Virus record (IMG/VR): IMGVR_UViG_3300036832_001149
Span: 11,535-75,534 of that record
Length of the DNA: 64,000 bases
Reading direction: 5' to 3' (one strand)
Origin: a virus
The translations under genes were made by a program, and so were the position numbers. The stretch's first letter is position 1. The number at the start of each line of letters is the position of its first letter. This document shows, piece by piece, positions 1 through 64,000 of the stretch. Under the pieces are notes generated by a model that saw only the letters and a list, made by a program, of their open reading frames with translations, did no database searches and was not told the DNA's origin.

Positions 1-234
1 GTCGGTGGCTTGTTCCATGCAGTACGCGCAGCGACTGTCGTTGCTGTTGTGTACGTGGGTGCCGTACAGCACGTCCTCGGTGCTGACTTCTGCGCCGGTG
101 CGGACCGCAAGTGCACCGCCCTTGGGCAGTACGACGGTCTTCAGGTACTTCTCCAGTTCGGTGTGGATCTCGCGCAGGTCCTTGGATCGCATGGATGAAG
201 CGCTGACCTGCAATGTGAATCGGTATAACGCCAT
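1..234 (-). CDS. hypothetical protein, runs off the window edge
   Basis: ATG at 234 behind GGAGGAGAAC; open frame MALYRFTLQVS... to position 1. Confidence 0.7.
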   Translation of the reverse strand, partial: MALYRFTLQVSASSMRSKDLREIHTELEKYLKTVVLPKGGALAVRTGAEVSTEDVLYGTHVHNSNDSRCAYCMEQATD

Positions 235-269
235 AGGTTCTCCTCCTCTCTTAGGTGTGGTCGGGGCAT

Positions 270-300
270 GAAAAAGGACCGCCCGGTCGGGGCGGCCCTC
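270..300 (-). terminator. intrinsic terminator
   Basis: minus-strand GGGCCGCCC/GGGCGGTCC stem followed by TTTTT. Confidence 0.7.
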
Positions 301-328
301 GGGCCAACGGCACTGTTCTCCTTCTCGG

Positions 329-517
329 TTAGGGGTTTTCCACCTCTCGGGGGTGCAGCAGAAGTGCTGTTGCCATCTCGAACAGGTTCAGGTGATGCCC
401 ACAGGAGATGCGCCACCAGATGTTGTCGTCCTGGGCATAGGCGGCCAGGAAGTCCTCCAGTGGTGCCGTGGGCGCTCCGGGATCATCCAGCATCGCCTGG
501 ACGGTTGGGGGGATCAT
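329..517 (-). CDS. hypothetical protein
   Basis: ATGA overlap with upstream gene; MIPPTVQAML... Confidence 0.65.
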   Translation of the reverse strand: MIPPTVQAMLDDPGAPTAPLEDFLAAYAQDDNIWWRISCGHHLNLFEMATALLLHPREVENP

Positions 518-720
518 GGGGCCTTCCACCCCTCGGGCGCGGTCGGCATCCCGATGATGACGTAGCACTCGGTGCAGCAGAAGTGCCCGTTCTCCATGTT
601 GAGGGTGGCCTCCTCGGCGAGCACGTAGTCGAGTGGTTCGATGTCCTCCCCGGTCTGCTCCGGCCAGTACTCGGGCAGCACGTCCGGGGTCCGGCGGCAG
701 CGGAAGCAGCGGACGTCCAT
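514..720 (-). CDS. small zinc-binding hypothetical protein
   Basis: CFRC...CCTEC motifs; start overlaps upstream stop. Confidence 0.7.
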   Translation of the reverse strand: MDVRCFRCRRTPDVLPEYWPEQTGEDIEPLDYVLAEEATLNMENGHFCCTECYVIIGMPTAPEGWKAP

Positions 721-1175
721 CAGGCGGGTTCCTTGTACGGCAGGCCGGTGATGTGGCGTTGCAACGTCTGGTAGAGCGCGGTGACCAGATTCATGTAGGC
801 GGGGGTGGCGCGCAACGTGCACACGTAGCGCACCAAGCCATCCCACTTGTTCTCCCTGATGTAGGAAGCACAATCGTCGCATGCGGCCCAGTCCCCATCA
901 CTGAAGTTCCCCGGCATCCCCGGCATCTCGAACGATGTTGCCGGGACGATCCACAGGCTGCCCTGCACTTGGTCGGCGTTGCAGAAGTCGCACCGGGGGC
1001 GGGACACGTCGTTGCGGCGCTGGGGGACCGCGACCGCCGGGTGGTCGGCTTCGGCGTCCCGGTCCTGGGCCGTGTGCTCGTACTCGGTCTTGTCCCACTG
1101 CGGCCACCGCTGTCTGCGGTCGAGCACCCGGCCGCAGACAGCACAGACCATGACCTTCTCATCGTCGTCTGACAT
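720..1175 (-). CDS. hypothetical protein with several CxxC motifs
   Basis: AAGGAGAAC RBS; CAVC, CDFC, CDDC. Confidence 0.8.
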   Translation of the reverse strand: MSDDDEKVMVCAVCGRVLDRRQRWPQWDKTEYEHTAQDRDAEADHPAVAVPQRRNDVSRPRCDFCNADQVQGSLWIVPATSFEMPGMPGNFSDGDWAACDDCASYIRENKWDGLVRYVCTLRATPAYMNLVTALYQTLQRHITGLPYKEPA

Positions 1176-1185
1176 GGTGTTCTCC

Positions 1186-2310
1186 TTATCTCGCTAAGAG
1201 GTTTATATGCGGTCGGAGCAACAGTGGCTTGTCCTCAGGGCCGCAAATCGTGGGATTGATATAGATGGCCCGCTGGTACCGCTCACCACCGTGGCCATAC
1301 CACTGGTTGCGCCAGTGGCCCCGCCGCAGCCAGCGGTGGTCCCACTCGACCTCGATACCGTGTACCTCGCGCCGGTGCTGCTGTCGGCGCAGGGTGATGA
1401 CGGTGACCGGACTGGCCGAGAACTTACGCCGTTTCAGCAGCTTGCCCACGGCCCGGTCCGGATAGACGTACTCCCGGGCCGCGATGGTCTGCTGACACAG
1501 CCGCCAGAAGCAGACCAACTGCTTCAGGTGACTGCCCGCCATGTCCGACGTCACCGTGTCGTAGACCGCCTGGATCGCGGCCAACTGTCCCCCGGTGAGG
1601 ATCGAGTCCTCCTTGGCCACCACCACGTAGTGAGATTTGGTGGTGCTCACGGTGGTGTCCGCGTCGATGTCGATGAACGGCTCGGCGCGTACGTCGTACT
1701 GGCTGTGCCAGTCCGTCGGCATCCCCGGCACCGCGTTCAACGCCCGGAGTGACTCGGTTTTCGGTGAGTGTTGGAGCAACTCGCCGAAGTACATCGGTTG
1801 GGATGCCATCAACATGTATCGGGCCAGACCGCTGGTGGGCGTCGACCTGAACAGTTGCTGATTGACCTCGTCCTCCGGATCGTTCCGATCGGTGAACCAG
1901 TCGACCATCACCCCGACCTTCTGGGTATGGGTCGACACATGCTCGTATTGCAGCAACGACCACAGCACGGCGTGCGCGTGCAGTGACCGGCCTCGTATGT
2001 CGCTGATCGCCAGGGGCTCCGGCAGGTAGAGGAACCCCTGGTTCGACGGCAGATCCTGCGGCATCAGCGGTTCGTCGGGCATCTCCCGAGCCGCCGCCGC
2101 GATCAACTGCGTCATCGGCACGGTGATGGTGAACGTCTCGGCCGCCCGCAGCGTGTCCGCCATCGCCTGGGCGTGGGTGCCTGGTGGGACGAGACCTCCG
2201 ACGCTCTTCCTGTCTATCTTGTCGAAGCCGTCGATGTAGCGCTGGTAGAAGTCGGTGTGAAGGTCCTCCTCCAATCGCAGCTTGGCCAGGTGGGCATCCA
2301 GGTAGGCCAT
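1186..2310 (-). CDS. phage hypothetical protein (C-terminal RGHWRNQWYG motif)
   Basis: 374 aa; WLRRGHWRNQW...IYINP..GP motif, which I recognise from actinophage hypothetical proteins. Confidence 0.8.
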   Translation of the reverse strand: MAYLDAHLAKLRLEEDLHTDFYQRYIDGFDKIDRKSVGGLVPPGTHAQAMADTLRAAETFTITVPMTQLIAAAAREMPDEPLMPQDLPSNQGFLYLPEPLAISDIRGRSLHAHAVLWSLLQYEHVSTHTQKVGVMVDWFTDRNDPEDEVNQQLFRSTPTSGLARYMLMASQPMYFGELLQHSPKTESLRALNAVPGMPTDWHSQYDVRAEPFIDIDADTTVSTTKSHYVVVAKEDSILTGGQLAAIQAVYDTVTSDMAGSHLKQLVCFWRLCQQTIAAREYVYPDRAVGKLLKRRKFSASPVTVITLRRQQHRREVHGIEVEWDHRWLRRGHWRNQWYGHGGERYQRAIYINPTICGPEDKPLLLRPHINLLAR

Positions 2311-2313
2311 CTA

Positions 2314-2697
2314 TCACACCGCCACCGGGATGGGCTCGGCGGTGGTCTCGCTCCGGCGGATGTGGGCGTTGTTGTGCAGTCCCCAGCCGGAGCCCATCGT
2401 CACCTGCTTGTCGCAGAGCGAACATTGGACCAGGGCCCGGGTTCCGCCCCTCCTCGGCGCGGTGTCCCGGATCTTCTCGCCCATCCGCGAGCGATCTGGA
2501 TGGGGTTGTTCGTCCTGGTAGCCGTAGTCGAGGATCTGCCGGACGGTCAGGCTCTCCGTGTGCTCGGCACAGGCGTCGATCTTGATCAGCTTGCCGTGTT
2601 GCAGGATGGTGGTGACCGCTTCGGTGGCGGGCACCTTGGTCTTGTTCTTCTTCAGGTCGATGTCACACCAGACGGACCTGACTAGTTCGACGGCCAC
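2314..2697 (-). CDS. hypothetical protein with C2H2-like zinc finger
   Basis: AAGGAGAAC RBS; CSLC...H...H. Confidence 0.75.
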   Translation of the reverse strand: MAVELVRSVWCDIDLKKNKTKVPATEAVTTILQHGKLIKIDACAEHTESLTVRQILDYGYQDEQPHPDRSRMGEKIRDTAPRRGGTRALVQCSLCDKQVTMGSGWGLHNNAHIRRSETTAEPIPVAV

Positions 2698-3149
2698 TGC
2701 TTGTTCTCCTTCAATGCCTTGATGGTTCGCCCTGACCGGGGCATGTTCTTGGCGTCGTACTCGACGCCGCTGTCCACTTCGACGTAGTCGCCCCGGCTGA
2801 CCGATTCCAGCCGCAGCGCGCCTTTACCTTCTGTGTTGACCCGACCGAATCCCTCCAACAGGTACAGCGGCTGACCGTCCTCGTCGCGGGGGTAGTTCAT
2901 CCCCTTGGCCACGACGAGTCCGCGTTCGGTCCATTCCTCCCACTTGGTCACCCCGCAGTCACGCAGGCAGTGGAACGGGACGTACCAGTAGTGGAACCGG
3001 ATGATGTGCTCGGCCCGGCCGGTCTGGGACCACGAGTGACCTTGCAAACGGCACTGGAGCACCTGGTCCGACCACTTCTGGGCGGCGTCGGCCACCACCT
3101 CGAAGTCGGCATTTCCGTCATTGATGGTCTTGCGGCGGCGTGGTGGCAT
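2682..3149 (-). CDS. hypothetical protein
   Basis: AAGGAGAAC RBS before ATG 3149; C-x4-H...CLRDC. Confidence 0.75.
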   Translation of the reverse strand: MPPRRRKTINDGNADFEVVADAAQKWSDQVLQCRLQGHSWSQTGRAEHIIRFHYWYVPFHCLRDCGVTKWEEWTERGLVVAKGMNYPRDEDGQPLYLLEGFGRVNTEGKGALRLESVSRGDYVEVDSGVEYDAKNMPRSGRTIKALKENKQWPSN

Positions 3150-3397
3150 TACAGTTCTCCTTCTTCCTGGGAAGCCCGGTCGAAGACCAGGGCGATGGAC
3201 TTGACCTGGAGCGACGTGGGACAGGGCCACGGCACCTTGCAGACCGGGCAGTGGGCGAAGCTGTCCGGGGTGTGCAGGTCGGTCAACAGGACCAGTTCCT
3301 TGGCGGCCCAGAGCAGCGCCGACAGCAGCCGGTTGGCCTGGGCCAGGTTGGTTTCAGCCTGCTTGCGCCAGCGGTCCGCCTCTCTTTCAGTTGCCAT
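3149..3397 (-). CDS. hypothetical protein with CxxCxxxWPCPT motif
   Basis: ORF track; tight operon packing. Confidence 0.75.
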   Translation of the reverse strand: MATEREADRWRKQAETNLAQANRLLSALLWAAKELVLLTDLHTPDSFAHCPVCKVPWPCPTSLQVKSIALVFDRASQEEGEL

Positions 3398-3575
3398 GGA
3401 TTCTTCCTTTCTCTTTCCGCAGTTCCTTCCAGAACCGGTCGTTCTCCTGCTCCTCCAGCAACTGTTGGAGGAGTCGTGCTTGGTGTCGGGGTTGGTAGAC
3501 GTCCCGGTAGCCGATGACGGCAGCGGGACAGACCAGCAGGATGAAGACGATCTCGACGAAAGCGCCCCAGTTCAT
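3387..3575 (-). CDS. small membrane protein
   Basis: MNWGAFVEIVFILLVCPAAVIG hydrophobic segment; ATGA overlap. Confidence 0.7.
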   Translation of the reverse strand: MNWGAFVEIVFILLVCPAAVIGYRDVYQPRHQARLLQQLLEEQENDRFWKELRKEKGRIHGN

Positions 3576-3838
3576 CGGCGTCCGGTGATGCGACCGATCA
3601 TCTCGGTGGCTTGGGCCGGGAACGTGACCTGATAGATCAGGAACCAGAGCACCACCAGCGGCCAGAAGAAGCTGGCCATGAAGGTCAGCACCATGACCGC
3701 GAACGGATCGGTCGGGTAGAGGTTCGGCTTGGGCGTCCGCTCCACCAGGTCCTCGTGCAGGGACGCCCACAGCCGCAGCAGCGCTATCCAGCAGAGCACC
3801 GTGCCGAGCAGGTAGAGCAGGATCAGTGGGAGCGTCAC
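3572..3838 (-). CDS. membrane protein (2 TM)
   Basis: two hydrophobic helices; GTGA overlap. Confidence 0.75.
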   Translation of the reverse strand: MTLPLILLYLLGTVLCWIALLRLWASLHEDLVERTPKPNLYPTDPFAVMVLTFMASFFWPLVVLWFLIYQVTFPAQATEMIGRITGRR

Positions 3839-3978
3839 ACGCCCTCCGGCATCTTCCAGTTGGACGGGTGCCGGGCGATGGCCGCCTTCCGGTCAGCCTC
3901 GTTGATCGGCTCGTCCCATTCCGGTTCCTCGGTCTCGGGCTCATCCGGGTCGGGGACAGTCGACTCCTGGTCCTTCAC
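3835..3978 (-). CDS. small acidic hypothetical protein (47 aa, not in ORF track)
   Basis: GGAGGAGAAC RBS, GTG 3978; fills the gap with 4-nt overlaps on both sides. Confidence 0.65.
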   Translation of the reverse strand: MKDQESTVPDPDEPETEEPEWDEPINEADRKAAIARHPSNWKMPEGV

Positions 3979-4190
3979 TGGTTCTCCTCCAGCACGATGA
4001 CGTCCCGGTAGGCCCGACGACGCCCGAGGGTGACCTCGGTGAAGAGGTTGAACAGGGCGTTGCGGACCATCACCGAGGTGTTCTCCGGGGCGTCCACGGT
4101 GAAGCCGAAGCTCATCCGTCCGATGGACTTGCCGTTGATTGAGCCCAGGGGGAATCGGACGTGGATGGGCAGTGGCGTTGGTTGGCTCAT
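3975..4190 (-). CDS. hypothetical protein
   Basis: AAGGAGAAC RBS. Confidence 0.7.
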   Translation of the reverse strand: MSQPTPLPIHVRFPLGSINGKSIGRMSFGFTVDAPENTSVMVRNALFNLFTEVTLGRRRAYRDVIVLEENQ

Positions 4191-4540
4191 GAGTTCTCCT
4201 TGTGGGTGACGGTGTCGTTGGATTCGACGGTGATGTCGGCCGTGTCGTGCCAGTCCTCGGCGAAGGTGTTGTCGGTGTTGACCTTGACGCGCACGGTCAT
4301 GGCCTGGGGCATCCTCTTGTGCTCGTCGTTGTAGCGCGTCATCCGGGTGCCGATGAAGATCATCAGGTGATCCATCAGCACGTTCATCGCCTTCTCCGAG
4401 AACCCGTACTCCTCGCCGTCGCGGATGATGGCTCCCGGGGTCCGGGCCAGCCGGAACTCGAACTCGTCTCCGCTCTGGTCGAGGAACTGGTTCCAGATCT
4501 CCAGCTTCTGTTCGTCCTCGTCGGGACTGGGGTTGGTCAT
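4187..4540 (-). CDS. hypothetical protein
   Basis: TAGGAGAAC RBS before ATG 4540. Confidence 0.75.
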   Translation of the reverse strand: MTNPSPDEDEQKLEIWNQFLDQSGDEFEFRLARTPGAIIRDGEEYGFSEKAMNVLMDHLMIFIGTRMTRYNDEHKRMPQAMTVRVKVNTDNTFAEDWHDTADITVESNDTVTHKENS

Positions 4541-4551
4541 GTGGTGTTCTC

Positions 4552-4773
4552 CTAGCTGCTGGATCGAATGAGGAAGAACCACATCAGCAGCGATGTGGCC
4601 AACAGTGTGTAGCGCAGGATCTGGTGTCGCTTCTGCTTGGACAGCCTCAACCAGAAGGGCTGGGCGTGCTGGTACAGGGCGATGACGGGGATGAACATCA
4701 CCCAGAGCAGGACGACGTAGACCCCCCAGATCAGCAGGAACGGGGCGGCCAGCCCCAAGAGCAGAAAGACCAT
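4552..4773 (-). CDS. membrane protein
   Basis: TAGGAGAAC RBS; hydrophobic segments. Confidence 0.75.
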   Translation of the reverse strand: MVFLLLGLAAPFLLIWGVYVVLLWVMFIPVIALYQHAQPFWLRLSKQKRHQILRYTLLATSLLMWFFLIRSSS

Positions 4774-4781
4774 GTGTTCTC

Positions 4782-5141
4782 CTATCGGTCGTTGCTTATC
4801 GTTGGATGGGCGTCGACCAACGGGCAGTTGGAGTCGACGTACTTCATTCCGTGCAGCACCCCCAAGGGCTGCTGGTCGTTGCCTTGGACGAACACGTCCA
4901 CACAGCCCGGGTGGCTCGTGTTCGGTCGGACGGTGTACACCCCGGCCGAATTGGACCGGGTGCACGGCAATGGAGAGGCCCGCTTCAGCGGAAGCAGGGT
5001 GGTGGACCCCTCCGACCGGCACTCCGGAGCGATGCTCCGGGCCCGATCCTGATTGACGATGGCCTGCCGCTGGAGCGGCGACGGACGCTCGGGACTGAGC
5101 GCTCTGTCGTTCCAGGCCAGCAGCAGGATGGCCAGGACCAC
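4782..5141 (-). CDS. secreted or membrane-anchored hypothetical protein (start uncertain)
   Basis: N-terminal hydrophobic stretch; four Cys. Confidence 0.6.
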   Translation of the reverse strand: MVLAILLLAWNDRALSPERPSPLQRQAIVNQDRARSIAPECRSEGSTTLLPLKRASPLPCTRSNSAGVYTVRPNTSHPGCVDVFVQGNDQQPLGVLHGMKYVDSNCPLVDAHPTISNDR

Positions 5142-5253
5142 AAGAACAGCGAGTATCCGTCGCTGGATCTGGTTCAGGATTTGATCACCCGCAACACGAT
5201 CCAGGTCGAACCGATACCGAGCCCCATTCCGATGACACCGGCGGCGAGAACGA

Positions 5254-5514
5254 TCATTCCTCCGGTGCCTCTCCGGGACATTCGGTGTCCTGGTTGCCCC
5301 AGAACTTGTCGCAGAGGAAGCACACGACGATCGGCGGGACGGCCATGGTCGTGGCGTTCAGTGTCGTGTGGGTGGGCGGGTTCACGTAGTAGCCCACGTG
5401 GGTGAGCCACAGGTGCTGCTTGCGGCTTTCCGCCTCGGCTATCCGCCGCTCGAACTCTTCGTAGATCGCATCGACGTCGAGCTTGATCACCCGATCGTCC
5501 GGTGTGTCGTTCAC
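5254..5514 (-). CDS. hypothetical protein, paralogue of 5511-5834
   Basis: HLW...CFLC...W...CPGE. Confidence 0.75.
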   Translation of the reverse strand: MNDTPDDRVIKLDVDAIYEEFERRIAEAESRKQHLWLTHVGYYVNPPTHTTLNATTMAVPPIVVCFLCDKFWGNQDTECPGEAPEE

Positions 5515-5834
5515 TCGCTGGCCTTCGGCCGTGGCTCACCCGGGCAGGCCCGGTAATTCATCTGCTCCTGCCAGGGCTCCTCGCAGATGTAGCAGCCGAC
5601 CGCCGGGGAAAACGCCATCGAATCGGCGTCCAGGATCGCCCCGTCGTGCAGCGGCGGGTCGGGGATGTGGAAGCAGACCGTGGCGATCCACAGGTGGGTG
5701 CGGTATTTGATCGCCTGGTTGTACCGCTGGTCGAACCGCTCCTGGGCGGCGACCTGTCGATCGCCGCTGATGTGCTGGCTGAACCCGAGCGACTGGAACC
5801 GGTGGGCCAGGACGTCCTCTTCGTTGGAGGTCAC
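5511..5834 (-). CDS. hypothetical protein, paralogue of 5254-5514
   Basis: HLW...CYIC...W...CPGE. Confidence 0.75.
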   Translation of the reverse strand: MTSNEEDVLAHRFQSLGFSQHISGDRQVAAQERFDQRYNQAIKYRTHLWIATVCFHIPDPPLHDGAILDADSMAFSPAVGCYICEEPWQEQMNYRACPGEPRPKASE

Positions 5835-6337
5835 AGTGTCGCCTCGCCGTCCTCACCGGTCTTGATGAGCCAGTCCAGACAGGCCACGACATCGGCGTGG
5901 GAGGTGCACTCGTTGAACAGCCCGATCCCGGTGTGACTGCAGTTCACGATGCACTCGTCGTCCTGGCAGCGCTCGGTCGTCAACGGGATGTGCGGGGAGT
6001 GCTCCTTGAATCCGTCCGCCGCCCGGTTGATCAGGTCGTACTCCTCCAGGCCCAATGCCTTCACGCCGATCCTGGCGTAGTCAGGGCTGGGCTCGTAGGG
6101 GAGTTCGTCCTCGCGGTGGACCGTGCTGATGTTCCATATGCCGTGCATGTTGCGAGTGGCAACAAGCAGGCCGGACAGGATAGCCGCATGTCCGGCGACG
6201 CAGGCCGGTGTGTTGCACAGGTTGTTCAGGCGGCTCCGGCTCCCGGCCATGGTTATCCAACTGCCCTGGTCGTGCCGCTCGGGCTCGAACAGGATGATGT
6301 CCCGCACCTGGCGGCACCGTTCGACGTTGATGGGCAT
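5831..6337 (-). CDS. hypothetical protein
   Basis: AAGGAAG RBS; HDQGSW...CNTPACVAGHA motif. Confidence 0.75.
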   Translation of the reverse strand: MPINVERCRQVRDIILFEPERHDQGSWITMAGSRSRLNNLCNTPACVAGHAAILSGLLVATRNMHGIWNISTVHREDELPYEPSPDYARIGVKALGLEEYDLINRAADGFKEHSPHIPLTTERCQDDECIVNCSHTGIGLFNECTSHADVVACLDWLIKTGEDGEATL

Positions 6338-6387
6338 TGCTTACTTCCTTTCGTCGGGGTTGATGACGCTGTGCACTGTCGTGTCGA

Positions 6388-7068
6388 TCACGGCGTCGCA
6401 TCCATCAGTGCGCGTAGCGCTTCGTAGAGACGACCGGCGTTCGTGGCTGAGGCTCGGGCCGGAACGATCTCGATCTCCACCTTGTCGGTGTCACGGAAAC
6501 GGGTGATCCGGTATTCGATCCCGGCCCGGTCGACTGCGACCACACCACGGAGTTCACGGGCATCTGGTCTGTCACGAAACGATCCGTGAAGATCGTCGGG
6601 ATTTTCCCCTTTGTTGAGTTCGATCCCGTACCCCTCGGTCGAGAGCACCCAGGCGGCCCGGTCCCAGGTCAGGTCGCCGTTGGGCATGACCATGGACAGC
6701 ATCATCTGTTGTGGATTGACCTTCTCCTCTCCGGTGGGTAGGTCGTTGTGACGGCCGAGCATCGTTTCGGCTACGAGGTTCAGGGCCTGGGCGAGCGACT
6801 TCCCGCCATAGCGGGAAGCTAGGGGCGGCAGGGGGAAAAGCTGCACGTTGTACTTGACCGCGTCCAAGCCGAGTTGGGTGAGTTGTTCGGCCACATCGGT
6901 CGGTGGCAGGTCGCGGTAGATCAGCCACAGCGTCGGATACTCGTCCCAGCCCACGTCGTTGATGCTCTCCTCGATCTGGAGCATCGTGACGGCCAGGGTG
7001 GCGGCGGTCGAGTCGCCGGTCTCCTCCAGGTACTTCACTACATCAGGGTGCATTTCTTCTGATTCCAC
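6388..7068 (-). CDS. hypothetical protein (start GTG 7068 or ATG 7053)
   Basis: long ORF; AGGAG upstream. Confidence 0.75.
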   Translation of the reverse strand: MESEEMHPDVVKYLEETGDSTAATLAVTMLQIEESINDVGWDEYPTLWLIYRDLPPTDVAEQLTQLGLDAVKYNVQLFPLPPLASRYGGKSLAQALNLVAETMLGRHNDLPTGEEKVNPQQMMLSMVMPNGDLTWDRAAWVLSTEGYGIELNKGENPDDLHGSFRDRPDARELRGVVAVDRAGIEYRITRFRDTDKVEIEIVPARASATNAGRLYEALRALMDATP

Positions 7069-7107
7069 GAGATGTGCTCTCCTCATTCTGGTGGGGTGGG
7101 GAAACGA

Positions 7108-7136
7108 CAAAAGGGGCCACCGGTGTGGTGGCCCCT
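7108..7136 (-). terminator. intrinsic terminator
   Basis: AGGGGCCACC/GGTGGCCCCT stem followed by TTT. Confidence 0.7.
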
Positions 7137-7144
7137 TCGGGGTG

Positions 7145-7357
7145 TCAGGCTGTGATGTACATCCAGGATTCGAGCAACTCCATGATCTGACTGGTGGTCA
7201 TCCGCTCGGAATTGTCGAGGTAGAAGGCTCTCACGGCATCGTTTCCGTGCCGCTTGGCCTCCTCCAGACGTTCAGCCTGGCGATCGGACATCTCGATCGC
7301 AACATCGAGGAGGACTTGGATGTCCTCCCTGGGGCGATCGTCCTTCTTCTGATCCAT
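7145..7357 (-). CDS. hypothetical protein
   Basis: AAGGAGAAC RBS; own promoter and terminator. Confidence 0.75.
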   Translation of the reverse strand: MDQKKDDRPREDIQVLLDVAIEMSDRQAERLEEAKRHGNDAVRAFYLDNSERMTTSQIMELLESWMYITA

Positions 7358-7413
7358 CTGGATGTTCTCCTTGTGGCATGAGGCCCCCTCCCCTGTGGAC
7401 GGGGCCATGTACT

Positions 7414-7442
7414 ACTATACACCACTAGGATGCTATCTGCAA
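7414..7442 (-). promoter_or_regulatory. sigma70/SigA-type promoter
   Basis: TTGCAG-17-TATAGT. Confidence 0.65.
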
Positions 7443-7456
7443 TAACTGGCTCCTGG

Positions 7457-8044
7457 TCATATATGGTAATCAACGATGGTCAGCATGGCCTGGTCGGGTA
7501 GCCCTTCCAGGAAGTTCTGGTACCAGTCCTCCCAGGCCAGTTGATCCGATTCATCATCGGAGGACTGGCCGAACCAGCCCAGGCGACCAACCTCATGCCA
7601 GATGCCCTCGGCCAGCACGGCGTGGGTGCGCAGTGTTCGCATGGTGTCCCGGTCGATGTCGCCCTTGCGGGCCCGGTCCACGACGAGCGCACCTTTGGCT
7701 CCAGGCTGCTTGAGCAGCAGCAGGCCCGGCCAACGTCCGCCCACCTGATACCAGTCCCACTTGGACCTCGGGTTGGCGGTCGACCAGGAGAACAGACCGT
7801 AGTCATCAGCGCCATATTCGTCATTGCCGTAGTGAGTGTTCAACCAGGCCGCTACCGCAACCGGGTCCAACAGATCGACGGTGGATTCGCCATTTTCGAC
7901 GGCTTTGGCCACCACGGAGACCGGGTATACGGACGGGTCCAGGCCCGGCCGCTCCTTATAGGGTGTAAACAGAATATTTTCGTTATAAGGGGCCATCTGA
8001 CCGTCGACATCGTCGCCAACGACCAGCACAGTTGCATGACTCAT
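7457..8044 (-). CDS. phage hypothetical protein (NPxSKWDWYQVGGRW family)
   Basis: KWDWYQVGGRW...GWFG...VDYHI motifs. Confidence 0.8.
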   Translation of the reverse strand: MSHATVLVVGDDVDGQMAPYNENILFTPYKERPGLDPSVYPVSVVAKAVENGESTVDLLDPVAVAAWLNTHYGNDEYGADDYGLFSWSTANPRSKWDWYQVGGRWPGLLLLKQPGAKGALVVDRARKGDIDRDTMRTLRTHAVLAEGIWHEVGRLGWFGQSSDDESDQLAWEDWYQNFLEGLPDQAMLTIVDYHI

Positions 8045-8265
8045 GATTCGATTCTCTTTCGTTGGTGGGATGGTGATTCGTGCCGCATGATCCGACAAGT
8101 ACGACAGGTGGGCTGGTCGTCCTCGGTGGTGAACCGGCCCAGGTAGATGTTGACCGGTCGCCCGCAGAGCGTCTGGCCCGAGGGACCGATGCCGGGCAGA
8201 TCGAGCACCGCGTGCAGTTGGCCGCCGCCCCGTCCGCTGAAGTAGAACCACTCCAGGTCAGACAT
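8041..8265 (-). CDS. small zinc-binding hypothetical protein
   Basis: H...LCG...CRTC. Confidence 0.7.
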   Translation of the reverse strand: MSDLEWFYFSGRGGGQLHAVLDLPGIGPSGQTLCGRPVNIYLGRFTTEDDQPTCRTCRIMRHESPSHQRKRIES

Positions 8266-8695
8266 CGTCCTGGCCGTCCTTCAGGAGCATCAGCGGTGTC
8301 GCCCGTTCCAGGGCCAAGGCCGCCCGCACCAGGGCCACCGCCACCCGGTGCCCCTCCACCGCCTCGTCCTCGGTGGCGTAGCGCCACATGTTCTCATCCA
8401 GCGCACCGCCGAAGATCATCGTCTCGAAGATGATCGGCGGACCGATCCGGGCGTAGTTCATGTCCATGCCGATCCAGACCGTGGAGATCCGTACCTCGTC
8501 CTCGCTGCCCAGGCCCAGGATCGTCTCGGCGACCCGCATATAGCCGCGCGGGTAGTCCGGTCTGTCCTCCCGCCGTTTGGCCCAGCACATCAGGCACAGC
8601 GTCTTGCCCTGCCGGTCGTAGTACATCGGCAGGTACGACGGTCCGGCGGAGTCATCGTGCCCGCAGTCCCGCCAGAAGCCGTTCTGGTCGGTCAT
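8258..8695 (-). CDS. phage hypothetical protein
   Basis: ISTVWIG...FETMIFGG...RYAT.DEA..GH motif. Confidence 0.75.
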   Translation of the reverse strand: MTDQNGFWRDCGHDDSAGPSYLPMYYDRQGKTLCLMCWAKRREDRPDYPRGYMRVAETILGLGSEDEVRISTVWIGMDMNYARIGPPIIFETMIFGGALDENMWRYATEDEAVEGHRVAVALVRAALALERATPLMLLKDGQDDV

Positions 8696-9123
8696 GGCTC
8701 CCGCTCTACCTCCTCGTCGTCGGACGGGTCCCAGGGTGAGAACAGCGCGTCCCGCGTGCTGTCCCGGTTCGCCCAGGCGTAGGTCGGGCACGGCCACGCC
8801 CAGCCGCACTCGTTGCAGTCACCGGTCGTGCCGCCGTGCTCGTCGACCTGCTTGGCGTGCATCTCGGCAATGCGCTGCATCCGTTGTTCCACGCCGCTCG
8901 TCACGCTTTCCTTCCCGTCGGCATGGTCGGCGGCGATGGTCAGCACGGCCGCCAGTCGGCGGGCCCCGGCCGGGGTCAGCACGATGAGTTCTTCGGGTCG
9001 GGCCGGGTAGATCGTCACGGTCCGGTACCGGCTGGACGTGCCGTCCGCCCCGATGTCGCAGCCGATGCCGGTATGGAAGGTGCGGACCCCGTCGTAGTCG
9101 GAGTACTCCACGTCGTCGGTCAT
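8692..9123 (-). CDS. hypothetical protein with CxxCxxxWPCPT motif
   Basis: ATGA overlap; CNECGWAWPCPT. Confidence 0.75.
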   Translation of the reverse strand: MTDDVEYSDYDGVRTFHTGIGCDIGADGTSSRYRTVTIYPARPEELIVLTPAGARRLAAVLTIAADHADGKESVTSGVEQRMQRIAEMHAKQVDEHGGTTGDCNECGWAWPCPTYAWANRDSTRDALFSPWDPSDDEEVEREP

Positions 9124-9380
9124 TTCCCGACCCTTTCCAGCCACTCACGCAGTGCCGCTGCCACGTCCGCGCGACTTGCTTGGCCACCGTTCATCAGCAG
9201 GCCGATGACCAGGGCACCCATCCCGTCGACCAATATGGTCATGTCACCGGCGGCGTCCACCTGGTCCCAGACCTGCTGGCGCAGCACGTCGTCGCGGGTC
9301 ACCCCGGACAGGGTGTAGCTCAGGGCCAGCCGTATGCAGGCGTTGCTGTAGTCGTCGTCCGATCCCCATCGCGCGCTCAT
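9120..9380 (-). CDS. hypothetical protein
   Basis: operon packing. Confidence 0.7.
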   Translation of the reverse strand: MSARWGSDDDYSNACIRLALSYTLSGVTRDDVLRQQVWDQVDAAGDMTILVDGMGALVIGLLMNGGQASRADVAAALREWLERVGK

Positions 9381-9649
9381 TGCTCGGCCTTTACAGGACC
9401 GGTCCAGTCATGGCACGCCCCGCAGTAGCGTTCCTTGATGTCGTTCTCGTTGTACGACCTGCGTCCGCAGCGGGGGCAGGTGAACCACCACTCGACAAGT
9501 GGCTTCAGGTCCTGACCCTGGGCCCCCCAGCACCACTCGCACGCGGCACAGGACAACTCCGGCCCGCTGCCGATGTCATAGGGCTCCCGCACCGCCACCA
9601 CGCCGCAGCTTGGGCAGGTCGTGGGTAATCGCCTCGGCTCGGTCATCAC
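9377..9649 (-). CDS. double zinc-ribbon hypothetical protein
   Basis: four CxxC motifs. Confidence 0.7.
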   Translation of the reverse strand: MMTEPRRLPTTCPSCGVVAVREPYDIGSGPELSCAACEWCWGAQGQDLKPLVEWWFTCPRCGRRSYNENDIKERYCGACHDWTGPVKAEQ

Positions 9650-9930
9650 TCGGCCCCGCTGACGTCATCGGGGATGGCGATGAGTTCCAGCTTCAGCCCC
9701 ATGGCCTGGAACATCGCCACCAGGTGGCCGAACAGTTCACCGAGGGCCTCCTTGGGGTCGTCGTAGCCGTGCAGGACGATCCCGCCCGTCACGTCGTCGG
9801 ACAGGAACACGATGCACTTGTCCTTCTCCTGGCTCTCCGGATGAGCGTCGAAGGTGTCGGTCATCGCATCGCAGATGCGGGTCAGGCGGTCCATCGGTTG
9901 GGAGGATTTCTTTACCATCGGGTTCTCCAT
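9646..9930 (-). CDS. hypothetical protein
   Basis: ORF track; GGAGAAC upstream of an internal ATG. Confidence 0.7.
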   Translation of the reverse strand: MENPMVKKSSQPMDRLTRICDAMTDTFDAHPESQEKDKCIVFLSDDVTGGIVLHGYDDPKEALGELFGHLVAMFQAMGLKLELIAIPDDVSGAE

Positions 9931-9945
9931 TCTTGGTCGGAAACC

Positions 9946-9973
9946 AAAAAAGGGCCGCCTGGGCAGGCGGCCC
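9946..9973 (-). terminator. intrinsic terminator
   Basis: GGGCCGCCTG/CAGGCGGCCC stem followed by TTTTTT. Confidence 0.75.
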
Positions 9974-9988
9974 CTTCGGGGTCGGTGG

Positions 9989-10201
9989 TCAGTCAGACGT
10001 GCCGGGTCGGTTGACCTTGATGATGGGCCGGGATGGCTCTATCACCCGGGTTGTCATCTGCCTCCGGAGGAGGTCCAGGATCTCGTCGCTCTTGGCTTCC
10101 AAGAGTTCGATCTTGATCTCCAGGGCCCGGATGGCGGCGCTGGTTTCACGCAGCCGCACCAGGCTGATGGCCAGCAACCGGCTCTCTTCCGATTCTGTCA
10201 T
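9989..10201 (-). CDS. coiled-coil hypothetical protein
   Basis: CAGGAGAAC RBS; own promoter and terminator. Confidence 0.75.
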   Translation of the reverse strand: MTESEESRLLAISLVRLRETSAAIRALEIKIELLEAKSDEILDLLRRQMTTRVIEPSRPIIKVNRPGTSD

Positions 10202-10254
10202 GTGTTCTCCTGTGGGTATGGCTCCCCCACCCCTGTGGCGGGGGTAGCTCGGCT

Positions 10255-10283
10255 AGTCTACCACACTATTACATCTGCCGTAA
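10255..10283 (-). promoter_or_regulatory. promoter carrying the CACTATnA box
   Basis: TTACGG-17-TAGACT with TG extension; 18-mer identical to 33332-33349. Confidence 0.7.
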
Positions 10284-10345
10284 CCAGGCCGCTATCTTCG
10301 CCGGATGCGGACACGTGCGGGGACACGGTGGGAAGACTTGAGGCT

Positions 10346-10531
10346 ATGAGCACCGTGCGCAGGACGACGATCCTGATCCTGCTCGGTGTCGCCGTGCTCG
10401 TCCTGGCGATCTTGATCCTGATCCGGAATCGCTCGCTGGACACCGATCTGCTGGCCGTCATCGGCGTGCTCGGGGGCGTGGCCATCGTGGTGGTGTCCCT
10501 GCCGACGACGAAGGACAAGGATGACGATTGA
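10346..10531 (+). CDS. 2-TM membrane protein, holin candidate
   Basis: two TM helices, charged C-terminal tail; convergent with the endolysin. Confidence 0.6.
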   Translation: MSTVRRTTILILLGVAVLVLAILILIRNRSLDTDLLAVIGVLGGVAIVVVSLPTTKDKDDD

Positions 10532-10623
10532 GCCGGGGTGACTGCTGGCTGCGGCTGTTCCTGCTGGTCGGGGCGCTGCTCGTCCTGGAGGTGCTCGTCT
10601 GGTGGTGGTGGTACGTCGGCTGA
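10528..10623 (+). CDS. 31-aa single-TM peptide
   Basis: TTGA overlap; LRLFLLVGALLVLEVLVWWWWY. Confidence 0.5.
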   Translation: MSRGDCWLRLFLLVGALLVLEVLVWWWWYVG

Positions 10624-10626
10624 GCC

Positions 10627-11730
10627 CTACCAGGTGAACAGGTGCTGCCAGTCGTCGTTCCAGATCTCGCCGTAGCGGCTGGTGGTGGCCGCGTAGCGGT
10701 CCCGCTGCCACCGGGAGACGCCGTCGGCGGTCGGCTGCTCGAACAGCCCGTCGGCGAACCCGGCGTCGTAGCCCAGTTCGTTGATGCGGTCCTGGATGGC
10801 CTTCACGTCGGGCTGCTCGTTGGCGTTGAAACCGCCGTGCGACTCGTTCGGGCCGGTGATCAGGCCGAAGTACTCGCTGGTGGGCATGTAGCTCGGCCAG
10901 GGTCGGCGTAGCTGGCCACCACCGGGCGGCTGCGGGGCCGGGGTCGAGCCGCCGCCCCCGAACAGCGCGGACCAGTCGTCCGGGTGGATCAGGCCGGTCT
11001 GGGGCCGTCCGGTGGCGGCCTGCCAGCGCACCACCCCGTCGACCGTCTGCTGCTCGTACAGCCCGTCCACGTAGCCCGCGTTGAAGCCCAGGTCGTTGAT
11101 CTTGTTCTGGATCTGGGTGACCCCGTTGCGCACGACGTCGTCGTCGTACTCATACGCCCCGGAGTGCTGCTCGTTCGGCCCGGTGACGATGCCGTACCAG
11201 TGCCCGGGCGGCAGGGACCAGACCCCGGGCGCGGGCATCGGGACCGGGGGAGCGCTGCCGCCCCCGGCGTTGATGACGTCGGCGATGGTGGCCAGCCGGT
11301 TGGTGTCGTTGGCGTAGGCCCGATAGAAGGAAAGGTGCACATGCCACAAATGGGACGAATCCCATTCGCCGTTGCCCTCGTGGCCGTTGGACAGGTCGTA
11401 GCTCTTGGTCACGCTGCCGTTGGTGGTCCCGCCGAACTCGCGCAGCCCGGATAGCCGGGAGTCGCCCGCCTTGGCTGCATCGAGCAGCCGCTGGGTCACC
11501 AGCTTCATGTCCCCGGAGTTGAAGGACACGTCCAGGGCCGAGGCGGCCTGGCCGTCGCCCTGCTTGTCCAGGGCGAGTTGGCGGGAGTAGTCGTTGGAGG
11601 GCAGCACGTCCCGGCAGCGGTGGTAGCCGTAGGTGTGGGCCGAGTCGCCGATGATGCCGGACATCTGCTTGCTGCCGATGGTGATGCGGTTGTACACGTT
11701 CTGAATCGCAGCGGGAGCGTATTCGGTCAT
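10627..11730 (-). CDS. endolysin: zinc peptidase-like domain plus two peptidoglycan-binding repeats
   Basis: GIIGD.AH..GYH, ALDV, HLWHVHLSF; two repeats GxxTGPNExH...V..IQ..IN.LG...DGL...T.DGV.RWQ. Confidence 0.85.
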   Translation of the reverse strand: MTEYAPAAIQNVYNRITIGSKQMSGIIGDSAHTYGYHRCRDVLPSNDYSRQLALDKQGDGQAASALDVSFNSGDMKLVTQRLLDAAKAGDSRLSGLREFGGTTNGSVTKSYDLSNGHEGNGEWDSSHLWHVHLSFYRAYANDTNRLATIADVINAGGGSAPPVPMPAPGVWSLPPGHWYGIVTGPNEQHSGAYEYDDDVVRNGVTQIQNKINDLGFNAGYVDGLYEQQTVDGVVRWQAATGRPQTGLIHPDDWSALFGGGGSTPAPQPPGGGQLRRPWPSYMPTSEYFGLITGPNESHGGFNANEQPDVKAIQDRINELGYDAGFADGLFEQPTADGVSRWQRDRYAATTSRYGEIWNDDWQHLFTW

Positions 11731-11766
11731 GCTCGCAGGCTAAACCCGAATGAGGTCCGGACATAG

Positions 11767-11804
11767 GAAAGCCCCGCCTCCCGGGCTGGGATGGCGGGGC
11801 TTTC
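11767..11804. terminator. terminator hairpin, possibly bidirectional
   Basis: GAAAGCCCCGCC/GGCGGGGCTTTC. Confidence 0.7.
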
Positions 11805-11810
11805 GGGTCC

Positions 11811-12158
11811 CTAGTTGATCGTCTGCCACGAGTTTCCGTCGGACGACACCAGCACCTTGTGCTCGGCGGCGGGGTAGGAGCCGACGGTGACCTGGCACTC
11901 GAAGTAGTGGGCGTTCTCGTGGATGCAGTTGGCCGAGACGGTGGAGCCGTCGGTCACCTTGTCCTGGTAGCTCTGCTCGACCGACGTGGAGAGGGTTGCC
12001 TCGTCCATGTAGGTGGCGGATGAGCCGCTGTCGCCGCTGCTGTCGTTGTTGCTGTGCTCGCCGATGGCGATGACCACAACGGCCAGGATCAGCGCGATCC
12101 AGATCTTCCGGTGGCTCTTCTTCTTGGCCGGGGCCGGAGGGGTGGCGTCTTCGAACAT
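11811..12158 (-). CDS. membrane-anchored protein
   Basis: AAGGAGAAC RBS; Lys cluster, TM helix, then a two-Cys extracellular domain. Confidence 0.8.
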   Translation of the reverse strand: MFEDATPPAPAKKKSHRKIWIALILAVVVIAIGEHSNNDSSGDSGSSATYMDEATLSTSVEQSYQDKVTDGSTVSANCIHENAHYFECQVTVGSYPAAEHKVLVSSDGNSWQTIN

Positions 12159-12200
12159 GTTGTTCTCCTTGGGGTAGTCGGGCAGGTATCTCCTGCCTTT

Positions 12201-12222
12201 CACTATTACCCAGTATACCACA
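12201..12222 (-). promoter_or_regulatory. extended -10 promoter with a CACTATTAC box at the start site
   Basis: TGTGG-TATACT at 12212-12222; box at 12201-12209. Confidence 0.65.
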
Positions 12223-12243
12223 TGATTAATTAACGGGCATAAG

Positions 12244-12281
12244 GAAAGCCCCACCGCTCAATTGATTGCGGTGGGGCTCTC
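12244..12281 (-). terminator. terminator
   Basis: AGCCCCACCGC/GCGGTGGGGCT stem followed by TTCCTT. Confidence 0.7.
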
Positions 12282-12305
12282 GGCTAGCGGTGGATCGGGA
12301 TCGAC

Positions 12306-12578
12306 CTAGTCGTTGATGGCCTGCCAGGCGGCACCGAGGGCGGTAACGGCTCCCAGCGGCGGGTAGATCGCGGTGGCGGCTGCGGTGGCCAGGACCCGGC
12401 GGGTGTTCCGCTTGAAGCGGGGGGTAACCCGCAACAGGGCCTGGTCGTCGTCGCCATCCAAGCTCACGAACTTGCGGCTGGGGCGCTTCGGCGTCTCGGT
12501 CGCCGTGGCCTGGGTCGGTTCCGTCTCCGGAACCTCGGCCTCGACAGCGACGGTGGTCTTCTCGTTCTTCTCGCTCAT
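12306..12578 (-). CDS. hypothetical protein with hydrophobic C-terminus
   Basis: AGAGAAC RBS; own promoter. Confidence 0.7.
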   Translation of the reverse strand: MSEKNEKTTVAVEAEVPETEPTQATATETPKRPSRKFVSLDGDDDQALLRVTPRFKRNTRRVLATAAATAIYPPLGAVTALGAAWQAIND

Positions 12579-12629
12579 TGTGTTCTCTTTTCTCTGGGGT
12601 GGGGAGCTATCTGCTCCCTCACTGACTCC

Positions 12630-12659
12630 ACTATAACACACTATGATTTCTGTTGTCAA
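12630..12659 (-). promoter_or_regulatory. consensus SigA promoter with CACTATGA box
   Basis: TTGACA-18-TATAGT. Confidence 0.8.
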
Positions 12660-12707
12660 GGTGAAACGTGGAAAGCCACCTGAAATGGGTGGCTCGCTCT
12701 GCTGTTG

Positions 12708-12737
12708 ACTGTACCACACTATAACAAGGAAGGCGAA
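12708..12737 (-). promoter_or_regulatory. extended -10 promoter with CACTATAA box
   Basis: TGTGG-TACAGT. Confidence 0.55.
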
Positions 12738-12858
12738 CAGACGGGCCCGGAAAAGCCGAAGAGCCACCCGGTGTGAGGGGAGTGGCTCTTCGATGTGGTT
12801 ACGCAGTGTTCAGTTGTACCGCCGAGAATACGTCTTCCCCTTCCGGGGAGCGAAGGGT

Positions 12859-13020
12859 TTACTCCTCCTCCAGTACGGCCACCACCTGGTCCAGCTTGGC
12901 ATCCACCTCGTCCAGCTTGGAGACCAGCGTGGAGATCATCCGGGACATCTCCTGGATAACGGTGCCGAGCCGGTCGGCCACAGCGTTGGCCACCTCGTCG
13001 TTGTGCTGATCGTCAGCCAT
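12859..13020 (-). CDS. 53-aa coiled-coil protein (not in ORF track)
   Basis: MADDQHNDEV...KLDEVDAKLDQVVAVLEEE; AAGGAG upstream. Confidence 0.7.
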   Translation of the reverse strand: MADDQHNDEVANAVADRLGTVIQEMSRMISTLVSKLDEVDAKLDQVVAVLEEE

Positions 13021-13022
13021 TC

Positions 13023-13247
13023 TCATGCTCCTTCGGTTACTTCGGCGGATTCCAGGGCGTGGAGTATCTCGTACAGCGCGGAACAGATGCCCTCAATGGT
13101 GGCATCCACGTCCAGACCGGACATGGAGACGACCAGGGATACCTCATCCTGGTCCGGAGCCAACTCCACCAACAGGTAGGGGGTATCCCCGATCAGCCGG
13201 TAGTGCTCATAGGCAGTGGGTTCGTCTCGGAAAGCCACGTCCTCCAT
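13023..13247 (-). CDS. hypothetical protein
   Basis: GAGGA RBS; acidic 74 aa. Confidence 0.65.
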   Translation of the reverse strand: MEDVAFRDEPTAYEHYRLIGDTPYLLVELAPDQDEVSLVVSMSGLDVDATIEGICSALYEILHALESAEVTEGA

Positions 13248-13864
13248 ACCGGAATCCTCTTCTCCTCGGCGGTCCGGATACAGTCTGCGGTACCCCGACC
13301 ACCGGAGAAGGCCACCAGTATTCCGGGAGCGAAGTGCTCCAGCATCAGCCGGTTCCGCAGCGGTCCGGCCCGATTCCCGTAGAGGTTCCAGTCCGGTAGG
13401 TAGACCCGGACCGGACAGCCCGTCTTCACCGCCCAGCGGGCCGCGAGGGTATCGGCCCCGGCTGCCCCACCGTGGGCCAGCACCGAGATATCCAGCGAGT
13501 TCAGGGTTCGGGCCAGGTACCGGTCATCGGCGAAGTTCCGGCCTCCGGTCACCGCCACCCGTAATCCGGTCTCCCGGGGCGGGAACTGTTCCGGGTCGAT
13601 GACCTTCCGCTGAGCGGTGGCCGCACATCCGGCATGCTGCAGAGCCCACCAGTTCCTCTCGGGTCGGATCAGCAGTTGACCGGCGTAGATCCGCATCCCG
13701 CACAGCCGACAGCGCTTGCCGATCAGCGACCCGGTCGCCCGGACCAACCGGACGGTGGAGGACTCATCCTCACCCTCGGAGGGGATGAGCGGTGCTTCAC
13801 CGTGGGGTGCGGCCGGACGATCGGAGTCCACTGGGGAAGCATAGGGCCCCGACCGGGTTGCCAT
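13193..13864 (-). CDS. SLOG-superfamily (DUF2493/YspA-like) protein with N-terminal zinc knuckle
   Basis: VAVTGGRNF, HGGAAGAD, AGPLRNRLML, AFSGGRGT. Confidence 0.8.
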   Translation of the reverse strand: MATRSGPYASPVDSDRPAAPHGEAPLIPSEGEDESSTVRLVRATGSLIGKRCRLCGMRIYAGQLLIRPERNWWALQHAGCAATAQRKVIDPEQFPPRETGLRVAVTGGRNFADDRYLARTLNSLDISVLAHGGAAGADTLAARWAVKTGCPVRVYLPDWNLYGNRAGPLRNRLMLEHFAPGILVAFSGGRGTADCIRTAEEKRIPVWRTWLSETNPLPMSTTG

Positions 13865-13899
13865 CCGTATGTCGGGGCCCTGCTGCGGTGCTACGCATT

Positions 13900-14324
13900 A
13901 CCAGTTATACCCGTTTGTGGAACAACCACACCAGGAAACCCTTGTCGGGGAAAGCAGTCCCCACCCGGCTGCCGGGGGCCGCAGGCGGCCCCAAAGACAC
14001 AAGACCCCCAGCGCATCCTCACCAGAAAAAATCATTCCTGGCTGCATCTTCTCCGCAACGGTCACCGGCTGTGAGGGAATCCCTCGGCTTGCCCGCCTAC
14101 GTCAGCGGGTTCCGGCATGGCCGTACAACCTCCACTGACGAGGGTTTGACCTCGGGGGTAAGCCGGGCTCCAGTAGTAACTTCGCAAGCTGAGGGATCGT
14201 CGCTCCGACGTAGTACTCTGGGCTTGCGTTCTAGACAATCGCCACCCTACAACCGACCTCGGTCGGGGACCAGGGCGCGTAACGCCCGATTTGGGGATTG
14301 CACCCCGGTCGGGCGTTACTTTTT
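13900..14324 (+). ncRNA. candidate structured RNA or leader ending in a terminator
   Basis: no credible CDS; many stems whose G-U pairs favour the + strand; 11-bp terminator stem followed by TTTTT. Confidence 0.45.
14279..14324 (+). terminator. intrinsic terminator
   Basis: GTAACGCCCGA/TCGGGCGTTAC followed by TTTTT. Confidence 0.75.
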
Positions 14325-14328
14325 CCCC

Positions 14329-14520
14329 ATGACGATCACCGAGCAGGCGGCGGCCCTGGCGGCCCGGTTGCCGCCCGACACGCGGGACGCGCTGGATGAC
14401 TTGTATGACGAGGACCAGCGAGCAGAATGGCAGCGACGGTACTTCCTGTCCTGCGCTCGTCGCCGCCGCACAATGATCTTCTTGGCCCTCCGGGAGGCCG
14501 GGTACAGCACGTCCCCCTGA
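14329..14520 (+). CDS. hypothetical protein (no RBS)
   Basis: 63-aa ORF immediately after the terminator. Confidence 0.4.
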   Translation: MTITEQAAALAARLPPDTRDALDDLYDEDQRAEWQRRYFLSCARRRRTMIFLALREAGYSTSP

Positions 14521-14610
14521 GTCCGGTGAACCTTCACCCGGTTCTCCATTGGAGTCTGTCCTACTCTGGTGCATCTTGATCTAATCGTAATGTCCGAGTA
14601 GAACTGTGCC

Positions 14611-15834
14611 ATGCGGTTGCCATCGCCTGAAGCCCTCCTGCTCTCCTCCGTCCTGAACACCTCAGACCTCTCCGAAGCCCTGCGCCGGGGTGTGTGCCCC
14701 GAGCACTTCACCGGCTACCGGGCCGAATGGGAGTTCCTGACCCGGTACAGCCGGGACTACCACGACACCCCGTCCCTGGACGTGGTGCTGTCGGTCTATC
14801 CGGAGTTCCCCTACCGCACCGGGGCGACCGAGGTGGCCTTCTTCGCCGACCAGGTCATCGAGCGGCACAACCACCGCTCGGTCAAGGCGATGCTGCTGGC
14901 CTCGGCCGACCACCTGGCCTCGGGCGACCTGGGCCAGGCCGTGTCCGCGATGCGCTCGGTCAGCGTCACCGGGACATCCCTGCCGCCGACCGACGCCGTC
15001 CGCAGCTACTGCGTGGCCGACGAACTGGACGCCGAGCGGCAGAACGCGGTCCCCTATCCCTGGGCCACCCTCCAGTCCCACACCGGGGGGATGTGGCCCG
15101 GGGATTTCGCTGTCTTCGCCGCCCGCACCACGGTGGGCAAGTCCTGGGGGCTGATCTACGCCGCCGTCAACGCGGTGATGCTCGGGCACACGGTGCGCTA
15201 CTACAGCCTGGAGATGCCGACCGCCCAGATCGTGGCCCGGGTCCATGCGGTGCTGGGCAACCTGCTCGGCTTCCGCCTGTCCCACACCGCGCTGCACCAC
15301 CGCAGCGTCGACCGCATCCTGTACAAGCGGCTGCTGGCCGAGATGGAGAAGAAGGTCCCGGGCGTGTTCGAGGTGATCGACACCAGTTCCGGGCGGATCA
15401 CCCCGGCCTCGGTCGCCAACTGCACCGGGGTGGACCTGGTGCTGGTCGACCACATCGGCCTGATGAGCCAGCCCGACGGCCGCCGGGCCATCGAGGACTG
15501 GCGGGTGATGGCCACGGTGTCCAACATGCTCAAGGAGGTGGCCATCTCCTCGGCCGTGCCGGTCCTGGTCGCCTCCCAGATCAACCGGGAGGGCGGTCGG
15601 GGCAAGGCACTGCCGGGGATAGCCGATCTGGCCCAGAGCGACGCGATCGGGCAGGACGCCGACGTGCTGGTGACGATGCGCCGGATGGCCGGGCCGGTGA
15701 TGAAGTACGCCCTGCCCAAGAACCGGCACGGGCTGAACGAGGTGAACTTCTATGGCCGGTTCGACCCGGACTACGGTCGGCTGTCCGAGATCACCCGGGA
15801 GACGGCGGAGGACCTGTGCGATGAGACCACGTGA
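14611..15834 (+). CDS. dnaB: DnaB-like replicative helicase
   Basis: Walker A ARTTVGKS, YSLEM, VDHIGLM, ASQINRE, SDAIGQDAD, KNRHG. Confidence 0.92.
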   Translation: MRLPSPEALLLSSVLNTSDLSEALRRGVCPEHFTGYRAEWEFLTRYSRDYHDTPSLDVVLSVYPEFPYRTGATEVAFFADQVIERHNHRSVKAMLLASADHLASGDLGQAVSAMRSVSVTGTSLPPTDAVRSYCVADELDAERQNAVPYPWATLQSHTGGMWPGDFAVFAARTTVGKSWGLIYAAVNAVMLGHTVRYYSLEMPTAQIVARVHAVLGNLLGFRLSHTALHHRSVDRILYKRLLAEMEKKVPGVFEVIDTSSGRITPASVANCTGVDLVLVDHIGLMSQPDGRRAIEDWRVMATVSNMLKEVAISSAVPVLVASQINREGGRGKALPGIADLAQSDAIGQDADVLVTMRRMAGPVMKYALPKNRHGLNEVNFYGRFDPDYGRLSEITRETAEDLCDETT

Positions 15835-16234
15835 GGGGGCGAACCCGGACCAGTGGGACATCATGGACGTCGGCTTCCTGGATTACTTCCGGGTGCTGGA
15901 CTACATGGAACGCGGCAAGGACCTGGGCGGGACGGACATCTGGATCTCCCAGTGGTTCGACGCGCCGCACTGGCGGACCCTGCTCTACGGCCACTGCACC
16001 CATGAGGACACCGTGAGCCAGGGCGTGTACACCGTCCCGGACGACGTGCTGGCCACTACCAGCGACCTGCCCCGGTTGACCGCCCTGGCCTTCATGGCCG
16101 CCCTGCGCGAGGCGTACCGGCGGTGCGGGATCTGGCCGTCGGGCTGGAAGGAGTGCCCGGACTGTGCCGGGGAGGGCATCGCCGATGGCGAACAGTGCGA
16201 GATGTGCCACGGCGAGGGGGGTTGGCATGACTGA
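15821..16234 (+). CDS. hypothetical protein with CxxCxGxG zinc finger
   Basis: CPDCAGEG...CEMCHGEG. Confidence 0.7.
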   Translation: MRPREGANPDQWDIMDVGFLDYFRVLDYMERGKDLGGTDIWISQWFDAPHWRTLLYGHCTHEDTVSQGVYTVPDDVLATTSDLPRLTALAFMAALREAYRRCGIWPSGWKECPDCAGEGIADGEQCEMCHGEGGWHD

Positions 16235-16406
16235 TCCGACGCAGACCTGCCAGATATGCGGCCGGGTCGTCACCGTCACCCCGGACGGTCGGGGCTTTCC
16301 GCCGGACATCGCCAAGCGGAAGCTGGCCAAGCTCTGCCGGGAGGACGGGCACAAGTCCGACCCGAGATACCGGGCCGGTCTGTACCTCGTTCCCAAACAA
16401 CCGTGA
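16227..16406 (+). CDS. small hypothetical protein
   Basis: CQIC...C...H; operon packing. Confidence 0.65.
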   Translation: MTDPTQTCQICGRVVTVTPDGRGFPPDIAKRKLAKLCREDGHKSDPRYRAGLYLVPKQP

Positions 16407-17224
16407 TCACGCTGACCCAGGCCCTGGCCAACGGCACCGGGACCGAGCGCAAGTTCTCCTGTCCGGTGCACCACGACACCAATCCATCGGCGTCGGTCAA
16501 CGTGGTCAAGGGCAAGTGGTTCTGCTACGTCTGTCACGCCCACGGCACCCTGGACGGCGCGGTCTACGACGATCTGGACGCCTACGCCATCCTGGACACC
16601 ATCACCGCGATGCTCGACGAGCCCGAGAGCGAGTACCACTCGGAGGGGTGGCTGGACCAGTTCGACGCCGGACGGCCGTGCGAGTACTGGCTGGCCCGCT
16701 TCGAGCCGGAGACGGTGGCCCACTTCCGGCTGGGCTATGACGCGGTCAAGGACGCGGCGACCTACCCGCTGCGCTCCCCGGCCGGGAACCTGATCGGGGT
16801 GGTCCGGCGCGACCTGGTCGGAACCTCGACCAAGTACCGCTACCCGTACCGGACCCGGACCACCGACCTGTTGTTCAACTACGGCTTCGACCAGGTCGAG
16901 CAGGTGCTGCTGACCGAGGGCGCGACCGACGCCATGGCCGCCTGGGAGGCGGGCTACACGCCGGAGAACGGCAGCCTGGCGGTGGCCTGCTTCTCCAACC
17001 GGCTCTCGGCCCATCAGACGTGGCTGCTGAACCGGATCAGCCCGGAACGGATCGTGGTCTGCTTCGACGACGACGAGGCCGGACGGGTCGGAGTCGCGCA
17101 GGTCCAACAGGCGCTGGCCGGAGAATACCCTGTGTTTCGCGCGGTATTCGGTGGGGCCAAGGACCTGGCCGAACTGTCCCCCGACCTCCGCAGGAAGAGC
17201 GTCCGGCAGGCTATTGCACTCTGA
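16403..17224 (+). CDS. DNA primase (CHC2 zinc finger plus TOPRIM)
   Basis: CPVHHD.NPS...CYVC; TEGATD; FDDDEAG; KD. Confidence 0.9.
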   Translation: MITLTQALANGTGTERKFSCPVHHDTNPSASVNVVKGKWFCYVCHAHGTLDGAVYDDLDAYAILDTITAMLDEPESEYHSEGWLDQFDAGRPCEYWLARFEPETVAHFRLGYDAVKDAATYPLRSPAGNLIGVVRRDLVGTSTKYRYPYRTRTTDLLFNYGFDQVEQVLLTEGATDAMAAWEAGYTPENGSLAVACFSNRLSAHQTWLLNRISPERIVVCFDDDEAGRVGVAQVQQALAGEYPVFRAVFGGAKDLAELSPDLRRKSVRQAIAL

Positions 17225-17242
17225 CTAAAACAGGGATACGTT
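17214..17242 (+). promoter_or_regulatory. SigA-type promoter
   Basis: TTGCAC-17-TACGTT. Confidence 0.55.
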
Positions 17243-17283
17243 TGGTATCCAGAAAGTGAACCATAGTCAGAGGAGAGACGATC

Positions 17284-17721
17284 ATGACAGCCTTGCGGGT
17301 CACCCGTTCCGGGGCCCCTCCCGGGAACTACGCCGCGAAGATAACCGCCCTGGCCCAGGGGTTGAAGAACGCCAAGGAAGCACTGGAGGCGGCCCAGGAG
17401 GCCGTGACGGTGCTCCAGAACGAGATGCTGACGGCGATGTCGGCCCAGGGGTTGGCGTCCACGACCGTCGCGCTGGGCGATGCCCGCTACAAGGTCACCA
17501 TGGTGGCCGGGGAGCGGCTGGAGATCGACGAGGGCGGCCTGCGCAAGGACCTGTCCGCGCCGGTGTTCGACAAGCTGTGCAACCTGAAGATCGACCGCAC
17601 CAAGCTGGAACTGGCCATCGCCGAAGGCCGGGTCGACCCCGTCGTGGTGGCCTCCCACACCACCCATCGGCACAACCGGCCGTTCGTGAAGCTGACCGTG
17701 GTGGCCGGGAGCGAGCAGTGA
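17284..17721 (+). CDS. hypothetical protein (N-terminal coiled coil)
   Basis: GAGGAG RBS. Confidence 0.8.
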   Translation: MTALRVTRSGAPPGNYAAKITALAQGLKNAKEALEAAQEAVTVLQNEMLTAMSAQGLASTTVALGDARYKVTMVAGERLEIDEGGLRKDLSAPVFDKLCNLKIDRTKLELAIAEGRVDPVVVASHTTHRHNRPFVKLTVVAGSEQ

Positions 17722-18149
17722 TGGTCACCAAGGCGAAGCCGAAGCTGGCCCAGTTGGCCCGGGGGAAAACTGTCACACCGGTGGTGCAGGATGCCGTTGT
17801 CGAGGAAGGCGATGGGCGGGGCAACCCGGTCCACCGTTTCGTGGCCCAGTTGCGGGAGAAGGACGGCATCAACTACCTGACCACCGCCGAGGTGGCCAAG
17901 ACGCTCGGTGTCTCGACCAACTGGGTCCGCAAGATCCAGCGACAGAAGATGTTCGGGGTGCCGAGCCTGGCCACCCAGTTGGGCCAGATCACCGTCTACC
18001 TCTACACGCCCGAGGACGTGGACAAGGTTCGCCGGTACCTGGCCGATCGACAGACCGTTTTTACCAACCCGGCCCAGGGACGGGCCGATTCATGGGAGGA
18101 CGTGGTGAGTCGCCGTGAGCGAACCCCGCAAGATGAAGATCGTCCGTAG
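17721..18149 (+). CDS. helix-turn-helix DNA-binding protein (MerR/excisionase-like)
   Basis: YLTTAEVAKTLGVSTNWVRK...LYTPEDV. Confidence 0.8.
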   Translation: MVTKAKPKLAQLARGKTVTPVVQDAVVEEGDGRGNPVHRFVAQLREKDGINYLTTAEVAKTLGVSTNWVRKIQRQKMFGVPSLATQLGQITVYLYTPEDVDKVRRYLADRQTVFTNPAQGRADSWEDVVSRRERTPQDEDRP

Positions 18150-18438
18150 TTCCGTCAGTGCGCCGAGGACGATCGAGGCCGAACCGGCCAAGGAAGTCGT
18201 CCGGCCGCTGGACGAGCAGGACTCGATCCAGCCGCTGCACTCGGGTGACCGGATCGAGTACGGGGTCACCCACGAACTGAGCGTGGACGGCGACAAGGCC
18301 TGGGTGCGCTACGGCGTCACCAGCACGCTGTCCGAGGGTGAGTCGGTCGAGGCGGCCAACCGCCGGGTGACCGAGTTCGTCAATGCAGTTGTCATGCAGT
18401 CCGCCACCGAGGTGGCTCAACAGATCATGCGAGGTTGA
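18115..18438 (+). CDS. hypothetical protein
   Basis: ORF track; GGAGG upstream. Confidence 0.7.
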   Translation: MSEPRKMKIVRSSVSAPRTIEAEPAKEVVRPLDEQDSIQPLHSGDRIEYGVTHELSVDGDKAWVRYGVTSTLSEGESVEAANRRVTEFVNAVVMQSATEVAQQIMRG

Positions 18439-19340
18439 TTAAATTGAAGTTCGGCAGACGTGTCGGCGAGGCTGGCATCACCAATCAGAGCGCCGCGACG
18501 GGGGATTGGCCCAAGAGCCTGCGCAAGGGCGAGACCCGGGTCCGGTTCCTGTCCGAGATCAGCGACTGGAACGAGTACTGGGAGCACTTCGACGATACGG
18601 TGAAGTTCTTCCCCTGCACCGGGGACAAGAGCACCTGCCCCGGCTGCACCAGCCCGGTCGAGCGCACGGCCAAGGCGTCCAAGCGCTACCTGGCCCCGGT
18701 CCTGGACCCCAAGACCGGCAAGGTCTGGGGATTGAAGATGGGGATCGACCTGGCTAACCGGATGAGCCTGCGCAGTGACCGCAACAACGGCACGGTGGTC
18801 AACCGGGACTACACCCTGATCCGCACCGGCGACGGCCTGGACACCGAGTACGACGTGGAGCAGGAGGAGATCGTCGCCATCAACCTGGACGTCTACCGCG
18901 AGTCCATCGACATGGACGAACTGTTGATGACCCAGTTCCTGGCCGCCTGGCCGGACGCCCCGGAGATGAACGGTAACCGGCCGAGCGCACCCCCGGTCAA
19001 GGCGACGGCCAAGGCCGCTCCCCGGGCCCCCCGGCAGCGCAAGCCCGAGCCGGAGGACGAGCCGACCGAGTCCCAGAAGATCACCGAGAACCTGCGGGCC
19101 AAGGCCAAGGCCAAGGCGGAGGCCGAACTGGCCAGTGATGAGCCCCCTTTTGAGCAGAAGGCCGGGGACGAGACCGACGCCTCCAGCGACGAGCAGACGG
19201 TGGAGATCACCGAGGAGGACCTGCGCAAGATGCCCCGGCAGGACCTGATCAAGCTGGCCCGGCAGGCCGACATCTCGATCACCCTGACGATGAGCCGGGA
19301 GGAGATCGTCAACCTCTTCCTGGACCAGTTCGCGGTCTGA
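18435..19340 (+). CDS. single-stranded DNA-binding protein (gp32-like) with C-terminal Rho_N-like helical domain
   Basis: VRFL...EHF...FPC....CPGC...RDY.L.RTG.GLDTEY; C-terminal LRKMPRQDLIKLAR. Confidence 0.7.
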   Translation: MIKLKFGRRVGEAGITNQSAATGDWPKSLRKGETRVRFLSEISDWNEYWEHFDDTVKFFPCTGDKSTCPGCTSPVERTAKASKRYLAPVLDPKTGKVWGLKMGIDLANRMSLRSDRNNGTVVNRDYTLIRTGDGLDTEYDVEQEEIVAINLDVYRESIDMDELLMTQFLAAWPDAPEMNGNRPSAPPVKATAKAAPRAPRQRKPEPEDEPTESQKITENLRAKAKAKAEAELASDEPPFEQKAGDETDASSDEQTVEITEEDLRKMPRQDLIKLARQADISITLTMSREEIVNLFLDQFAV

Positions 19341-19367
19341 CAGCGGGCCCGCGAGGAGTGGACTTCG

Positions 19368-19781
19368 ATGAAGTTCCGCAGGTGTGTGGTGTGCGGCCTG
19401 CTGGTGGCGGGCGGACAGGTCATGCACCGCTCCTGCGGGACCGTGGCATTCGAGCCATCGTCCATGAATGGACGCAATGACAACGAGGCTCAGCGCGATG
19501 GAGGGATAGCAGCGCTGCCTCGTTCGGGTACCAAACGCCGATTGATTTACGACGAGATCATCGCGGCTGAGCGTGAAGGTCGCATCAATGACGAACTGTG
19601 CGACGCAATCGATATCCCATACAACAGTGTCGGACCTCGGGTACGTGAACTGCGCGGCGCGAAGATTCTGGGGTCGGACCCGCCTCGGTATCACCCGATC
19701 CTGGTGAAGGACTCCGGTCGCAGACGTCCGGGGAAGTCTGGTGTCGGACAGATGATCTGGATAGGGGTGCAATACCAATGA
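19368..19781 (+). CDS. winged-helix DNA-binding-like protein
   Basis: DELCDAIDIPYNSVGPRVREL...DSGRRR...IW. Confidence 0.65.
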   Translation: MKFRRCVVCGLLVAGGQVMHRSCGTVAFEPSSMNGRNDNEAQRDGGIAALPRSGTKRRLIYDEIIAAEREGRINDELCDAIDIPYNSVGPRVRELRGAKILGSDPPRYHPILVKDSGRRRPGKSGVGQMIWIGVQYQ

Positions 19782-20071
19782 GGATGCTGGTCGACAGGGA
19801 GGATTGTCTGCTCTGTCCGAGGTGCGGTTTCGAGTACACGCACGTCGATCTGGTCACGGTGGCGGCCAGGCAGACCGAAGACGAGCAAGAGATCTTCTTT
19901 CAGATGGATAGCCGGGGAGGCGTCTCCGAGTACGTCGAAGCGCCGGTCGGGCGGCGTGTCGGCGACGGTCGCAGGCACCGGTTCGTGTTGCACGGGACCT
20001 GCGAGAACGGGTGCCGGTTCGCGCTCGTCTTCACCCAGCACAAGGGCATCACACTCGTGGAGGCGGTCTGA
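19778..20071 (+). CDS. hypothetical protein
   Basis: CPRCG...H...CENG...QHKG. Confidence 0.75.
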   Translation: MRMLVDREDCLLCPRCGFEYTHVDLVTVAARQTEDEQEIFFQMDSRGGVSEYVEAPVGRRVGDGRRHRFVLHGTCENGCRFALVFTQHKGITLVEAV

Positions 20072-20299
20072 ATGACCGAGGATCAGGACCCCGTTCAGGT
20101 AGCCCGGTTGCTGGCCTCGCTCAATGAACACCGGCATGTCATCCAGTTCCGGGACGACGGGTGGACCATCGCCCACCCGTTGCCCGAACGCCTGGACGGC
20201 TCGCTGTTCGACTGCCCGATGATCTGGCGGGACGACGACCCCGGCGTGCGTGGCCGCTTCTGGCTCGGTGAGGACGGCACGCTCGGGGGGCCTCTATGA
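20072..20299 (+). CDS. hypothetical protein
   Basis: operon packing; GGAGG. Confidence 0.7.
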   Translation: MTEDQDPVQVARLLASLNEHRHVIQFRDDGWTIAHPLPERLDGSLFDCPMIWRDDDPGVRGRFWLGEDGTLGGPL

Positions 20300-20541
20300 G
20301 GCTTCGCCGCAGACTGAACGACGCCGAGGTGCACATGTTCATGAACGCGCTCACCCCGGGCGTGGTGGTGGAGTACCTCGGCCGGGACCGGGTTCGTCTC
20401 ACCATGCCCGACGACTACTGGTACCCGTTGCGGGTGCGGCTCAAATACGGCAAGGAGCCGCACACCATCACGCTGAGCCGGACGCGCCACGGCGTGAAGA
20501 AGAACGTCTGGCGACTCATCGACGAAGGATTCATGCAATGA
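20296..20541 (+). CDS. hypothetical protein
   Basis: ATGA overlaps at both ends. Confidence 0.7.
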   Translation: MRLRRRLNDAEVHMFMNALTPGVVVEYLGRDRVRLTMPDDYWYPLRVRLKYGKEPHTITLSRTRHGVKKNVWRLIDEGFMQ

Positions 20542-23186
20542 GGTTCAGCCGACACTCCGACGAGGTCTTCGGACATCTGCACGTCCACTCGACCTACTCC
20601 AGTGGCGACGCCATCTCCTCGGTCGCCACCCTGGTCGCCCAGGCCACGGCCAACGGCCAGCCGATGCTGGGGCTGACCGACCACGGCAACATGTCCGGGG
20701 CGGTCAGCCTCTACACCGAGGCCATGAAGGCGGGCATCAGGCCGTTCATCGGCGAGGAGTTCTACATCGTGCGCGACCGGGCCGACAAGAAGGCCAAGCG
20801 CCACCATCTCGGGGTGTTGGCCACCACGTCGGAGGGCTACCGCAACATCGTCGCGCTGTCCTCGCGCAGCCACGCGCAGTTCTACCACAAGCCCCTGCTC
20901 GACCTGAACGATCTCGCTGAGATCGCCGATGACGGTCGGTTGCGGGGGCTTGTCGCGTTGTCCGGGTGCTACTCCGGGCTGCCGACCCAGGATCTGCTCA
21001 ACTACGGCGCGGACCAGGCCCGGACGATGCTGGGCTGCTACAGCCGGTGGTTCGACCAGGTCTACGTGGAACTGATGAACCACGGCATCATCTGGGACGA
21101 CCTGTCCACCGACGCCGACATCAACGACGCCCTGTTCGACCTGGCCCAGCAGATGGGGCTGCCGGTGCTGGTGACCGGGGACGTGCACTACTGCCATCCC
21201 GAGCAGAAGCACCTGCACGACTCGTTCAAGCGGCTGGTCTCCTACGGCTCGGGTGATGACGACGGGGTGTTCCGGGGCGCGGGCTACTACCTGGCCGACA
21301 CCCCGACGATGAAGAAGGCCCATCCCGCCGCACACTGGATTCAGGGATTGGCCGGGGCGAAGGACATACAACAGCGGTGGGACCTGTCGATTCCGCAACT
21401 GGACCACTACTCCTACCGGGTTCCCATCATCTCGGCCGACCCGGTGGCCGAACTCCGCAAGAGGGTTGGGGGCCACGCCGGGGAGCAGCACCTACAACTG
21501 CTGGACGAGGAACTCGGCGTCATCGAGAAGACCGGCATGTCCGGCTACATGCTGCTGGTGGCCGAGGTGACCGACTACCTGCGCGAGCAGGGCATCATCT
21601 ACCAGGTCCGGGGCTCGGCCTCGGGCAGCCTGGTCTGCTACCGGCTGGGGATCACCGCCGTGGACCCGGTCGCCCGCAAGCTGCGCTACGAGCGGTTCAT
21701 CAGCACCGACCGGACCAAGCCACCGGACATCGACATCGACGTGGACTTCCTGCGCCGGGGTGAGGTGCTGGACTGGCTGCGGGAGCACTTCTCGGTGCAC
21801 CAGATCGGCACCTACCTCGACCTCGGGCTCACCGACGGCGAGGACGGCAAGGGCAGCCTGGTGGTGAAGTACATGGCCAAGTCCCGGGCCAAAGGCCTGT
21901 TGATCTCCTGGGACCAGGTCCCGGAGGAGGACAAGATCACGCTGGCGGCGTTGGCCAACATCAAGGTCAACTCCGGCTACGGGGTGCACGCGGCCGGGCT
22001 GGTGCTGACCACGTCGGAGGCCGAGTTCGCCACCCTGGTGCCGACCATGTTCGTGGCCTCGTCCAAGACCACGGTCAGCCAGTACACGATGGGCGACGTC
22101 GAGCGGCTCGGGCTGGTCAAGCTGGACCTGCTCGGGCTGCGGGCGCTGTCGACCATCCGGGGCTGCCTGGAGAACATCGACCGTGATCCCCGGGCCGGGC
22201 TGGACTGGATACCGGAGAACGACGCCGAGACGCTGAACACGGTCCGCCGGGGCGACACCGTCGGGGTGTTCCAGTTCGACGGCTACACCAACCGGCGCGG
22301 GGCCAGGGACATGCGGGTCACCAACCTGGACGACATCATCGCGGTGATGGCGCTGTACCGCCCGGCGGTGATGGGCAGCGGCGGCACGGCCGAGTACCTG
22401 GCCCGCCGCTTCGGCAAGCACAAGGTGCCCACCCTGCACCCGGTGCTGGCCGCCTCGCTGCACGACACGCACGGGTTGGTCGTCTTCCAGGAGCAGGTCA
22501 TCGACATCCTGCGGGCGCTCGGGATGAACCCGGACGACCTGACCGCGCTGCTGAAGGCGGTGAAGGCGTCCAACAACAACGTGGTCGCCGCCGCCGAGGT
22601 GATCGCCTCCTACGGCAGCCAGGTGTTCACGATGGCCGACAAGGCCGGGGTGCCCGAGGCCGAGGCCAACCTGCTGTGGCGCGCCATCGAGGGCTATGCC
22701 GACTATGGGTTCAACCGGGCCCACGCCACCGTCTACGGGCTGACGGCCTACCGCACGGCCTACCTGAAGACCCACCACACGGTGGCCTACTTCGCCGCCC
22801 TGCTGTCCAGCTTCGAGGGGACCAAGGAGAAGGAGCCGTTCTACCGCAGCGACGCCCGCAACCACGGGGTGCGCATCCGCCCGGCGGTGATCAACGTCAG
22901 CAACGTCTCCTACACCTACGACCGGTCCACCGGGACGGTGCGGCGTGGGCTGTGCTCGATCAAGGGGATCGGGGTCAAGGCGGCCGAACACCTGGCCGCC
23001 CACGGTCCCTACACCTCGCTGGCCGACCTCATCGCCAAGTGCGGCACCAAGCCGGTGACCGGGGGCAAGGACTACCTGCGGACCGGGTTGCTGACCGATC
23101 TGTGCGGAACCCTGGAGGTCCTGTACCTGTCCGGGGCGCTGGACGACCTGGACCTGATGCTGCCCGAACCGGTGGTGAAGGCATGA
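20538..23186 (+). CDS. dnaE: DNA polymerase III alpha subunit (DnaE-like, family C), 882 aa
   Basis: PHP HLHVHSTYS/TDHG/GDVHY; RGSASGS; PDIDID; KLDLLGL; YGFNRAHA. Confidence 0.95.
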   Translation: MRFSRHSDEVFGHLHVHSTYSSGDAISSVATLVAQATANGQPMLGLTDHGNMSGAVSLYTEAMKAGIRPFIGEEFYIVRDRADKKAKRHHLGVLATTSEGYRNIVALSSRSHAQFYHKPLLDLNDLAEIADDGRLRGLVALSGCYSGLPTQDLLNYGADQARTMLGCYSRWFDQVYVELMNHGIIWDDLSTDADINDALFDLAQQMGLPVLVTGDVHYCHPEQKHLHDSFKRLVSYGSGDDDGVFRGAGYYLADTPTMKKAHPAAHWIQGLAGAKDIQQRWDLSIPQLDHYSYRVPIISADPVAELRKRVGGHAGEQHLQLLDEELGVIEKTGMSGYMLLVAEVTDYLREQGIIYQVRGSASGSLVCYRLGITAVDPVARKLRYERFISTDRTKPPDIDIDVDFLRRGEVLDWLREHFSVHQIGTYLDLGLTDGEDGKGSLVVKYMAKSRAKGLLISWDQVPEEDKITLAALANIKVNSGYGVHAAGLVLTTSEAEFATLVPTMFVASSKTTVSQYTMGDVERLGLVKLDLLGLRALSTIRGCLENIDRDPRAGLDWIPENDAETLNTVRRGDTVGVFQFDGYTNRRGARDMRVTNLDDIIAVMALYRPAVMGSGGTAEYLARRFGKHKVPTLHPVLAASLHDTHGLVVFQEQVIDILRALGMNPDDLTALLKAVKASNNNVVAAAEVIASYGSQVFTMADKAGVPEAEANLLWRAIEGYADYGFNRAHATVYGLTAYRTAYLKTHHTVAYFAALLSSFEGTKEKEPFYRSDARNHGVRIRPAVINVSNVSYTYDRSTGTVRRGLCSIKGIGVKAAEHLAAHGPYTSLADLIAKCGTKPVTGGKDYLRTGLLTDLCGTLEVLYLSGALDDLDLMLPEPVVKA

Positions 23187-23680
23187 GCAGCCATGCCTAC
23201 CGGGTGGCCCGGGAACGGTCCGACGGGCGGTGCGAGGTGATGGTCAGCACCGGGTTGATCTGGGACCGCTGCCCGCACGACGCCACCGACGTGCACCATG
23301 CGCTGCCCCGCTCGCGCGGCGGCCTGCTGCTGGACCTGGCCAAGGAGAGCTACCACCTGATCTGCGTCTGTCGGGGCCATCACAGCCTCGCCCACGGCAA
23401 CCCGACGAAGGCCATCTACAGCGGGTTGACCATCGAGGGATTCGTGGTCACGGACAAGAACACGCTTCGGCCGGTCTACACCGGGCCCGATCACTTCCTG
23501 AGCCAGAGGTACGGACCGAACAGAGGGACGAACCATGTCATTGAAGAAGCTGTTGGCGGTGGATCTGCCCATCACACCGCGCCACGACCGCTGGCTGGGC
23601 CTGCACGCCGACGACCCGCTGCCGAAGTGGGTCGCGGACTGGGTCGCCGGGCAACTGATCACGCCCCAGAGAAACCGTGA
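23183..23680 (+). CDS. HNH endonuclease
   Basis: GRCE...C...ATDVHHALPRSRGG...CVCRGHH..AH; the 3' end overlaps the next gene by 146 nt. Confidence 0.8.
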   Translation: MSSHAYRVARERSDGRCEVMVSTGLIWDRCPHDATDVHHALPRSRGGLLLDLAKESYHLICVCRGHHSLAHGNPTKAIYSGLTIEGFVVTDKNTLRPVYTGPDHFLSQRYGPNRGTNHVIEEAVGGGSAHHTAPRPLAGPARRRPAAEVGRGLGRRATDHAPEKP

Positions 23681-24317
23681 CGCCACCTTCTCGGCCTCCT
23701 CGACCGGGCGGTGCGAGCGCCAGCAGGTGCTGCGCTTCCTGGCCCATCCGGTGTCCGAGAGCTACGACCCGCAGTTGAACCACCGGTTCCAGGTCGGGGA
23801 CTGGGGCCATCTGCGGTGGCAGGCCCAGGGGCTGTCGGCCGGGTGGCTGGCCCGGGCCGAGGTGCCGGTGCGGCTGGACGAGTTCGACATGTCCGGGACG
23901 ATGGACGGCCTGCTCGACACCGGGGAGGGCTTCGAGTTCAAGACGATCAACCATCCCGGGTTCAACACGGTGATGAAGGACAAGGCCCCGAAGTACGACC
24001 ACGTCCTGCAGGTCACCGCCTACATGATGGCGACCGGGATCAAGCGGTTCTCGATCGTCTACGAGTCGACATTCTCCGGGGAGTGGAAGGAGTTCGTCGT
24101 CGAGCACAGCCCGGAACTGGAGTCCCTGGTCATCGAGGCGCTGGAGCGGATGGCCCGGTCCCGGGCGGACCGGGTGCTGCCCCCGGTGCGCAGCGAGTGC
24201 GAGGACAAGGTGGGCACCGTCTACGCCCAGTGCCCGTACCGCAAGGACTGCCTGACCTGGCACCGGGGAGGTGTGACATGGCCGAGTCGGACGCTGCGCA
24301 TCCCGATCGAAGTCTGA
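23535..24317 (+). CDS. Cas4-like PD-(D/E)xK exonuclease
   Basis: SASS.GRC, G..GH, GTMDG, EFKT, QVTAYM, C-terminal C..C.Y..C. Confidence 0.85.
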   Translation: MSLKKLLAVDLPITPRHDRWLGLHADDPLPKWVADWVAGQLITPQRNRDATFSASSTGRCERQQVLRFLAHPVSESYDPQLNHRFQVGDWGHLRWQAQGLSAGWLARAEVPVRLDEFDMSGTMDGLLDTGEGFEFKTINHPGFNTVMKDKAPKYDHVLQVTAYMMATGIKRFSIVYESTFSGEWKEFVVEHSPELESLVIEALERMARSRADRVLPPVRSECEDKVGTVYAQCPYRKDCLTWHRGGVTWPSRTLRIPIEV

Positions 24318-24721
24318 CCATCCCGGTCCGGCACCGCCGGATGGCGATGACCCGACGGCTGCGGGACGTGCCGCTGGCCATCGGGCTGCCGACCCTGGAG
24401 GAGTTGGAGGATGAGTTCTTCGGCTACGTGGACGTCCTGCTCGGCCGCCAGGAACCACCCATCGACAACGGCATCATGACGCTGATGGAGGTGTCCGATG
24501 CCTATCTGGCCCGGGGCTACGAGGTGGAGATGATGATCCTGGCCGCCGAGCGCAGCAAGGACATCATGCGTTCCAGCCCGTACTCCAAGTTCCGCACCGG
24601 CGAACTGCGCAGCTTCATCGAACTGGCCCGCAAGGCGACCGACCTGGGCTCGCGCCGGTTGACGATGGCCCGGCTGGAGCACGACATGAAGGGCGACATG
24701 GGCATGGTGGAGCGCTCGTGA
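24278..24721 (+). CDS. hypothetical protein
   Basis: GGAGG RBS; coding-like codon usage. Confidence 0.75.
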   Translation: MAESDAAHPDRSLTIPVRHRRMAMTRRLRDVPLAIGLPTLEELEDEFFGYVDVLLGRQEPPIDNGIMTLMEVSDAYLARGYEVEMMILAAERSKDIMRSSPYSKFRTGELRSFIELARKATDLGSRRLTMARLEHDMKGDMGMVERS

Positions 24722-25239
24722 TCTGCATCGGCATCGACCCGGCCAAGTGGGGTTTCGACGCGATCTCACTGGCCGACGAGCACATCGTGGACAAGCGCAC
24801 GTTCCTGTCGGACATGAATACCACCTACAAACTACCGGCAACCTCGTTGCAGTTGGTCAAGTCCTCGATCCGAATGATGATGGATAAAGCGATGCGGCAG
24901 AATCACGCCGTGGCCGTGTTCTGCGAGGAGCCGGTGGCGGCCGGGGCGCGCAACCTGCGTACCTACGGCCAGTTGGCGATGACGGTGGGGGCGATCATCA
25001 GTGCGGTAGCCGAATACACTCCGCGTTGCTATTTAGTTCCGGTAGCCAAGTGGAAAATGAATACGGTGGGTAAGGGGAACGCATCGAAGACAGAGGTTGG
25101 ACTCTGGCTCAATCAGACACACCCGAGATACGCTGCGGCCTGTGGTGGCCGCCAAGACCTCATTGATGCCTGTTGCATATCGCTCTACGGGATCGGTGTA
25201 CTCGCCGACGCAGAGAGCTTCACCCCGCAGCCGGAGTGA
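24718..25239 (+). CDS. RuvC-like Holliday junction resolvase
   Basis: IGIDP, EEP, WK...GKGNASK, DA. Confidence 0.85.
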   Translation: MICIGIDPAKWGFDAISLADEHIVDKRTFLSDMNTTYKLPATSLQLVKSSIRMMMDKAMRQNHAVAVFCEEPVAAGARNLRTYGQLAMTVGAIISAVAEYTPRCYLVPVAKWKMNTVGKGNASKTEVGLWLNQTHPRYAAACGGRQDLIDACCISLYGIGVLADAESFTPQPE

Positions 25240-25249
25240 TGCGGTCGGC

Positions 25250-25708
25250 TTGTTCACCGGTCAGTGGAACTATCCGAACTGGTATGACCAGGGAAGCTGT
25301 CTGGACCTTCCATTGGCGATGTTCTTCGGCGAGGAGAACGAGACCGACACCCAGTTGATCGGACCCAGCGTCCTGCATCGGGCCCAACGGATATGCGCAG
25401 GCTGTCCGGTACAGGCGCAGTGCCTGACGTACTCACTGGACAAACACATCCTGCACGGGATCTGGGCCGGGACATCCGGCCGGACCCGGGCCCGGATCTG
25501 GGCGATGGAACGACGGGGCGAGGTCACCCGGACCGAGGTCCTCGACGACTTCGCCAGCGGCAACGGAGAGCGCTACGAGAAGCTCCCGCGCCGTCGGTCA
25601 ACTGGAGACGTCACGTTCGATCAGCCGGTAGATGCTGGTCTTGGACAGGTCGGCCAGAGCTTCCGGGGCCACCTTGAACCCCGTGTAGGGCAGCCACTCC
25701 ACCCGTAG
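25250..25708 (+). CDS. whiB: WhiB-family transcription factor (start TTG 25250 inferred)
   Basis: C...FF...ICAGCPVQAQC...GIWAGTSGRTR. Confidence 0.85.
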   Translation: MFTGQWNYPNWYDQGSCLDLPLAMFFGEENETDTQLIGPSVLHRAQRICAGCPVQAQCLTYSLDKHILHGIWAGTSGRTRARIWAMERRGEVTRTEVLDDFASGNGERYEKLPRRRSTGDVTFDQPVDAGLGQVGQSFRGHLEPRVGQPLHP

Positions 25709-25879
25709 CGGGCGCAGCGACATCACCTGATACCACGCCTTGTCCCCCTTGCCCGGCCCGACCTGGATCGGGAAGACGGCCCCGACGATCTCGCCGTACG
25801 CCAGCATCCGGGTCCGCGCCCGCGCCTCATCCAGGGTGAGAACGGTGTTGTCCGACGCCTGGGCCGTGATCACTGTCAT
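25598..25879 (-). CDS. hypothetical protein
   Basis: 93-aa ORF; convergent overlap with whiB. Confidence 0.55.
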   Translation of the reverse strand: MTVITAQASDNTVLTLDEARARTRMLAYGEIVGAVFPIQVGPGKGDKAWYQVMSLRPLRVEWLPYTGFKVAPEALADLSKTSIYRLIERDVSS

Positions 25880-25950
25880 GCCCCAATATTGACAGAAAAC
25901 GATTAATCCCTCTACGAGAGATTCAGCCAGGAAGGGGGTACACAGAGAAC

Positions 25951-26106
25951 ATGCTCATCCTCGGTGTGATCCTGCTGGTCCTCGGCTTCGTGCTCGGTAT
26001 CTCGATCCTGTGGATCATCGGGATACTGCTGGTCATCGTCGGTGCGGTGCTCTGGCTGCTGGGCGGCACCGGCCGCCCGGTCGGCGGTCGCCGCTATTGG
26101 TATTGA
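25951..26106 (+). CDS. DUF6131-like small membrane protein (51 aa, not in ORF track)
   Basis: MLILGVILLVLGFVLGISILWIIGILLVIVGAVLWLLGGTGRPVGGRRYWY. Confidence 0.8.
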   Translation: MLILGVILLVLGFVLGISILWIIGILLVIVGAVLWLLGGTGRPVGGRRYWY

Positions 26107-26128
26107 CGCTGCGCCGCCTGCAGCACAA

Positions 26129-26170
26129 AGGACCCACTCCGGATCAAATGGAGTGGGTCCTCTGCTTTTC
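26129..26170 (+). terminator. terminator
   Basis: AGGACCCACTCC/GGAGTGGGTCCT followed by CTGCTTTT. Confidence 0.65.
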
Positions 26171-26258
26171 AGGACTCAGGATGGCACGGGGGGGCAACAA
26201 CCCTGAGCACATTCCAGGGTACGTCCGTTTGGGACCGGGAGGCTTTATCCTCACCCGT

Positions 26259-26873
26259 GTGGAATCTGTGGAATCCGGTGACGAGCAGCAGAGCAACCGG
26301 GTCCTCCGATTGGTGCTGCGCCGCCCGGATGCGGAGGCCCAGGTCGAGGAGTTGGCCGCCATCCCGGACGGCTTCGACAAGATCTTCACCAAGCCCTACT
26401 ACGCCCACCAGTTGCGGCTGGCCGGGCACGACTGGGTCTGGATCGCGGCCAAGATCGGCTACAAGACCCCGTACACGGCCGAGGCGGCGGTGCGCCGCTG
26501 GCTGACCAAGAAGGTCGAGGGCAAGCACCTGCCCAACACCCGGGCGATGTTGCAAGCCGAGGCGGTCAAGCTCGACCTGGACCGGTTGGACCGGCTGATG
26601 GCCGCCTACTGGGACGAGGCGATCGGCGGTGACCTGGACTCGGCCAAGTACGTGCTCCAGGTGATCGCCCAACGGGCCAAGCATCTCGCGCCGGATAACG
26701 CTGGCGGGGTCGCGGCCGTCACCGCCCAGTTCAACACCCTGGTCGTGGGCGGGTCGGAGACGGAGTATGTCGGGGCCCTGCTGCGGGCCCGGGATTCCCT
26801 GGGCCCGGCCCACCGGTCGACCGAGCCGGATGACGAGCCGCGCGTGGTGGACTTGGAACCGGTGAAGGAGTGA
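26259..26873 (+). CDS. terminase small subunit-like HTH protein
   Basis: LRLAG..W..IAAKIGY; LDRLDRL...W..A..GD......VL....RAK.L; TATCCT -10 just upstream of GTG. Confidence 0.7.
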   Translation: MESVESGDEQQSNRVLRLVLRRPDAEAQVEELAAIPDGFDKIFTKPYYAHQLRLAGHDWVWIAAKIGYKTPYTAEAAVRRWLTKKVEGKHLPNTRAMLQAEAVKLDLDRLDRLMAAYWDEAIGGDLDSAKYVLQVIAQRAKHLAPDNAGGVAAVTAQFNTLVVGGSETEYVGALLRARDSLGPAHRSTEPDDEPRVVDLEPVKE

Positions 26874-26877
26874 TGAC

Positions 26878-27576
26878 ATGGGCAATCTGCACACCCCGCT
26901 GACCAACACCCCGGTCGTGGACTGGACCGATACCGCCGTCGGCCCGGACGTGCCGCAGTCGATGATGAACGCGCTCGGCTCACTGGAGCGCTACGCCAAC
27001 GTCCCGGTCCCGGACGCGCCCACCCGCGAGACCCTGATGCCGACGGCGCAGCGCTACGTCGGCCAGGTCACCTACAACGTGGCGACCGACACCTTCGAGT
27101 ACTGGAACGGCACGAAGTGGAACGCGCTCAACCGGGCGGCCACGCTACCCGGCACGATCCACACCATGAGTTATCCGGGAGTTGTCCTCCAACCCAACGC
27201 CTACTACGACTACCGGGTCGCGGTGAATATCACCTCGCCCTGCGTCGTGGTGATCTGGGGCAAGATCGGTGGTTACACCAATATCGGCCCTGGTCAGTGG
27301 GGCGGCCTGCTCATCCAGATGTTGCACAACGAGGGGGTGTGGGCCAATCACGGAGGAGTGAACGCCTTCTACCCGGCCAGCTACGGTGGTGGCCAGTTGG
27401 ACCTCGGAAGTTGGGGGCGCTGGGTCTGTGATCCGGGTGCGCACACGTTCGGGGTACGGGCCGTGGCCCAGGGGGGAAGCAACGCCGTCTATCTAGGTTT
27501 GACGAGTGTGATGTTGATGAAGGTCTCCGGGGTGGCCAACAGCGCGGCCGGGGTCAACGCCTACGGGGACTGGTGA
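26878..27576 (+). CDS. virion fibre or minor structural protein
   Basis: GQVTYNVATDTFEYWNGTKW motif followed by a beta-rich domain. Confidence 0.7.
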   Translation: MGNLHTPLTNTPVVDWTDTAVGPDVPQSMMNALGSLERYANVPVPDAPTRETLMPTAQRYVGQVTYNVATDTFEYWNGTKWNALNRAATLPGTIHTMSYPGVVLQPNAYYDYRVAVNITSPCVVVIWGKIGGYTNIGPGQWGGLLIQMLHNEGVWANHGGVNAFYPASYGGGQLDLGSWGRWVCDPGAHTFGVRAVAQGGSNAVYLGLTSVMLMKVSGVANSAAGVNAYGDW

Positions 27577-27577
27577 G

Positions 27578-28468
27578 ATGTCCGTCGACACCCAGGTGAC
27601 CGACCCTGTCCCGGACCAGCAACTTGTCGCGGCGGCGATGTACAACCCGAAGCCGCAACCGGTCACGGCCGAGCAGTTCCTGGCCGCGAAGACGGCGATG
27701 ACCTTGACGACGTTGCTGGCGACGACGACCGACTACACGATCAATCCGACCGGGGTGCGCTCGGCCCACTGCCAGTCCCATGCGGACTCGGGCAAGGCGT
27801 ATGTCATGAACGACACGGACTGGCTGGTGCTCGGCCCGAACCTGGAGGCGATCTACACCAACACCCAGTTCACCGCGCTGTTCGGTGCCGCGCCAGGCAA
27901 CTCGATGTCCTTCTCGTTCGGCCCGACCCCGTCCGATCCGATGACGGTGCAGGTGATCGTCTTCATCGGCGGGGCGGCCGGAACGGTGGACATCGACTGG
28001 GGTGACAACACCACGCACTACACCGGGTCGGTCGGGGTCGGCATCAACCCCACGCTCACCCACACCTACACGACGGAGTCCTTCTTCACGCTCTGGGTGG
28101 CCTACTCGGTCGGGGGTGTACAGACGGTGGCCCAGGGCGGCAGCTTCCAGGCGAAGGCACCCATCCCGCCCCAGAGCGCTATCTCCATGATGGGGCCGGG
28201 CGGTCAGCCGATCACCGAGGGTGGTCCGATGCCCACCTCGGCGGCGGGGAACTATGGCTTCGCCCTGCCGCCCGGGAACAACCCGACCGGTATCGGAATG
28301 TTCGTCACCGCGCCGGACATGCCGTACCGGGATGCGGGCTTGTATGGCGAGGGGATCGGAAGCATGGGAACGTACACGGACGAGGAGATGGCTGCCTTGA
28401 ACGAGCAGAATCCCTACTTCGAGGCACCGACCCAGCCGACCCCGCCGCCGGGCGCACCAACACCGTGA
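27578..28468 (+). CDS. virion protein with PKD-like domain
   Basis: VDIDWGD...THTY. Confidence 0.7.
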   Translation: MSVDTQVTDPVPDQQLVAAAMYNPKPQPVTAEQFLAAKTAMTLTTLLATTTDYTINPTGVRSAHCQSHADSGKAYVMNDTDWLVLGPNLEAIYTNTQFTALFGAAPGNSMSFSFGPTPSDPMTVQVIVFIGGAAGTVDIDWGDNTTHYTGSVGVGINPTLTHTYTTESFFTLWVAYSVGGVQTVAQGGSFQAKAPIPPQSAISMMGPGGQPITEGGPMPTSAAGNYGFALPPGNNPTGIGMFVTAPDMPYRDAGLYGEGIGSMGTYTDEEMAALNEQNPYFEAPTQPTPPPGAPTP

Positions 28469-28478
28469 GGAGGCGACC

Positions 28479-29255
28479 ATGTCGGCTGGAGTAGCGGATT
28501 TCGTCATCGAACAGGGTGCGGACTGGGCCGTGCAGGTCTACTGGCGCAACGAACAGAGCGGTCACGCCATCCCGGCCCAGGGGCCGATGGACATGGACAT
28601 CGTCTCGGCGGTGACCGGCCAGCGGCTGATCCGGCTGGATGACGGGGCCAATGGCGGCATCCAGAACGGTGGTGCGCCCTTCGGCATCATCCAGTTGGAG
28701 ATCACCCGGGACACCACGATCAACTTCGCGGTCGGCAACTACGTCTACGACCTCTACGTCTACTCGGTCGGGCCGCCGCTCAGCCGGGTCCGGATACTGC
28801 GGGGCAGCGTCAGTGTGGCGTCGGCGATCACCGATCTCGGGGTGACGACGGGCGTCAATCCCGGGGTGCAGCCGCCGGACATCATCATGAACACCTCGGT
28901 GGCGGGCGGCGTGGTCTATTTCAGTTTCGACGGCAACAATCCGACCAACCAGTACGACAACCCAGAGAACGGCCTGCCCCAGCGGGCCGGTCTGATCGGG
29001 GCGGGCGGTTACCCGCCCGCCGCCACGGTGGTCTATGGCGGGAGTGCCGGGAGCGGTGCGCTGGCCGACCCGCAGGGCCGGGCGATCACCGGGAACCAGG
29101 TGAATGCCTGGCTGGCCGCAGGCGCGATCATCACGATGATCTACAACGTGACCACCAAGGGCATGACCATCAGCAAGGTGGAGACCACTCCCGGTGGCCT
29201 GCCCTCACCGCCGACGGCGATGCTGCTGGCCGGGGCCGATTCAGGAGGTGAGTGA
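28479..29255 (+). CDS. beta-sandwich fibre adaptor (IEQGADW type)
   Basis: DFVIEQGADW...YVYDL...ILRG.V.V. Confidence 0.7.
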   Translation: MSAGVADFVIEQGADWAVQVYWRNEQSGHAIPAQGPMDMDIVSAVTGQRLIRLDDGANGGIQNGGAPFGIIQLEITRDTTINFAVGNYVYDLYVYSVGPPLSRVRILRGSVSVASAITDLGVTTGVNPGVQPPDIIMNTSVAGGVVYFSFDGNNPTNQYDNPENGLPQRAGLIGAGGYPPAATVVYGGSAGSGALADPQGRAITGNQVNAWLAAGAIITMIYNVTTKGMTISKVETTPGGLPSPPTAMLLAGADSGGE

Positions 29256-29659
29256 TGCCCGATCAGGTAGTGCGAGTGACCAACGGTTCATCGTTGGTGG
29301 TGCGGACCGGTTCGATCCTCGGGGTGGGCCCGTCCGGTCCCATCGGCCCGCAGGGCTCACCCGGCCCGCAGGGCGTTCAGGGCACCATCCTGTTCACCAG
29401 CCCGACCCCACCACCGTCCAACTACAGTCCGGCCCCGCGCACCGGTGACCTGTGGGTGGACCCGGCCACCGGCCTGTTGTCCGTCTACAACTCCACCACC
29501 GGCAACTGGGTGGCGGGCACGACCAGCATCAAGGGCCCGCAGGGCATCCAGGGCATCCTCGGCCCGACCGGTCCGCAGGGCATCCAGGGCATCCCGGGAA
29601 CGGCGGCCAACGGGTTCAACACCTTCAACGACCTGCTCCCACCGGCCAAGCGGCACTAG
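29255..29659 (+). CDS. collagen-like fibre protein
   Basis: Gly-X-Y repeats. Confidence 0.8.
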   Translation: MPDQVVRVTNGSSLVVRTGSILGVGPSGPIGPQGSPGPQGVQGTILFTSPTPPPSNYSPAPRTGDLWVDPATGLLSVYNSTTGNWVAGTTSIKGPQGIQGILGPTGPQGIQGIPGTAANGFNTFNDLLPPAKRH

Positions 29660-29665
29660 CGCCCG

Positions 29666-30409
29666 GTGACCGTACCCACCACTCCGACCGGGCCGAGCAC
29701 CGCTGAACTTCATCCCCGGCTCGCCCAGCGGTCGCTCTCACCCGGAGCGAGCGGCAGTTCCGTCGCGCTGGCCGAGATCGCCGGTCGGGTGGCGGAAGTA
29801 GAGCAGGACCTGACTGATCTGCCCTCGCTGGATGCGCTCGCCGGTATGCCCACGGGCGGGGCCACGGGCACCATCCTGACCAAGAAGACCGAGCAGAACT
29901 ATGACACGGCGTGGACGGCAGTCACCCGGGCCGAACCTCCGAGCATCGCCCTCAGGGTCGGCGCGAACCAGGTCATCAGTACGGTCAACGGGACGTTCTA
30001 CCGGCCGGACATGAGCGTGTACGTCGACCCGTCAGGGCCACTGGCGAACAATCAGACGTTCTTCACCGCCATAACCGGCGGTGGAAACACCCGGGTCCAG
30101 GTCCTCCAGGACGGCACCTACGCCATCAGCGCCTCGTTGAAGATCTCGCAGGCCCCGGCCGCCCCCTACACGCTCCTGCTGAGTCAGTACCTGTCCTGGA
30201 CGGGGGCAGGCCGCCGGGTGCTCGCACACTCCGGTGTTCCTTCCGGGGTCTGGGAATCGGCGGTCTCGGCCGTGACCCGGCTCAACGCCGGGGTCTTCCT
30301 CGACGTCCAGATCGAGGCATTGAGCACCGGTACCGCTACCGTCTATAGGGATTCGCTCACGGGCGGTCTGGTCTCCGATGCCGGGAACTTCACCGTCGTC
30401 AAGCTCTGA
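29666..30409 (+). CDS. fibre-like virion protein
   Basis: PTGGATGTILTKK...YDTAW motif plus C1q/TNF-like beta domain. Confidence 0.7.
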   Translation: MTVPTTPTGPSTAELHPRLAQRSLSPGASGSSVALAEIAGRVAEVEQDLTDLPSLDALAGMPTGGATGTILTKKTEQNYDTAWTAVTRAEPPSIALRVGANQVISTVNGTFYRPDMSVYVDPSGPLANNQTFFTAITGGGNTRVQVLQDGTYAISASLKISQAPAAPYTLLLSQYLSWTGAGRRVLAHSGVPSGVWESAVSAVTRLNAGVFLDVQIEALSTGTATVYRDSLTGGLVSDAGNFTVVKL

Positions 30410-30421
30410 CCAGGAGGCACC

Positions 30422-31018
30422 ATGACCACTCCACCGCCAGGGGACGGTCGTAACCAGGTGGTCGACCTGTCGGTGATCGACACGGACTGGGGCAATGCCA
30501 TCGCCGACCGGACCGTCCAGTCCTACGCCAACCAGTCCGATCTGAACTCCGTGTGGGGCGCGGCCCGCAACGGCTCGACGGCCTACACCGTCGACACCGA
30601 CGAGTTCTGGGTCCGCCAGGGCGGGGTCTGGAAGCGGACTCCGGGCGGGTATATCGGCGGGGTGGTCGGTCCGGCCGTCCAGATCGCCTGCCAGGCCTGG
30701 ACCACCCTGATCGAGTACGACTTCCCGGCCAAGGTCGGCCGGAGATACCTGCTCGACGGCTACGTCGATTCACAGCAGATCACCGCCAACGGGGCAACCG
30801 GGGTCGTGATCCGGGACGACCAGGGTCTCCAGCGGTGGCTCAAATACGAGAGCATCCTGGTCCCGGGTGCATCCCTGGCCGGGTCGTGCACGATGATCTA
30901 CACCCCGACCGCGACCAAGACGGCCGCGATCCAGTTGGTTGGGGGGACCTCGGCCGGACAACTGGTCATCCCGGCCAACTGGGCCCAGATCCAGGTCATC
31001 GACATCGGCGGATTATGA
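30422..31018 (+). CDS. minor structural or fibre protein
   Basis: GGAGG RBS; G..AY..DT..FWV...G.W. Confidence 0.7.
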   Translation: MTTPPPGDGRNQVVDLSVIDTDWGNAIADRTVQSYANQSDLNSVWGAARNGSTAYTVDTDEFWVRQGGVWKRTPGGYIGGVVGPAVQIACQAWTTLIEYDFPAKVGRRYLLDGYVDSQQITANGATGVVIRDDQGLQRWLKYESILVPGASLAGSCTMIYTPTATKTAAIQLVGGTSAGQLVIPANWAQIQVIDIGGL

Positions 31019-32535
31019 CCGGAACGCTGCAACTGCTCCGGCCCCCGAAGACGAGGACCGAGCTTTATCTGCTCACCCAGGTCCTGTGGAACGTCACCAT
31101 CCCATCCAAACGGGTCTGCCCGCACCACTCCAGCCCGTTCGACGCCTACGCCGAGGCGTTCTTCGCCGAGACCCCGGTCAGCGTCTGGCTGGCCAGTCGC
31201 GGTCTGGGCGGCAAGAGCCGCACACTGGCCTACCTGACCCTGACCGAGGCGGTCGTGCTCGGGGCCAACGCCACCCTGCTCGGCGGCTCGCTGGCCCAGT
31301 CCCAGAACGTCCACGAGGCGATGCAGGAGGGCTGGGAGGCCCCGCTCGCCCCGACCCAGATGGTCCGCAGCGACACCTCGACCAAGCTGGTGCTGACCAA
31401 TGACGCCACCGTCCGCCCGCTGACCGCGTCGCAGCGCACCGTGCGTGGTCCCCACCCGCACCGGCTGCGGATGGACGAGGCCGACGAGATGGACCAGGCG
31501 ATCTTCGACGCGGCCCTGGGCCAGGCGCTGGCCAGCAAGGGCATCCAGAGCCACACGGCGGTCTCCTCGACCCACCAGTACCCGAACGGCACCTTCACCG
31601 AGGTGCTGCGCCGGGCCGGTGAGCGGAACTGGCCGGTGCACCGCTGGTGCTGGAAGGAGTCCAGCAACGACTACGACGGCTGGCTCACGCCGGAGATGAT
31701 CGAGCGCAAGCGCGCCGAGATCCCGGAGGAGATGTGGAAGGTCGAGTTCGACCTCCAGGAGCCCTCGGTCGGCAACCGGGCCTTCAACACCGATGCGGTC
31801 GAGCGGATGTTCTCGCTGCCATCCGAGCAGGAGTACACCCGCACGGTGCGTGTCGACCTGGAGCGCTACGAGTTCGAGCCGCCCCAGCGGGCGGCCGAGT
31901 ACGTGATCGCGGCCGACTGGGCCAAGGAGCAGGACTACACGGTCATCTGCGTGTTCCGCACCGAGCGCCGCCCGATGAAGCTGGTCTGGTACTACCGGGC
32001 CCGGCGGCGGCCCTACCCGGTGATGATCAAGGAGTTCAACGACCAGATGCAGCGCTACTACGCGCGCGGCATCCACGACGCGACCGGGGTCGGCAACGCC
32101 ATCAACGACCTGCTGGACATGCGGGCGACCAAGTTCGTGATGGTGGGCCGGGAGCGGGACGACCTGCTGTCGGAGTATGTGGCGGCGGTGGAGCGCGACC
32201 TGGTCCGGGCCCCGCGCATCCCCTCGGCCTACACAGCCCACCTGTACTGCTCGGTGGAGGACCTGTACATGCACCGCGAGTACTACTCCAGCCACCTGCC
32301 GGACGAGGTCTGCTCGATGGCCCTGTGCTGGCACCTGGCCAAGCGCGGGGTGCTCATCGGCCCCGACGTGGTGCCGCGCAGCGAGGAGCCCTCGGACATC
32401 ATGTCCAAGCTGGTCGGCACCGCCTCGAAGTCCTCGATGGTCGAGTACAACCTGCCGGACGGGCTGAAGTTCCCCTGGGTGCCTGACGGACAAGTCCATC
32501 GCCAGGATTACGGAACACACTTCTTGGATGTGTGA
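31015..32535 (+). CDS. terL: terminase large subunit
   Basis: ASRGLGGKS, RMDEADEM, AADWAKEQDYT, HLPDEVCSMAL. Confidence 0.9.
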   Translation: MTGTLQLLRPPKTRTELYLLTQVLWNVTIPSKRVCPHHSSPFDAYAEAFFAETPVSVWLASRGLGGKSRTLAYLTLTEAVVLGANATLLGGSLAQSQNVHEAMQEGWEAPLAPTQMVRSDTSTKLVLTNDATVRPLTASQRTVRGPHPHRLRMDEADEMDQAIFDAALGQALASKGIQSHTAVSSTHQYPNGTFTEVLRRAGERNWPVHRWCWKESSNDYDGWLTPEMIERKRAEIPEEMWKVEFDLQEPSVGNRAFNTDAVERMFSLPSEQEYTRTVRVDLERYEFEPPQRAAEYVIAADWAKEQDYTVICVFRTERRPMKLVWYYRARRRPYPVMIKEFNDQMQRYYARGIHDATGVGNAINDLLDMRATKFVMVGRERDDLLSEYVAAVERDLVRAPRIPSAYTAHLYCSVEDLYMHREYYSSHLPDEVCSMALCWHLAKRGVLIGPDVVPRSEEPSDIMSKLVGTASKSSMVEYNLPDGLKFPWVPDGQVHRQDYGTHFLDV

Positions 32536-32972
32536 CTTGATCTCGCTCGACAGTTGATGCGATTGCATTCTCGACACTTGCGCTTGGTCGGTTGACGGGG
32601 CCAACGGTAAGTGTTCTCTGGTGTGTACTCATGTCCCAGTGGGCAGTGTGTCTTGTTCAGTTCGTGGTGGTGACCGTGCGCGATCTTGTCGAGCATGTTC
32701 TCCGACTTGGTGCCCCAACGCAGGTTGGCCGCACGATTGTCCAAACGATCTCCGTTGAGATGACGAACCTCGTGCCCCGGTGGACGACTGCCATGGAACG
32801 CTTCACAGACCAGTTGGTGGACGCGACGAGCCGAAGAATAATGGCCGTTCCAGGCATTGAAGACCTCGTAGCCCTGCTTGGTTACTTTTGTCTTGCGAAC
32901 GCTCTTGGGTCCCTGGATAAGGCCATCATCGCTGGCGAAGTAGCCAGGGAGACTCGGGATGGGTAGCCACAT
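32508..32972 (-). CDS. NUMOD4-HNH homing endonuclease
   Basis: WLPIP..PGY..S..G; VH.LV..AF.G; RHLNGDRLDN...NL.WGT.SEN; KTHCPLGH; lower GC; apparently leaderless (TAGTAT 6 nt upstream). Confidence 0.9.
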   Translation of the reverse strand: MWLPIPSLPGYFASDDGLIQGPKSVRKTKVTKQGYEVFNAWNGHYSSARRVHQLVCEAFHGSRPPGHEVRHLNGDRLDNRAANLRWGTKSENMLDKIAHGHHHELNKTHCPLGHEYTPENTYRWPRQPTKRKCRECNRINCRARSSHTSKKCVP

Positions 32973-33007
32973 GGAGACATACTAGGGGAAGTTCCTGTTT
33001 TTGGGCA

Positions 33008-33032
33008 TAAAAAAAGGCCCCCGAAGGGGCCT
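33008..33032 (-). terminator. intrinsic terminator
   Basis: AGGCCCC-TTCG-GGGGCC-T7. Confidence 0.85.
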
Positions 33033-33322
33033 GGTGCGGTGAACCAGCCAGGGGCTTCCTCTCTTCCTGGCTGGTCCGCCACATCCCCCCGGTGACGCTG
33101 AGGGGAGGGTCTTGAGGTGAACCGTGATGGTCACAGTGTTCGATAGTCACGTTCGGGGAGGGTAACCGTTCACTCTTACCGGCTACCGGTCCCCTACTGC
33201 CTTTCTAGTTACGGACCATGGTTGACGGTCCTGTATCGCGCGCCGGGTTCTCCTCGTCGGGTCTCCGTCGAAACTCACTGTTCGATCGTGCCTCGATGTT
33301 CTGGATCGTCGTCGTCGGCGAT
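33008..33322 (-). ncRNA. candidate ~315-nt structured ncRNA (RNA-B)
   Basis: promoter at 33329-33356, UUCG terminator at 33008-33032, multiple hairpins, no translatable ORF. Confidence 0.55.
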
Positions 33323-33328
33323 GTCTTC

Positions 33329-33356
33329 ATACTACCACACTATTACATCAGTACAA
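33329..33356 (-). promoter_or_regulatory. promoter with CACTATTA box
   Basis: TTGTAC...TGTGG-TAGTAT. Confidence 0.7.
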
Positions 33357-33393
33357 ACACCGAAGGCCCCGGATTTCTCCGGGGCCCTCCTGG

Positions 33394-33573
33394 TCACAGT
33401 CCGTTGATCCGTCGTATGCGCGCCTTCTCCTGCTCCTCGATGAGCCGGGCGATCTGTCGGTCCTCCCGCTCGATGCGGGTGGTCTCCTGCTGGATCTTCC
33501 GGGAGGTCTTGGTGCGCTTGTTGCGCGGACCCAGGAACTGACTTGCGACGATGAGCAGGTCGATGGGGTTCAT
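33394..33573 (-). CDS. 59-aa basic coiled-coil protein (not in ORF track)
   Basis: AGAAAGGAG RBS; MNPIDLLIVASQFLGPRNKR...RRINGL; promoter at 33597-33625; hairpin at 33365-33386. Confidence 0.8.
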   Translation of the reverse strand: MNPIDLLIVASQFLGPRNKRTKTSRKIQQETTRIEREDRQIARLIEEQEKARIRRINGL

Positions 33574-33622
33574 CGCTTCTCCTTTCTGTCACTGTCAGTA
33601 TACCACACTATGATATCGGACA

Positions 33623-33872
33623 TAAGAAGAGGGGACCGCGCCAACCTTCCTCAACCGGCTGGGGGGAGACCTATCCGGTGTGAAGGCGCGATCCCCTCAA
33701 CGTGCCGAGCCCCGACTCGAACGGGGAGCAGACCACGACTGCTCGGCGACCGACACCAGCAAGAGACGTGCTATTGGATCTTGGCCCCGATCGTGGGCCG
33801 GTTATGTTCGGAGAACTCTTCCGGCCCGACGATGCTCGCGCTGTCCGCACACGACTGCTCGGTGTGGTGTCC
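33623..33872 (-). ncRNA. candidate ~250-nt structured ncRNA with tRNA-like element (RNA-A)
   Basis: consensus promoter; T-arm CCCCG-TTCGAGT-CGGGG; 13-nt internal repeat; terminal hairpin followed by U-rich tail. Confidence 0.6.
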
Positions 33873-33877
33873 CTGTC

Positions 33878-33907
33878 ACTATACATCACTATGACATCGG
33901 CTGTCAA
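33878..33907 (-). promoter_or_regulatory. consensus SigA promoter with CACTATGA box
   Basis: TTGACA-18-TATAGT. Confidence 0.8.
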
Positions 33908-33949
33908 TAGAGCAATGTCCGTACTTCCAGGTCGGGCGATGCGACCATC

Positions 33950-35698
33950 ATGACCATGACCAGCGCCGGTGGAGACATCCGAGGATATGGGCCCGGTTCG
34001 GGTCCGGGCACGACCAACGTGCCGAACAACGCCAGTGTGGGCCAGGAGGAGGTGCCCAACCGCACCAGCCCGTACCAGGAACTCGGCGTCACCGGCCTCA
34101 AGCGCTGGTCGGGCTATGTCGACGAGGAGTTCCTGCCCGCGCTGCGCGGGCGCAAGGCCATCCAGATCTTCAAGGAGATGAGCGAGAACGACGCCATCGT
34201 CGGCTCGCTGCTGTTCTCCATCGACATGCTGATCCGCGCGGTCGACTGGCATGTGCAGCCCGCCTCGTCCTCCCAGCCCGACCAGATGGCGGCCCAGTTC
34301 GTCGAGTCGTGCATGAAGGACATGTCCCACACCTGGGACGAACTGGTCTCCGAGATCCTGTCCATGCTGGTCTACGGCTGGTCGTGGCACGAGGTGGTGT
34401 ACAAGAAGCGCGCCGGTCCCAACCGCAACCAGGAACTGAACTCCAACTACGACGATGGCCTGATCGGCTGGCGCAAGATCCCCATCCGGGCCCAGGAGAC
34501 CTGGCTGCAGTGGGTGTTCGACGACTCCGGCGAGACCACGGCCTTGGTCCAACTGGCCCCGCCGACCTACCAGCGCACGGTCATCCCCCGGTCCAAGAGC
34601 CTGCTGTTCCGCTACAGCACGGCCAAGAACAACCCCGAGGGCCGCTCCATCCTGCGCAACTCCTACCGGTCCTGGTACTTCAAGAAGCGGCTGGAGGAGT
34701 TCGAGGGCATCGGCATCGAGCGCGACCTGGCCGGTCTGCCGGTGGCCTACATCCCGGCCGACTACCTCAACGCCAAGCCGGACACCCCGCAGTACAAGAT
34801 CGTCGATGCCTTCCGCCGCATGGTGCGCAGCGTGCGCCGCGACGAGCAGGAGGGGGTCATCATGCCGATGGCCTACGACGAGGACACCAAGCAGCCGCTG
34901 TACAAGTTCGAGTTGATGACCTCGGGCGGGGCCCGGCAGTTCGACACCAACACCATCATCAGCCGCTACGAGCAGCGCATCCTGATGACCGTGCTGGCCG
35001 ACTTCATCATGGTCGGGCACCAGGACACCGGCAGCTACGCGCTGCACGTGGACAAGACCGGCATCTTCCGCTCGGCCCTGAACGCGGTGGTCAAGTCCGT
35101 CGCCGACGTGTTCAACCGCATCGAGATCCCGAGGCTGTTCGCCCTCAACGGCTGGTCGATCGAGTCGTTGCCGGTGCTCACCCCGACCGACGTGGACCCG
35201 CCCGACCTGGCCCAGTTGGGCGCGTTCGTCCAGCAGATGAGCGCGGCCGGGATGACCTTCTTCCCGGACGAGGACCTGGAGGCGTTCCTGCGCACCACGG
35301 CCAAGCTGCCCCCGGTCAGCCCCGAGGTGGCGGCCGAGCGCACGCAGCAGGCGAACCAGCAGCAGGCGATGGAACTGGCCCAGCAGCAGATGGAACTGGC
35401 CACCTCCCACCAGGGGCTGGAACAGGGCCAGCAGGGCATGGAACAGACCGACCAGTCGATGTCCCACGCCGACCAGCAGCAGCAACTGGCCCAACAGCAG
35501 GCCGAGATGCAGGCCCAGACCGCCCAGTCGAACCTGGCCACCGGTTCCGAGCAGGCCCAGCAGCAGCGGGAGACGCACACGATGAACGTGGCCCGCTTCG
35601 TGCAGAGCTACAAGGACTCCGAGGCGGCCCGGCGCAACCCGAACGTGCAGGGCCCGGGTCAGGGCAAGACCACCGGCAAGTACACCGCGAAGAGATGA
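33950..35698 (+). CDS. portal protein (DUF935/Mu gp29-like)
   Basis: YGWSWHEVVYK, NPEGRSILR, IGIERDLAGLP; position after terL. Confidence 0.9.
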   Translation: MTMTSAGGDIRGYGPGSGPGTTNVPNNASVGQEEVPNRTSPYQELGVTGLKRWSGYVDEEFLPALRGRKAIQIFKEMSENDAIVGSLLFSIDMLIRAVDWHVQPASSSQPDQMAAQFVESCMKDMSHTWDELVSEILSMLVYGWSWHEVVYKKRAGPNRNQELNSNYDDGLIGWRKIPIRAQETWLQWVFDDSGETTALVQLAPPTYQRTVIPRSKSLLFRYSTAKNNPEGRSILRNSYRSWYFKKRLEEFEGIGIERDLAGLPVAYIPADYLNAKPDTPQYKIVDAFRRMVRSVRRDEQEGVIMPMAYDEDTKQPLYKFELMTSGGARQFDTNTIISRYEQRILMTVLADFIMVGHQDTGSYALHVDKTGIFRSALNAVVKSVADVFNRIEIPRLFALNGWSIESLPVLTPTDVDPPDLAQLGAFVQQMSAAGMTFFPDEDLEAFLRTTAKLPPVSPEVAAERTQQANQQQAMELAQQQMELATSHQGLEQGQQGMEQTDQSMSHADQQQQLAQQQAEMQAQTAQSNLATGSEQAQQQRETHTMNVARFVQSYKDSEAARRNPNVQGPGQGKTTGKYTAKR

Positions 35699-35705
35699 GG
35701 GCGGC

Positions 35706-38700
35706 ATGAGCACGATGGCCAAGCGCAAGCCGGTCCGGCTGGACCACCACCACTTCGGCGAGTCGCCGGACGACCCCACCTTCAACATCGACGCCGCCCG
35801 CCAGTCCCACGCCGATGTGATGCGGCGCTGGGACGACCCGGTCGAGGGGGACGACTTCAAGGCGCTGATGCTGCACACCATCCAGAACGCCACCGCCGTG
35901 CAGATCGAGAAGCACCGGGCCGACATCCAGGCGTTCCTGGACGCCTTCGGGGCCACCCAGAAGGAGACGGTGGGCAAGGCCATCGTCAAGGCGTATGTGG
36001 CCAACTCGGTCAGCGCCGCCCGGGAGTTCGGCATCAAGGACGCCGGACAGCAGTTCGGCAAGGACTCCGCCTGGGATGAGAGCAAGTGGACGCGCAACCA
36101 CGGCCAGTTCAGCAGTTACCGGGGCGGCCGGGTGGGTCAGAAGCTGTCCGACCGACGCTTCGAACCGGCCGCCACCGGGGCTGATCTCGGCTACGGCAGT
36201 CAGGGGCGCAGCTACGACGAGCACCTGCGCCAGCAGGCCCTGTTGGCCCAGGCCGCCCGCATCGGGGCGGCGGCCGGGAGCCGGGAACAGGAGGTGCTGT
36301 ACCGGATCAAGGACAAGAAGGGCAACGTCCGCGACGTGGTCCCGGGCAAGGGCCAGGTGCCCAAGCTCAAGCGCGGCGAGCGGCTGCTCGGCCCCCGGGG
36401 CACCGGCATCAAGGGCGACGACCTGACGATGAACGACGTCGGCTTCAACCTGATCCAGGCGCTGGGCGTCCCGGCCGAGAAGGCCCGGCGGTCGGTCGAT
36501 GCCGCCGGTCGCACGGTGGGTGCGGGCAGCGACTTCGCCACCGAGTGGAACAACCACGCCAACGCCAATTACGGCACCGAGAAGGGCGCGGCCTACCACA
36601 ACATCAAGGCCGGGGCCGATGCGCTGCAGGCCATCGCGGGCGGCAACCCCAAGGCCCAGGTGGCCATCACCGTCGGCAAGTGGGTCGGCACCCACGGCCC
36701 GGAGGCGGAGAAGGTGCTCGGCCCGCACGCCCGCAAGACGGCCTACAAGTACCGGGGGGTCGAGCGGGCCGCCCGGGACCTGCCGATCCGGCAGGGCGGC
36801 ATGACCGACCGGGACTACCACGACCGGCTGGTGGCCAAGATCGCGGGCAACATCCCCTCGGCCGGGGTGCACGCGCTCAACCTGGCCTCGGGCCACACCG
36901 CGCCCAGCCACGGCTACCTGATCAACGACAAGGGCAAGGTCATCACCGAGGCGCACGGCTACGGGGACGACCACTACCTGCCGTTCAAGCTCTCCGTGCT
37001 GAACCGGATGCGGGGCGGCTCCTACATCCGCACCCGCTCGACCGGGGGTCCCACCACCGAGGACATCTACGCCACCGCGATCAGCGGGGGCACCGGGTTC
37101 ACCGTGGCCAGCCGCCAGGGCACCTACGAGGTGGCCTTCGACTCCGACTTCACCCACCACAAGCGCTTCGGCGACATCGCGCTGGGGATGAGCAAGCGCT
37201 ACGGCAAGATCCTGGACGCGGTGTCCAGCGGCAAGGTGGTGGCCAAGGGCGAGGTGACCGACAAGCAGTACCAGGACTGGGTCGTCAAGGGGATGGAGCA
37301 GTTCGAGCACGACCCCAACCAGTTCCAATTGGCCCACGACTACGCCAAGGGGCTGGCCGAGCAGCAGGAGAGCAAGCACGGCCGCCCGCTGTCCCTCGAC
37401 GGCGAGGGCTACGAATACGCGCTGAAGGCGTTGCACAGCCAGTACCCGTACTACATCGCCAGCACGGCCTACACCCGGCCCAACGACCAGCGGTTCTGGG
37501 ACATCAGCGGCGAGGACGGGCACATCGCCCGGATCGGCAGCAGCCACGAGCGGGACACCGGCTACGTCAAGGCCCGGCACATCAAGTCGGCCGACGCCCT
37601 GGTCGGTTACTACGACCCGAGCATCGCCGGGGAGTCCAAGGGCCCCACCGGCCAGCCCACCGGCTCGGGCAAGGTGAGCGGCGACCTGGCCCACTACGCC
37701 AACTGGCGGCACAACCCCTACAACGCCGACAGCCCGGCAGCCCGCAAGGCCCAGGGCGAGGCGGACCGGCGGTCCCGGGAGCAGGCCGAGGCCCAGGCCC
37801 GACACGCGGCCGAGAACCGGGCCCAGCACGGTGCGACCGGCGGGGTCGGGTCCAACACCGTCCAGCAGGGCAGCCAACTGCGCAACACCGGCCAGGGGGC
37901 GGGCCGGGTCAGCCTGGCGACCGGGCTGGACGCCCGGGGCCAGCGGCTGATGGACATGGTCAAGGCGGTGCACACGTACCGCACCCAGCACGGCCAGGGG
38001 GTCGGGGCCGAGATCGTGCAGTGGCACGCCAACCCCGACGCCTTCGCCCAGGACTACGCGGCCAACCCGAACAAGGTCGAGGCCCAGGTGATGGAGCGGT
38101 ACAACCGGCTGCCGGGCAACCCCACCTCCATCTCGCTGCGCCAGCACCCGGACGAGGAGGTGGACACGAGGATGAACCAGGCCGACGACGAGTGGGCGAT
38201 GAATGAACTGCGCAGCCACCTGCAGACGCCCGAGTCCCAGGACATCCGGGAGGCGCTGGCCGAGACGGGCGGGGTGATGTACCACGAGGACCCGGACACG
38301 CATGTCGACGCCGACCCGGCGGCGCGGTGGGACGCCTATCACTTCGTGCTGCCCCGACAGGACCTGTTGAACCGGGCGTTCGAGGACGTCGAGGACCCGG
38401 GCGAGAAGGCGGGGCTGATCCACCGGGCCAACGAGATGATGGACAAGGAGCTTGAACTGGACCAGATCGAGCAGAACAACGAGGTTCCCTACGAGGACAA
38501 GTGGAACCCGGAGGATGCCGACTACGAGGCCGAAGGAGAACCGAAGGAGGCGCACATCCCGGGAATCAGCCATGAGCAGGCGCGGGCGCTGCAGGTCTCG
38601 GCCGTGGGCAGTGCCCTGACCCAGGTCGCCGACGCCCACCGCCTGGAAAAGCCCACCGGGGCGGGCATCGAGGACCTGGACGACCGGCTGCGGTGGGAGA

Positions 38701-39041
38701 AGCAGCGGGCGGCCCTGAACAACCACATCGCGGCCTGGGAGGAGAACCCGATGGACGAGGATGACTACCGGGATGCCGTGTTCGGCCTGGGGACGTTGCT
38801 GAAGGACCCGACCACGGCCGACCTGGGTGGCTATGAGGTGGACCTGCCGGGCGGGCGGGCCACCCTGAGCCAACTGCACCGGGGCCTGGCCCTGACGGCC
38901 GAGCAGAAGCGCCACGGCCTGGGCAAGCGGTACACGGTCGTCAAGCGCACCCCTCGGTACCGCAGCACGGGCTGGAGTGCCCGGCCAGCCGTGCTCAAGG
39001 TGCGGGTGAAGCGGACCGGGGTGAAGGAAAGGACACGGTGA
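35706..39041 (+). CDS. large multidomain putative internal virion (polyvalent-like) protein
   Basis: 1111 aa between portal and MuF; WDESKWTR..GQF motif; degenerate JAB-like segment. Confidence 0.8.
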   Translation: MSTMAKRKPVRLDHHHFGESPDDPTFNIDAARQSHADVMRRWDDPVEGDDFKALMLHTIQNATAVQIEKHRADIQAFLDAFGATQKETVGKAIVKAYVANSVSAAREFGIKDAGQQFGKDSAWDESKWTRNHGQFSSYRGGRVGQKLSDRRFEPAATGADLGYGSQGRSYDEHLRQQALLAQAARIGAAAGSREQEVLYRIKDKKGNVRDVVPGKGQVPKLKRGERLLGPRGTGIKGDDLTMNDVGFNLIQALGVPAEKARRSVDAAGRTVGAGSDFATEWNNHANANYGTEKGAAYHNIKAGADALQAIAGGNPKAQVAITVGKWVGTHGPEAEKVLGPHARKTAYKYRGVERAARDLPIRQGGMTDRDYHDRLVAKIAGNIPSAGVHALNLASGHTAPSHGYLINDKGKVITEAHGYGDDHYLPFKLSVLNRMRGGSYIRTRSTGGPTTEDIYATAISGGTGFTVASRQGTYEVAFDSDFTHHKRFGDIALGMSKRYGKILDAVSSGKVVAKGEVTDKQYQDWVVKGMEQFEHDPNQFQLAHDYAKGLAEQQESKHGRPLSLDGEGYEYALKALHSQYPYYIASTAYTRPNDQRFWDISGEDGHIARIGSSHERDTGYVKARHIKSADALVGYYDPSIAGESKGPTGQPTGSGKVSGDLAHYANWRHNPYNADSPAARKAQGEADRRSREQAEAQARHAAENRAQHGATGGVGSNTVQQGSQLRNTGQGAGRVSLATGLDARGQRLMDMVKAVHTYRTQHGQGVGAEIVQWHANPDAFAQDYAANPNKVEAQVMERYNRLPGNPTSISLRQHPDEEVDTRMNQADDEWAMNELRSHLQTPESQDIREALAETGGVMYHEDPDTHVDADPAARWDAYHFVLPRQDLLNRAFEDVEDPGEKAGLIHRANEMMDKELELDQIEQNNEVPYEDKWNPEDADYEAEGEPKEAHIPGISHEQARALQVSAVGSALTQVADAHRLEKPTGAGIEDLDDRLRWEKQRAALNNHIAAWEENPMDEDDYRDAVFGLGTLLKDPTTADLGGYEVDLPGGRATLSQLHRGLALTAEQKRHGLGKRYTVVKRTPRYRSTGWSARPAVLKVRVKRTGVKERTR

Positions 39042-39060
39042 ACAAGGAAGGAAAATGGCA

Positions 39061-39093
39061 TAAAAAAAGAGCCGACCCACTATGGTCGACTCT
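39061..39093 (-). terminator. intrinsic terminator
   Basis: GAGTCGACC-ATAGTG-GGTCGGCTC-T7. Confidence 0.8.
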
Positions 39094-39371
39094 GATGAAA
39101 TCGGACATCCCCCTCCGTGGAAAGGAGTAGCTCATGACCTCAGCGGTGTCGAGATCATCTTCTCTTGATCTGGATGAGGGCCTCGCGGGCTCGTCCCTCT
39201 TCCAGCCCTACGATCCGATGAATCTCTTCTCCCCTGATGTCCTGGCATCTCCTTCCACTACCCCCTCCGGGCAACGACCCTTTGTTTCCGGGCCTAGTTC
39301 AGTCGCTCGACACCACCACAACGAAGCGCTGATTGCATCAGCCCTTCTCCTTGGTGCTGTCTCGCTCCTTC
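39061..39371 (-). ncRNA. candidate ~310-nt structured ncRNA (RNA-C)
   Basis: TGT-TAGAGT -10 at 39375-39383; long-range stems; terminator at 39061-39093. Confidence 0.55.
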
Positions 39372-39505
39372 ACCACTCTAACAAACGAGATAAAGAAATA
39401 TCACAGGTTTCTGTGATTCCTGGCATCCGGGGGTCACAAATTGGTAACAGTTCTGCACCACTGAGTTTCTACCTCAACTCGGCGGCGTGGTTACGCGGTG
39501 CGGTA

Positions 39506-40969
39506 ATGGCCGATACCGCCACCCAGATGGCCTCGGTACTGCCCGGAATACTGCAGCCAGCCGCCCAGGCTGGCATCAAGTTGGGTATGGATGCTTTGTT
39601 CCGCCACACCCTTGGCGGTGGCCTTCCCGCTGCACAACGCAGAGAACTGGCCAACTCCACCAACCTGGTCTCCCGGACCTGGCTGCACCGCTATGCGGCC
39701 CAACTGGGGAAAGGAGTCGGAGAGGCATCCGCTGACGGGCTGTTGGTCTCGCTGTCCACGCTGCAGCGCAGTTCCCTGACCGAAGACCTGGCCTGGCGGG
39801 TACTGCATTCAGCGGCCGGACTACCACCGGGTCAGAGTGTCTCCGTGCTGCGGGTGGCCCAGAATCGGCTGAACACAGCGCTGAACACCCGTAAGCCCAT
39901 CACTCCGCTAGATCTCGGTCAGGATGTCGGCCAACTGCTGCTGGCGCGCCGGGCGCGCCTGATCGCAGACAACGAGTCCGTCGTGGCCCGCAACTTCGGT
40001 ACCCAGTTGCTGCTGATGAACGCGGTCAAGCAGGGCTACCTGCCCGCCGATGCCAAGAAGGTATGGGTCACCGCTGTGGATGAACGGGTCTGCCCGGTCT
40101 GCGCTCCGATGGACTCGGTGGCGGTGGGGATCGAGGAGTCCTTCACCGTCCGCCCGCATAGGGGAGTGCTGAGCCATGAGGTCCGGCTGTGGGTGCCACC
40201 GGCCCATCCGCTGTGCCGCTGCCGCATCGTCCCGGAACGGGCCATCGAACACGGCATCATCACCCGCACCGCGCGGTTCAGCCGCACGGATGGGAGGGCC
40301 CGGCTCACCAGCCGACTGGATGACCTGGTGGCCCGTCACACCACTCCGGGCTGGATGGACTCCGAGGTCGACAAGGGCTGGTCCCAGGCACTGCACCCGC
40401 GTTCCACCTCAGGCAAGTTCATCGTGGCCGGGGCTGTGGTCGGCGCGGTCGCCGCTCGTGAGCTTGCCGATCTGCGCCGTATCCAGTTGCAGACCAAGCA
40501 GGGCTACGCGGTGTCCTCCGGCTTCGTGCCGCGCAAGCGCTATCGCACCATTCGGGGCATCAGCGACGCCCCGGCCGGAACGGTGATCACCCAGGCCAAC
40601 CATCCCGAAGGCACCTACCTGGTGTCCTCCGCCGCGCTGCGCAACTACCGGTTCTCACCGGCCCGGCGGCCCGAGGGACACATGGAGCATCTGACCGAGG
40701 CGATGCGGCGACAGGGTTTCACCCAGCCGATCCAGATGCGGATCTACAGCGGCGATTCCCCGCGCGCCGCCGAGGTGTGGGACGGTCATCACCGCCTGTC
40801 GGTGGCTGACCAATTGGGCATCAAGGCGGTTCCGGCCACGGTGGTGCATGTCGATGAGCCGCCATTCCGGCCGACCAAGGTGTTGCACGTCTGGCGGATC
40901 ACCCATCAACGTTGGCATGGGCGCACCCTGGCGCATGCAGCAGTGACCGGACAGACCAAGGAGGCTTGA
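39506..40969 (+). CDS. MuF-like minor capsid protein fused to a C-terminal ParB/Srx-like domain (alternative start 39134)
   Basis: KVWVT..DERVCPVC...PPAHPLCRC; HPRSTSGKF; GFTQPI...DGHHRL..A..LG...VP. Confidence 0.85.
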   Translation: MADTATQMASVLPGILQPAAQAGIKLGMDALFRHTLGGGLPAAQRRELANSTNLVSRTWLHRYAAQLGKGVGEASADGLLVSLSTLQRSSLTEDLAWRVLHSAAGLPPGQSVSVLRVAQNRLNTALNTRKPITPLDLGQDVGQLLLARRARLIADNESVVARNFGTQLLLMNAVKQGYLPADAKKVWVTAVDERVCPVCAPMDSVAVGIEESFTVRPHRGVLSHEVRLWVPPAHPLCRCRIVPERAIEHGIITRTARFSRTDGRARLTSRLDDLVARHTTPGWMDSEVDKGWSQALHPRSTSGKFIVAGAVVGAVAARELADLRRIQLQTKQGYAVSSGFVPRKRYRTIRGISDAPAGTVITQANHPEGTYLVSSAALRNYRFSPARRPEGHMEHLTEAMRRQGFTQPIQMRIYSGDSPRAAEVWDGHHRLSVADQLGIKAVPATVVHVDEPPFRPTKVLHVWRITHQRWHGRTLAHAAVTGQTKEA

Positions 40970-40972
40970 TAC

Positions 40973-42373
40973 ATGGATGCCAGTGACGCGGTGGCCACCC
41001 TGCACCGGATCGATCCCGATTTCCGGGACATCTGCGCGGCGTTGTATCCCGGCCTGGAGCCGCGCGAGGTGGCCGATGCCGTCTACGGTGTTGCCACCAA
41101 CGGCGGCGTAGCCAAGGGCGAACCGGACAGTGCTGACGTGCATGTGCCGACGACCAACTGGCGCAACGGTCGTGGTCACACCAAGGGCCGGGGTCGACGC
41201 AAGATCGACACCGACGTGACCTCCACCCGGTTCGTAGCCAAGGCCGTCACCTCGACCATGCCCGGTCAGACCAACCACTCCGGCGCGGCCCGCAAGATCG
41301 GTCTGGCCACCACGGCGGTCGGCACCGGCATCAGCGCGGTGTCGCTGCCCAAGCACCTCAAGCACCTGCCCGCCGCGATGAAGAACGCCAAGACCGGCCC
41401 CAGTGTGGGCGAGGGCATCAAGAGTTCGGTCCGGGCGGTGCGACAGTTCTCCAAGCCCGAGGGCGACTCGGCCCTCAAGGGCACGGCCGGGGCGGTGAAG
41501 GCCGGGCTGAACGTCGCCCGGGAGAACCCACGCATCAGTGCTGGGCTGCTGCTGGGGGCGACCGCCGTGCACACGGCCAACCTCGGTGGTGAGGCCATCG
41601 CCACCCACGTGCTGCACAGTGGCGGGACGAAGCCGCCCACGATCGACCAGCCCGACATCCACAAGTCGTGGGCCACGGCCCAGGCGATGTTGGTGCAGGC
41701 CAACCGAGCGGGCCTGATCACCAAGGCCGAGGCGCTGCGGCTGGGTCGGGCCGTCTACACCGACCTGGCCAAGACCGACGGCCACGAGATCATCTCCGGC
41801 AACCTGAAGCTGACCCAGTTGAAGGCCCCGCCGCCGGTGAAGGTCGACCAGCCCAAGCTGTCCCCGACCCGCATCGGGCTGCCCAAGCCGGGCAAGTCCG
41901 GCGCGGGATCGTCCGGCAAGACCAGCAACAAGAGCGTGAAAAAGAGCGAGCCGTCCATCGAGATGTCCGGTGAGATCTCCAAGCTCAACGAGGACAAGCA
42001 GCAGTGCTTCGGCTGGTGCAGCGTGGTCAAGGTCGACGGCAAGGACGTCGTGGACAAGCAGAACGACCTGATCGACATCGACGACCTGGAGACCTCGGCC
42101 TACGACTACATGCTCACCTCGCGCAAGGGCGGCGACATGCACCGGCGCGCCTCCGACGGCGGGGTGCACCACGTGGCCGACGTGATCGAGTCCTTCGTGC
42201 TGACCCCGGAGAAGATCTCCAAGATGGGCCTGCCTGACAATATGCAGCAGGGCTGGTGGATCGGCATGCAGGTGCACGACGACGGGCTGTGGGACGACGT
42301 GAAATCGGGCCGCAAGCGGAGGTTCTCCGTGCACGGGACCGGGAAGAGATCCGAGGTGTTGGTCGATGCGTGA
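40973..42373 (+). CDS. capsid maturation protease (XkdF-like S78) with long N-terminal extension
   Basis: FGWCSV...DKQND.I...GDMH...ESF...GWWIG...WDDVKSG...FSVHG. Confidence 0.85.
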   Translation: MDASDAVATLHRIDPDFRDICAALYPGLEPREVADAVYGVATNGGVAKGEPDSADVHVPTTNWRNGRGHTKGRGRRKIDTDVTSTRFVAKAVTSTMPGQTNHSGAARKIGLATTAVGTGISAVSLPKHLKHLPAAMKNAKTGPSVGEGIKSSVRAVRQFSKPEGDSALKGTAGAVKAGLNVARENPRISAGLLLGATAVHTANLGGEAIATHVLHSGGTKPPTIDQPDIHKSWATAQAMLVQANRAGLITKAEALRLGRAVYTDLAKTDGHEIISGNLKLTQLKAPPPVKVDQPKLSPTRIGLPKPGKSGAGSSGKTSNKSVKKSEPSIEMSGEISKLNEDKQQCFGWCSVVKVDGKDVVDKQNDLIDIDDLETSAYDYMLTSRKGGDMHRRASDGGVHHVADVIESFVLTPEKISKMGLPDNMQQGWWIGMQVHDDGLWDDVKSGRKRRFSVHGTGKRSEVLVDA

Positions 42374-42731
42374 TGCGTTCGGGGTGGAACGACCCGACCT
42401 GGACGGAGTAGCCAAGGCGGCCTACAAGGACAGCAACCAGACGCTGTCCGGTCCCGGGAAGGCGGCCGTCACCGGTGGGGCCGGTCTCACGGGGGCGGGC
42501 GGTGGACTGCTGCACGGTGGATACAAGACGGTCCAGCGGACCAAGTGGGCCGGTCAGCCCCAGGCCCATCTGGCCAACGGGGTCAAGCTGATGCCCAATC
42601 CCAGCCACCCGGACGTGGCCGCACTGCGGTTGGGCCGCCAGGCGGTACGCGGCGGGGCGGCCACCACCGCCCTCGGCGTGGGTCTGGGTGCGGCCGGGCT
42701 GGCCCGGGGCTGGCAGCGCAAGAACCGGTAG
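42366..42731 (+). CDS. putative internal head cargo protein (DAFGV leader, Gly-rich hydrophobic helices)
   Basis: MRDAFGVERPDLDGVAKA; GxxxG helices; basic C-terminus. Confidence 0.7.
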   Translation: MRDAFGVERPDLDGVAKAAYKDSNQTLSGPGKAAVTGGAGLTGAGGGLLHGGYKTVQRTKWAGQPQAHLANGVKLMPNPSHPDVAALRLGRQAVRGGAATTALGVGLGAAGLARGWQRKNR

Positions 42732-42740
42732 GAGGCGGAT

Positions 42741-42830
42741 ATGACCGAGATTCAGGGCTGGTTCCTCGTGGTCGAGGTCGGCATCATCGCGTTGGCGGTG
42801 CTGCTCGGGGACCGCTGGCCGCGCCGATGA
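42741..42830 (+). CDS. 29-aa single-TM peptide
   Basis: AGGAGG RBS; MTEIQGWFLVVEVGIIALAVLLGDRWPRR. Confidence 0.6.
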   Translation: MTEIQGWFLVVEVGIIALAVLLGDRWPRR

Positions 42831-43273
42831 CCGACGTCTATCCCACCACCGCGCTGCTGCGCTCGCGCCGGGAACAGCCGCCGCCGGTCACCACCTACGG
42901 TGGGCCGGTCGAGGTGACGACCTTCACCACCACCTCGGTCATCGCGCTGCCCCAGCCGGTCAACCTGTCCCTGTACGCCGGGGATGACTTCTACCTCGAC
43001 CTGGTGCTGACCAGCGCCGTGGACGCCTCCGCGCTCGACCTGTCCGGGTGCAGTTGCCAGGCCCAGATCCGGGCCACCGCCGCCGACAGCACGGTGCTGG
43101 CCGCGTTCGTGACCTCCATCCTGGGCAACGTCGTCACCCTGCACCTGTCGCACACCGTCTCGGCCACCCTGGTCCCGGGTGTGTGGGATGCCCAGTTGAT
43201 CGCGGCCAACGGCGATATCGTCACCCTGGTCGCCGGATCGGTGACCGTGGCCCCGGAGGTGACCCGCCCATGA
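42827..43273 (+). CDS. beta-sandwich fibre adaptor
   Basis: [13 protein letters not shown]...GVWDAQL...TLVAG.VTV.PEVTR; paralogue of 47320. Confidence 0.75.
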   Translation: MTDVYPTTALLRSRREQPPPVTTYGGPVEVTTFTTTSVIALPQPVNLSLYAGDDFYLDLVLTSAVDASALDLSGCSCQAQIRATAADSTVLAAFVTSILGNVVTLHLSHTVSATLVPGVWDAQLIAANGDIVTLVAGSVTVAPEVTRP

Positions 43274-43446
43274 CCGAGCCCGGCGTCGACCAGCAGCAGT
43301 TCACCACCGCCACGCCCCAGTCCGTGCCGGTCGCGGTGGTCATAAAGCCCTCCGGACCGCCGCCGGTGATCACCTTCCCGACCGGGTCCGAGCCGCCGCT
43401 GGCCGGGATCGCCAACGGCACCCTGCTGGTCGAGTACACCCCGTGA
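43270..43446 (+). CDS. small virion protein
   Basis: ATGA overlap. Confidence 0.6.
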   Translation: MTEPGVDQQQFTTATPQSVPVAVVIKPSGPPPVITFPTGSEPPLAGIANGTLLVEYTP

Positions 43447-43456
43447 AGGAGATGCC

Positions 43457-44002
43457 ATGAGCGCCATAGTCCCCGGCGAGATATTGCTGAAGTACTCGAC
43501 CACCTCCGGGTCGGCCGGGAACACCACCACCGGAGCGCCCACCACCTCGCTGGGCAAGTACATCTCCAGCACCCAGTGGGTCGGGGGTGGGTCCAACGAC
43601 CTGTTCGACGACATCAGCGCGGCCGAGAACGCGGCCTCGACCGTCGACTACCGCTGTGTGTTCGTGCACAACACCAACGCCGCCAACGCCATGCAGAACA
43701 CCGTCGCGTACCTCTCGGCCGAGGTCGCGGGCGGGGCCAGCATCGCCATCGGGGTCGATACCACCGCCGCGTCCGCGCTCGGCTCGGCCGCCGCCCAGGC
43801 GCTGTCCATCGCCAACGAGACGACCGCCCCGGTCGGGGTGACCTTCTCCTCGCCGACGAGCGCCGGGGCCGGTATCCCCCTCGGCTCGATCGCTGTCGGG
43901 CAGGTCCGGGCGTTCTGGGTCCGGCGCACGGCGGCCAACACCTCCGCGCTGTCCAACGACGGCGTCACGATCGCCGTCCAGTGCGACACCGGCAGCCTCT
44001 GA
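43457..44002 (+). CDS. virion structural protein
   Basis: AAGGAG RBS; LFDDIS..EN....DYRCVF.HN...AFWVRR. Confidence 0.75.
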   Translation: MSAIVPGEILLKYSTTSGSAGNTTTGAPTTSLGKYISSTQWVGGGSNDLFDDISAAENAASTVDYRCVFVHNTNAANAMQNTVAYLSAEVAGGASIAIGVDTTAASALGSAAAQALSIANETTAPVGVTFSSPTSAGAGIPLGSIAVGQVRAFWVRRTAANTSALSNDGVTIAVQCDTGSL

Positions 44003-44029
44003 TCGACCCCACCCGAAAGGGGTGAGACA

Positions 44030-47000
44030 GTGGCTTCTTTGGATGACCGTTCGATTTTTGGTGTCCGTTCGATCACCCCCTCGGCGACCCCCGGTGGGGA
44101 TGGCGGGCCACTGACGAACACGGTCCCGTCGATCGTTACCAGCGACAAGCTCGTCGCGTTCTGCCTCATCGACGACAATCTGCCGCTGTCCGCCCCGGTG
44201 AACGCGGGCTACACGTGGGTGCCACTGGGACCGCAGGTCGGTCCTACGACCACCGGCCCCAGCGGCGGCGTCAATATGGCGGCGTTCCTCTGCGCCGCGC
44301 CCGCTGCCGGGTCCAACGTCGTGTTCACCCACGGGTCCGGTTCGGGCGGCGACGACAAGGTCCAGAGCATCTGGGTGCTCATCGGGGCCGGGGCGGTCGA
44401 TGCCGTTGCCAGTACGACGGATGCGGTGGCGACGCCCGGTAGCGCGCTGGCCCCGTCGGCCAACCCGACCACCGTGGGCGACATCCTGATATGCGCGATC
44501 GAGTTGGACGCAGGCCAGGTGACCGTCGTTCCTCCGGCCGCCATGACGGCCGGGGCACCGGTCAAGAACGACTACCTCTCCTACGGCGACGCCTACAAGA
44601 TTCTGTCCTCGTCCGGCGCGACCGGGACCCAGGCGTTCTCCGGCGTGACCGCCGGGCAGCATTACAACGCACTGAGCATCACCATCGCCTCGGCCGCCGC
44701 CGCCTCCGCCCTCACCACCCGGGCGACGACGTGGAACGTGGCGTCCACCACGACGACGGTGTCCACCACCCGCACCACCAACTGGGCGGTGGTGGCCGGG
44801 CCGGTGGCCGCCTACAACTTCAACGAGGGCACCGGCACCACCTCGGTCGACTGCACCGGCAACGGCCACACCGCCACCGTCAAGGCCGGGGCCTGGGTCA
44901 CCGGCCACACCGGCACCGGCATCGGCAGCATCGCCAACGCGGCCACCGCCATGCCGTACCCGAGTGTGCCGAACACGTTCACGATGATGTGCTGGGTCCA
45001 GTTGACCGGCTACGGCTGGGCCGCCTGGATCAGCAACAACGGCGGGTCGAGCGGCCTGTCGGTCTTCCTGCAGGCCGATCCGTCCGGCACGCCCTACTTC
45101 GGCACGTACTACGGCGAGGCGCACACCACCACGCCGATCCCGCTCAACACCTGGACCCACCTGGCCGGGACGTGGGACGGGTCCCTGCTGAGGTTGTTCG
45201 TCAACGGTGTGAACGTCGCCTCGGGGCCGATGAACGCGAACGCATCCGGCTTCTTCTCGCCCGGACAGACGTTCACCCTCGGGGTCGGGGCCAACCTGAT
45301 CCAGGACGACACCCGGTTCTTCGCCTTCGACCTGTCGGCGGCCGACATCGTCGCCTACATGAACACCCCGGTCGCGCCACCGGTCGTGACGGCGCGGGCC
45401 AGCCGGTCCACCACCTGGAACGTGGCCTCCGGCCTCACCACGGTCGGCGGCGTCACCCGCGCCACCACCTGGAAGATCGCCGGGCGGGCCACCGTCCAGC
45501 GGGCGACCTCCTGGAGCCTGATCGGCCTCAACCCCTTCGCCAAGTCGGTGCACCCCAGCGGGCGCTACCTGCTCGACCAGTTCGGCCAGCCCTACTTCGT
45601 CCTGGGTGACGGGCAGTGGACGATGCCATCGCGGATACTGTCCGCGAGTGACCGGGCGACGTACTGGACCAACCGGGCGGCCAATGGGTTCAACTGCGTC
45701 CTGATCGACGTCATCGACGGGCCGGGCAAGTTCAACCCGACCTCGGACCCCAGCCATTACCTGACGTTCGCCGGTGACTACCCGTTCGGCGGGGTCAACC
45801 ACGACGACATCACCAGCCTCACCCCGTCCCACTGGAACCGGATCGACACCATCGTCAACGAGGCCGAGGCGGCCGGGAACACGGTGTGGCTGGTTCCCAC
45901 CAACGGCCAGGACATGATCGCCACCCTGAACAACGCCGGGACGGCGAACTGCCAGGCCTACGGGGTGCTGCTGGGCAACCGGTACAAGAACAAGACGAAC
46001 CTCATCTGGCTGTTCGGCGAGGATTACACCCCGACGACCCAGGCCGACGCCTCGCAACTGGCCGTCATGGCCGGTATCCGCAGCACCGGCGACACCCACC
46101 TGTCCTCCATGGAGATGTTCAACATGTTCTCCATCTCCTCGGACTGGACCCACTACCCCGGGAACATCAACATCAACTGGGTCTACTCCTACCCGGCGGT
46201 CTACTCCGAGACCCGGCTGGCCTACGCGGCCAATGCCGGACCGACCCTGATGGGCGAGTCGGCCTACGAGAACGAGTGGTCCTCCACGGACCTCACCCAC
46301 CACAAGGAGATGGGCTGGGCCCTCACCTCCGGGGCCGCCGCCGGGTTCATCAAGGGCAACAACCCGTGCTGGAACATCCACTTGGCCGGTCCCAGCGGCG
46401 GTCCCAACGGACCGTGGACGAACATCACCAACACCAACGTCGACATCGCGTTCGGCAAGCTCAAGGCCTGGTACACCGGCCTGATCGGCTGGTTCCGGCT
46501 GGCCCCGGACCTGGCCAACACCTTCCTCACGGCCGGGATGGGCGTGAAGAAGGACACCAGTACCTCCACGACCAACGACGACTCCGACTACGGCACGGCG
46601 GCGCTGGCGACCGATCGCTCGTTCGGGCTCATCTTCGCCCCGGCCAACCGGGACCTCACGGTGGACACGACCCAGGTCAACGCGGTCTCCTCGACGTCCT
46701 GGGTCGACGCCAGCAACCCGCAGCACACCGTGGCCGCCCCCTCGACCGGGACCCCCACCGCCACCGTGTTCGCCTACCCGGGGTTGAACCAGAACGGCGA
46801 CTACGCCTGGTACCTGCTCATCCAGGGCGTGCCCCTGGTCCAGGTCACCACCAGTCGGGCCACCACCTGGACGGTCCGGACGTCGGTCGGGGTGAGCCGG
46901 TCCACCATCTGGAACGTCAACGCCACGCTGGTCCATGTCACGATCAGCCGGGCCACCACCTGGACCGTCGCCGCCGCCACGACGGTCCCGGTCACCACCA

Positions 47001-47257
47001 GCCGGTCGACCACCTGGACCGTCCGGACGCCGGTCTCGGCCAACCGGACCACCACCTGGACGGTCCGCACGTCGGTCCCGGTCACCCGGATGACCTGGTG
47101 GAAGGTCGCCTCGACCAGGATCGCCCTGGGATCGGTCGTCATCGACGGGGTGCGCACGCCGGTGGCCAGCCTGGGGGTGGTCATCGACGGGGTGAACAAG
47201 CCGGTGGTCAACCAGTGGGTCGTCAGCGGCGGGGTGAAGAAGGCGGTCGTCGGCTGA
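44030..47257 (+). CDS. large virion glycan-binding/hydrolase protein: LamG-like plus DUF4038 (GH140-like) glycosidase, RATTW repeats
   Basis: AAYNFNEG.GT..D..GNG; WTHLAGTWDG; GRYL.DQ.G.P.F.LGD..W; NLIWLFG.D; PTLMGESAYE. Confidence 0.8.
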   Translation: MASLDDRSIFGVRSITPSATPGGDGGPLTNTVPSIVTSDKLVAFCLIDDNLPLSAPVNAGYTWVPLGPQVGPTTTGPSGGVNMAAFLCAAPAAGSNVVFTHGSGSGGDDKVQSIWVLIGAGAVDAVASTTDAVATPGSALAPSANPTTVGDILICAIELDAGQVTVVPPAAMTAGAPVKNDYLSYGDAYKILSSSGATGTQAFSGVTAGQHYNALSITIASAAAASALTTRATTWNVASTTTTVSTTRTTNWAVVAGPVAAYNFNEGTGTTSVDCTGNGHTATVKAGAWVTGHTGTGIGSIANAATAMPYPSVPNTFTMMCWVQLTGYGWAAWISNNGGSSGLSVFLQADPSGTPYFGTYYGEAHTTTPIPLNTWTHLAGTWDGSLLRLFVNGVNVASGPMNANASGFFSPGQTFTLGVGANLIQDDTRFFAFDLSAADIVAYMNTPVAPPVVTARASRSTTWNVASGLTTVGGVTRATTWKIAGRATVQRATSWSLIGLNPFAKSVHPSGRYLLDQFGQPYFVLGDGQWTMPSRILSASDRATYWTNRAANGFNCVLIDVIDGPGKFNPTSDPSHYLTFAGDYPFGGVNHDDITSLTPSHWNRIDTIVNEAEAAGNTVWLVPTNGQDMIATLNNAGTANCQAYGVLLGNRYKNKTNLIWLFGEDYTPTTQADASQLAVMAGIRSTGDTHLSSMEMFNMFSISSDWTHYPGNININWVYSYPAVYSETRLAYAANAGPTLMGESAYENEWSSTDLTHHKEMGWALTSGAAAGFIKGNNPCWNIHLAGPSGGPNGPWTNITNTNVDIAFGKLKAWYTGLIGWFRLAPDLANTFLTAGMGVKKDTSTSTTNDDSDYGTAALATDRSFGLIFAPANRDLTVDTTQVNAVSSTSWVDASNPQHTVAAPSTGTPTATVFAYPGLNQNGDYAWYLLIQGVPLVQVTTSRATTWTVRTSVGVSRSTIWNVNATLVHVTISRATTWTVAAATTVPVTTSRSTTWTVRTPVSANRTTTWTVRTSVPVTRMTWWKVASTRIALGSVVIDGVRTPVASLGVVIDGVNKPVVNQWVVSGGVKKAVVG

Positions 47258-47319
47258 ACAGACACCCCCGGCACACTTAGAGCGCAAGGAGGCGTGATGC
47301 CGACCCACCAGGACACCCC

Positions 47320-47667
47320 ATGACCAGCCCGGCCACCACCGTCACCGCGCTGCCGATCGAGGTCGATCTCGTCCTCTATCAGGGCGACGACTTCTACCTC
47401 GACCTGATCGTGTCCAACCCGGACGGCACCGACGCCGACCTGTCCACCGCGATCGCCACGGCCGAGATCCACACGAACACCGCCACCACCACCCCGCTGG
47501 CCGTGTTCAACGCCACCATCATCGGCAACGTGATCCATCTGCACCTGCCCAGCGGCGAGTCGACCAATCTCACCGCCCCGGGCGTGTGGGACTGCCAGAT
47601 CGCCACCCCCGACATCACCACGCTGGTGGCCGGGAGGGTCACCCCCACCGCCGAGGTGACCCGATGA
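47320..47667 (+). CDS. beta-sandwich fibre adaptor
   Basis: [14 protein letters not shown]...GVWDCQI...[14 protein letters not shown]. Confidence 0.75.
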
Positions 47668-49823
47668 ACGAGGGATATCAGGTCTCGGCCGAGACCACTC
47701 AGCCCTACCAGGTCGCCACCGCCACCCGGGCCGCGTCCACCGTCGCCGCCAGTGGCAGTGGCCCCCAGGGTGAACAGGGACCACCGGGTCCGGTCGGCCC
47801 CCAGGGACCACAGGGCACTACCGGGAACACCGGCCCGACCGGCAGCACCGGCCCCCAGGGCGTCCAGGGGCCCACCGGGGCCAAGGGCAATACCGGCAGC
47901 GCCGGGCCGGTTGGCAGCACCGGTCCAACCGGCAGCACCGGGCCGCAGGGTGGCTCGGGGGTCCAGGGCATCCAGGGGATACCGGGCCTGGCCGGTCTGG
48001 TCCCCAACATCCAGATATTCACCGTCAATGGGAACTCCACCTGGACCAAACCGGCCAACGCGGTCACCGTGGACGTGTTCCTCATCGGCGCGGGCGGCGC
48101 TGGTGGTGGTGGCGCGAAGACGACCGCCGGGACCGCCTGCTCCGGTGGTGCGGGTGGCGCGTCGGGCGGCATCAGCATGGCCACGTTCCAGGCTTCGGAC
48201 CTACCGGCCACGGCGACGGTCGGCGTCCGCGCCGGTGGCACGGGCGGTGTCGGCGCGACTGCCGTCGGCTCGGGTGGGACCGGATCAACCGTCGGCAACT
48301 GCACGTGGTTCGGGCCGGACGTAAACAGTTACAACTCCTGGCTCCAGGCGCGCCAGGGTAGCTCCGGTGGCGGTGGTCTGATCAACACCGTGGCGACGGG
48401 CGGCATCATCCAGCCCGCCAGCGGCACCGAGCAGGTGAGCGTTGCGGGTCAGTCATCCGGCAACGGCGCGGCGTTAGCGCCCGGGATCGCGTATCCGGGT
48501 TGCGTACCCGGATCGGCGGGCGCTGGTATCGCCGCAGCAGGCAGCGTGTTCATCGCCGGTGGCTCTGGCGGCGTAACGATCTGGGCGCAGCAGGGTCCGG
48601 CAGCCGCAGCCGGTGGCGCGACGGACGGCGCGAGCGGGGCCAACTGGACCCTGGCCAGCCCGGGTGGACCCGGTGGCGGTGGCGGGGGTGGGGCGTCGAG
48701 CATCGCCGGGAACGGTGGTAACGGCGGTAGCGGCGGCTACGGTTCCGGTGGGGCCGGGGGCGGGTCCTCCATCGGCGGGAACGGCGGGAACGGCGGGAAC
48801 GGCGGTGGCGGCTTAGCCATTATCACCGCGTGGTGCACCCAGTCCTCAGCCGCAGGCAATCCGGGTCCGACCGGCCCGGCTGGACCACAGGGTGCGACTG
48901 GCCCGACCGGACCTGCGGGTGCCACCGGTCCACAGGGCAATGCTGGTCCCACCGGGTCAACGGGGCCAGCGGGGCCTGCCGGATCGGCACCACAAATAAC
49001 GGCCTACACGGTTGCTGGCTCGTTCACGTACAACATTCCGACCGGCACAACGTTGCTCGACATTCAGTTGGGCGGCCCCGGTGGTGGCGGTGGGTCCGGT
49101 GCCTGCACGGCCAGCGGGACGGCTTGCAGCGGCGGCAGTGGTGGCGGTGGTGGTGGGTACTCGCATCGCCTCATCCCCGTTGCATCGCTTAGTTCAACGA
49201 CGCTCAACGTGTACACGATGGCGGGCGGGGCAGGTGGCGCGGCGCAATCGACCGCGAGCGCGACCGGACTACCCGGGTCGAACGGTGTGGGGAACTGCTC
49301 TGTCCGAGCCGGGGGCCTGTATCTGACCATCGCGACCCCCGGTCAGGGCGGGCCCGGTGGCGTCATCAATGGCACAGCCGCTTCGGCAGCGGGTGGATAT
49401 GGTTCTGACTACCAATCGACAGCAGGCGCGGCGGCTCCGGTCGGCGGAACCTCCGGACGCCAGTCCACCTCGTTCGGGTGCGCGGCGGGTGGGGCTGGGG
49501 CCGGACTCGCTGCCGCGCCGGTCGGGCTCGTCGGGACGGGTGGCGGGTGTGGGGCCGGAACATCGCCCGCGAGCAGTGGTGGAGCCCCGGGTGTAGCCGG
49601 TGGAGGCAATGCTGGAATACCCTCGCCCGTCATTTGGATCGGTCCCGGCGCTGGCGGCGGTGGCGGTGGCTCGAACGCGGCTGGGACGGGTGGAGCGGGC
49701 GGAAGTGGTGTCTATGGCGGCGGCGGCGGCGGTGGCGGCGCGTCGCTCAACGGGTCACTGTCTGGAGCGGGAGCACCGGGCGCTGATGGTTGGTGTCTCA
49801 TCACGGCCTACGGTGCCCCGTAG
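47664..49823 (+). CDS. collagen-like, glycine-rich fibre protein
   Basis: two Gly-X-Y blocks, each followed by a glycine-rich domain. Confidence 0.85.
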
Positions 49824-49859
49824 TGATCGCAGAAGCAGCATGACGAACGGAGAAGACCG

Positions 49860-50129
49860 ATGAGCTACCTGACACAGACCGAGATAGCTGAGGACTGGTT
49901 CATGCGCAACCGCGTGGCCGCTGCCGCAGCGGACGAGCACGTCGAGGGCGATCCTGACCTCTGGTCCCAGGAGCATCGTCGGGAGTGGGCTGGTGCCCCG
50001 GGCTGGGATGCGGCCTGGGAGTCGGCCAAGGTCAGCCACGAGGACGAACCCGACTACCAGCCCGGCCATGACGAGTCCGTCATCACCGACGAGATGATCC
50101 TGTCCCAGGTCCAGTCGATGAACCCCTGA
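49860..50129 (+). CDS. small fibre-associated protein
   Basis: MSYLTQ.EIA...A.APGW..AW...PG.DE.VITD.MILSQVQ. Confidence 0.7.
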   Translation: MSYLTQTEIAEDWFMRNRVAAAAADEHVEGDPDLWSQEHRREWAGAPGWDAAWESAKVSHEDEPDYQPGHDESVITDEMILSQVQSMNP

Positions 50130-50188
50130 CAATGACACCGCTGGGCTGAGCAGACAGTCCTAGCACACTGGTCACCAAGGAGGTGCAG

Positions 50189-51235
50189 ATGCCGTTTGCC
50201 AGCAAGGCCCAGGCGCGGTACCTGCATGCCCGGCACCCGGGCATCGCCGCCCGCTGGGAGAAGCACACCCCGGCCAAGAAGCGCCGCGCGCTGCCCGAGC
50301 ACGTCGGCAAGGCGGGGGAGACCAAGGTCCAGCGCTATCAGCGCCACCAGCGCCAGGCTGCCGCCGCCATCACCGCCACCACCGCCATCCCGGCCCTGCT
50401 GGCGCTGCGCTCGGGTCGGATGGCCACACTGGCCGGGGCGGGCACGGCCGAACATGCGCTGCACTCCGGCACGCAGTTGCGCCACGCGGCCACCGCGACC
50501 GGGCTGGGCGGCCTGGCCGGGGCGACCAACGCCCTGCCCACCCCGAAGCGGTTTCTCCAACAGAACAAGCACAATCAGGCCCCGAAGAAGCCAGCCGCCT
50601 CGGGCTATGTCAAGACTGGTATCACCGCCAAGCGGGACACAACGGAAGTAGGTAGGGCAATGACGTACATCGACGCTTTCGGAGTGGCTCGGGACGACCT
50701 GGTCGCCAAGGCCGACAAGAAGAATGCGACATCGGGCCGGTTGGCCACCGGAGCACTGTTCCCCGGGGTCCACGGGGCCGTCGCCGGGAAGCCCGGGAAG
50801 AAGCTGAAGGCGGCCGGGACCGAGTTGGGGATCGGACTGGCCGGGGGGATGCTGGGGCACGCCATCCACCCGGCTGCCGCCACGGCCGGTAACCTCGTCG
50901 GGGCGGCAGCCGGGACCAACATCGCCCACAACCAGGGCTACCTGAAGCCGCAGAAGACCAGGGTGATCAAGGCCAACCGGAAGACCCCCTCGGTGGGCCG
51001 GTTGGCCACTGGTGGGGTCTTCCCCGGCTTCCATGGGGCGGTGGCGGGCAAGCCGGGCCAGTACCGCAAGTTGAAGGCGGCCGGGACCGAACTCGGTTCG
51101 TCCACGCTCGGGAGTGCGGTCGGGCATGCCGTCGGCGGTCCGGTGGGCAGTTCGGCCGGGAACCTGGCCGGAGCGGTGGGCGGCACCGCCATCGCCCACA
51201 ACCAGGGCTGGCTGAAGCGACAGAAGAAGGCGTAG
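50189..51235 (+). CDS. putative head cargo polyprotein (MPFxSxAQ domain plus tandem glycine-zipper repeats); possible internal start at 50660
   Basis: AAGGAGG RBS; two ~85-aa repeats each preceded by VxKA. Confidence 0.75.
   Translation: MPFASKAQARYLHARHPGIAARWEKHTPAKKRRALPEHVGKAGETKVQRYQRHQRQAAAAITATTAIPALLALRSGRMATLAGAGTAEHALHSGTQLRHAATATGLGGLAGATNALPTPKRFLQQNKHNQAPKKPAASGYVKTGITAKRDTTEVGRAMTYIDAFGVARDDLVAKADKKNATSGRLATGALFPGVHGAVAGKPGKKLKAAGTELGIGLAGGMLGHAIHPAAATAGNLVGAAAGTNIAHNQGYLKPQKTRVIKANRKTPSVGRLATGGVFPGFHGAVAGKPGQYRKLKAAGTELGSSTLGSAVGHAVGGPVGSSAGNLAGAVGGTAIAHNQGWLKRQKKA
50701..51232 (+). repeat. two tandem ~260-nt repeats encoding glycine-zipper peptides
   Basis: GRLATG..FPG.HGAVAGKPG..KLKAAGTELG...AGNL.GA..GT.IAHNQG.LK twice. 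Confidence 0.85.
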
Positions 51236-51238
51236 GAG

Positions 51239-52147
51239 ATGAGCCCCATCCCTGATGCGTTCAAAGAACACGCCGGACGCCATCACTTCACCCCCGACGC
51301 GCCGAGCGCCAAGGCCGCCCAGAAGAAGCACGCCGGTCGCTTCCACCCGGACTTCGTGCGCCACATCGGCGCGCACACCTTCGACGGCAAGGACTCCAAG
51401 GAATCCAAGGACTCTCCGAAGAAGTCGAAGGACCCGAAGGACGACGGCGACACCGGTCGGTTCGTGTTTCCGGCCAAGAAGGGGCACAAGAGCAAGCCCC
51501 GGCGTCCGGCCGCGTTCTCCGAGACTGGCATCGGCAAGTTCGGTCCGTCCGGTTCCGGGTACCAGCGGCCGAAGCAGAGTCCCGGGCAGGTGGGCGCGAG
51601 CGTGGGCGGGGCCGTCGCCGGGTTGGCGTCGGAGAAGGTGCGGCCCGGCTCGACCGCTGCCGGTCACCTGATGCGCAGCACCAACCTGCCCAAGCTGGCC
51701 GGTGGGATGGGCGCGGGCCATTACACCCCCGGAACCCCGAGGAACTTCGGCAGTCCCACGCTGGGCACCTCGGCCACCGGGGCGGCCGTCCACGCCTTCC
51801 GCCAACCGGCGGCCGAAGGGGCGGCGGCGGGCACGCTGCCCAAGCTGGGCCGGGCGGCCGGTGCCTTCGCCCGGGGCATTCCGCGCTCGCCCGGGGCGGC
51901 CGTCGTCGCGGGCGGGACGCTGGCCGGGGCCGGGATCGGCGCGGAGGTCAGCCACCACCGCAAGCAGAAGCAGCAGTCGTTCAACCCGTACCTGGCCAAG
52001 GGCTTCCACCCGAAGGCGCGCCCGGCGGTCGTGGCCCCGGTGGTGCCCGAGGTCTGGGACCGGCCGTCGTGGGACATGGTCCCGCTGCGCACGGTGGACG
52101 GAATCCCGGACAACCAGCACGGTTCCTACACCGAGCGGTTCGGGTGA
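51239..52147 (+). CDS. putative head cargo protein (basic, Gly/Ala-rich)
   Basis: AGGAG RBS; IGK and LAK sites; hydrophobic GxxxG helices. Confidence 0.7.
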   Translation: MSPIPDAFKEHAGRHHFTPDAPSAKAAQKKHAGRFHPDFVRHIGAHTFDGKDSKESKDSPKKSKDPKDDGDTGRFVFPAKKGHKSKPRRPAAFSETGIGKFGPSGSGYQRPKQSPGQVGASVGGAVAGLASEKVRPGSTAAGHLMRSTNLPKLAGGMGAGHYTPGTPRNFGSPTLGTSATGAAVHAFRQPAAEGAAAGTLPKLGRAAGAFARGIPRSPGAAVVAGGTLAGAGIGAEVSHHRKQKQQSFNPYLAKGFHPKARPAVVAPVVPEVWDRPSWDMVPLRTVDGIPDNQHGSYTERFG

Positions 52148-52178
52148 CAAGACAGCCCTTGCCAGAATGGGGAGCGAG

Positions 52179-52967
52179 ATGAAGCGAGTCAACAAGCTCA
52201 GCAACATGGCGATCGACGAGGTATCCCTGGTCGATTCGGACGCCAATGGCTACGCCGAGATGCTTATCGCAAAACGGGACACGACGGAGGAGCAGATGCC
52301 CGAAAACGAAGATGAACTGACCTTCTCCGAGGACGATCTCGTCTACGACGACGCGGGGAACGCCTACCTGCCGATCCAGGTCGGTGACGACGGTGGTGGG
52401 GACGGTGAGGGGCCGGAGTACTACGTCGAGGACGACGACGACGATGCCGAGGCCGAGGACACGTCCCAGAAGGTGTTGGCCAGCCTGTCCAAGGCCCTGG
52501 GCGACTCCGACCGGGACCAGGTGGTCGCCTCGGCCTACGGGCAGATCGCCAAGGCGCAGAAGCGGGCCGAGCGGGCCGAGCAGGTCGCCAAGGCCGAGCG
52601 CGACCTGCGGCTGACCCGGGAGTACATCGCCAAGGCCGAGCAGTACAGCCTGCCGGTCCCGGCCGAGGTGCTCGGGCCGGTGCTCAAGCGCTGCACCGAG
52701 TCGCTGAGCAAGCAGGACTGCGAGATCCTGGCCCAGTGCCTGGACTCGGCCAGTGAGGCCGGGTACGACCCGTACGCCGAGATCGGCAAGTCCGGCGGCG
52801 GGGCCAACAGCGACATCCTCACCCAGGTCGGTGCCTACGCCGACGACCTGTTCGCCAAGTCGGTCGAGGCGGGCACCGGCTTCACCCCGGAGCAGGCTGT
52901 GGCCAAGGTGTTCGAGGCGAATCCGGCCGCCTATGACCAGTACCTCGCCGAGCGGCGCGGACGCTGA
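52179..52967 (+). CDS. scaffolding protein with N-terminal protease-like strand; internal start at 52296 likely
   Basis: IDEVSLVDSDAN; acidic linker; coiled coil; C-terminal NPAAYDQY; upstream of decoration and MCP genes. Confidence 0.8.
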   Translation: MKRVNKLSNMAIDEVSLVDSDANGYAEMLIAKRDTTEEQMPENEDELTFSEDDLVYDDAGNAYLPIQVGDDGGGDGEGPEYYVEDDDDDAEAEDTSQKVLASLSKALGDSDRDQVVASAYGQIAKAQKRAERAEQVAKAERDLRLTREYIAKAEQYSLPVPAEVLGPVLKRCTESLSKQDCEILAQCLDSASEAGYDPYAEIGKSGGGANSDILTQVGAYADDLFAKSVEAGTGFTPEQAVAKVFEANPAAYDQYLAERRGR

Positions 52968-52983
52968 GAGGGAGTGACTATCC

Positions 52984-53382
52984 ATGGCGTATGAAGAATC
53001 ACTGAGGTCCATCTCCCTGGACGCCGATGCCAGCATCGGCATCTTCACCGGTGTCCCGGGCACCATCGGGGCGGCCAACCCCAACTCCGGGATGCAGTAC
53101 CGCTGGGTGAAGATCACCGGCGAGCGCATCGTGGGCCTGTGCACGGCCGCCACCGACATCACCGTCGGCATCCTGCAGAACAAGCCCCAGCAGGTCGGTG
53201 GGGCGTCCCAGGTCGGCTACAGCGGGGTCAGCAAGGCCATCGCCGGTACCGGCGGGTTCACGGCCGGTACCCGGGTGGGCCCCGCCACCGACGGAACCAC
53301 GATCGCGGCCGCCACCGGTCCCGGGATCGCCATCACGTCGGCCATCGCCGGAGCGGTCGGCAACATCCTGCTGGATCGCTGA
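52984..53382 (+). CDS. capsid decoration/cement protein
   Basis: GILQNKP..G....V...GVSK; immediately upstream of MCP. Confidence 0.75.
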   Translation: MAYEESLRSISLDADASIGIFTGVPGTIGAANPNSGMQYRWVKITGERIVGLCTAATDITVGILQNKPQQVGGASQVGYSGVSKAIAGTGGFTAGTRVGPATDGTTIAAATGPGIAITSAIAGAVGNILLDR

Positions 53383-53394
53383 GGAGTGAGATAA

Positions 53395-54393
53395 ATGCCC
53401 AACCCAACCCAGAGCGATCTGCACGTCAACACCCCGTTGACGAACATCTCGATCGCCTACATCCAAGACTCGTCGAACTTCATCGCGGACAAGGTCTTCC
53501 CCAAGGTCAGCGTGAACAAGCAGTCCGATCTGTACTGGAAGTACTCGAAGTCCGACTGGCGGCGGACCGACGCCCAGCGCCGGGCTCCGTCGACCGAGAG
53601 CCCGGGTGTGGGGTGGAAGGTCACCACGGATCAGTACTTCGCCCACGTCTACGCGGTGCACAAGGACATCGACGACCAGCTTCGGTCCAACGCGGACTCG
53701 GCGTTCTCGCTGGACAAGGACGCCAGCCTGTTCGTCACCAACCAGTTGCTGCTGCGCCGCGACATCGACTGGTGCAACACCTACTTCAAGCCCGGGGTCT
53801 GGGGCACCACCCTGACCGGGGTGGCGGCGGCCCCGGCGGCCGGGCAGTTCCTGAGGTGGGACCTGGCCGGGTCCGACCCGATCCTGGACATCACCAACGC
53901 CGGGGTGGCCTTCCGCGAGCAGAACGGCTACAGCCCGAACACGCTCACCCTGGGCGCGTACGTGCTCCAGGTGCTGCGCAACCACCCGGACATCCTGGAC
54001 CGCATCAAGTACACCCAGAAGGGCATCGTCACCGAGGACCTGTTGGCGACGCTGTTCGGGGTGGACAAGGTGCTCATCGCCTACGCCTCGCTGGCCACCG
54101 GCCCGGAGATCGACGACGCGACCCTCCAGGACAACGCGGCGACCTACAAGTACATCGCCGACGGCAAGTCGGCCCTGTTGTCCTACGCCCCCTCCGCGCC
54201 CAGTCTGATGACCCCGTCGGCCGGGTACACCTTCAACTGGACCGGGTACTTCGCCGGTAACTCCCAGGGCCTGCGGATCAAGACGTTCCGGATGGAACCC
54301 ATCGCCAGCGACCGCGTCGAAGGAGAATTGACGTATGACATGCGGTTGGTCGGCAAGGACATGGGCGTCTTCTGGTCTGCTGCCATCACCTGA
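53395..54393 (+). CDS. major capsid protein
   Basis: PLTNISIAY...FIADKVFP.V.V.KQS; gene position and size. Confidence 0.9.
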   Translation: MPNPTQSDLHVNTPLTNISIAYIQDSSNFIADKVFPKVSVNKQSDLYWKYSKSDWRRTDAQRRAPSTESPGVGWKVTTDQYFAHVYAVHKDIDDQLRSNADSAFSLDKDASLFVTNQLLLRRDIDWCNTYFKPGVWGTTLTGVAAAPAAGQFLRWDLAGSDPILDITNAGVAFREQNGYSPNTLTLGAYVLQVLRNHPDILDRIKYTQKGIVTEDLLATLFGVDKVLIAYASLATGPEIDDATLQDNAATYKYIADGKSALLSYAPSAPSLMTPSAGYTFNWTGYFAGNSQGLRIKTFRMEPIASDRVEGELTYDMRLVGKDMGVFWSAAIT

Positions 54394-54416
54394 GACCCAC
54401 CGCTGGGAGGCGTGAC

Positions 54417-55310
54417 ATGGCCAACATCTACGTCGCCCGCAAGCGGCTGAAAATGGGCGACAACGTGTGGCGCGAGCCGGGCGATGAGGTCCCGGAGGCG
54501 TGCGACTGGCGCAACCTGCACTCCTACCTGTCCTCCGGGGCCCTGGTGCTGGTCCAGACCGATGTCGAGCACGAGTACGGGATGAAGCAGCGGATTCCGG
54601 TGGCACCTGGGCTGCACGACTACCGCATCCCGGTCCTGCAGCCGACCCACCGCGACCAGTTGGCCGGGTGGGGCGAGCCGGAGCCCGAGGTCCCGTACGC
54701 ACTGGACGACTGGGGAACGCCGAGCCTGATCTTCGTCTCCGGGACGGCGGGGGACGACCGGACCTACCCGATCACCGTCGGCGGCACCGGGCTGACCCAG
54801 GCCGACCACTGGGGCTACGCGATAGCCCCGGCCTATGTCGGTGAGCCCTCCTCGTTCACCCCGATCGTCCCGGATCTGATCACCGATACCGAGGGCGAGT
54901 TCTCCATCCCCGTCGCCGCCAGTATCAACGTCGGCGGCCAACAGCCCGGCATCTACATCGTCGGGTTCGATGCACAGGACACGGTTCTCGGCAGTCCGGA
55001 CTGGCCCAATTGGGGTGGTCAGACGATCCTGGACGGGATGAACGGCACCCCGGCCCCGGTCTCGGTCGACGGTGGCACCGAGGTGACGATGGGTTCGCGC
55101 CAGGGGACCAACTACAGCGGTATCACCGGTCTGAGCGTGAACGGCGTGGCGGTGGACACGTGGTCCTGGGATGACACCAACAGCGTCCTGCTCATCACCG
55201 CCCCGGCCAACCCGGCCGGGGTCTATGACCTGCTCTTCACCAACGGCGGGCCCTATGCCGGACCCCATCCGGGACCGGCGATGGTTCCTTCGGCGTTCGA
55301 CTATTCGTAG
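54417..55310 (+). CDS. head-associated protein with Ig-like domains
   Basis: N-terminal PGDEVPEA..W.NL..YL; beta-rich C-terminus. Confidence 0.65.
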   Translation: MANIYVARKRLKMGDNVWREPGDEVPEACDWRNLHSYLSSGALVLVQTDVEHEYGMKQRIPVAPGLHDYRIPVLQPTHRDQLAGWGEPEPEVPYALDDWGTPSLIFVSGTAGDDRTYPITVGGTGLTQADHWGYAIAPAYVGEPSSFTPIVPDLITDTEGEFSIPVAASINVGGQQPGIYIVGFDAQDTVLGSPDWPNWGGQTILDGMNGTPAPVSVDGGTEVTMGSRQGTNYSGITGLSVNGVAVDTWSWDDTNSVLLITAPANPAGVYDLLFTNGGPYAGPHPGPAMVPSAFDYS

Positions 55311-55377
55311 GGCGCAGCACCAATCAGGGTATGAAGTACTCAAAGAAGTCCACTGAAGTCCAATTACGGAGGACACC

Positions 55378-55893
55378 ATGACGGACACCAAGGACACCAA
55401 GGGCACCGCCGGGTCCACTCCGGCCAAGGCCGCGCCGACCTCCCCGGCCCGGGAGAGCGTCACGACCCGCTCCGGTACCGCCGCCCGCGACTCCGGCAGC
55501 GGGGTTCCGGCTGAGGACTCCTCCGTGGTCCAGGCGGTCAAGGAGGGCTCCGCGCCGAGCTATCGCGGCGACGCCCAGTTCACCGACGACGACGGCAACG
55601 TGGTGCTGGCCCCGGCCTCGCTGCCCCAGTTGACCATGCCTGAACTGCACGGGCTGTCCGACGAGGACGTGGTGGTGCCCGAGGAGGGCGACCCGGCCCT
55701 GTACGGTTTCGTCGATGTCGACGATGACAACCCCGACACCGGAGTGGTCCGGGAGACCAAGGAAGCCCGCGCCGAGGCCCGGGCCGAACGCAACCCGGGA
55801 CGCCGCGCGCAGGCCAGCCGGTCCTCGGTCAGCCAGCGGCGGCAGTCCAAGAAGGACAAGGCCGACAAGGACAAGGACGCCAAGAAGGAGTGA
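55378..55893 (+). CDS. low-complexity hypothetical protein
   Basis: GGAGG RBS. Confidence 0.7.
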   Translation: MTDTKDTKGTAGSTPAKAAPTSPARESVTTRSGTAARDSGSGVPAEDSSVVQAVKEGSAPSYRGDAQFTDDDGNVVLAPASLPQLTMPELHGLSDEDVVVPEEGDPALYGFVDVDDDNPDTGVVRETKEARAEARAERNPGRRAQASRSSVSQRRQSKKDKADKDKDAKKE

Positions 55894-55896
55894 CCA

Positions 55897-56499
55897 GTGG
55901 CCGTGGACGATGCTCCCGGCGCTGGTCTGACGCCCTCGGCGGCGGCGAGTGGACGGAGCACCGGGTCTTTCAGCTACTCCGGTGATCCCTCGACGTCCGA
56001 CGCTGACGCCGTCCGGTTCCTGATCGGGGACACCGACCCGGATTCCTACCTGCTCAACGATGCCGAGATCGTCTACCTGCTCGCGGTGGCCGAGGCCAGC
56101 GGTAACACCAACCCGATCCTGCAGGCGGCCGGGGCCGCCGCCGAGGCCATCGCCGCCGCCCTGTCCCGGGAGATCAGCTACTCGGCCGACGGGGTGTCGG
56201 TCTCCGGCGACACGCTGGCGTCCAAGTTCTACACGGTGGGCGAGAAGATCCGCACCATCGGCCTGCGCGGCGACGTGGTGGCCGGGCCCGATGTCGGCGG
56301 CATCCTGGTGGCCGAGAGCTACGACTCCACGATCCGGCCGTTGACCTTCGCGGTCGGGATGCACGACAACTACCTGGCCGGGCAGCAGGACTTCGGCGGT
56401 CAGTGGTCGCCCTACTGGTGGTACAACCCGGCGACGGTGCTGATGGCCCAGCAGAACGCGGCCCTGGTCCAGGAGGCCCGGACGACGGTGCGACGATGA
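55897..56499 (+). CDS. head-to-tail adaptor
   Basis: FSYSGDP.....DAVRFLIGDT...LL.D.EI.YLL. Confidence 0.8.
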   Translation: MAVDDAPGAGLTPSAAASGRSTGSFSYSGDPSTSDADAVRFLIGDTDPDSYLLNDAEIVYLLAVAEASGNTNPILQAAGAAAEAIAAALSREISYSADGVSVSGDTLASKFYTVGEKIRTIGLRGDVVAGPDVGGILVAESYDSTIRPLTFAVGMHDNYLAGQQDFGGQWSPYWWYNPATVLMAQQNAALVQEARTTVRR

Positions 56500-56975
56500 C
56501 CCAGCCGGTGGACAACCCGGTACCCCCGATGGTGGTCAGCCCGTACGCGCGCCGGTATGCCCGGCGGCACGCGACGGCCCACATGTACTACACCGTGACC
56601 ATCGAGCGGATGGGCGACGGTGTCTTCGACGAGTCGTCCGGGCTGATCGCGGTGCTGACCAAGTCGGTCGTCTACACCGGCCCGGCCCGGATCTGGACGG
56701 TGTCCGGCCCCCAGGTGTTCGCGGTCGGCGAGGACGCGCTGGCCTTCTCCCAGACCAACATGTCCATTCCGTGGGACGTCAGCCCGGTGCCGCACCGGGA
56801 CGACGTGGCCACCGTCACCGCCATCGCCCACGCCGGGTTCGGCGACGATGAACTCCTGGGCACCTCCTTCCGCGTCCTGGACGTGCAGATGGGTGGGCAG
56901 ATGTTCGCCACCCGGCGGATGAGCGTGCTGGCCATCGTGGAGAGCGCGGCCTGGGGACCGGACTCCATCCGATGA
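56496..56975 (+). CDS. head-to-tail stopper (DUF6093-like)
   Basis: VTIER...FD...G......VYTGPARI; synteny. Confidence 0.7.
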   Translation: MTQPVDNPVPPMVVSPYARRYARRHATAHMYYTVTIERMGDGVFDESSGLIAVLTKSVVYTGPARIWTVSGPQVFAVGEDALAFSQTNMSIPWDVSPVPHRDDVATVTAIAHAGFGDDELLGTSFRVLDVQMGGQMFATRRMSVLAIVESAAWGPDSIR

Positions 56976-57487
56976 GCCCCGTCGCCTACGCCGACCTGTC
57001 CGGCCTGGCCGAGAACTTCGCCCGCGCCTCCGGCCAGGACTTCCGCACCGCCGCGTCCGACCTGGTCAACTCCTATGCCGTCCAGACCGCGTCGCTGGCC
57101 CAGTCCTTCGCCCCGGTCAAGTCCGGGACGCTACGTGACGCGATCTCCATCCAACGGCCCGACCCACTGACCGCGATCATCGGTCCGCAGCATGTGGACT
57201 ACGCCGGTTACCAGGAGTTCGGCACCCGCACGCGCGGGGAGTTCGGCGGGGCGGCCTACACCATCCGGCCGAAGAAGCCCGGCGGCATGCTGAAGTTCAC
57301 CGTCAACGGCCGGACCGTGTACGCCCGGGTCGTGCAGCACCCGGGCATCCCGCCGCATCCCTATATGCGCCCGGCCTTCGAGCGCATCGTCACCCCGTTC
57401 GGGCAGTCGTTGGCCCAACTCGGTGCTAGTTATGTCAAGTACGGCCAGTACGCGCCTACCCCGATACCTACCCAGAGCGCGGCCTGA
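56972..57487 (+). CDS. HK97 gp10-like tail completion protein
   Basis: APVKSGTLR.AI, YAGYQEFGT, HPG.PPHPYMRPA. Confidence 0.85.
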   Translation: MSPVAYADLSGLAENFARASGQDFRTAASDLVNSYAVQTASLAQSFAPVKSGTLRDAISIQRPDPLTAIIGPQHVDYAGYQEFGTRTRGEFGGAAYTIRPKKPGGMLKFTVNGRTVYARVVQHPGIPPHPYMRPAFERIVTPFGQSLAQLGASYVKYGQYAPTPIPTQSAA

Positions 57488-57966
57488 TGCGCACCCAGAC
57501 GGTCCCGACACCGCTCTACCGCCGGTTCATGACCCAGGTCATGCTCGACCAGATGGCCACCACCGGCCAACCGGTGGGTGACGCGATCAGCCCGGTCGGC
57601 GGGGGCTGGTCGGGCCAGCCCAACGCGGACGGCTCCAACTTCACGCCCTATGTGGTGCTCACCCCGGGCCCGGCCAGTGTCTCCTCCGGCCCGTTCGGCG
57701 ACACCCAGGCCGACTGGCAACTGGGCTACACCATCACCAGTTTCGGGGTGAGCCGGGAACAGTGCGAATGGATGGCCGACTCTTCCCGGGTGGCTGCCCT
57801 GACACTGGCCCGGACAACCGTCATGCTCAACGGTGACGGCTATGCGGTGCAGCAGGTCCGGGAGCAGGTTCTCGGTCCGGTGCAGCGGGTGGACGCCACC
57901 GAGCCTCCCTACTTCGGGCAGACCGACACCCTCCAAGTCTGGATCAGCAAGGAGTTGTTCTCATGA
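57487..57966 (+). CDS. tail terminator
   Basis: PYVVL.P; synteny. Confidence 0.7.
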   Translation: MRTQTVPTPLYRRFMTQVMLDQMATTGQPVGDAISPVGGGWSGQPNADGSNFTPYVVLTPGPASVSSGPFGDTQADWQLGYTITSFGVSREQCEWMADSSRVAALTLARTTVMLNGDGYAVQQVREQVLGPVQRVDATEPPYFGQTDTLQVWISKELFS

Positions 57967-58238
57967 GCGAACCGAACCCAACCCAGTCGCTTCCCCCGCA
58001 GGAGCCGGGCCAGGACCAGCCCGAACAGGTCAGGCCACGCGACACCGAACGTGAGTTGCCCCGTCCCGGCGACGAGGGTGGGGCTACGGTCTCGGTCACC
58101 TTGATCAAGGTCCACCATCCCGGGCTCGACGCCGACGCCGAGATCAAGGTCAAGTCGCTCCCGCTGTGGGAGGAGTTCGGCTGGGTCAAGGCCACCGACG
58201 ACAAGCCGGACGAGGGAACCGTCGACTCCGATGTCTGA
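57963..58238 (+). CDS. hypothetical protein
   Basis: AAGGAG RBS. Confidence 0.65.
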   Translation: MSEPNPTQSLPPQEPGQDQPEQVRPRDTERELPRPGDEGGATVSVTLIKVHHPGLDADAEIKVKSLPLWEEFGWVKATDDKPDEGTVDSDV

Positions 58239-58542
58239 TACCTGGGTGACCCTGCGTCACACCGGCGTCGTTCCGAGCGGCAGCGTGCTCGTGCACTCCG
58301 AGGACCTGTGGGCGGCCCTGGGGTGGACCTCCACCCCGGCCACCGGAGCCACGGCCGGAAGCCCCGGCTCCTGGACCCCGGCCGGGGCTCTGCCCGCCGC
58401 CTCGGTGGCGGCCTGCACCGGCCTCACGGCCAGCCCGACCACGGCCTGGACCGCCGCCCAGTACGTGCAGACCGAGACTCCCGGGCACGCTGGTCGGGCG
58501 GTCTGGGACGGAACGGCGTGGGTTGCCTACACCGGAACGTGA
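58231..58542 (+). CDS. small tail-decoration-like protein
   Basis: ATGATAGSPGSWTPAG...TAWTAAQYV...WDGTAW. Confidence 0.65.
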   Translation: MSDTWVTLRHTGVVPSGSVLVHSEDLWAALGWTSTPATGATAGSPGSWTPAGALPAASVAACTGLTASPTTAWTAAQYVQTETPGHAGRAVWDGTAWVAYTGT

Positions 58543-58607
58543 ACGCGAAGGATGACGTGACGGGGATGGTCGAATGAACCAGAGCGCCACTGAAGAAGGA
58601 GCGAAGC

Positions 58608-59093
58608 ATGTCTAGGCTTATCCCGAATGAACGGACCTGGGTCGGCTTCGCCATTGCGGTAGCCGACCTCAACGCCCCCACCGAGGCCGAGATCGCCGCC
58701 GCCGTCGACCTGACCTGCCTGATCATCTCGCTGAATGCCAGTGCCACCGGTAACACCGTGCCGACGCCCGCGTTCTGCTCGCTGTTCGAGACCTCGGTGC
58801 CGGGTACCTCGACCGCGACCTTCACCGCCGACTTCTACCGCGATGACGACACCGGGCCGACCGGGGACGCGGCCTGGAAGGCGTTGCCGCGCGGGACCAA
58901 GGGCTACTTCATCATCAGCCGGTTCGGCGGTACGGGGGCGAACCAGATGCCGATCGCCGGGGACGACACCGAAGTGTGGCCGGTCTACATCGTGTCTCGG
59001 GCCATGACCAACATGTCCTCCAACACGGCGATGACCTTCACCACCACCGCCTCGGTGCCCGAGGTCCCGGCCGAGGACGCCGTCGTCTCCTGA
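58608..59093 (+). CDS. major tail (tube) protein
   Basis: APT.AEI.A.VDLTC; AGD..EVWPV; synteny. Confidence 0.85.
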   Translation: MSRLIPNERTWVGFAIAVADLNAPTEAEIAAAVDLTCLIISLNASATGNTVPTPAFCSLFETSVPGTSTATFTADFYRDDDTGPTGDAAWKALPRGTKGYFIISRFGGTGANQMPIAGDDTEVWPVYIVSRAMTNMSSNTAMTFTTTASVPEVPAEDAVVS

Positions 59094-59140
59094 TCCGCCC
59101 GGAGTCTTGTCTTTGACCCGGTGGATCAGATACTCACGTC

Positions 59141-59590
59141 ATGGCTGACGTGAAGATCTCCCGGACCACTACCGATGCGCTGGAAGCCAAGACCGCCCAG
59201 CGGGACCAGGCCAAGCGCGCGACCTTCGAGATGCTGGTCAAGAAGCCGCGCCTGGAACGCGAGGTCCCGGTCAAGATGGTCGGCGATGACGGGGAGACGT
59301 TCGAGGCCATGATGCTGTTCCGGGCCATCGGGGCGCGGGACTACGACCGGTTGCTGACCCGCCACCCCCCGACGACCGAGCAGCGGGCCGAGGGCACCTC
59401 CTATAACATCAACACCTTCGGCCCGGCGCTGATCTCCATGGTCTGCATCGAACCGGAGATGTCACCCGAGCAGGCGACGGAGATCTGGAACTCCTCGGAC
59501 TGGGGGCGCGGGGAGGTGATGAGCCTGTTCTCCGCTGCCGTCGAGTTGTGCAACAAGGGACTGGACATCCCTTTTACCGCAACCGGCTGA
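59141..59590 (+). CDS. tail assembly chaperone (short form)
   Basis: FRAIG..DY..L...HPP; position between tail tube and tape measure genes. Confidence 0.85.
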   Translation: MADVKISRTTTDALEAKTAQRDQAKRATFEMLVKKPRLEREVPVKMVGDDGETFEAMMLFRAIGARDYDRLLTRHPPTTEQRAEGTSYNINTFGPALISMVCIEPEMSPEQATEIWNSSDWGRGEVMSLFSAAVELCNKGLDIPFTATG

Positions 59591-59964
59591 GGTACGACGG
59601 GCTCTTCCACGCCGAACTGCACTTCTGCGACGAGCACGGGATTCCGCACTCGCAGTTCATGGAGTGGGACGCCGAGGACCGGGCCAAGGCGTTGGCCTTC
59701 ATCTTCGAGAAGGCCGATCGGTGTCAGATGTGCGGCACCTCCCCCTGGGAGTGGGAGGAGAACAAGTACGCCTACGAGCCGGTGCTGCGAACCTGCATGG
59801 GCTGTTACTACAAGGAGATCTCCCGTGAGGACCAGGACATCGGACCGGGTGTCAGGGTAATGCTGGAGAAGCCTGGGACGATGGCATCGGCTCAGCGCCA
59901 GGTGGCGGCCCAGCGGTTGTCCCGGCGCGATGCCAGCGAGGCGCGCAGAGCGAGGCAGAGATGA
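59141..59964 (+). CDS. tail assembly chaperone (long form via -1 frameshift)
   Basis: C CCT TTT at 59569-59575 joins the -1 frame, which is open to 59964. Confidence 0.8.
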
Positions 59965-62900
59965 CCCAGCCGAACACCACCGCGAACGTGGTGCTGTCGG
60001 CCAACGTCCAGCCGTATCAGCAGGCCATGCAACAGGCCGGTTCGGCCACCAACGATGTGGTGAAGACGGTCGAGCGGCTCTCGCTCACCATCGACGGCGT
60101 CTTCAAGAAGGCCGGACACCGGCTGGAGTTGTTCTCGGCCGGGAGCCTGGCCGGGATCGGCGCGGCGGTGGCCAGCCTGTCCGCGCTGGACGCCCAGTTG
60201 GACAAGGTCCGGGCCACCGCGTCCCTGGCCGGGGGGACGTCGGTGCCCAAGCTGGCCGACAACCTGCGGCAGTTGACGACCCAGGTTCCGATGTCGACCA
60301 ACCAGTTGGCCCAGTTGTCGACCACCATCCAGGGTCTGGGGGTCAAGGGTGCCGAGAACATCACCAAGCTGACCAAGACCTTCGCCCAGTTGCAGGCGGT
60401 CACCGGGGAGAGCGGTGTCGGGCTGGGCCAGGACCTGATCCAGTTGACCCGCTCGATGGGCCAGAACATCGACCCGGCCAAGATGAACCAGTACGCCTCG
60501 GCCGTAGCCAACGTGTCGGCCAATCTGGGTACCTCGGCCACCGCCGTCACCAACTTCGCCCAGGCCATCCAGCCGATGGGCAAGGCCATGGGGCTGACCG
60601 AGACCCAACTGATCGGGCTGTCCGGGGCGTTCTCCAAGGCCGGGGCGGACGGTACGGCGGCGGCCACGGCCTTCTCCCGGATCTCCCAGATCATCACCAA
60701 CGACCTGCAAACCGGCGATCCCCAGTTGAAGCAGTTCGCCGACCTGCTCGGGATGACCACCGACCAGTTCGCCACGATGGCCAAGACCGACCCGTCCAGG
60801 ATGTTCGACAGCCTCTTCTCCGCCCTGAACCAGCAGGGGCCGAAGGCCATCCAGTTCCTCCAGAGCATCGGCCTGGAGGGTGTGCGCACCGTCAACTCGA
60901 TCCAGCGGGTGTCCCAGGGCGGCGGTCTGGGGGCCGGGTTCCAGGCGGCCCAGCAGGGGGCGAACGACCCGGGCAAGCTGAGCCGGGCGGCGTCGGCCTC
61001 CTTCAACGACCTCCAGGACCAGACGGCCCGGCTCGGCCGGACGATCAAGGAGTTGACCACCGGACCCTTCGTCACGCTGGAACGCGGTCTGACCAAGATC
61101 GTCGAGGGGTTCAACGCCCTGCTCAGTGTGATGGTGAAGTTCGCTGACCTGCCCGGCATCAAGCAACTGCTCCAGTTGGCCGGGTTGCTGGCTCCGGTGG
61201 TGTCGGTCATCGCGGGTCTGGCCGGGGCCATGTTGGCCCTGCTGCCCACCCTGGCCGCGCTGGGGGTGGCCTGGCGGTTGGTCTTCAACCCCACCGGGAT
61301 CTCGCTGCTGGGCGGTTACAAGGACGCGGTGCGCGGGGTCGGTGCGGCATCGTCGGTGGCGGCCCAACAGATAGCGGCGGGCAACGCCGGGGTCATGGCC
61401 CGGGGGGCGTACCGGGCCGGGGGGATCTTCGGCGCGGGAGCGGTCCGGCTCGGGGCCGGGCAACCGGCCACCGGACCCGGGATGATGTCCCGGGTGGCCA
61501 CAGCCGGACTGACCACCGCCCAGTACGCCACCCGGACGTTCATCACCCGGCCCGCCGGGGTGGCGGTCAGTGGGATGACCGCCGGGCTGCGGGGTGGGAT
61601 GACCGGCATCCAGCAGGATGCGTTCAACCGCCGCAATGTTCCGTTGGTCGTGCCCACCCCGCCACCCGGGGCGGCCAATGCCGCGAAGGCGTCAGCAGCG
61701 GCGGCCGAAGCCGAGATCAAGGCCAAACAAGCCGCAGCGGCGGCCACGGCGGCCGAGACCAAGGCCAAGGTCACCGAGACGGAGGCCACGGCCGCCAACG
61801 CCAAGGCCAAGATCACCGACACCGAGGCCACCGCCGCCAGCACCAAGGCCAAGGTGTCCGAGACCGAGGCGAGTGCGGCGGCGTCCGTGTCACTGGGTCG
61901 GTTGGCGGCCTCGGCGGCAGCGGCCGGGGTGGGGGCGGCGGCATCCGGGGCCGGTAAGGCGGTCGGTCTGGCCGGAGCCGCAGCGGGCCGGGTCGGTGGC
62001 GCGCTCGGCGGGGCCGCGATGGGTCTGGTCGGCAGTCCGCTCGGAGCGACGCTGGTGGCCGGGATGGCCGGGTACGCCTACTACAACTGGGTCAAGGGCC
62101 AGGGCAAGATGCTCTCGCCCGAGGATTCGGCCAAGGCCGGGTCGGGCACCTTCGGCGGTGAGATCAACGACTTCCGGCAGGCGACCGGACAGGCGGCCCA
62201 GTCGCTGGACGACCTCGGCCTCGCTGCGACCAAGACGGCCCAGGCCCTGAACAAGCCGCCGCCCGTCGCCGGGACCACCCAGCCGTTCGGCCCGGAGGAG
62301 ATTGCCGCAGCGGTCGACACCTCGTTCAAGGTTGCGGGCTACAACCCGAAGGTCCAGCAGTCGACCCAGGCTCAACAGGCGATGCTGGCCGGGGTGGTCA
62401 ACAACCAACTGAAGCAGGGCGCGCTCAGCGAGGAGGCCAAGCAGCAGTACCGGGAGCAGTTGGCCCACATCATGCCCGTCGACCAGGCCACCAAGGTGTA
62501 CTCCGACATGGAGAAGGCCACCAACGGCTTCACCATCGCCACCACCAACATGAGCCAGATCTCCGAGCAGACCAAGGGCCTGACCAAGAGCTACGAACAG
62601 AACATCAGCAACGCCTTGTCCCTGCCGTTCCGGGACCCGCAGAACTCGCGCGGGTCGACCCGGTCGCTCCAGGCGGTGATGGAGAACATCGGCCAGTACG
62701 CCAACGCCAACTACGCCGCCGTCAGCAAGGGCGACCAGGGGGCGGCCCAGCAGTCCAGCGCATCCTTCCTGGCCGCCCTGGGCGGCGGTGCGCCGCCGCC
62801 GGGCAGTACCGGGTCGGTCAAGTTCTTCCAGGCCCTGGCCAAGCAGATCGGGGTCGACAAGAAGTACGGGACCGCCACCACGATGGACGAGTTCGTCCAG

Positions 62901-64000
62901 GGTCTGTTCGACGCCAAGGACCCGAAGACCAAGGCAGCGGCGTCCCGGCTGTTCACCGGCATCACCAACATCGACCAGTTCACGGCGATCGAGGCCCAGC
63001 CGGGCGGGCTGACCGCCTACGCCCAGAACCAGTACACCGCCGGGGGCCAGAAGGTCACCGCCCAGACCCAGGCCATGACCGCCAAGCAGTTCCAGGACTA
63101 CAACCTGGGCCTGCTGGGGGTCGCCCCGGGGTCCCGGGCGGCGACGGCGTCCACCCAGGTGCTGTCGGGCAACGTCTCCGCCGCCCAGCAGAACAAGGCC
63201 ACCTCCGACGCCGTCTACGGGGACGCCACCGCGCTGATGGCCCAGGCCCACAGTGCGGCCGAGGCCCAGCAGGCGCTGTCGACGTGGCAGCGGCAACTCA
63301 ACAGTTCCTCCTCAGCGGCCAACGACCTGGCCGCTGCGGTGCGTGGTGTCGCCGAGTCGATGATCGACGCCAACCGGTCCACCATGAGCCTGCCCCAGAA
63401 GCTGGCCGACATGGCCTCGGAGTTGGCCCAGGTCGACCCGAACCAGGACAAGGCCCGGTACGACGCGCTGCAATCCGGGATGCAGCAGACGGTGCAGGCA
63501 GGCATCCAGCAGGCCCAGCAGTACCTGCTGGCCCAGCACCAACTGAACATCCAGTTGACCCAGGGTCAGGAGGACTACCAGAAGCAGGTCGGCCGGTCCA
63601 CCACCCAGTTCAACCTCCAGCAGAGCCGGGCGGTCTACAACAACAACCTCCAGACCGCGCGCAGCATCGAGGACTTCCACACCCAGGAACTGCAATCGGA
63701 AGAGGACTTCAACCTCTCGATGTTGCAGGCCCAGCAGGACTACCAGAAGTCGATGGCCCACGCGACCCGCGACTTCGTCCATTCCGAGTCGGAGTACATC
63801 AAGTCGGTGGCCGAGTCGCTGGACCCGTGGGCCCAGGTCCAGGCCCGGTCGACCACCGACGCCCAGCAGGCGTTGGCCAACATCGACCAGCAGAACAAGA
63901 TGTTCGCCCAGGCCGGGCAGCAACTGGACCAACTGCGCAAGATGGGCCTGAATCAGAACGTCATCGACGTGCTCGGGCTGTCCGACCCGAAGAACATGCA
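59961..64000 (+). CDS. tape measure protein (truncated by window end)
   Basis: ATGA overlap; Ala/Gly/Gln-rich helical ORF open to the window end; TP901-like core motifs. Confidence 0.9.
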   Translation, partial: MTQPNTTANVVLSANVQPYQQAMQQAGSATNDVVKTVERLSLTIDGVFKKAGHRLELFSAGSLAGIGAAVASLSALDAQLDKVRATASLAGGTSVPKLADNLRQLTTQVPMSTNQLAQLSTTIQGLGVKGAENITKLTKTFAQLQAVTGESGVGLGQDLIQLTRSMGQNIDPAKMNQYASAVANVSANLGTSATAVTNFAQAIQPMGKAMGLTETQLIGLSGAFSKAGADGTAAATAFSRISQIITNDLQTGDPQLKQFADLLGMTTDQFATMAKTDPSRMFDSLFSALNQQGPKAIQFLQSIGLEGVRTVNSIQRVSQGGGLGAGFQAAQQGANDPGKLSRAASASFNDLQDQTARLGRTIKELTTGPFVTLERGLTKIVEGFNALLSVMVKFADLPGIKQLLQLAGLLAPVVSVIAGLAGAMLALLPTLAALGVAWRLVFNPTGISLLGGYKDAVRGVGAASSVAAQQIAAGNAGVMARGAYRAGGIFGAGAVRLGAGQPATGPGMMSRVATAGLTTAQYATRTFITRPAGVAVSGMTAGLRGGMTGIQQDAFNRRNVPLVVPTPPPGAANAAKASAAAAEAEIKAKQAAAAATAAETKAKVTETEATAANAKAKITDTEATAASTKAKVSETEASAAASVSLGRLAASAAAAGVGAAASGAGKAVGLAGAAAGRVGGALGGAAMGLVGSPLGATLVAGMAGYAYYNWVKGQGKMLSPEDSAKAGSGTFGGEINDFRQATGQAAQSLDDLGLAATKTAQALNKPPPVAGTTQPFGPEEIAAAVDTSFKVAGYNPKVQQSTQAQQAMLAGVVNNQLKQGALSEEAKQQYREQLAHIMPVDQATKVYSDMEKATNGFTIATTNMSQISEQTKGLTKSYEQNISNALSLPFRDPQNSRGSTRSLQAVMENIGQYANANYAAVSKGDQGAAQQSSASFLAALGGGAPPPGSTGSVKFFQALAKQIGVDKKYGTATTMDEFVQGLFDAKDPKTKAAASRLFTGITNIDQFTAIEAQPGGLTAYAQNQYTAGGQKVTAQTQAMTAKQFQDYNLGLLGVAPGSRAATASTQVLSGNVSAAQQNKATSDAVYGDATALMAQAHSAAEAQQALSTWQRQLNSSSSAANDLAAAVRGVAESMIDANRSTMSLPQKLADMASELAQVDPNQDKARYDALQSGMQQTVQAGIQQAQQYLLAQHQLNIQLTQGQEDYQKQVGRSTTQFNLQQSRAVYNNNLQTARSIEDFHTQELQSEEDFNLSMLQAQQDYQKSMAHATRDFVHSESEYIKSVAESLDPWAQVQARSTTDAQQALANIDQQNKMFAQAGQQLDQLRKMGLNQNVIDVLGLSDPKNM

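What the first reader, a model, noticed from the sequence alone, without database searches (positions are those of the whole stretch)
33008..33907. Antisense three-unit cassette (RNA, small protein, RNA) between terminase and portal
Seen: three back-to-back minus-strand units, each with its own -10 element (TATAGT 33878, TATACT 33597, TAGTAT 33329), the same CACTATnA box and a closing hairpin or terminator. Only the middle unit has an RBS and ORF (59 aa, basic); the flanking units (~250 and ~315 nt) are hairpin-rich and look non-coding. An HNH endonuclease follows. Inference: an early-expressed module of two ncRNAs and a possible partner protein, such as an anti-defence decoy, an antitoxin mimic or an RNP, possibly mobilised by the HNH.
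Basis: partly seen in the sequence, partly recalled or inferred. Interest (0 to 1): 0.75.

Follow-up and report, generated by a model that had tools for sequence, protein, structure and literature searches.

The report
Antisense RNA-and-peptide island between terminase and portal
An uncultured high-GC soil phage carries, backwards between its terminase and portal genes, three self-contained promoter-to-terminator units: two appear to make structured non-coding RNAs that match no known RNA family (one contains a tRNA-like elbow) and one makes a conserved 59-residue protein; the arrangement recurs in the phage's few known relatives, but its function is unknown.

Summary
Three minus-strand units lie at 33008-33907. 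Each starts with the same 15-17 nt extended -10 box and ends in a hairpin terminator. That box occurs 8 times in the window, all on the minus strand (0.42 expected), and also drives the leftward block of small genes.

Only the middle unit is coding: 59 aa, GC3 0.87, in a narrow family of about 10 representatives among 1.84 billion proteins. Units 1 and 3 show no codon periodicity and no conserved ORF.

Most portal relatives have terL and portal almost adjacent. The four closest (L008-L011) carry a 1.8-2.5 kb gap (about 1.4 kb in the window) filled with the same kind of antisense cassette.

- **Unit 3 ("RNA-3", about 315 nt):** present in all five phages, with six helices. Of 30 hand-aligned pairs, 12 show compensatory changes and 147 of 148 cells pair. 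The single-stranded motifs are invariant. Formal tests on two helices were not significant (N=5).
- **Unit 1 ("RNA-1", about 250 nt):** carries a canonical T-arm plus an acceptor-like stem and no anticodon arm. This module is conserved in 3 of 5 phages with covarying stems.

No Rfam, tRNA or tmRNA match was found. The HNH gene is present in only 2 of 5 islands, so it is not what mobilises the module. No expression data could be found, and function remains inferred.

The parts
33878..33907 (-). Promoter of unit 1: -35 TTGACA (33907-33902), 18-nt spacer containing the shared ATAGTG box, -10 TATAGT (33883-33878)
   Evidence: (11/12 match)
33622..33871 (-). RNA-1 (unit 1), about 250 nt, apparently non-coding. 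The 5' domain is closed by GACACCA (33871-33865) pairing with TGGTGTC (33758-33752). A tRNA-elbow module and a terminator hairpin follow.
   Evidence: No GC3 periodicity and no conserved ORF. MFE z -2.9 with the terminator and -1.7 without.
33703..33747 (-). tRNA-elbow-like module. It comprises a 5' acceptor-like strand GCCGAGC (33747-33741), a GG-containing D-loop-like stretch (33740-33727), a T-arm CCCCG-UUCGAGU-CGGGG (33726-33710), a 3' strand CUCGGC plus A (33709-33703), and no anticodon arm. A 13-mer duplicate of the 5' strand lies at 33862-33850.
   Evidence: It is the only canonical T-arm hairpin in the genome. Syntenic copies in L010 and L011 have different, complementary stems.
33597..33611 (-). 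Promoter of unit 2 (ATAGTGTGGTATACT, extended -10)
33394..33573 (-). 59-aa basic protein with RBS GAAAGGAG at 33586-33579. It has a hydrophobic N-terminus (MNPxDLxLVA), a charged helix and a C-terminal RRRINGL motif.
   Evidence: GC3 0.87. Homologues in L008-L011. Ten representatives in 1.84 billion proteins. No Pfam or PHROG hit.
33352..33389 (-). Terminator of unit 2 (12-bp stem, GU-rich tail)
33329..33343 (-). Promoter of unit 3 (ATAGTGTGGTAGTAT)
33008..33325 (-). RNA-3 (unit 3), about 315 nt, apparently non-coding. Elements: conserved 5' end GACAUCGC; P1 (33322-33318 with 33239-33235); H0 (33297-33285); H1 (33231-33213); J1/4 with UAGAAAGG (33212-33194); H4 (33193-33156); J4/2 with GACUAUCGAACACUGUG (33155-33137); H2 (33136-33117); 3' hairpins, one with a GA-rich loop (about 33080-33037); terminator 33032-33015 plus U7.
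   Evidence: Homologues in L008, L009, L010 and L011. An L009-seeded covariance model finds L010, L008 and L011 at E 7e-13 to 1.5e-5.
32508..32972 (-). HNH_3 homing-type endonuclease (154 aa). A possible leaderless start has -10 TAGTAT at 32984-32979, six bases before the ATG. Its 3' end overlaps the terL stop by 28 nt. It is a passenger, not part of the conserved module.
   Evidence: (GC3 0.63).

Best explanation
The interval is a lineage-specific accessory island inserted backwards into the packaging and head operon. It is built from autonomous cassettes of promoter, payload and intrinsic terminator.

The promoters are host-type extended -10 promoters. They are the same type as those driving the phage's leftward block of small genes, so the island is probably transcribed by unmodified host RNA polymerase early in infection and independently of the late + strand operon.

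In this phage two payloads are structured non-coding RNAs and one is a conserved 59-aa basic protein.

- **RNA-3** is a candidate new RNA family. It folds into a 5'-end-sequestering helix and at least four hairpins, which hold invariant single-stranded segments: a Shine-Dalgarno-like UAGARAGG and GACUAUCGAAnACUGUG. I infer these segments are its interaction surface for a host or phage partner acting in trans.
- **RNA-1** carries an anticodon-less tRNA elbow: an acceptor-like stem, a GG loop and a canonical T-arm. I infer it is a handle for tRNA-recognising host enzymes (RNase P, RNase Z, CCA-adding enzyme). These would cut or stabilise the transcript. In two relatives this would separate a structured 5' domain from the small-protein mRNA that directly follows.

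Shown here: the anatomy, the conservation, the lack of coding signal and the helix-preserving substitutions. Inferred: expression timing, trans action and the processing role.
For: **Promoter family**
- 8 sites in the window, all on the minus strand, against 0.42 expected.
- The same box precedes ordinary RBS-bearing small genes at 7.4-12.7 kb.
- It also heads the cassettes of the relatives' islands.
- Terminators.

**Island is a clade trait**
- About 32 of the 43 portal relatives in which terL was found have terL and portal almost adjacent.
- The window and L008-L011 have 1.4-2.5 kb of antisense cassettes. L067 has a smaller version.

**Coding versus non-coding**
- GC3 is 0.87-0.95 over the 59-aa ORF. 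There is no periodicity in units 1 and 3.
- There is no shared ORF, and stops lie inside the most conserved core.

**RNA-3**
- Found by blastn and nhmmer only in the five phages, always downstream of the small ORF: directly in four, one cassette away in L009.
- Independent MFE folds recover most of the same helices (H1 and H4 in all five) at the same distances from the 5' end.
- Of 30 hand-aligned pairs, 147 of 148 cells pair and 12 pairs show compensatory changes. The G-U pairs are valid only on the minus strand.
- H0 and H4 arms pair only with their own partner: 100% against 38-45% in derangements.
- MFE z without the terminator is -1.9, -3.8, -1.0, -2.3 and -2.75, against -0.4 and +1.1 for coding controls.

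**RNA-1**
- One canonical T-arm lies at RNA position 147, 158 and 151 in the window, L010 and L011.
- The stems are CCCCG/CGGGG, GUCGG/CCGAC and GCCCG/CGGGC, each followed by a conserved GGCACG.
- It is the only such hairpin in the genome.
- Across 1.4 Mb of other loci, most such hairpins look like phage tRNAs.

**Precedent**
- Highly expressed ncRNAs of unknown function are reported in actinobacteriophages WC1, D29 and Kampy (PMC10986025).
Against: - There is no expression evidence. No RNA run holds the sequence, and the phage and its host are uncultured.
- Only five genomes are available. Tool-based covariation tests on H1 and H2 were not significant (51-54 of 500 shuffles reach the observed score).
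- The helix table was hand-picked, which introduces selection bias.
- An L009-seeded covariance model did not recover the window's own copy, which lacks H3 and has a 38-nt H4.
- RNA-1's stability without its terminator is weak (z -0.7 to -1.7).
- The elbow is absent from L008 and L009. In L010 and L011 it is a 5' leader rather than a separate RNA.
- No partner or target was identified. No long complementarity exists elsewhere in the window.
Confidence: 0.55

Rival explanations
1. Cis-antisense timing device. The island's main role is to produce RNAs perfectly complementary to the late terL-to-portal read-through transcript, and to set up convergent transcription. Early on this would lead to the late transcript being cleaved or blocked, uncoupling or delaying portal and head expression. 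The RNA structures would be incidental.
For: The island sits inside the + strand late operon, and every cassette is antisense to it in all five phages plus L067. No strong + strand terminator or consensus + strand promoter was seen before portal, so late transcription probably crosses the island.
Against: A pure antisense role needs no conserved structure or sequence, yet the helices and single-stranded motifs of RNA-3 and the T-arm of RNA-1 are maintained while surrounding island sequence has diverged beyond alignment. Most relatives manage without any island. The cassettes also carry protein genes.
Confidence: 0.15
2. Relics. Units 1 and 3 are decayed former protein-coding cassettes or long untranslated regions. 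They are kept only because promoters and terminators are needed to insulate the island, and the apparent structure is what GC-rich sequence gives by chance plus hand-picking.
For: The formal covariation tests are not significant. MFE z-scores are modest for some copies: L010 RNA-3 is -1.0 and L011 RNA-1 is -0.7. The islands are mosaic and contain minimal promoter-plus-hairpin units with no payload. The window's RNA-3 lacks helix H3.
Against: The RNA-3 core is as conserved at nucleotide level (75% over 108 nt) as the neighbouring real gene, while the rest of the island cannot be aligned. H0 and H4 are rebuilt with entirely different complementary arms at the same positions in all five phages. 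The T-arm keeps the G53-C61 closing pair and the UUCGAnU loop with three different stems.
Confidence: 0.13
3. Ribonucleoprotein or toxin-antitoxin-like module. The basic 59-aa protein binds RNA-3 and/or RNA-1, and the three units work as one machine, for example a protein sequestered or guided by its neighbouring RNA.
For: The small ORF is directly followed by RNA-3 in 4 of 5 islands and is one cassette away in L009. It is preceded by the RNA-1-type leader in 3 of 5. The protein is Arg/Lys-rich with an invariant C-terminal RRRINGL. Both the protein family and the RNA family are restricted to this clade.
Against: Each unit has its own promoter and terminator. There are no tandem RNA repeats as in ToxI. 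The RNAs are co-oriented and do not overlap the ORF, unlike type I systems. The protein has no nuclease, RNA-binding or membrane-toxin domain hit. Adjacency in five related genomes may simply be shared ancestry.
Confidence: 0.1

Closest known systems
Phage morons (autonomous promoter-gene-terminator units inserted between essential late genes, as described in lambdoid and HK97-like phages; from established knowledge)
   Same: Each unit has its own promoter and intrinsic terminator. The units are inserted between two conserved late genes that are adjacent in most relatives, and their content is mosaic and variable.
   Different: This is a tandem array of 3-6 cassettes, all antisense to the flanking operon. 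All use one phage-wide promoter box, and several payloads are RNAs rather than proteins.
Highly expressed non-coding RNAs of unknown function in actinobacteriophages (Rhodococcus phage WC1; mycobacteriophages D29 and Kampy; PMC10986025)
   Same: These are also high-GC actinophage-type genomes with discrete non-coding regions, apparently transcribed as abundant RNAs of unknown function.
   Different: Those RNAs lie at the genome ends or middle, not between terL and portal. No sequence or structure relation was tested or is known. Expression is shown there and only predicted here.
tRNA-like domains that lack an anticodon arm: the tmRNA tRNA-like domain, bacterial Y RNA (YrlA), mascRNA-type processed tRNA-like RNAs (from established knowledge)
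   Same: An acceptor-like stem stacked on a canonical T-arm (5 bp, UUCGAnU loop, G-C closing pair), with a nearby GG that could play the D-loop role. There is no anticodon arm.
   Different: Not called by ARAGORN or by any Rfam model. There is no G3-U70 pair, no encoded CCA and no tag reading frame. The phage has no Ro60, RtcB or CCA-adding gene.
CsrB/RsmZ-type sponge RNAs (several hairpins displaying GGA or GA-rich motifs)
   Same: RNA-3 shows purine-rich AGAGAAG / AGARAGG / GAGAGG motifs in the H0 loop, the J1/4 junction, the H3 loop and a 3' hairpin loop.
   Different: Rfam scores are far below threshold: rsmX 18 bits against 56, and RsmZ 16 against 44. From general knowledge, CsrA is not typical of Actinobacteria. 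Enrichment of the motif was not tested statistically.
Candidate structured RNAs predicted at scale from IMG/VR (PMC10690425)
   Same: Same data source and the same kind of object: phage csRNAs, including tRNA-like ones and ones next to terminase genes.
   Different: I could not check whether these two RNAs are in that catalogue. That study lists motifs upstream of terminase in the sense orientation.

Membership tests
tRNA | Full cloverleaf with an anticodon arm, recognised by tRNA finders and models | tested here: not met
   ARAGORN finds 0 genes in the window and in the whole genome. There is no tRNA-clan hit in Rfam even at E<=10 on a 191-nt slice.
tRNA | T-arm: 5-bp stem, 7-nt UUCRANN loop, G53-C61 closing pair | tested here: met
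   Window 33726-33710, L010 2533-2517 and L011 5262-5246.
tmRNA | tRNA-like domain with a G3-U70 pair, a tag-peptide reading frame and pseudoknots; detected by ARAGORN or Rfam | tested here: not met
   No ARAGORN tmRNA call and no Rfam hit. Read from the sequence, the third acceptor pair is C-G.
Bacterial Y RNA (YrlA) | Encoded with or next to a Ro60/Rsr (TROVE) gene; matches the Y RNA model | tested here: not met
   TROVE (PF05731) is absent from the phage genome. There is no Rfam match.
Type III toxin-antitoxin (ToxIN-like) | Tandem array of short RNA repeats followed by an endoribonuclease toxin | tested here: not met
   No tandem array in 32400-34100 beyond two trivial 2-copy rows. The 59-aa protein has no family hit.
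Type I toxin-antitoxin | Small membrane-toxin ORF with an overlapping antisense RNA | tested here: not met
   The RNAs are on the same strand as the ORF and do not overlap it. The hydrophobic N-terminus is only about 12-14 residues and contains a conserved Asp.
Phage moron | Own promoter and own terminator, inserted between genes that are adjacent in relatives | tested here: met
   The orientation, tandem array and RNA payloads are atypical.
Any Rfam 15 family | Score at or above the family's gathering threshold | tested here: not met
   0 matches in the window and in L008-L011. The best sub-threshold hit is Atu_C8 at 31 bits against 50, covering only the hairpin plus terminator.
CsrB/Rsm-type sponge RNA | Multiple GGA motifs in hairpin loops, plus a cognate CsrA/RsmA protein | tested here: inconclusive
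   GA-rich motifs are seen in loops. Rfam scores are far below threshold. No search for CsrA was run.
HNH_3 homing-type endonuclease (for the downstream gene only) | Match to the PF13392 domain | tested here: met
   E 5e-18 at 64.8 bits against a 24.8 cut-off; phrog_1492 at E 1e-52.

The most novel reading that the evidence does not exclude
RNA-1 may be an anticodon-less tRNA mimic made early in infection. It would act as a decoy or hijacker of proteins that read the tRNA elbow and acceptor end, for example acceptor-end-modifying abortive-infection toxins of the AbiEii/MenT nucleotidyltransferase type, or RNase P and the CCA-adding enzyme. RNA-3 may be a new class of phage sponge or guide RNA that works with the clade-specific 59-aa basic protein. 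Together with a shuffling promoter/terminator 'cassette array', this would be an RNA-based counter-defence or take-over island hidden inside the packaging operon.
Probability: 0.12. Interest if true: 0.85.

Novelty: new variant of a known kind. Interest (0 to 1): 0.55.

Why it matters
Phage-encoded structured RNAs are far less charted than phage proteins, especially in high-GC actinophage-like viruses, where abundant ncRNAs have been seen but not explained.

This locus offers two compact candidate RNA families with defined promoters, ends and conserved motifs. It also offers a partner-sized orphan protein, all arranged in a cassette array that appears to evolve by swapping units at shared promoter and terminator boxes.

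If the tRNA-elbow module is a processing handle or a decoy, it would be a bacterial-virus counterpart of tRNA-like elements known from RNA viruses and eukaryotic lncRNAs. If the RNAs prove inert, the island is still a clear example of an insertion hotspot between terL and portal.

Tried and rejected
- **Rfam:** gathering and E<=10 modes on the window, on slices and on L008-L011 gave no family.
- **ARAGORN:** no genes.
- **Expression:** no RNA holder was listed for the stretch. Only three soil-metagenome DNA runs held it. Laying their contigs added nothing on transcripts.
- **More relatives:**
  - The metagenome scan gave only a short extra contig.
  - Motif scans of viral contigs and genome contigs returned only the known loci or chance hits.
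  - The search for related loci with the small-protein alignments failed or found nothing.
- I dropped that step and rely on the pattern searches.
- **Alignments and covariance models:**
  - MAFFT alignments of whole RNA-3 were unreliable across the variable hairpins.
  - Covariance models seeded on L009 found L010, L008 and L011 but not the window copy, and misaligned L008.
  - The helix table was therefore made by hand.
- **Targets:** no long complementarity of the RNA-3 junction motifs elsewhere in the window.
- **Y-RNA and RNA-repair idea:** no Ro60, RtcB or CCA-adding genes.
- **Protein look-alikes:** nothing for the 59-aa protein, and no families for nine other island ORFs beyond weak coiled-coil hits.
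- **Considered and dropped:**
  - Group I intron: wrong strand and no Rfam hit.
  - phi29-like pRNA: only a positional resemblance.
  - Riboswitch for the downstream gene: the downstream genes differ in every phage and have their own promoters.
  - N-like antitermination: every cassette has its own promoter.

Full report
**Context**

The window is 64 kb of a 75.5-kb, 66% GC IMG/VR virus record that is about 94% complete. It was recovered from soil metagenomes. The nearest cultured phages, from Arthrobacter and Microbacterium, share only about 45% portal identity.

A GC3-based gene map shows a leftward block of small genes up to about 13.2 kb. From about 14.6 kb onward there is a rightward block holding replication, tail-like, terL, portal and head genes. 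terL (+, 30553-32535) and a Mu-type portal (+, 33950-35698) flank the finding.

On the minus strand, three copies of a 17-nt box lie 268 and 281 nt apart.

The box (ATAGTGTGGTATAnT, an extended -10) occurs 8 times in the window, always on the minus strand, against 0.42 expected. In the whole genome a looser form of the box gives 7 reverse and 0 forward hits. The other five sites precede ordinary small genes that have a 5' hairpin and an RBS. It is therefore the phage's leftward promoter type, and its use here is the basis for calling the island 'early'. That is an inference.

Unit 1 additionally has a consensus -35. Terminators close units 2 and 3, and a long hairpin plus U-rich tail closes unit 1.

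**Coding versus non-coding**

The 59-aa ORF has the genome's coding signature, with GC3 0.87-0.95 across it. Units 1 and 3 show no three-base periodicity. They have stops in every frame, and no ORF is shared among homologues.

The protein is real. Homologues sit in all four related islands. A profile search of 1.84 billion representative proteins finds 10 members, which share MNPxDLxLVA, RIEREDRQI and a C-terminal RRRINGL. It has no Pfam, PHROG or Atlas relative.

**The island is a clade trait**

terL was found upstream of portal in 43 of the 80 IMG/VR portal relatives. In about 32 of them the terL-portal distance is only 0.1-0.25 kb. A few carry + strand insertions.

The four closest relatives (L008, L009, L010, L011; portal 72-87% identical) have 1.8-2.5 kb gaps. 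These are filled, as in the window, with antisense cassettes that use the same promoter box and hairpin terminators. L067 (71%) has a simpler version.

Cassette content is mosaic. It includes orphan small proteins with no family hits, apparently non-coding units, and even promoter-plus-hairpin units with no payload.

The window's own unit 1/2 junction is chimeric. Its T-arm region matches L011 (86% over 37 nt), while its terminator, promoter and ORF match L008 (73-75%). This suggests cassette exchange at the shared boxes.

**RNA-3 (unit 3)**

blastn and an nhmmer profile find it only in these five phages, once per genome. It lies downstream of the small ORF in every case: directly in four, and one cassette away in L009.

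Independent MFE folds of the five copies recover most of the same elements (H1 and H4 in all five) at similar distances from the 5' end. The elements are:
- P1, which pairs the conserved 5' end (GACAUCGC) with GCGAU.
- Hairpin H0, with an AGAGAA loop.
- H1.
- A single-stranded UAGARAGG junction.
- A variable hairpin H4.
- A single-stranded GACUAUCGAAnACUGUG junction.
- H2.
- H3, which is absent in the window.

In a hand-made helix table, 147 of 148 cells form standard pairs and 12 of 30 pairs show compensatory changes. Three G-U pairs would be C-A mismatches on the other strand. H0 and H4 are rebuilt from entirely different complementary arms in each phage. Dealing the arms to other sequences drops pairing from 100% to 38-45%.

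MFE z-scores without the terminator average -2.3, against -0.4 and +1.1 for coding controls.

The caveats are substantial:
- There are only five sequences.
- The helices were hand-picked.
- The tool tests on H1 and H2 each show one compensatory pair and are not significant.
- L009-seeded covariance models recover L010, L008 and L011 (E 7e-13 to 1.5e-5) but not the window's copy.

**RNA-1 (unit 1)**

Its most constrained part is a canonical T-arm: a 5-bp stem, a UUCGAnU loop and a G-C closing pair. The T-arm is followed by GGCACG. It lies 147-158 nt from the predicted start in the window, L010 and L011, with three different complementary stems.

Around it, an acceptor-like stem and a GG-containing loop or hairpin complete an elbow without an anticodon arm. 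A 13-mer containing the 5' acceptor strand is duplicated near the RNA's 5' end.

It is the only such hairpin in the genome, and the phage has no tRNA or tmRNA genes.

In L010 and L011 the module sits directly before the RBS of the small ORF. In the window, a terminator and a second promoter intervene. L008 and L009 lack it.

Because the module is kept in the window even though it is uncoupled from the ORF, I favour a role that does not depend on being in cis. The first option is a handle for tRNA-processing enzymes that matures or stabilises the RNA. The second is a decoy. Neither was tested.

**What it is not**

- There is no Rfam family.
- It is not a tRNA or tmRNA.
- It is not a Y RNA: the phage has no Ro60, RtcB or CCA-adding enzyme.
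- It is not a ToxI-like repeat array.
- There is no overlapping antisense pair.

The HNH_3 gene is a passenger. It is present only in the window and L010 (70% identical, at the same terL-proximal position). Its GC3 is low (0.63), and it is absent from three islands that keep the RNAs.

**Verdict**

This is a real, conserved and unusual antisense cassette island. It contains one bona fide orphan small protein and two good candidate structured RNAs that match no Rfam family. Expression, partners and function remain open.

I put the chance that RNA-3 is a functional structured RNA at about 0.7. For the RNA-1 elbow module I put it at about 0.6. Any specific mechanism is well below 0.5.

The scan's other first-stage notes on the same stretch independently described the tRNA-elbow module. 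I verified that part.

Noticed in passing
window 32970-32990 (minus strand); L010 about 777-800: The HNH gene may be expressed as a leaderless mRNA. A TAGTAT -10 lies at 32984-32979, six bases before the ATG at 32972, and there is no RBS. The gene's 3' end overlaps the terL stop convergently by 28 nt (32508-32535). Its GC3 of 0.63 suggests recent acquisition.
   Followed up: partly
window 12650-12722 (minus strand); L008 2100-2170 (minus strand): Minimal cassettes: a full promoter box followed after about 15-20 nt by a terminator-like hairpin and then the next promoter. The transcripts would be only about 35-50 nt, or these may be insulators.
   Followed up: no
window 7380-7414, 10220-10255, 12170-12212, 12590-12630 (minus strand): Every leftward promoter is followed within about 10-20 nt by a GC-rich 5' hairpin before the RBS. 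This looks like a phage-wide 5'-UTR design, possibly for mRNA stabilisation.
   Followed up: no
window 33937-33949 (+ strand), and the same position in L008-L011: A conserved GTAC...GATGCGACCATC sequence lies immediately upstream of the portal start codon, with no Shine-Dalgarno sequence. It is unique in the window. It could be a late promoter, a leaderless start, or a translation signal for portal.
   Followed up: partly
L008 3845-4189, L010 1340-1591, L011 5503-5706 (minus strand): Three islands share a small coiled-coil protein family ending in a Cys (...HQC, ...KDC, ...HDC), with weak XhlA-like 'hemolysin' PHROG hits. It is absent from the window's island.
   Followed up: partly
L018, L019, L040, L043 terL-portal gaps: More distant relatives carry + strand insertions at the same junction. 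These include proteins starting MISAFGVDHG and an NlpC/P60-like ORF. The terL-portal junction therefore appears to be a general insertion hotspot in this phage group.
   Followed up: partly
window 33700-33736, run X1: In the soil run that probably yielded this genome, a second contig matches only the T-arm stretch and then continues as the L011-type junction (RBS plus small ORF). Two island variants therefore co-occur in one sample.
   Followed up: no
window 33416-33491: There is a 19-nt imperfect direct repeat (79% identical, 57 nt apart) inside the 59-aa ORF. It corresponds to the repeated charged-helix motif.
   Followed up: no

Follow-up and report, generated by a model that had tools for sequence, protein, structure and literature searches.

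The shared peptide in the head module

What does it mean that otherwise unrelated proteins in a phage head module share one short peptide, and that hydrophobic-x-Lys triplets ([VILF]xK) stand next to it? The question is raised by a 64-kb window, the whole stretch of DNA analysed here, from the 75.5-kb genome of a high-GC phage. The answer that we favour, with a probability of roughly 60%, is that the module encodes a load-then-clip system, in which the peptide would be a tag that loads cargo into the procapsid and a prohead protease would remove it. The features on which the question first turns are the following (a slash marks the predicted junction).

33950..35698, + strand: Mu-like portal protein (Pfam Portal_Mu, E=6.6e-29; phrog_113, E=7.5e-89)
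35706..39041, + strand: 1111-aa head-module protein, with DAFGATQKETVGKA at 35940-35981
39134..40969, + strand: MuF-like minor head protein with a ParB-N-like domain (Phage_Mu_F, ParB_N)
41075..41116, + strand: tag-like peptide of the protease, DAVYGVATNGGVAK48 (DAVYGVATNGGVAKG at 41075), from an alignment of 12 proteases
42366-42731, + strand: p121, which begins M-R-DAFGVERPDLDGVAKA
42366..42416, + strand: N-terminal tag of p121, residues 1-17, ending VAK17/A
42417..42731, + strand: predicted mature p121, 104 aa, pI 11.7, 38% Gly+Ala
50183-51235, + strand: p350, with MTYIDAFGVARDDLVAKA from an internal ATG at 50660
50183..50311, + strand: N-module of p350, residues 1-43, ending VGK43/A
50633..50710, + strand: internal tag of p350, residues 151-176, pI 4.8, between TAK150/RDTTE and VAK176/A
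50711..51232, + strand: tandem cargo units of p350, residues 177-263 and 264-350, from self-alignment

Every peptide quoted in an earlier note on this DNA was located at its position. In this phage the tag takes the form DAFGVxRxDL, the general core being [DS]AFGVx[RH]. DAFG occurs just three times over the six frames of the window, each time within a genuine ORF of the head module and with V[AG]KA after it. With the strict core set as the 7-mer [DS][AP]F[GE][VI]x[KRH] and the expectation taken from codon-block shuffles, the whole 75.5-kb genome holds two copies, at the N-terminus of p121 and inside p350, against 0.095 expected. The tags are acidic (pI 4.4-4.8) and the predicted mature pieces have a pI of 10.6-11.7. 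The start of p121 overlaps the protease stop and has GAGG upstream; the in-frame ATG at 50660 in p350 is preceded by an SD-like purine run in rare codons.

The earlier note had regarded the motif as common to p121, p350, the protease and the 1111-aa protein. Strict copies are indeed present in p121 and p350, and the protease has a looser version that is conserved, being the local form of a clade-wide REVA[DE]LLFGGGxDEL[IV]SK. The copy in the 1111-aa protein, which matched nothing in Pfam, PHROG or the Atlas, stands apart from them: it fails the strict 7-mer, homologues with 42-64% identity read DDFG, NDWFG or NRLH at that place, and this DAFG is probably there by chance. The next residues, [LV]xKA, are conserved, reading LSKA, LAKA or VAKA in the homologues. 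The neighbouring MuF-like protein matches Phage_Mu_F slightly below the cut-off (E=2.4e-6, 28.7 bits; cut-off 29.6) and ParB_N also below it (E=8.6e-4), and PHROG head-morphogenesis and ParB-like families match this protein as well.

Conservation and modularity in related loci

With the portal protein, the anchor of the head module, as bait, 274 related viral loci were collected. Conservation of the motif in homologues, which had been proposed as a check, was found: the tag is present again in the two closest relatives, where it sits both on homologous proteins and on different ones, and in most relatives it reads M-x-SAFGV[DE]HG, a variant carried by more than 100 distinct proteins of the larger clade. 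The relatives hold 112 distinct N-terminal leaders, many of common ancestry, so that such large counts are not counts of independent events. Across 1.04 Mb of related loci there were 48 motif matches, all on the portal strand, and a search of 23 distant MAG and prophage loci gave no matches. The clade that carries the tag is entirely uncultured.

The peptide behaves as a module. It sits on different proteins in this phage and in the relatives L082 and G001, and its carriers include bodies as unrelated as Gly-zipper-like proteins, an HExxH protein and a GNAT acetyltransferase, the last scoring 28.3 bits against a cut-off of 20.7. C-terminal and internal copies are also present, with the hydrophobic-x-Lys facing the protein body, and L082 and G001 have internal tags homologous to that of p350. 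The same cargo unit bears the tag on its N side in this phage and in L082 and on its C side in L028, where the p350 cargo unit is found ahead of a C-terminal tag.

Linkage to the head module was assessed with 60 loci retrieved solely through the DNA pattern of the tag and 60 non-tag control loci. The major capsid protein (MCP) was present in 41 of the tag-retrieved loci, against 2 of the 60 controls (p = 1e-14); a scaffold was found in 35 of the former and the protease domain in 18. Taken together, these sequence comparisons support the DAFGV peptide as a real, conserved and modular tag linked to the head module. The earlier reading of DAFG as a tag holds to this extent, although the core may equally be a recognition element of the protease.

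Hydrophobic-x-Lys at module boundaries

Next to the tag, the triplet follows a simple rule. A [VILF]xK lies at most 13 residues after the tag in 111 of 113 distinct N-type tags, the background rate being 0.15, and the same span contains [VILF]xR in 13 of the 113 and [VILF]xE in 3. Of the 112 leaders, 106 have Ile or Val at P3, 72 have Ser at P2, and 76 have Ala, Gly or Ser at P1'. When the tag has a body upstream, the junction site is upstream too (10 of 14 by the strict pattern, p = 2.7e-6), and internal tags have hydrophobic-x-Lys on both sides. These positions support the view that hydrophobic-x-Lys separates the tag from the protein body, on either side.

Within the cargo, [VILF]xK is confined to module boundaries and is not enriched overall. 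A general enrichment there is absent, since p350 has 3 such sites among 29 Lys, p302 has 4 among 24 and p121 has 1 among 7, the last being VAK17. The three sites of p350 are K43, where the homology of the N-module ends, K176, where the tag ends, and K263, the junction of the tandem units. By tblastn, the homology of p350 to L008 and L019-L021 is limited to residues 2-43, and in other phages this N-module is fused to the homologue of the 1111-aa protein. Each of the tandem units, which are basic (pI 10.6 and 11.6), opens with Ala right after a hydrophobic-x-Lys (VAK176, VIK263). The third cargo protein follows p350.

51239..52147, + strand: p302, basic protein, untagged here, containing PDAFKEH and AAFSETGIGK

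The module boundaries of p302 are IGK100 and LAK254. Its L082 homologue (3215-4375) opens with a tag, then (STGTGV)x3, VSKG and EIPEAFKQHAGRHHF; homology between the two is confined to residues 4-100 of p302, with K100 at its end, and p302 starts within one residue of the predicted mature N-terminus of this homologue. In our phage p302 has no tag, yet it lies in the same cluster as tagged proteins, which we count against load-then-clip. As to the claim that [VILF]xK sites mark module boundaries, it is borne out at the breakpoints of p350, p302, p121 and the protease; FGKD, VDKG and IHKS were matched to no independently defined boundary.

The protease, scaffold and capsid

40973..42373, + strand: protease polyprotein (Peptidase_S78_2, residues 335-460)
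41975..42352, + strand: XkdF-like protease domain, with invariant His390 and Ser452 (FS[IV]HG)
52167..52967, + strand: scaffolding protein, acidic, pI 4.2 (phrog_13547, E=2.5e-10)
52984..53382, + strand: small head protein, 132 aa, conserved beside the capsid gene and co-occurring with the MCP in relatives
53395..54393, + strand: MCP of the lambda E-like family (phrog_1005, E=1.9e-86)

The protease polyprotein opens with a helical domain, followed by the tag-like peptide up to VAK48; a linker that is basic and rich in Gly and Ala then leads to the XkdF-like serine protease domain at the C-terminus. In the AF2 model it is ordered at residues 1-38, 233-268 and 329-455, and the tag-like peptide falls in a disordered stretch just past the helix at 30-38. 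The PF14550 (Peptidase_S78_2) profile scores 46.7 bits against a cut-off of 24 and is covered from position 5 to 125 of 126. K337, D361, D365, H390, E406, S407, S452 and H454 are invariant columns in 12 homologues, H390 and S452 being the candidate catalytic residues, and K337 belongs to an invariant [IF][SA]K at the start of the protease domain (codon 41981-41983). Among 48,161 chains the top structural match was T4 gp21, a moderate one only (Z 6.2, rmsd 3.5, 106 aligned residues), and Foldseek with the protease model returned no matches at E <= 0.001. Judged by sequence, the protease is XkdF-like (PF14550) and not of the T4 gp21 family.

The scaffold, whose true start is 52167, has AKRDTTE in common with p350. 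The count given for it in the earlier note was confirmed: [VILF]xK accounts for 11 of the 14 Lys (binomial p = 2e-6). In the pooled scaffolds (10 homologues), the residue at -2 is hydrophobic before 119 of 182 Lys (65%), against about 20% for Arg (27/118), Glu (82/381), Asp (55/244) and Gln (22/122). The difference between Lys and Arg has a p of 5e-13, and since the enrichment is confined to Lys, helix periodicity is not its cause. The MCP has no N-terminal propeptide, and its alignment with phrog_1005 begins at residue 2.

A load-then-clip proposal and its alternatives

With this in mind, one may propose the following course of events. The short acidic tag would mark proteins destined for the interior of the procapsid; its carriers would be small, very basic Gly/Ala-rich proteins (p121, the p350 units and, in relatives, p302), along with some enzymes in relatives. 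The tag may dock its carrier onto the assembling core, with the protease, the scaffold or the inner face of the capsid as its candidate receptor. Once the shell is closed, the XkdF-like Ser/His protease would cut after the Lys of hydrophobic-x-Lys, before Ala, Gly or Ser. Such cuts would strip the tags and split the modules of the polyproteins, namely p350, p302 and the protease precursor, and the same cuts would fragment the scaffold at about 11 sites, allowing it to exit the shell. The basic mature pieces would remain with the DNA in the head and, by analogy, would probably exit with it at infection.

Other explanations have to be weighed against this one. The motif may serve the prohead protease only, as an extended determinant of recognition or cleavage (P7-P1 = D/S-A/P-F-G/E-V/I-x-K/R/H), with no role in capsid entry; targeting would then be left to other parts of the proteins, or the basic proteins would simply co-assemble with the acidic scaffold. 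The relatives L015, L028, L030 and L036 have DPFE[VI]xK, with Lys as seventh residue, at module boundaries (five copies in L036), and these sites lack an additional downstream hydrophobic-x-Lys; LPEHVGK/A of p350 is equivalent in position to DPFEVAK/A of L028; and tags with His or Arg at the seventh position have a separate hydrophobic-x-Lys nearby, as expected if Lys alone is cut. The DAFGVxR core has a hydrophobic-x-basic end of its own and is similar to DPFE[VI]xK, and may therefore be such a recognition element as much as an address. However, C-terminal copies stop at His or 1-4 residues beyond it (in L009 and L014 exactly at ...SAFGVEH), and as nothing is left to remove past them, the peptide must do more than mark a cut. 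Moreover, M-x-S and Phe-Gly, at a distance from the scissile Lys, are conserved more strongly than most protease subsites need, and we consider a pure recognition signal unlikely. Still more doubtful is a docking motif that is never removed, with the hydrophobic-x-Lys as part of an epitope for a head-assembly partner such as the scaffold, the portal, the MuF protein or a chaperone. A position-independent terminal peptide does resemble the uncleaved cargo-loading peptides of encapsulins, but a Lys site that lies downstream of N-terminal tags, upstream of C-terminal ones and on both sides of internal ones always faces the protein body, which suits a separator more than a component of one epitope. 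The core and the Lys are also variably spaced (0 to 6 residues apart, about 20 in L082), and the same Lys context dominates the scaffold, a normal substrate of prohead proteases; we therefore hold an unremoved docking motif to be very unlikely.

That the resemblance reflects no shared function at all seems highly improbable to us; it would then be left over from gene duplication among basic proteins of low complexity, or a signal at the nucleotide level, such as a translation start or RNA element, would encode the peptide by coincidence. The cargo is of low complexity and partly paralogous, as the tandem units of p350 illustrate, and many tags are at gene starts. Against this, copies are also found at C-termini and inside ORFs and on the unrelated bodies named above, and 47 of the 48 motif matches are in coding-like frames with none on the minus strand. 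In addition, the tags use all six codons for Ser, from both codon families, and all four each for Ala, Gly and Val, a free synonymous variation that points to selection on the protein and not on the DNA. One may also speculate that the tag serves for docking irrespective of its position and does so by mimicking a prohead-protease substrate or product, an idea that we regard as quite unlikely. On this view DPFE[VI]xK would be open to cleavage, SAFGV[DE]H and DAFGVxR would be uncleavable look-alikes, and the C-terminal copies ending ...SAFGVEH mimics of the P-side product. Cargo would enter bound to the substrate groove of the protease, or to a site that holds a similar segment of the scaffold (E[IV]SLVDxGAN; VGK-SAF[FL]), and would be freed once the nearby true Lys site is cut. 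Were this so, phages would have their own equivalent of encapsulin cargo loading, with the maturation protease as the receptor.

Relation to known systems

The load-then-clip proposal has its closest precedent in T4. There, as summarised in PMC12991175 and PMC9024508, the internal proteins IPI-III and Alt lose a capsid targeting sequence (CTS) to the prohead protease gp21 (Mullaney and Black 1996), which according to the same summaries cuts at I/LxE. In both cases a short leader common to otherwise unrelated head-module proteins ends in a hydrophobic-x-charged triplet, which is the protease motif in T4 and the predicted cut site here; small, basic cargo is common to both, and the protease too undergoes processing, as predicted here. 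The differences are that the predicted P1 is Lys and not Glu, that the leader sequence is another one, that tags here are also at C-termini and inside polyproteins, and that the protease is XkdF-like by sequence, its likeness to the gp21 fold being moderate. The capsid protein here is lambda E-like, the portal Mu-like and the genome 75 kb in size. The principle of capsid targeting would be of the T4 type, with another tag and another protease.

The head proteins of phiKZ and SPN3US have propeptides that are cut by gp175 and gp245, respectively (PMC10052503, PMC5694885). There, too, a short consensus marks where many head and ejection proteins are trimmed, the propeptides contain multiple motif copies and the protease cleaves itself, as is predicted here; the cut, however, follows Glu, the propeptides are all N-terminal except in protease self-cleavage (PMC10052503), and in these sources no single shared leader sequence is reported, unlike the tag here (PMC10052503, PMC5694885). 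Phage P1 DarB has an N-terminal capsid localisation signal, a likewise terminal segment that is sufficient for head entry, in a protein delivered with the DNA (PMC9024508). It differs in being a feature of one protein, with another sequence, and not a family-wide consensus.

Encapsulin cargo-loading peptides are short, occur at either terminus of diverse cargo, bind to the inside of an HK97-fold shell and stay uncleaved. Position independence is common to them and to the tag; their consensus is another one and their shell a cellular nanocompartment, and the flanking Lys sites argue for removal of the tag. In HK97 itself, the prohead protease gp4 cuts off the delta domain of the capsid protein, and its own C-terminal tail targets it. 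The likeness lies in a serine protease of assemblin-like fold inside the procapsid that cuts after Lys in its best-known site, as predicted here. The N-terminal cleavage in HK97, mentioned in PMC9024508, comprises about 100 residues; the capsid protein of our phage has no such propeptide, and the predicted substrates of its protease are the scaffold and the internal proteins.

The tag in the head module

The tag is a short peptide with the core [DS]AFGVx[RH], and the [VILF]xK between it and the protein body is the presumed cut site. An earlier note on this DNA had proposed such a DAFG...VxK leader for several head proteins, and each peptide it quoted was found where it had been placed. The genes concerned belong to a 75.5-kb contig (viral in IMG/VR, estimated completeness 94%, ~66% G+C), of which the window covers 64 kb.

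Head-module genes of the window, in order
33950-35698, +, Mu-like portal, first in order
35706-39041, +, 1111-aa protein of no known family
39134-40969, +, fusion of a MuF-like protein and a ParB-N-like (DGHHR) domain
40973-42373, +, 466-aa protein, last 130 residues an XkdF-like prohead protease (PF14550, 46.7 bits; cut-off 24)
42366-42731, +, p121
42827-49823, +, fibre-like and Gly-rich genes, a 7.5-kb block between p121 and p89
between the 7.5-kb block and p350, +, p89
50183-51235, +, p350
51239-52147, +, p302
52167-52967, +, scaffold
between the scaffold and the major capsid protein, +, 132-aa head protein
53395-54393, +, lambda-E-type major capsid protein (phrog_1005, E = 2e-86)

Six-frame translation of the window yields three copies of DAFG, each in a real head ORF and each followed by V[AG]KA. 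Two strong copies, at the N-terminus of p121 and in the interior of p350, fit the strict 7-mer [DS][AP]F[GE][VI]x[KRH]. The whole genome contains this 7-mer twice, where shuffling predicts 0.095 copies; the shuffles and frame controls rule out a resemblance by chance. The 1111-aa protein was rejected as tagged cargo. Since its homologues do not keep DAFG, reading DDFG, NDWFG or NRLH, this third copy is probably a chance resemblance. The tag-like copy in the protease represents, in this phage, an N-terminal segment found throughout the clade, REVA[DE]LLFGGGxDEL[IV]SK.

In p350, a gene with 88% GC3, the five successive rare codons GAA GTA GGT AGG GCA form an SD-like purine run (window 50645-50662) directly before an in-frame ATG at 50660. 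This run suggests a nested start, which would render the internal tag N-terminal. A similar GGAAAGG run is present in L082, the closest related fragment; in the relatives G001, L009 and L025, internal tags have no start codon.

Conservation and spread of the tag

Portal and protease searches of IMG/VR gave a collection of 81 related loci. In L082 (capsid protein 91% identical) one tag copy lies within the p350 homologue and a second at the very start of the homologue of p302, a protein that is untagged in the window. There the tag is followed by three exact STGTGV repeats, then VSKG, then the sequence that opens the window p302. This insertion (L082 3215-3330), lying between the tag and the VSKG site, indicates that the spacing from tag to presumed cut is tolerant. 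G001, a complete relative of 80 kb whose portal is 80% identical, carries LDGFGVDRPDLFSKA within its p350 homologue, and MTTLDAFGVDRPDLYGEVEKR opens a different 200-aa protein. The placements in L082 and G001 indicate that the tag is conserved and moves between genes. More distant relatives (portal 50-60% identical) have SAFGV[DE]H, and some of them DPFE[VI]xK.

The 7-mer was matched 48 times across 1.04 Mb of related loci, in every case on the portal strand and never on the opposite one; 47 of the matches are in coding-like frames. No match occurs in 23 distant MAG/prophage loci. When IMG/VR was scanned for the DNA pattern of AFGVDHG, at least 120 stretches matched, and genuine tags are present in 60 loci among the matches listed. 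A homologue of the window's capsid protein accompanies the tag in 41 of these 60, a scaffold in 35 and a protease domain in 18, while only 2 of 60 unrelated pattern matches among those listed have the capsid protein (p = 1e-14). The distinct N-terminal leaders number at least 112 and follow the consensus M-[IELYQ]-S-A-F-G-[VI]-[DE]-H-G-x(0-6)-[IV]-[SEA]-K-[AGS]. Codon use in the motif is free, Ser being written with all six codons, and selection hence acts on the peptide and not on DNA or RNA; a signal at the nucleotide level is ruled out, as synonymous sites vary and Ser comes from both codon families.

No cultured relative with virion proteomics was found: 50,697 phage records gave no match to the 1111-aa protein, the scaffold, p350, an HExxH cargo or a 25-aa leader. 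Arthrobacter phage Laroye and Microbacterium phage ValentiniPuff have the same portal and capsid type and lack the motif. The scaffold query found no match in the host/prophage search, and the portal query in MAGs returned only relatives of at most 51% identity, none with the motif. An Acidimicrobiaceae contig is the nearest of these MAG matches, and high-GC bacteria of soil are candidate hosts. For p350, three matches, itself included, were found among 5.8 billion proteins; the 1111-aa protein had no usable match in the ESM Atlas.

The hydrophobic-x-Lys junction

In 111 of 113 distinct N-type tags, [VILF]xK occurs within 13 residues downstream, compared with 13 for [VILF]xR and 3 for [VILF]xE; over a span of this length, [VILF]xK has a background rate of 0.15. 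Some tags are true C-termini, the next gene beginning in another frame, and end at the His or 1-4 residues later. Where the body lies upstream (C-terminal and internal tags), hydrophobic-x-Lys is found 4-8 residues before the tag, in 10 of 14 cases with the strict pattern (p = 2.7e-6) and in 14 of 14 once the pattern admits Met, Tyr and Arg; internal tags are flanked by it on both sides. One cargo unit, GRLAxGxxxPGxHGAxAGKxGxKL..., stands after the tag in the window phage and L082, and before a C-terminal tag in the related locus L028. A separator between tag and body in either orientation is what a removable address label would need.

A general [VILF]xK enrichment in cargo proteins was looked for and not found. 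In p350 just three of 29 Lys are of this type: K43, the end of homology to the N-module, which in other phages stands free or is fused differently; K176, the tag end; and K263, the junction of two tandem 87-aa units, each starting with Ala after Lys. The IGK100 of p302 is the point where L082 homology ends, and the single site of p121 is the tag end. The heptapeptide AKRDTTE is common to p350 and the scaffold, and the corresponding YAKRD of relatives stands before tags. Residues 255-302 of p302 (window 52001-52147) form a C-terminal module of ~48 aa that begins with Gly after LAK254; it is shared with L082, there beginning with Ala after VGK, and has a conserved VDGIP[DE]xxH. A role as a second assembly element, at the C-terminus, is possible for this module.

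The predicted mature pieces are of 87-154 aa, with a pI of 10.6-11.7 and 33-39% Gly+Ala; the tag peptides, predicted to be excised, are acidic. In relatives the leader is also found on a GNAT acetyltransferase (Pfam 28.3 bits, above cut-off), on a weak Gly-zipper match, and on proteins with an HExxH motif or DGNHR-type segments, seen by eye only.

Leader-tagged proteins of three related loci, upstream of or inside the head module
L012, 1520-1876
L013, 1668-2447
L037, 9114-9926
L037, 19479-21461

This set comprises a GNAT acetyltransferase, two HExxH proteins and a >660-aa protein with two DGNHR/ParB-like segments, and it is possible that they are injected enzymes.

Scaffold and protease

The scaffold has a pI of 4.2, and 11 of its 14 Lys are in [VILF]xK, exactly as the earlier note had counted (binomial p = 2e-6). 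In ten scaffold homologues V, I, L or F occupies position -2 of Lys in 119/182 cases (65%), against 23% for Arg, 22% for Glu, 23% for Asp and 18% for Gln (Lys versus Arg, p = 5e-13). An effect of helix amphipathicity or periodicity should be seen at every charged residue; since Arg, Glu, Asp and Gln show no such bias, this source was rejected, and the bias is Lys-specific. The Lys-specific bias fits degradation of the scaffold by a putative Lys-specific protease.

The XkdF protease family is poorly studied. Here, 40973-42373 contains the whole Pfam domain, and residues 323-454 of the model can be aligned to T4 gp21; a protease split between two genes is not supported. His390 and Ser452 are invariant in 12 homologues, and the [IF][SA]K337 with which the catalytic domain begins is likewise invariant. 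The AF2 model shows an ordered domain, with disorder in the tag-like peptide and the linkers. Among 48,161 chains, gp21 of T4, a prohead protease, gives the top structural match, with a modest Z (6.2); Foldseek with this model gave nothing at E <= 0.001.

A load-then-clip reading

A load-then-clip system like that of T4 is the most economical reading. Its parts would be different ones: a peptide that serves as address, an XkdF-like protease specific for Lys, and internal proteins of basic character. Cleavage, packaging and ejection would be its steps, as predicted for a group in which all relatives are uncultured. The main rival is that the tag core serves only as an extended recognition element of the protease, a view favoured by the DPFE[VI]xK variants; however, the C-terminal copies leave nothing to cut, which argues for a binding role.

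To our knowledge, only T4 and its giant relatives have been shown to load internal head proteins by an address that is then clipped off, and we found no description in the literature of such a system for this kind of phage, or of this motif. The load-then-clip system proposed here would follow the logic of T4 in an unrelated, mid-sized, uncultured lineage, but with a different protease family, a Lys rule instead of Glu, and tags at either protein end. For T4, the literature supports the principle of a capsid targeting sequence (CTS) as leader, with gp21 cutting at I/LxE (PMC12991175, PMC9024508). Propeptides of SPN3US and phiKZ are cut likewise (PMC10052503, PMC5694885), whereas for P1 DarB capsid targeting alone is supported and removal of the signal was not demonstrated (PMC9024508).

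If the load-then-clip reading is true, the tag with hydrophobic-x-Lys would be a simple sequence rule for proteins that travel with the DNA into the host, predicted to include enzymes such as the GNAT acetyltransferase. It would also predict the specificity of the XkdF protease family and provide a compact and portable peptide with which foreign proteins could be loaded into HK97-fold capsids. It also points to capsid-cargo addressing as a general trait that tailed phages have evolved repeatedly.

Other features of the head module

The scaffold has a clade-wide N-terminal segment, IDE[IV]SLVDxxAN (window 52200-52265), and the protease ends with a similar SEVLVDA (42344-42370). This segment could be what remains of a protease-scaffold fusion, or a strand that binds the protease. 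One may also speculate that the tag resembles the E[IV]SLVD segment of the scaffold or the FSxGGFGV of the protease, the register being ambiguous. Scaffolds of SAFGV-type relatives (L021, L025, L015, L030) have VGK-SAF[FL] in an acidic linker, that is, a hydrophobic-x-Lys site and then the first tag residues; it is absent from the window scaffold.

The MuF-ParB-N-like fusion (39134-40969) recalls MuF proteins of temperate phages fused to effector or toxin domains. Two proteins of ~115-150 aa in the 7.5-kb block are paralogues (42827-43273 and 47320-47667). The block also contains a fibre-like protein of 1075 aa, in which 'TTW.V' strands recur, a further protein of 181 aa and a collagen-like/Gly-rich ORF of 745 aa. 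The distance from protease to scaffold in relatives is only 1.5-3 kb, and G001 has its homologue of the small paralogues about 8.6 kb upstream of its portal gene.
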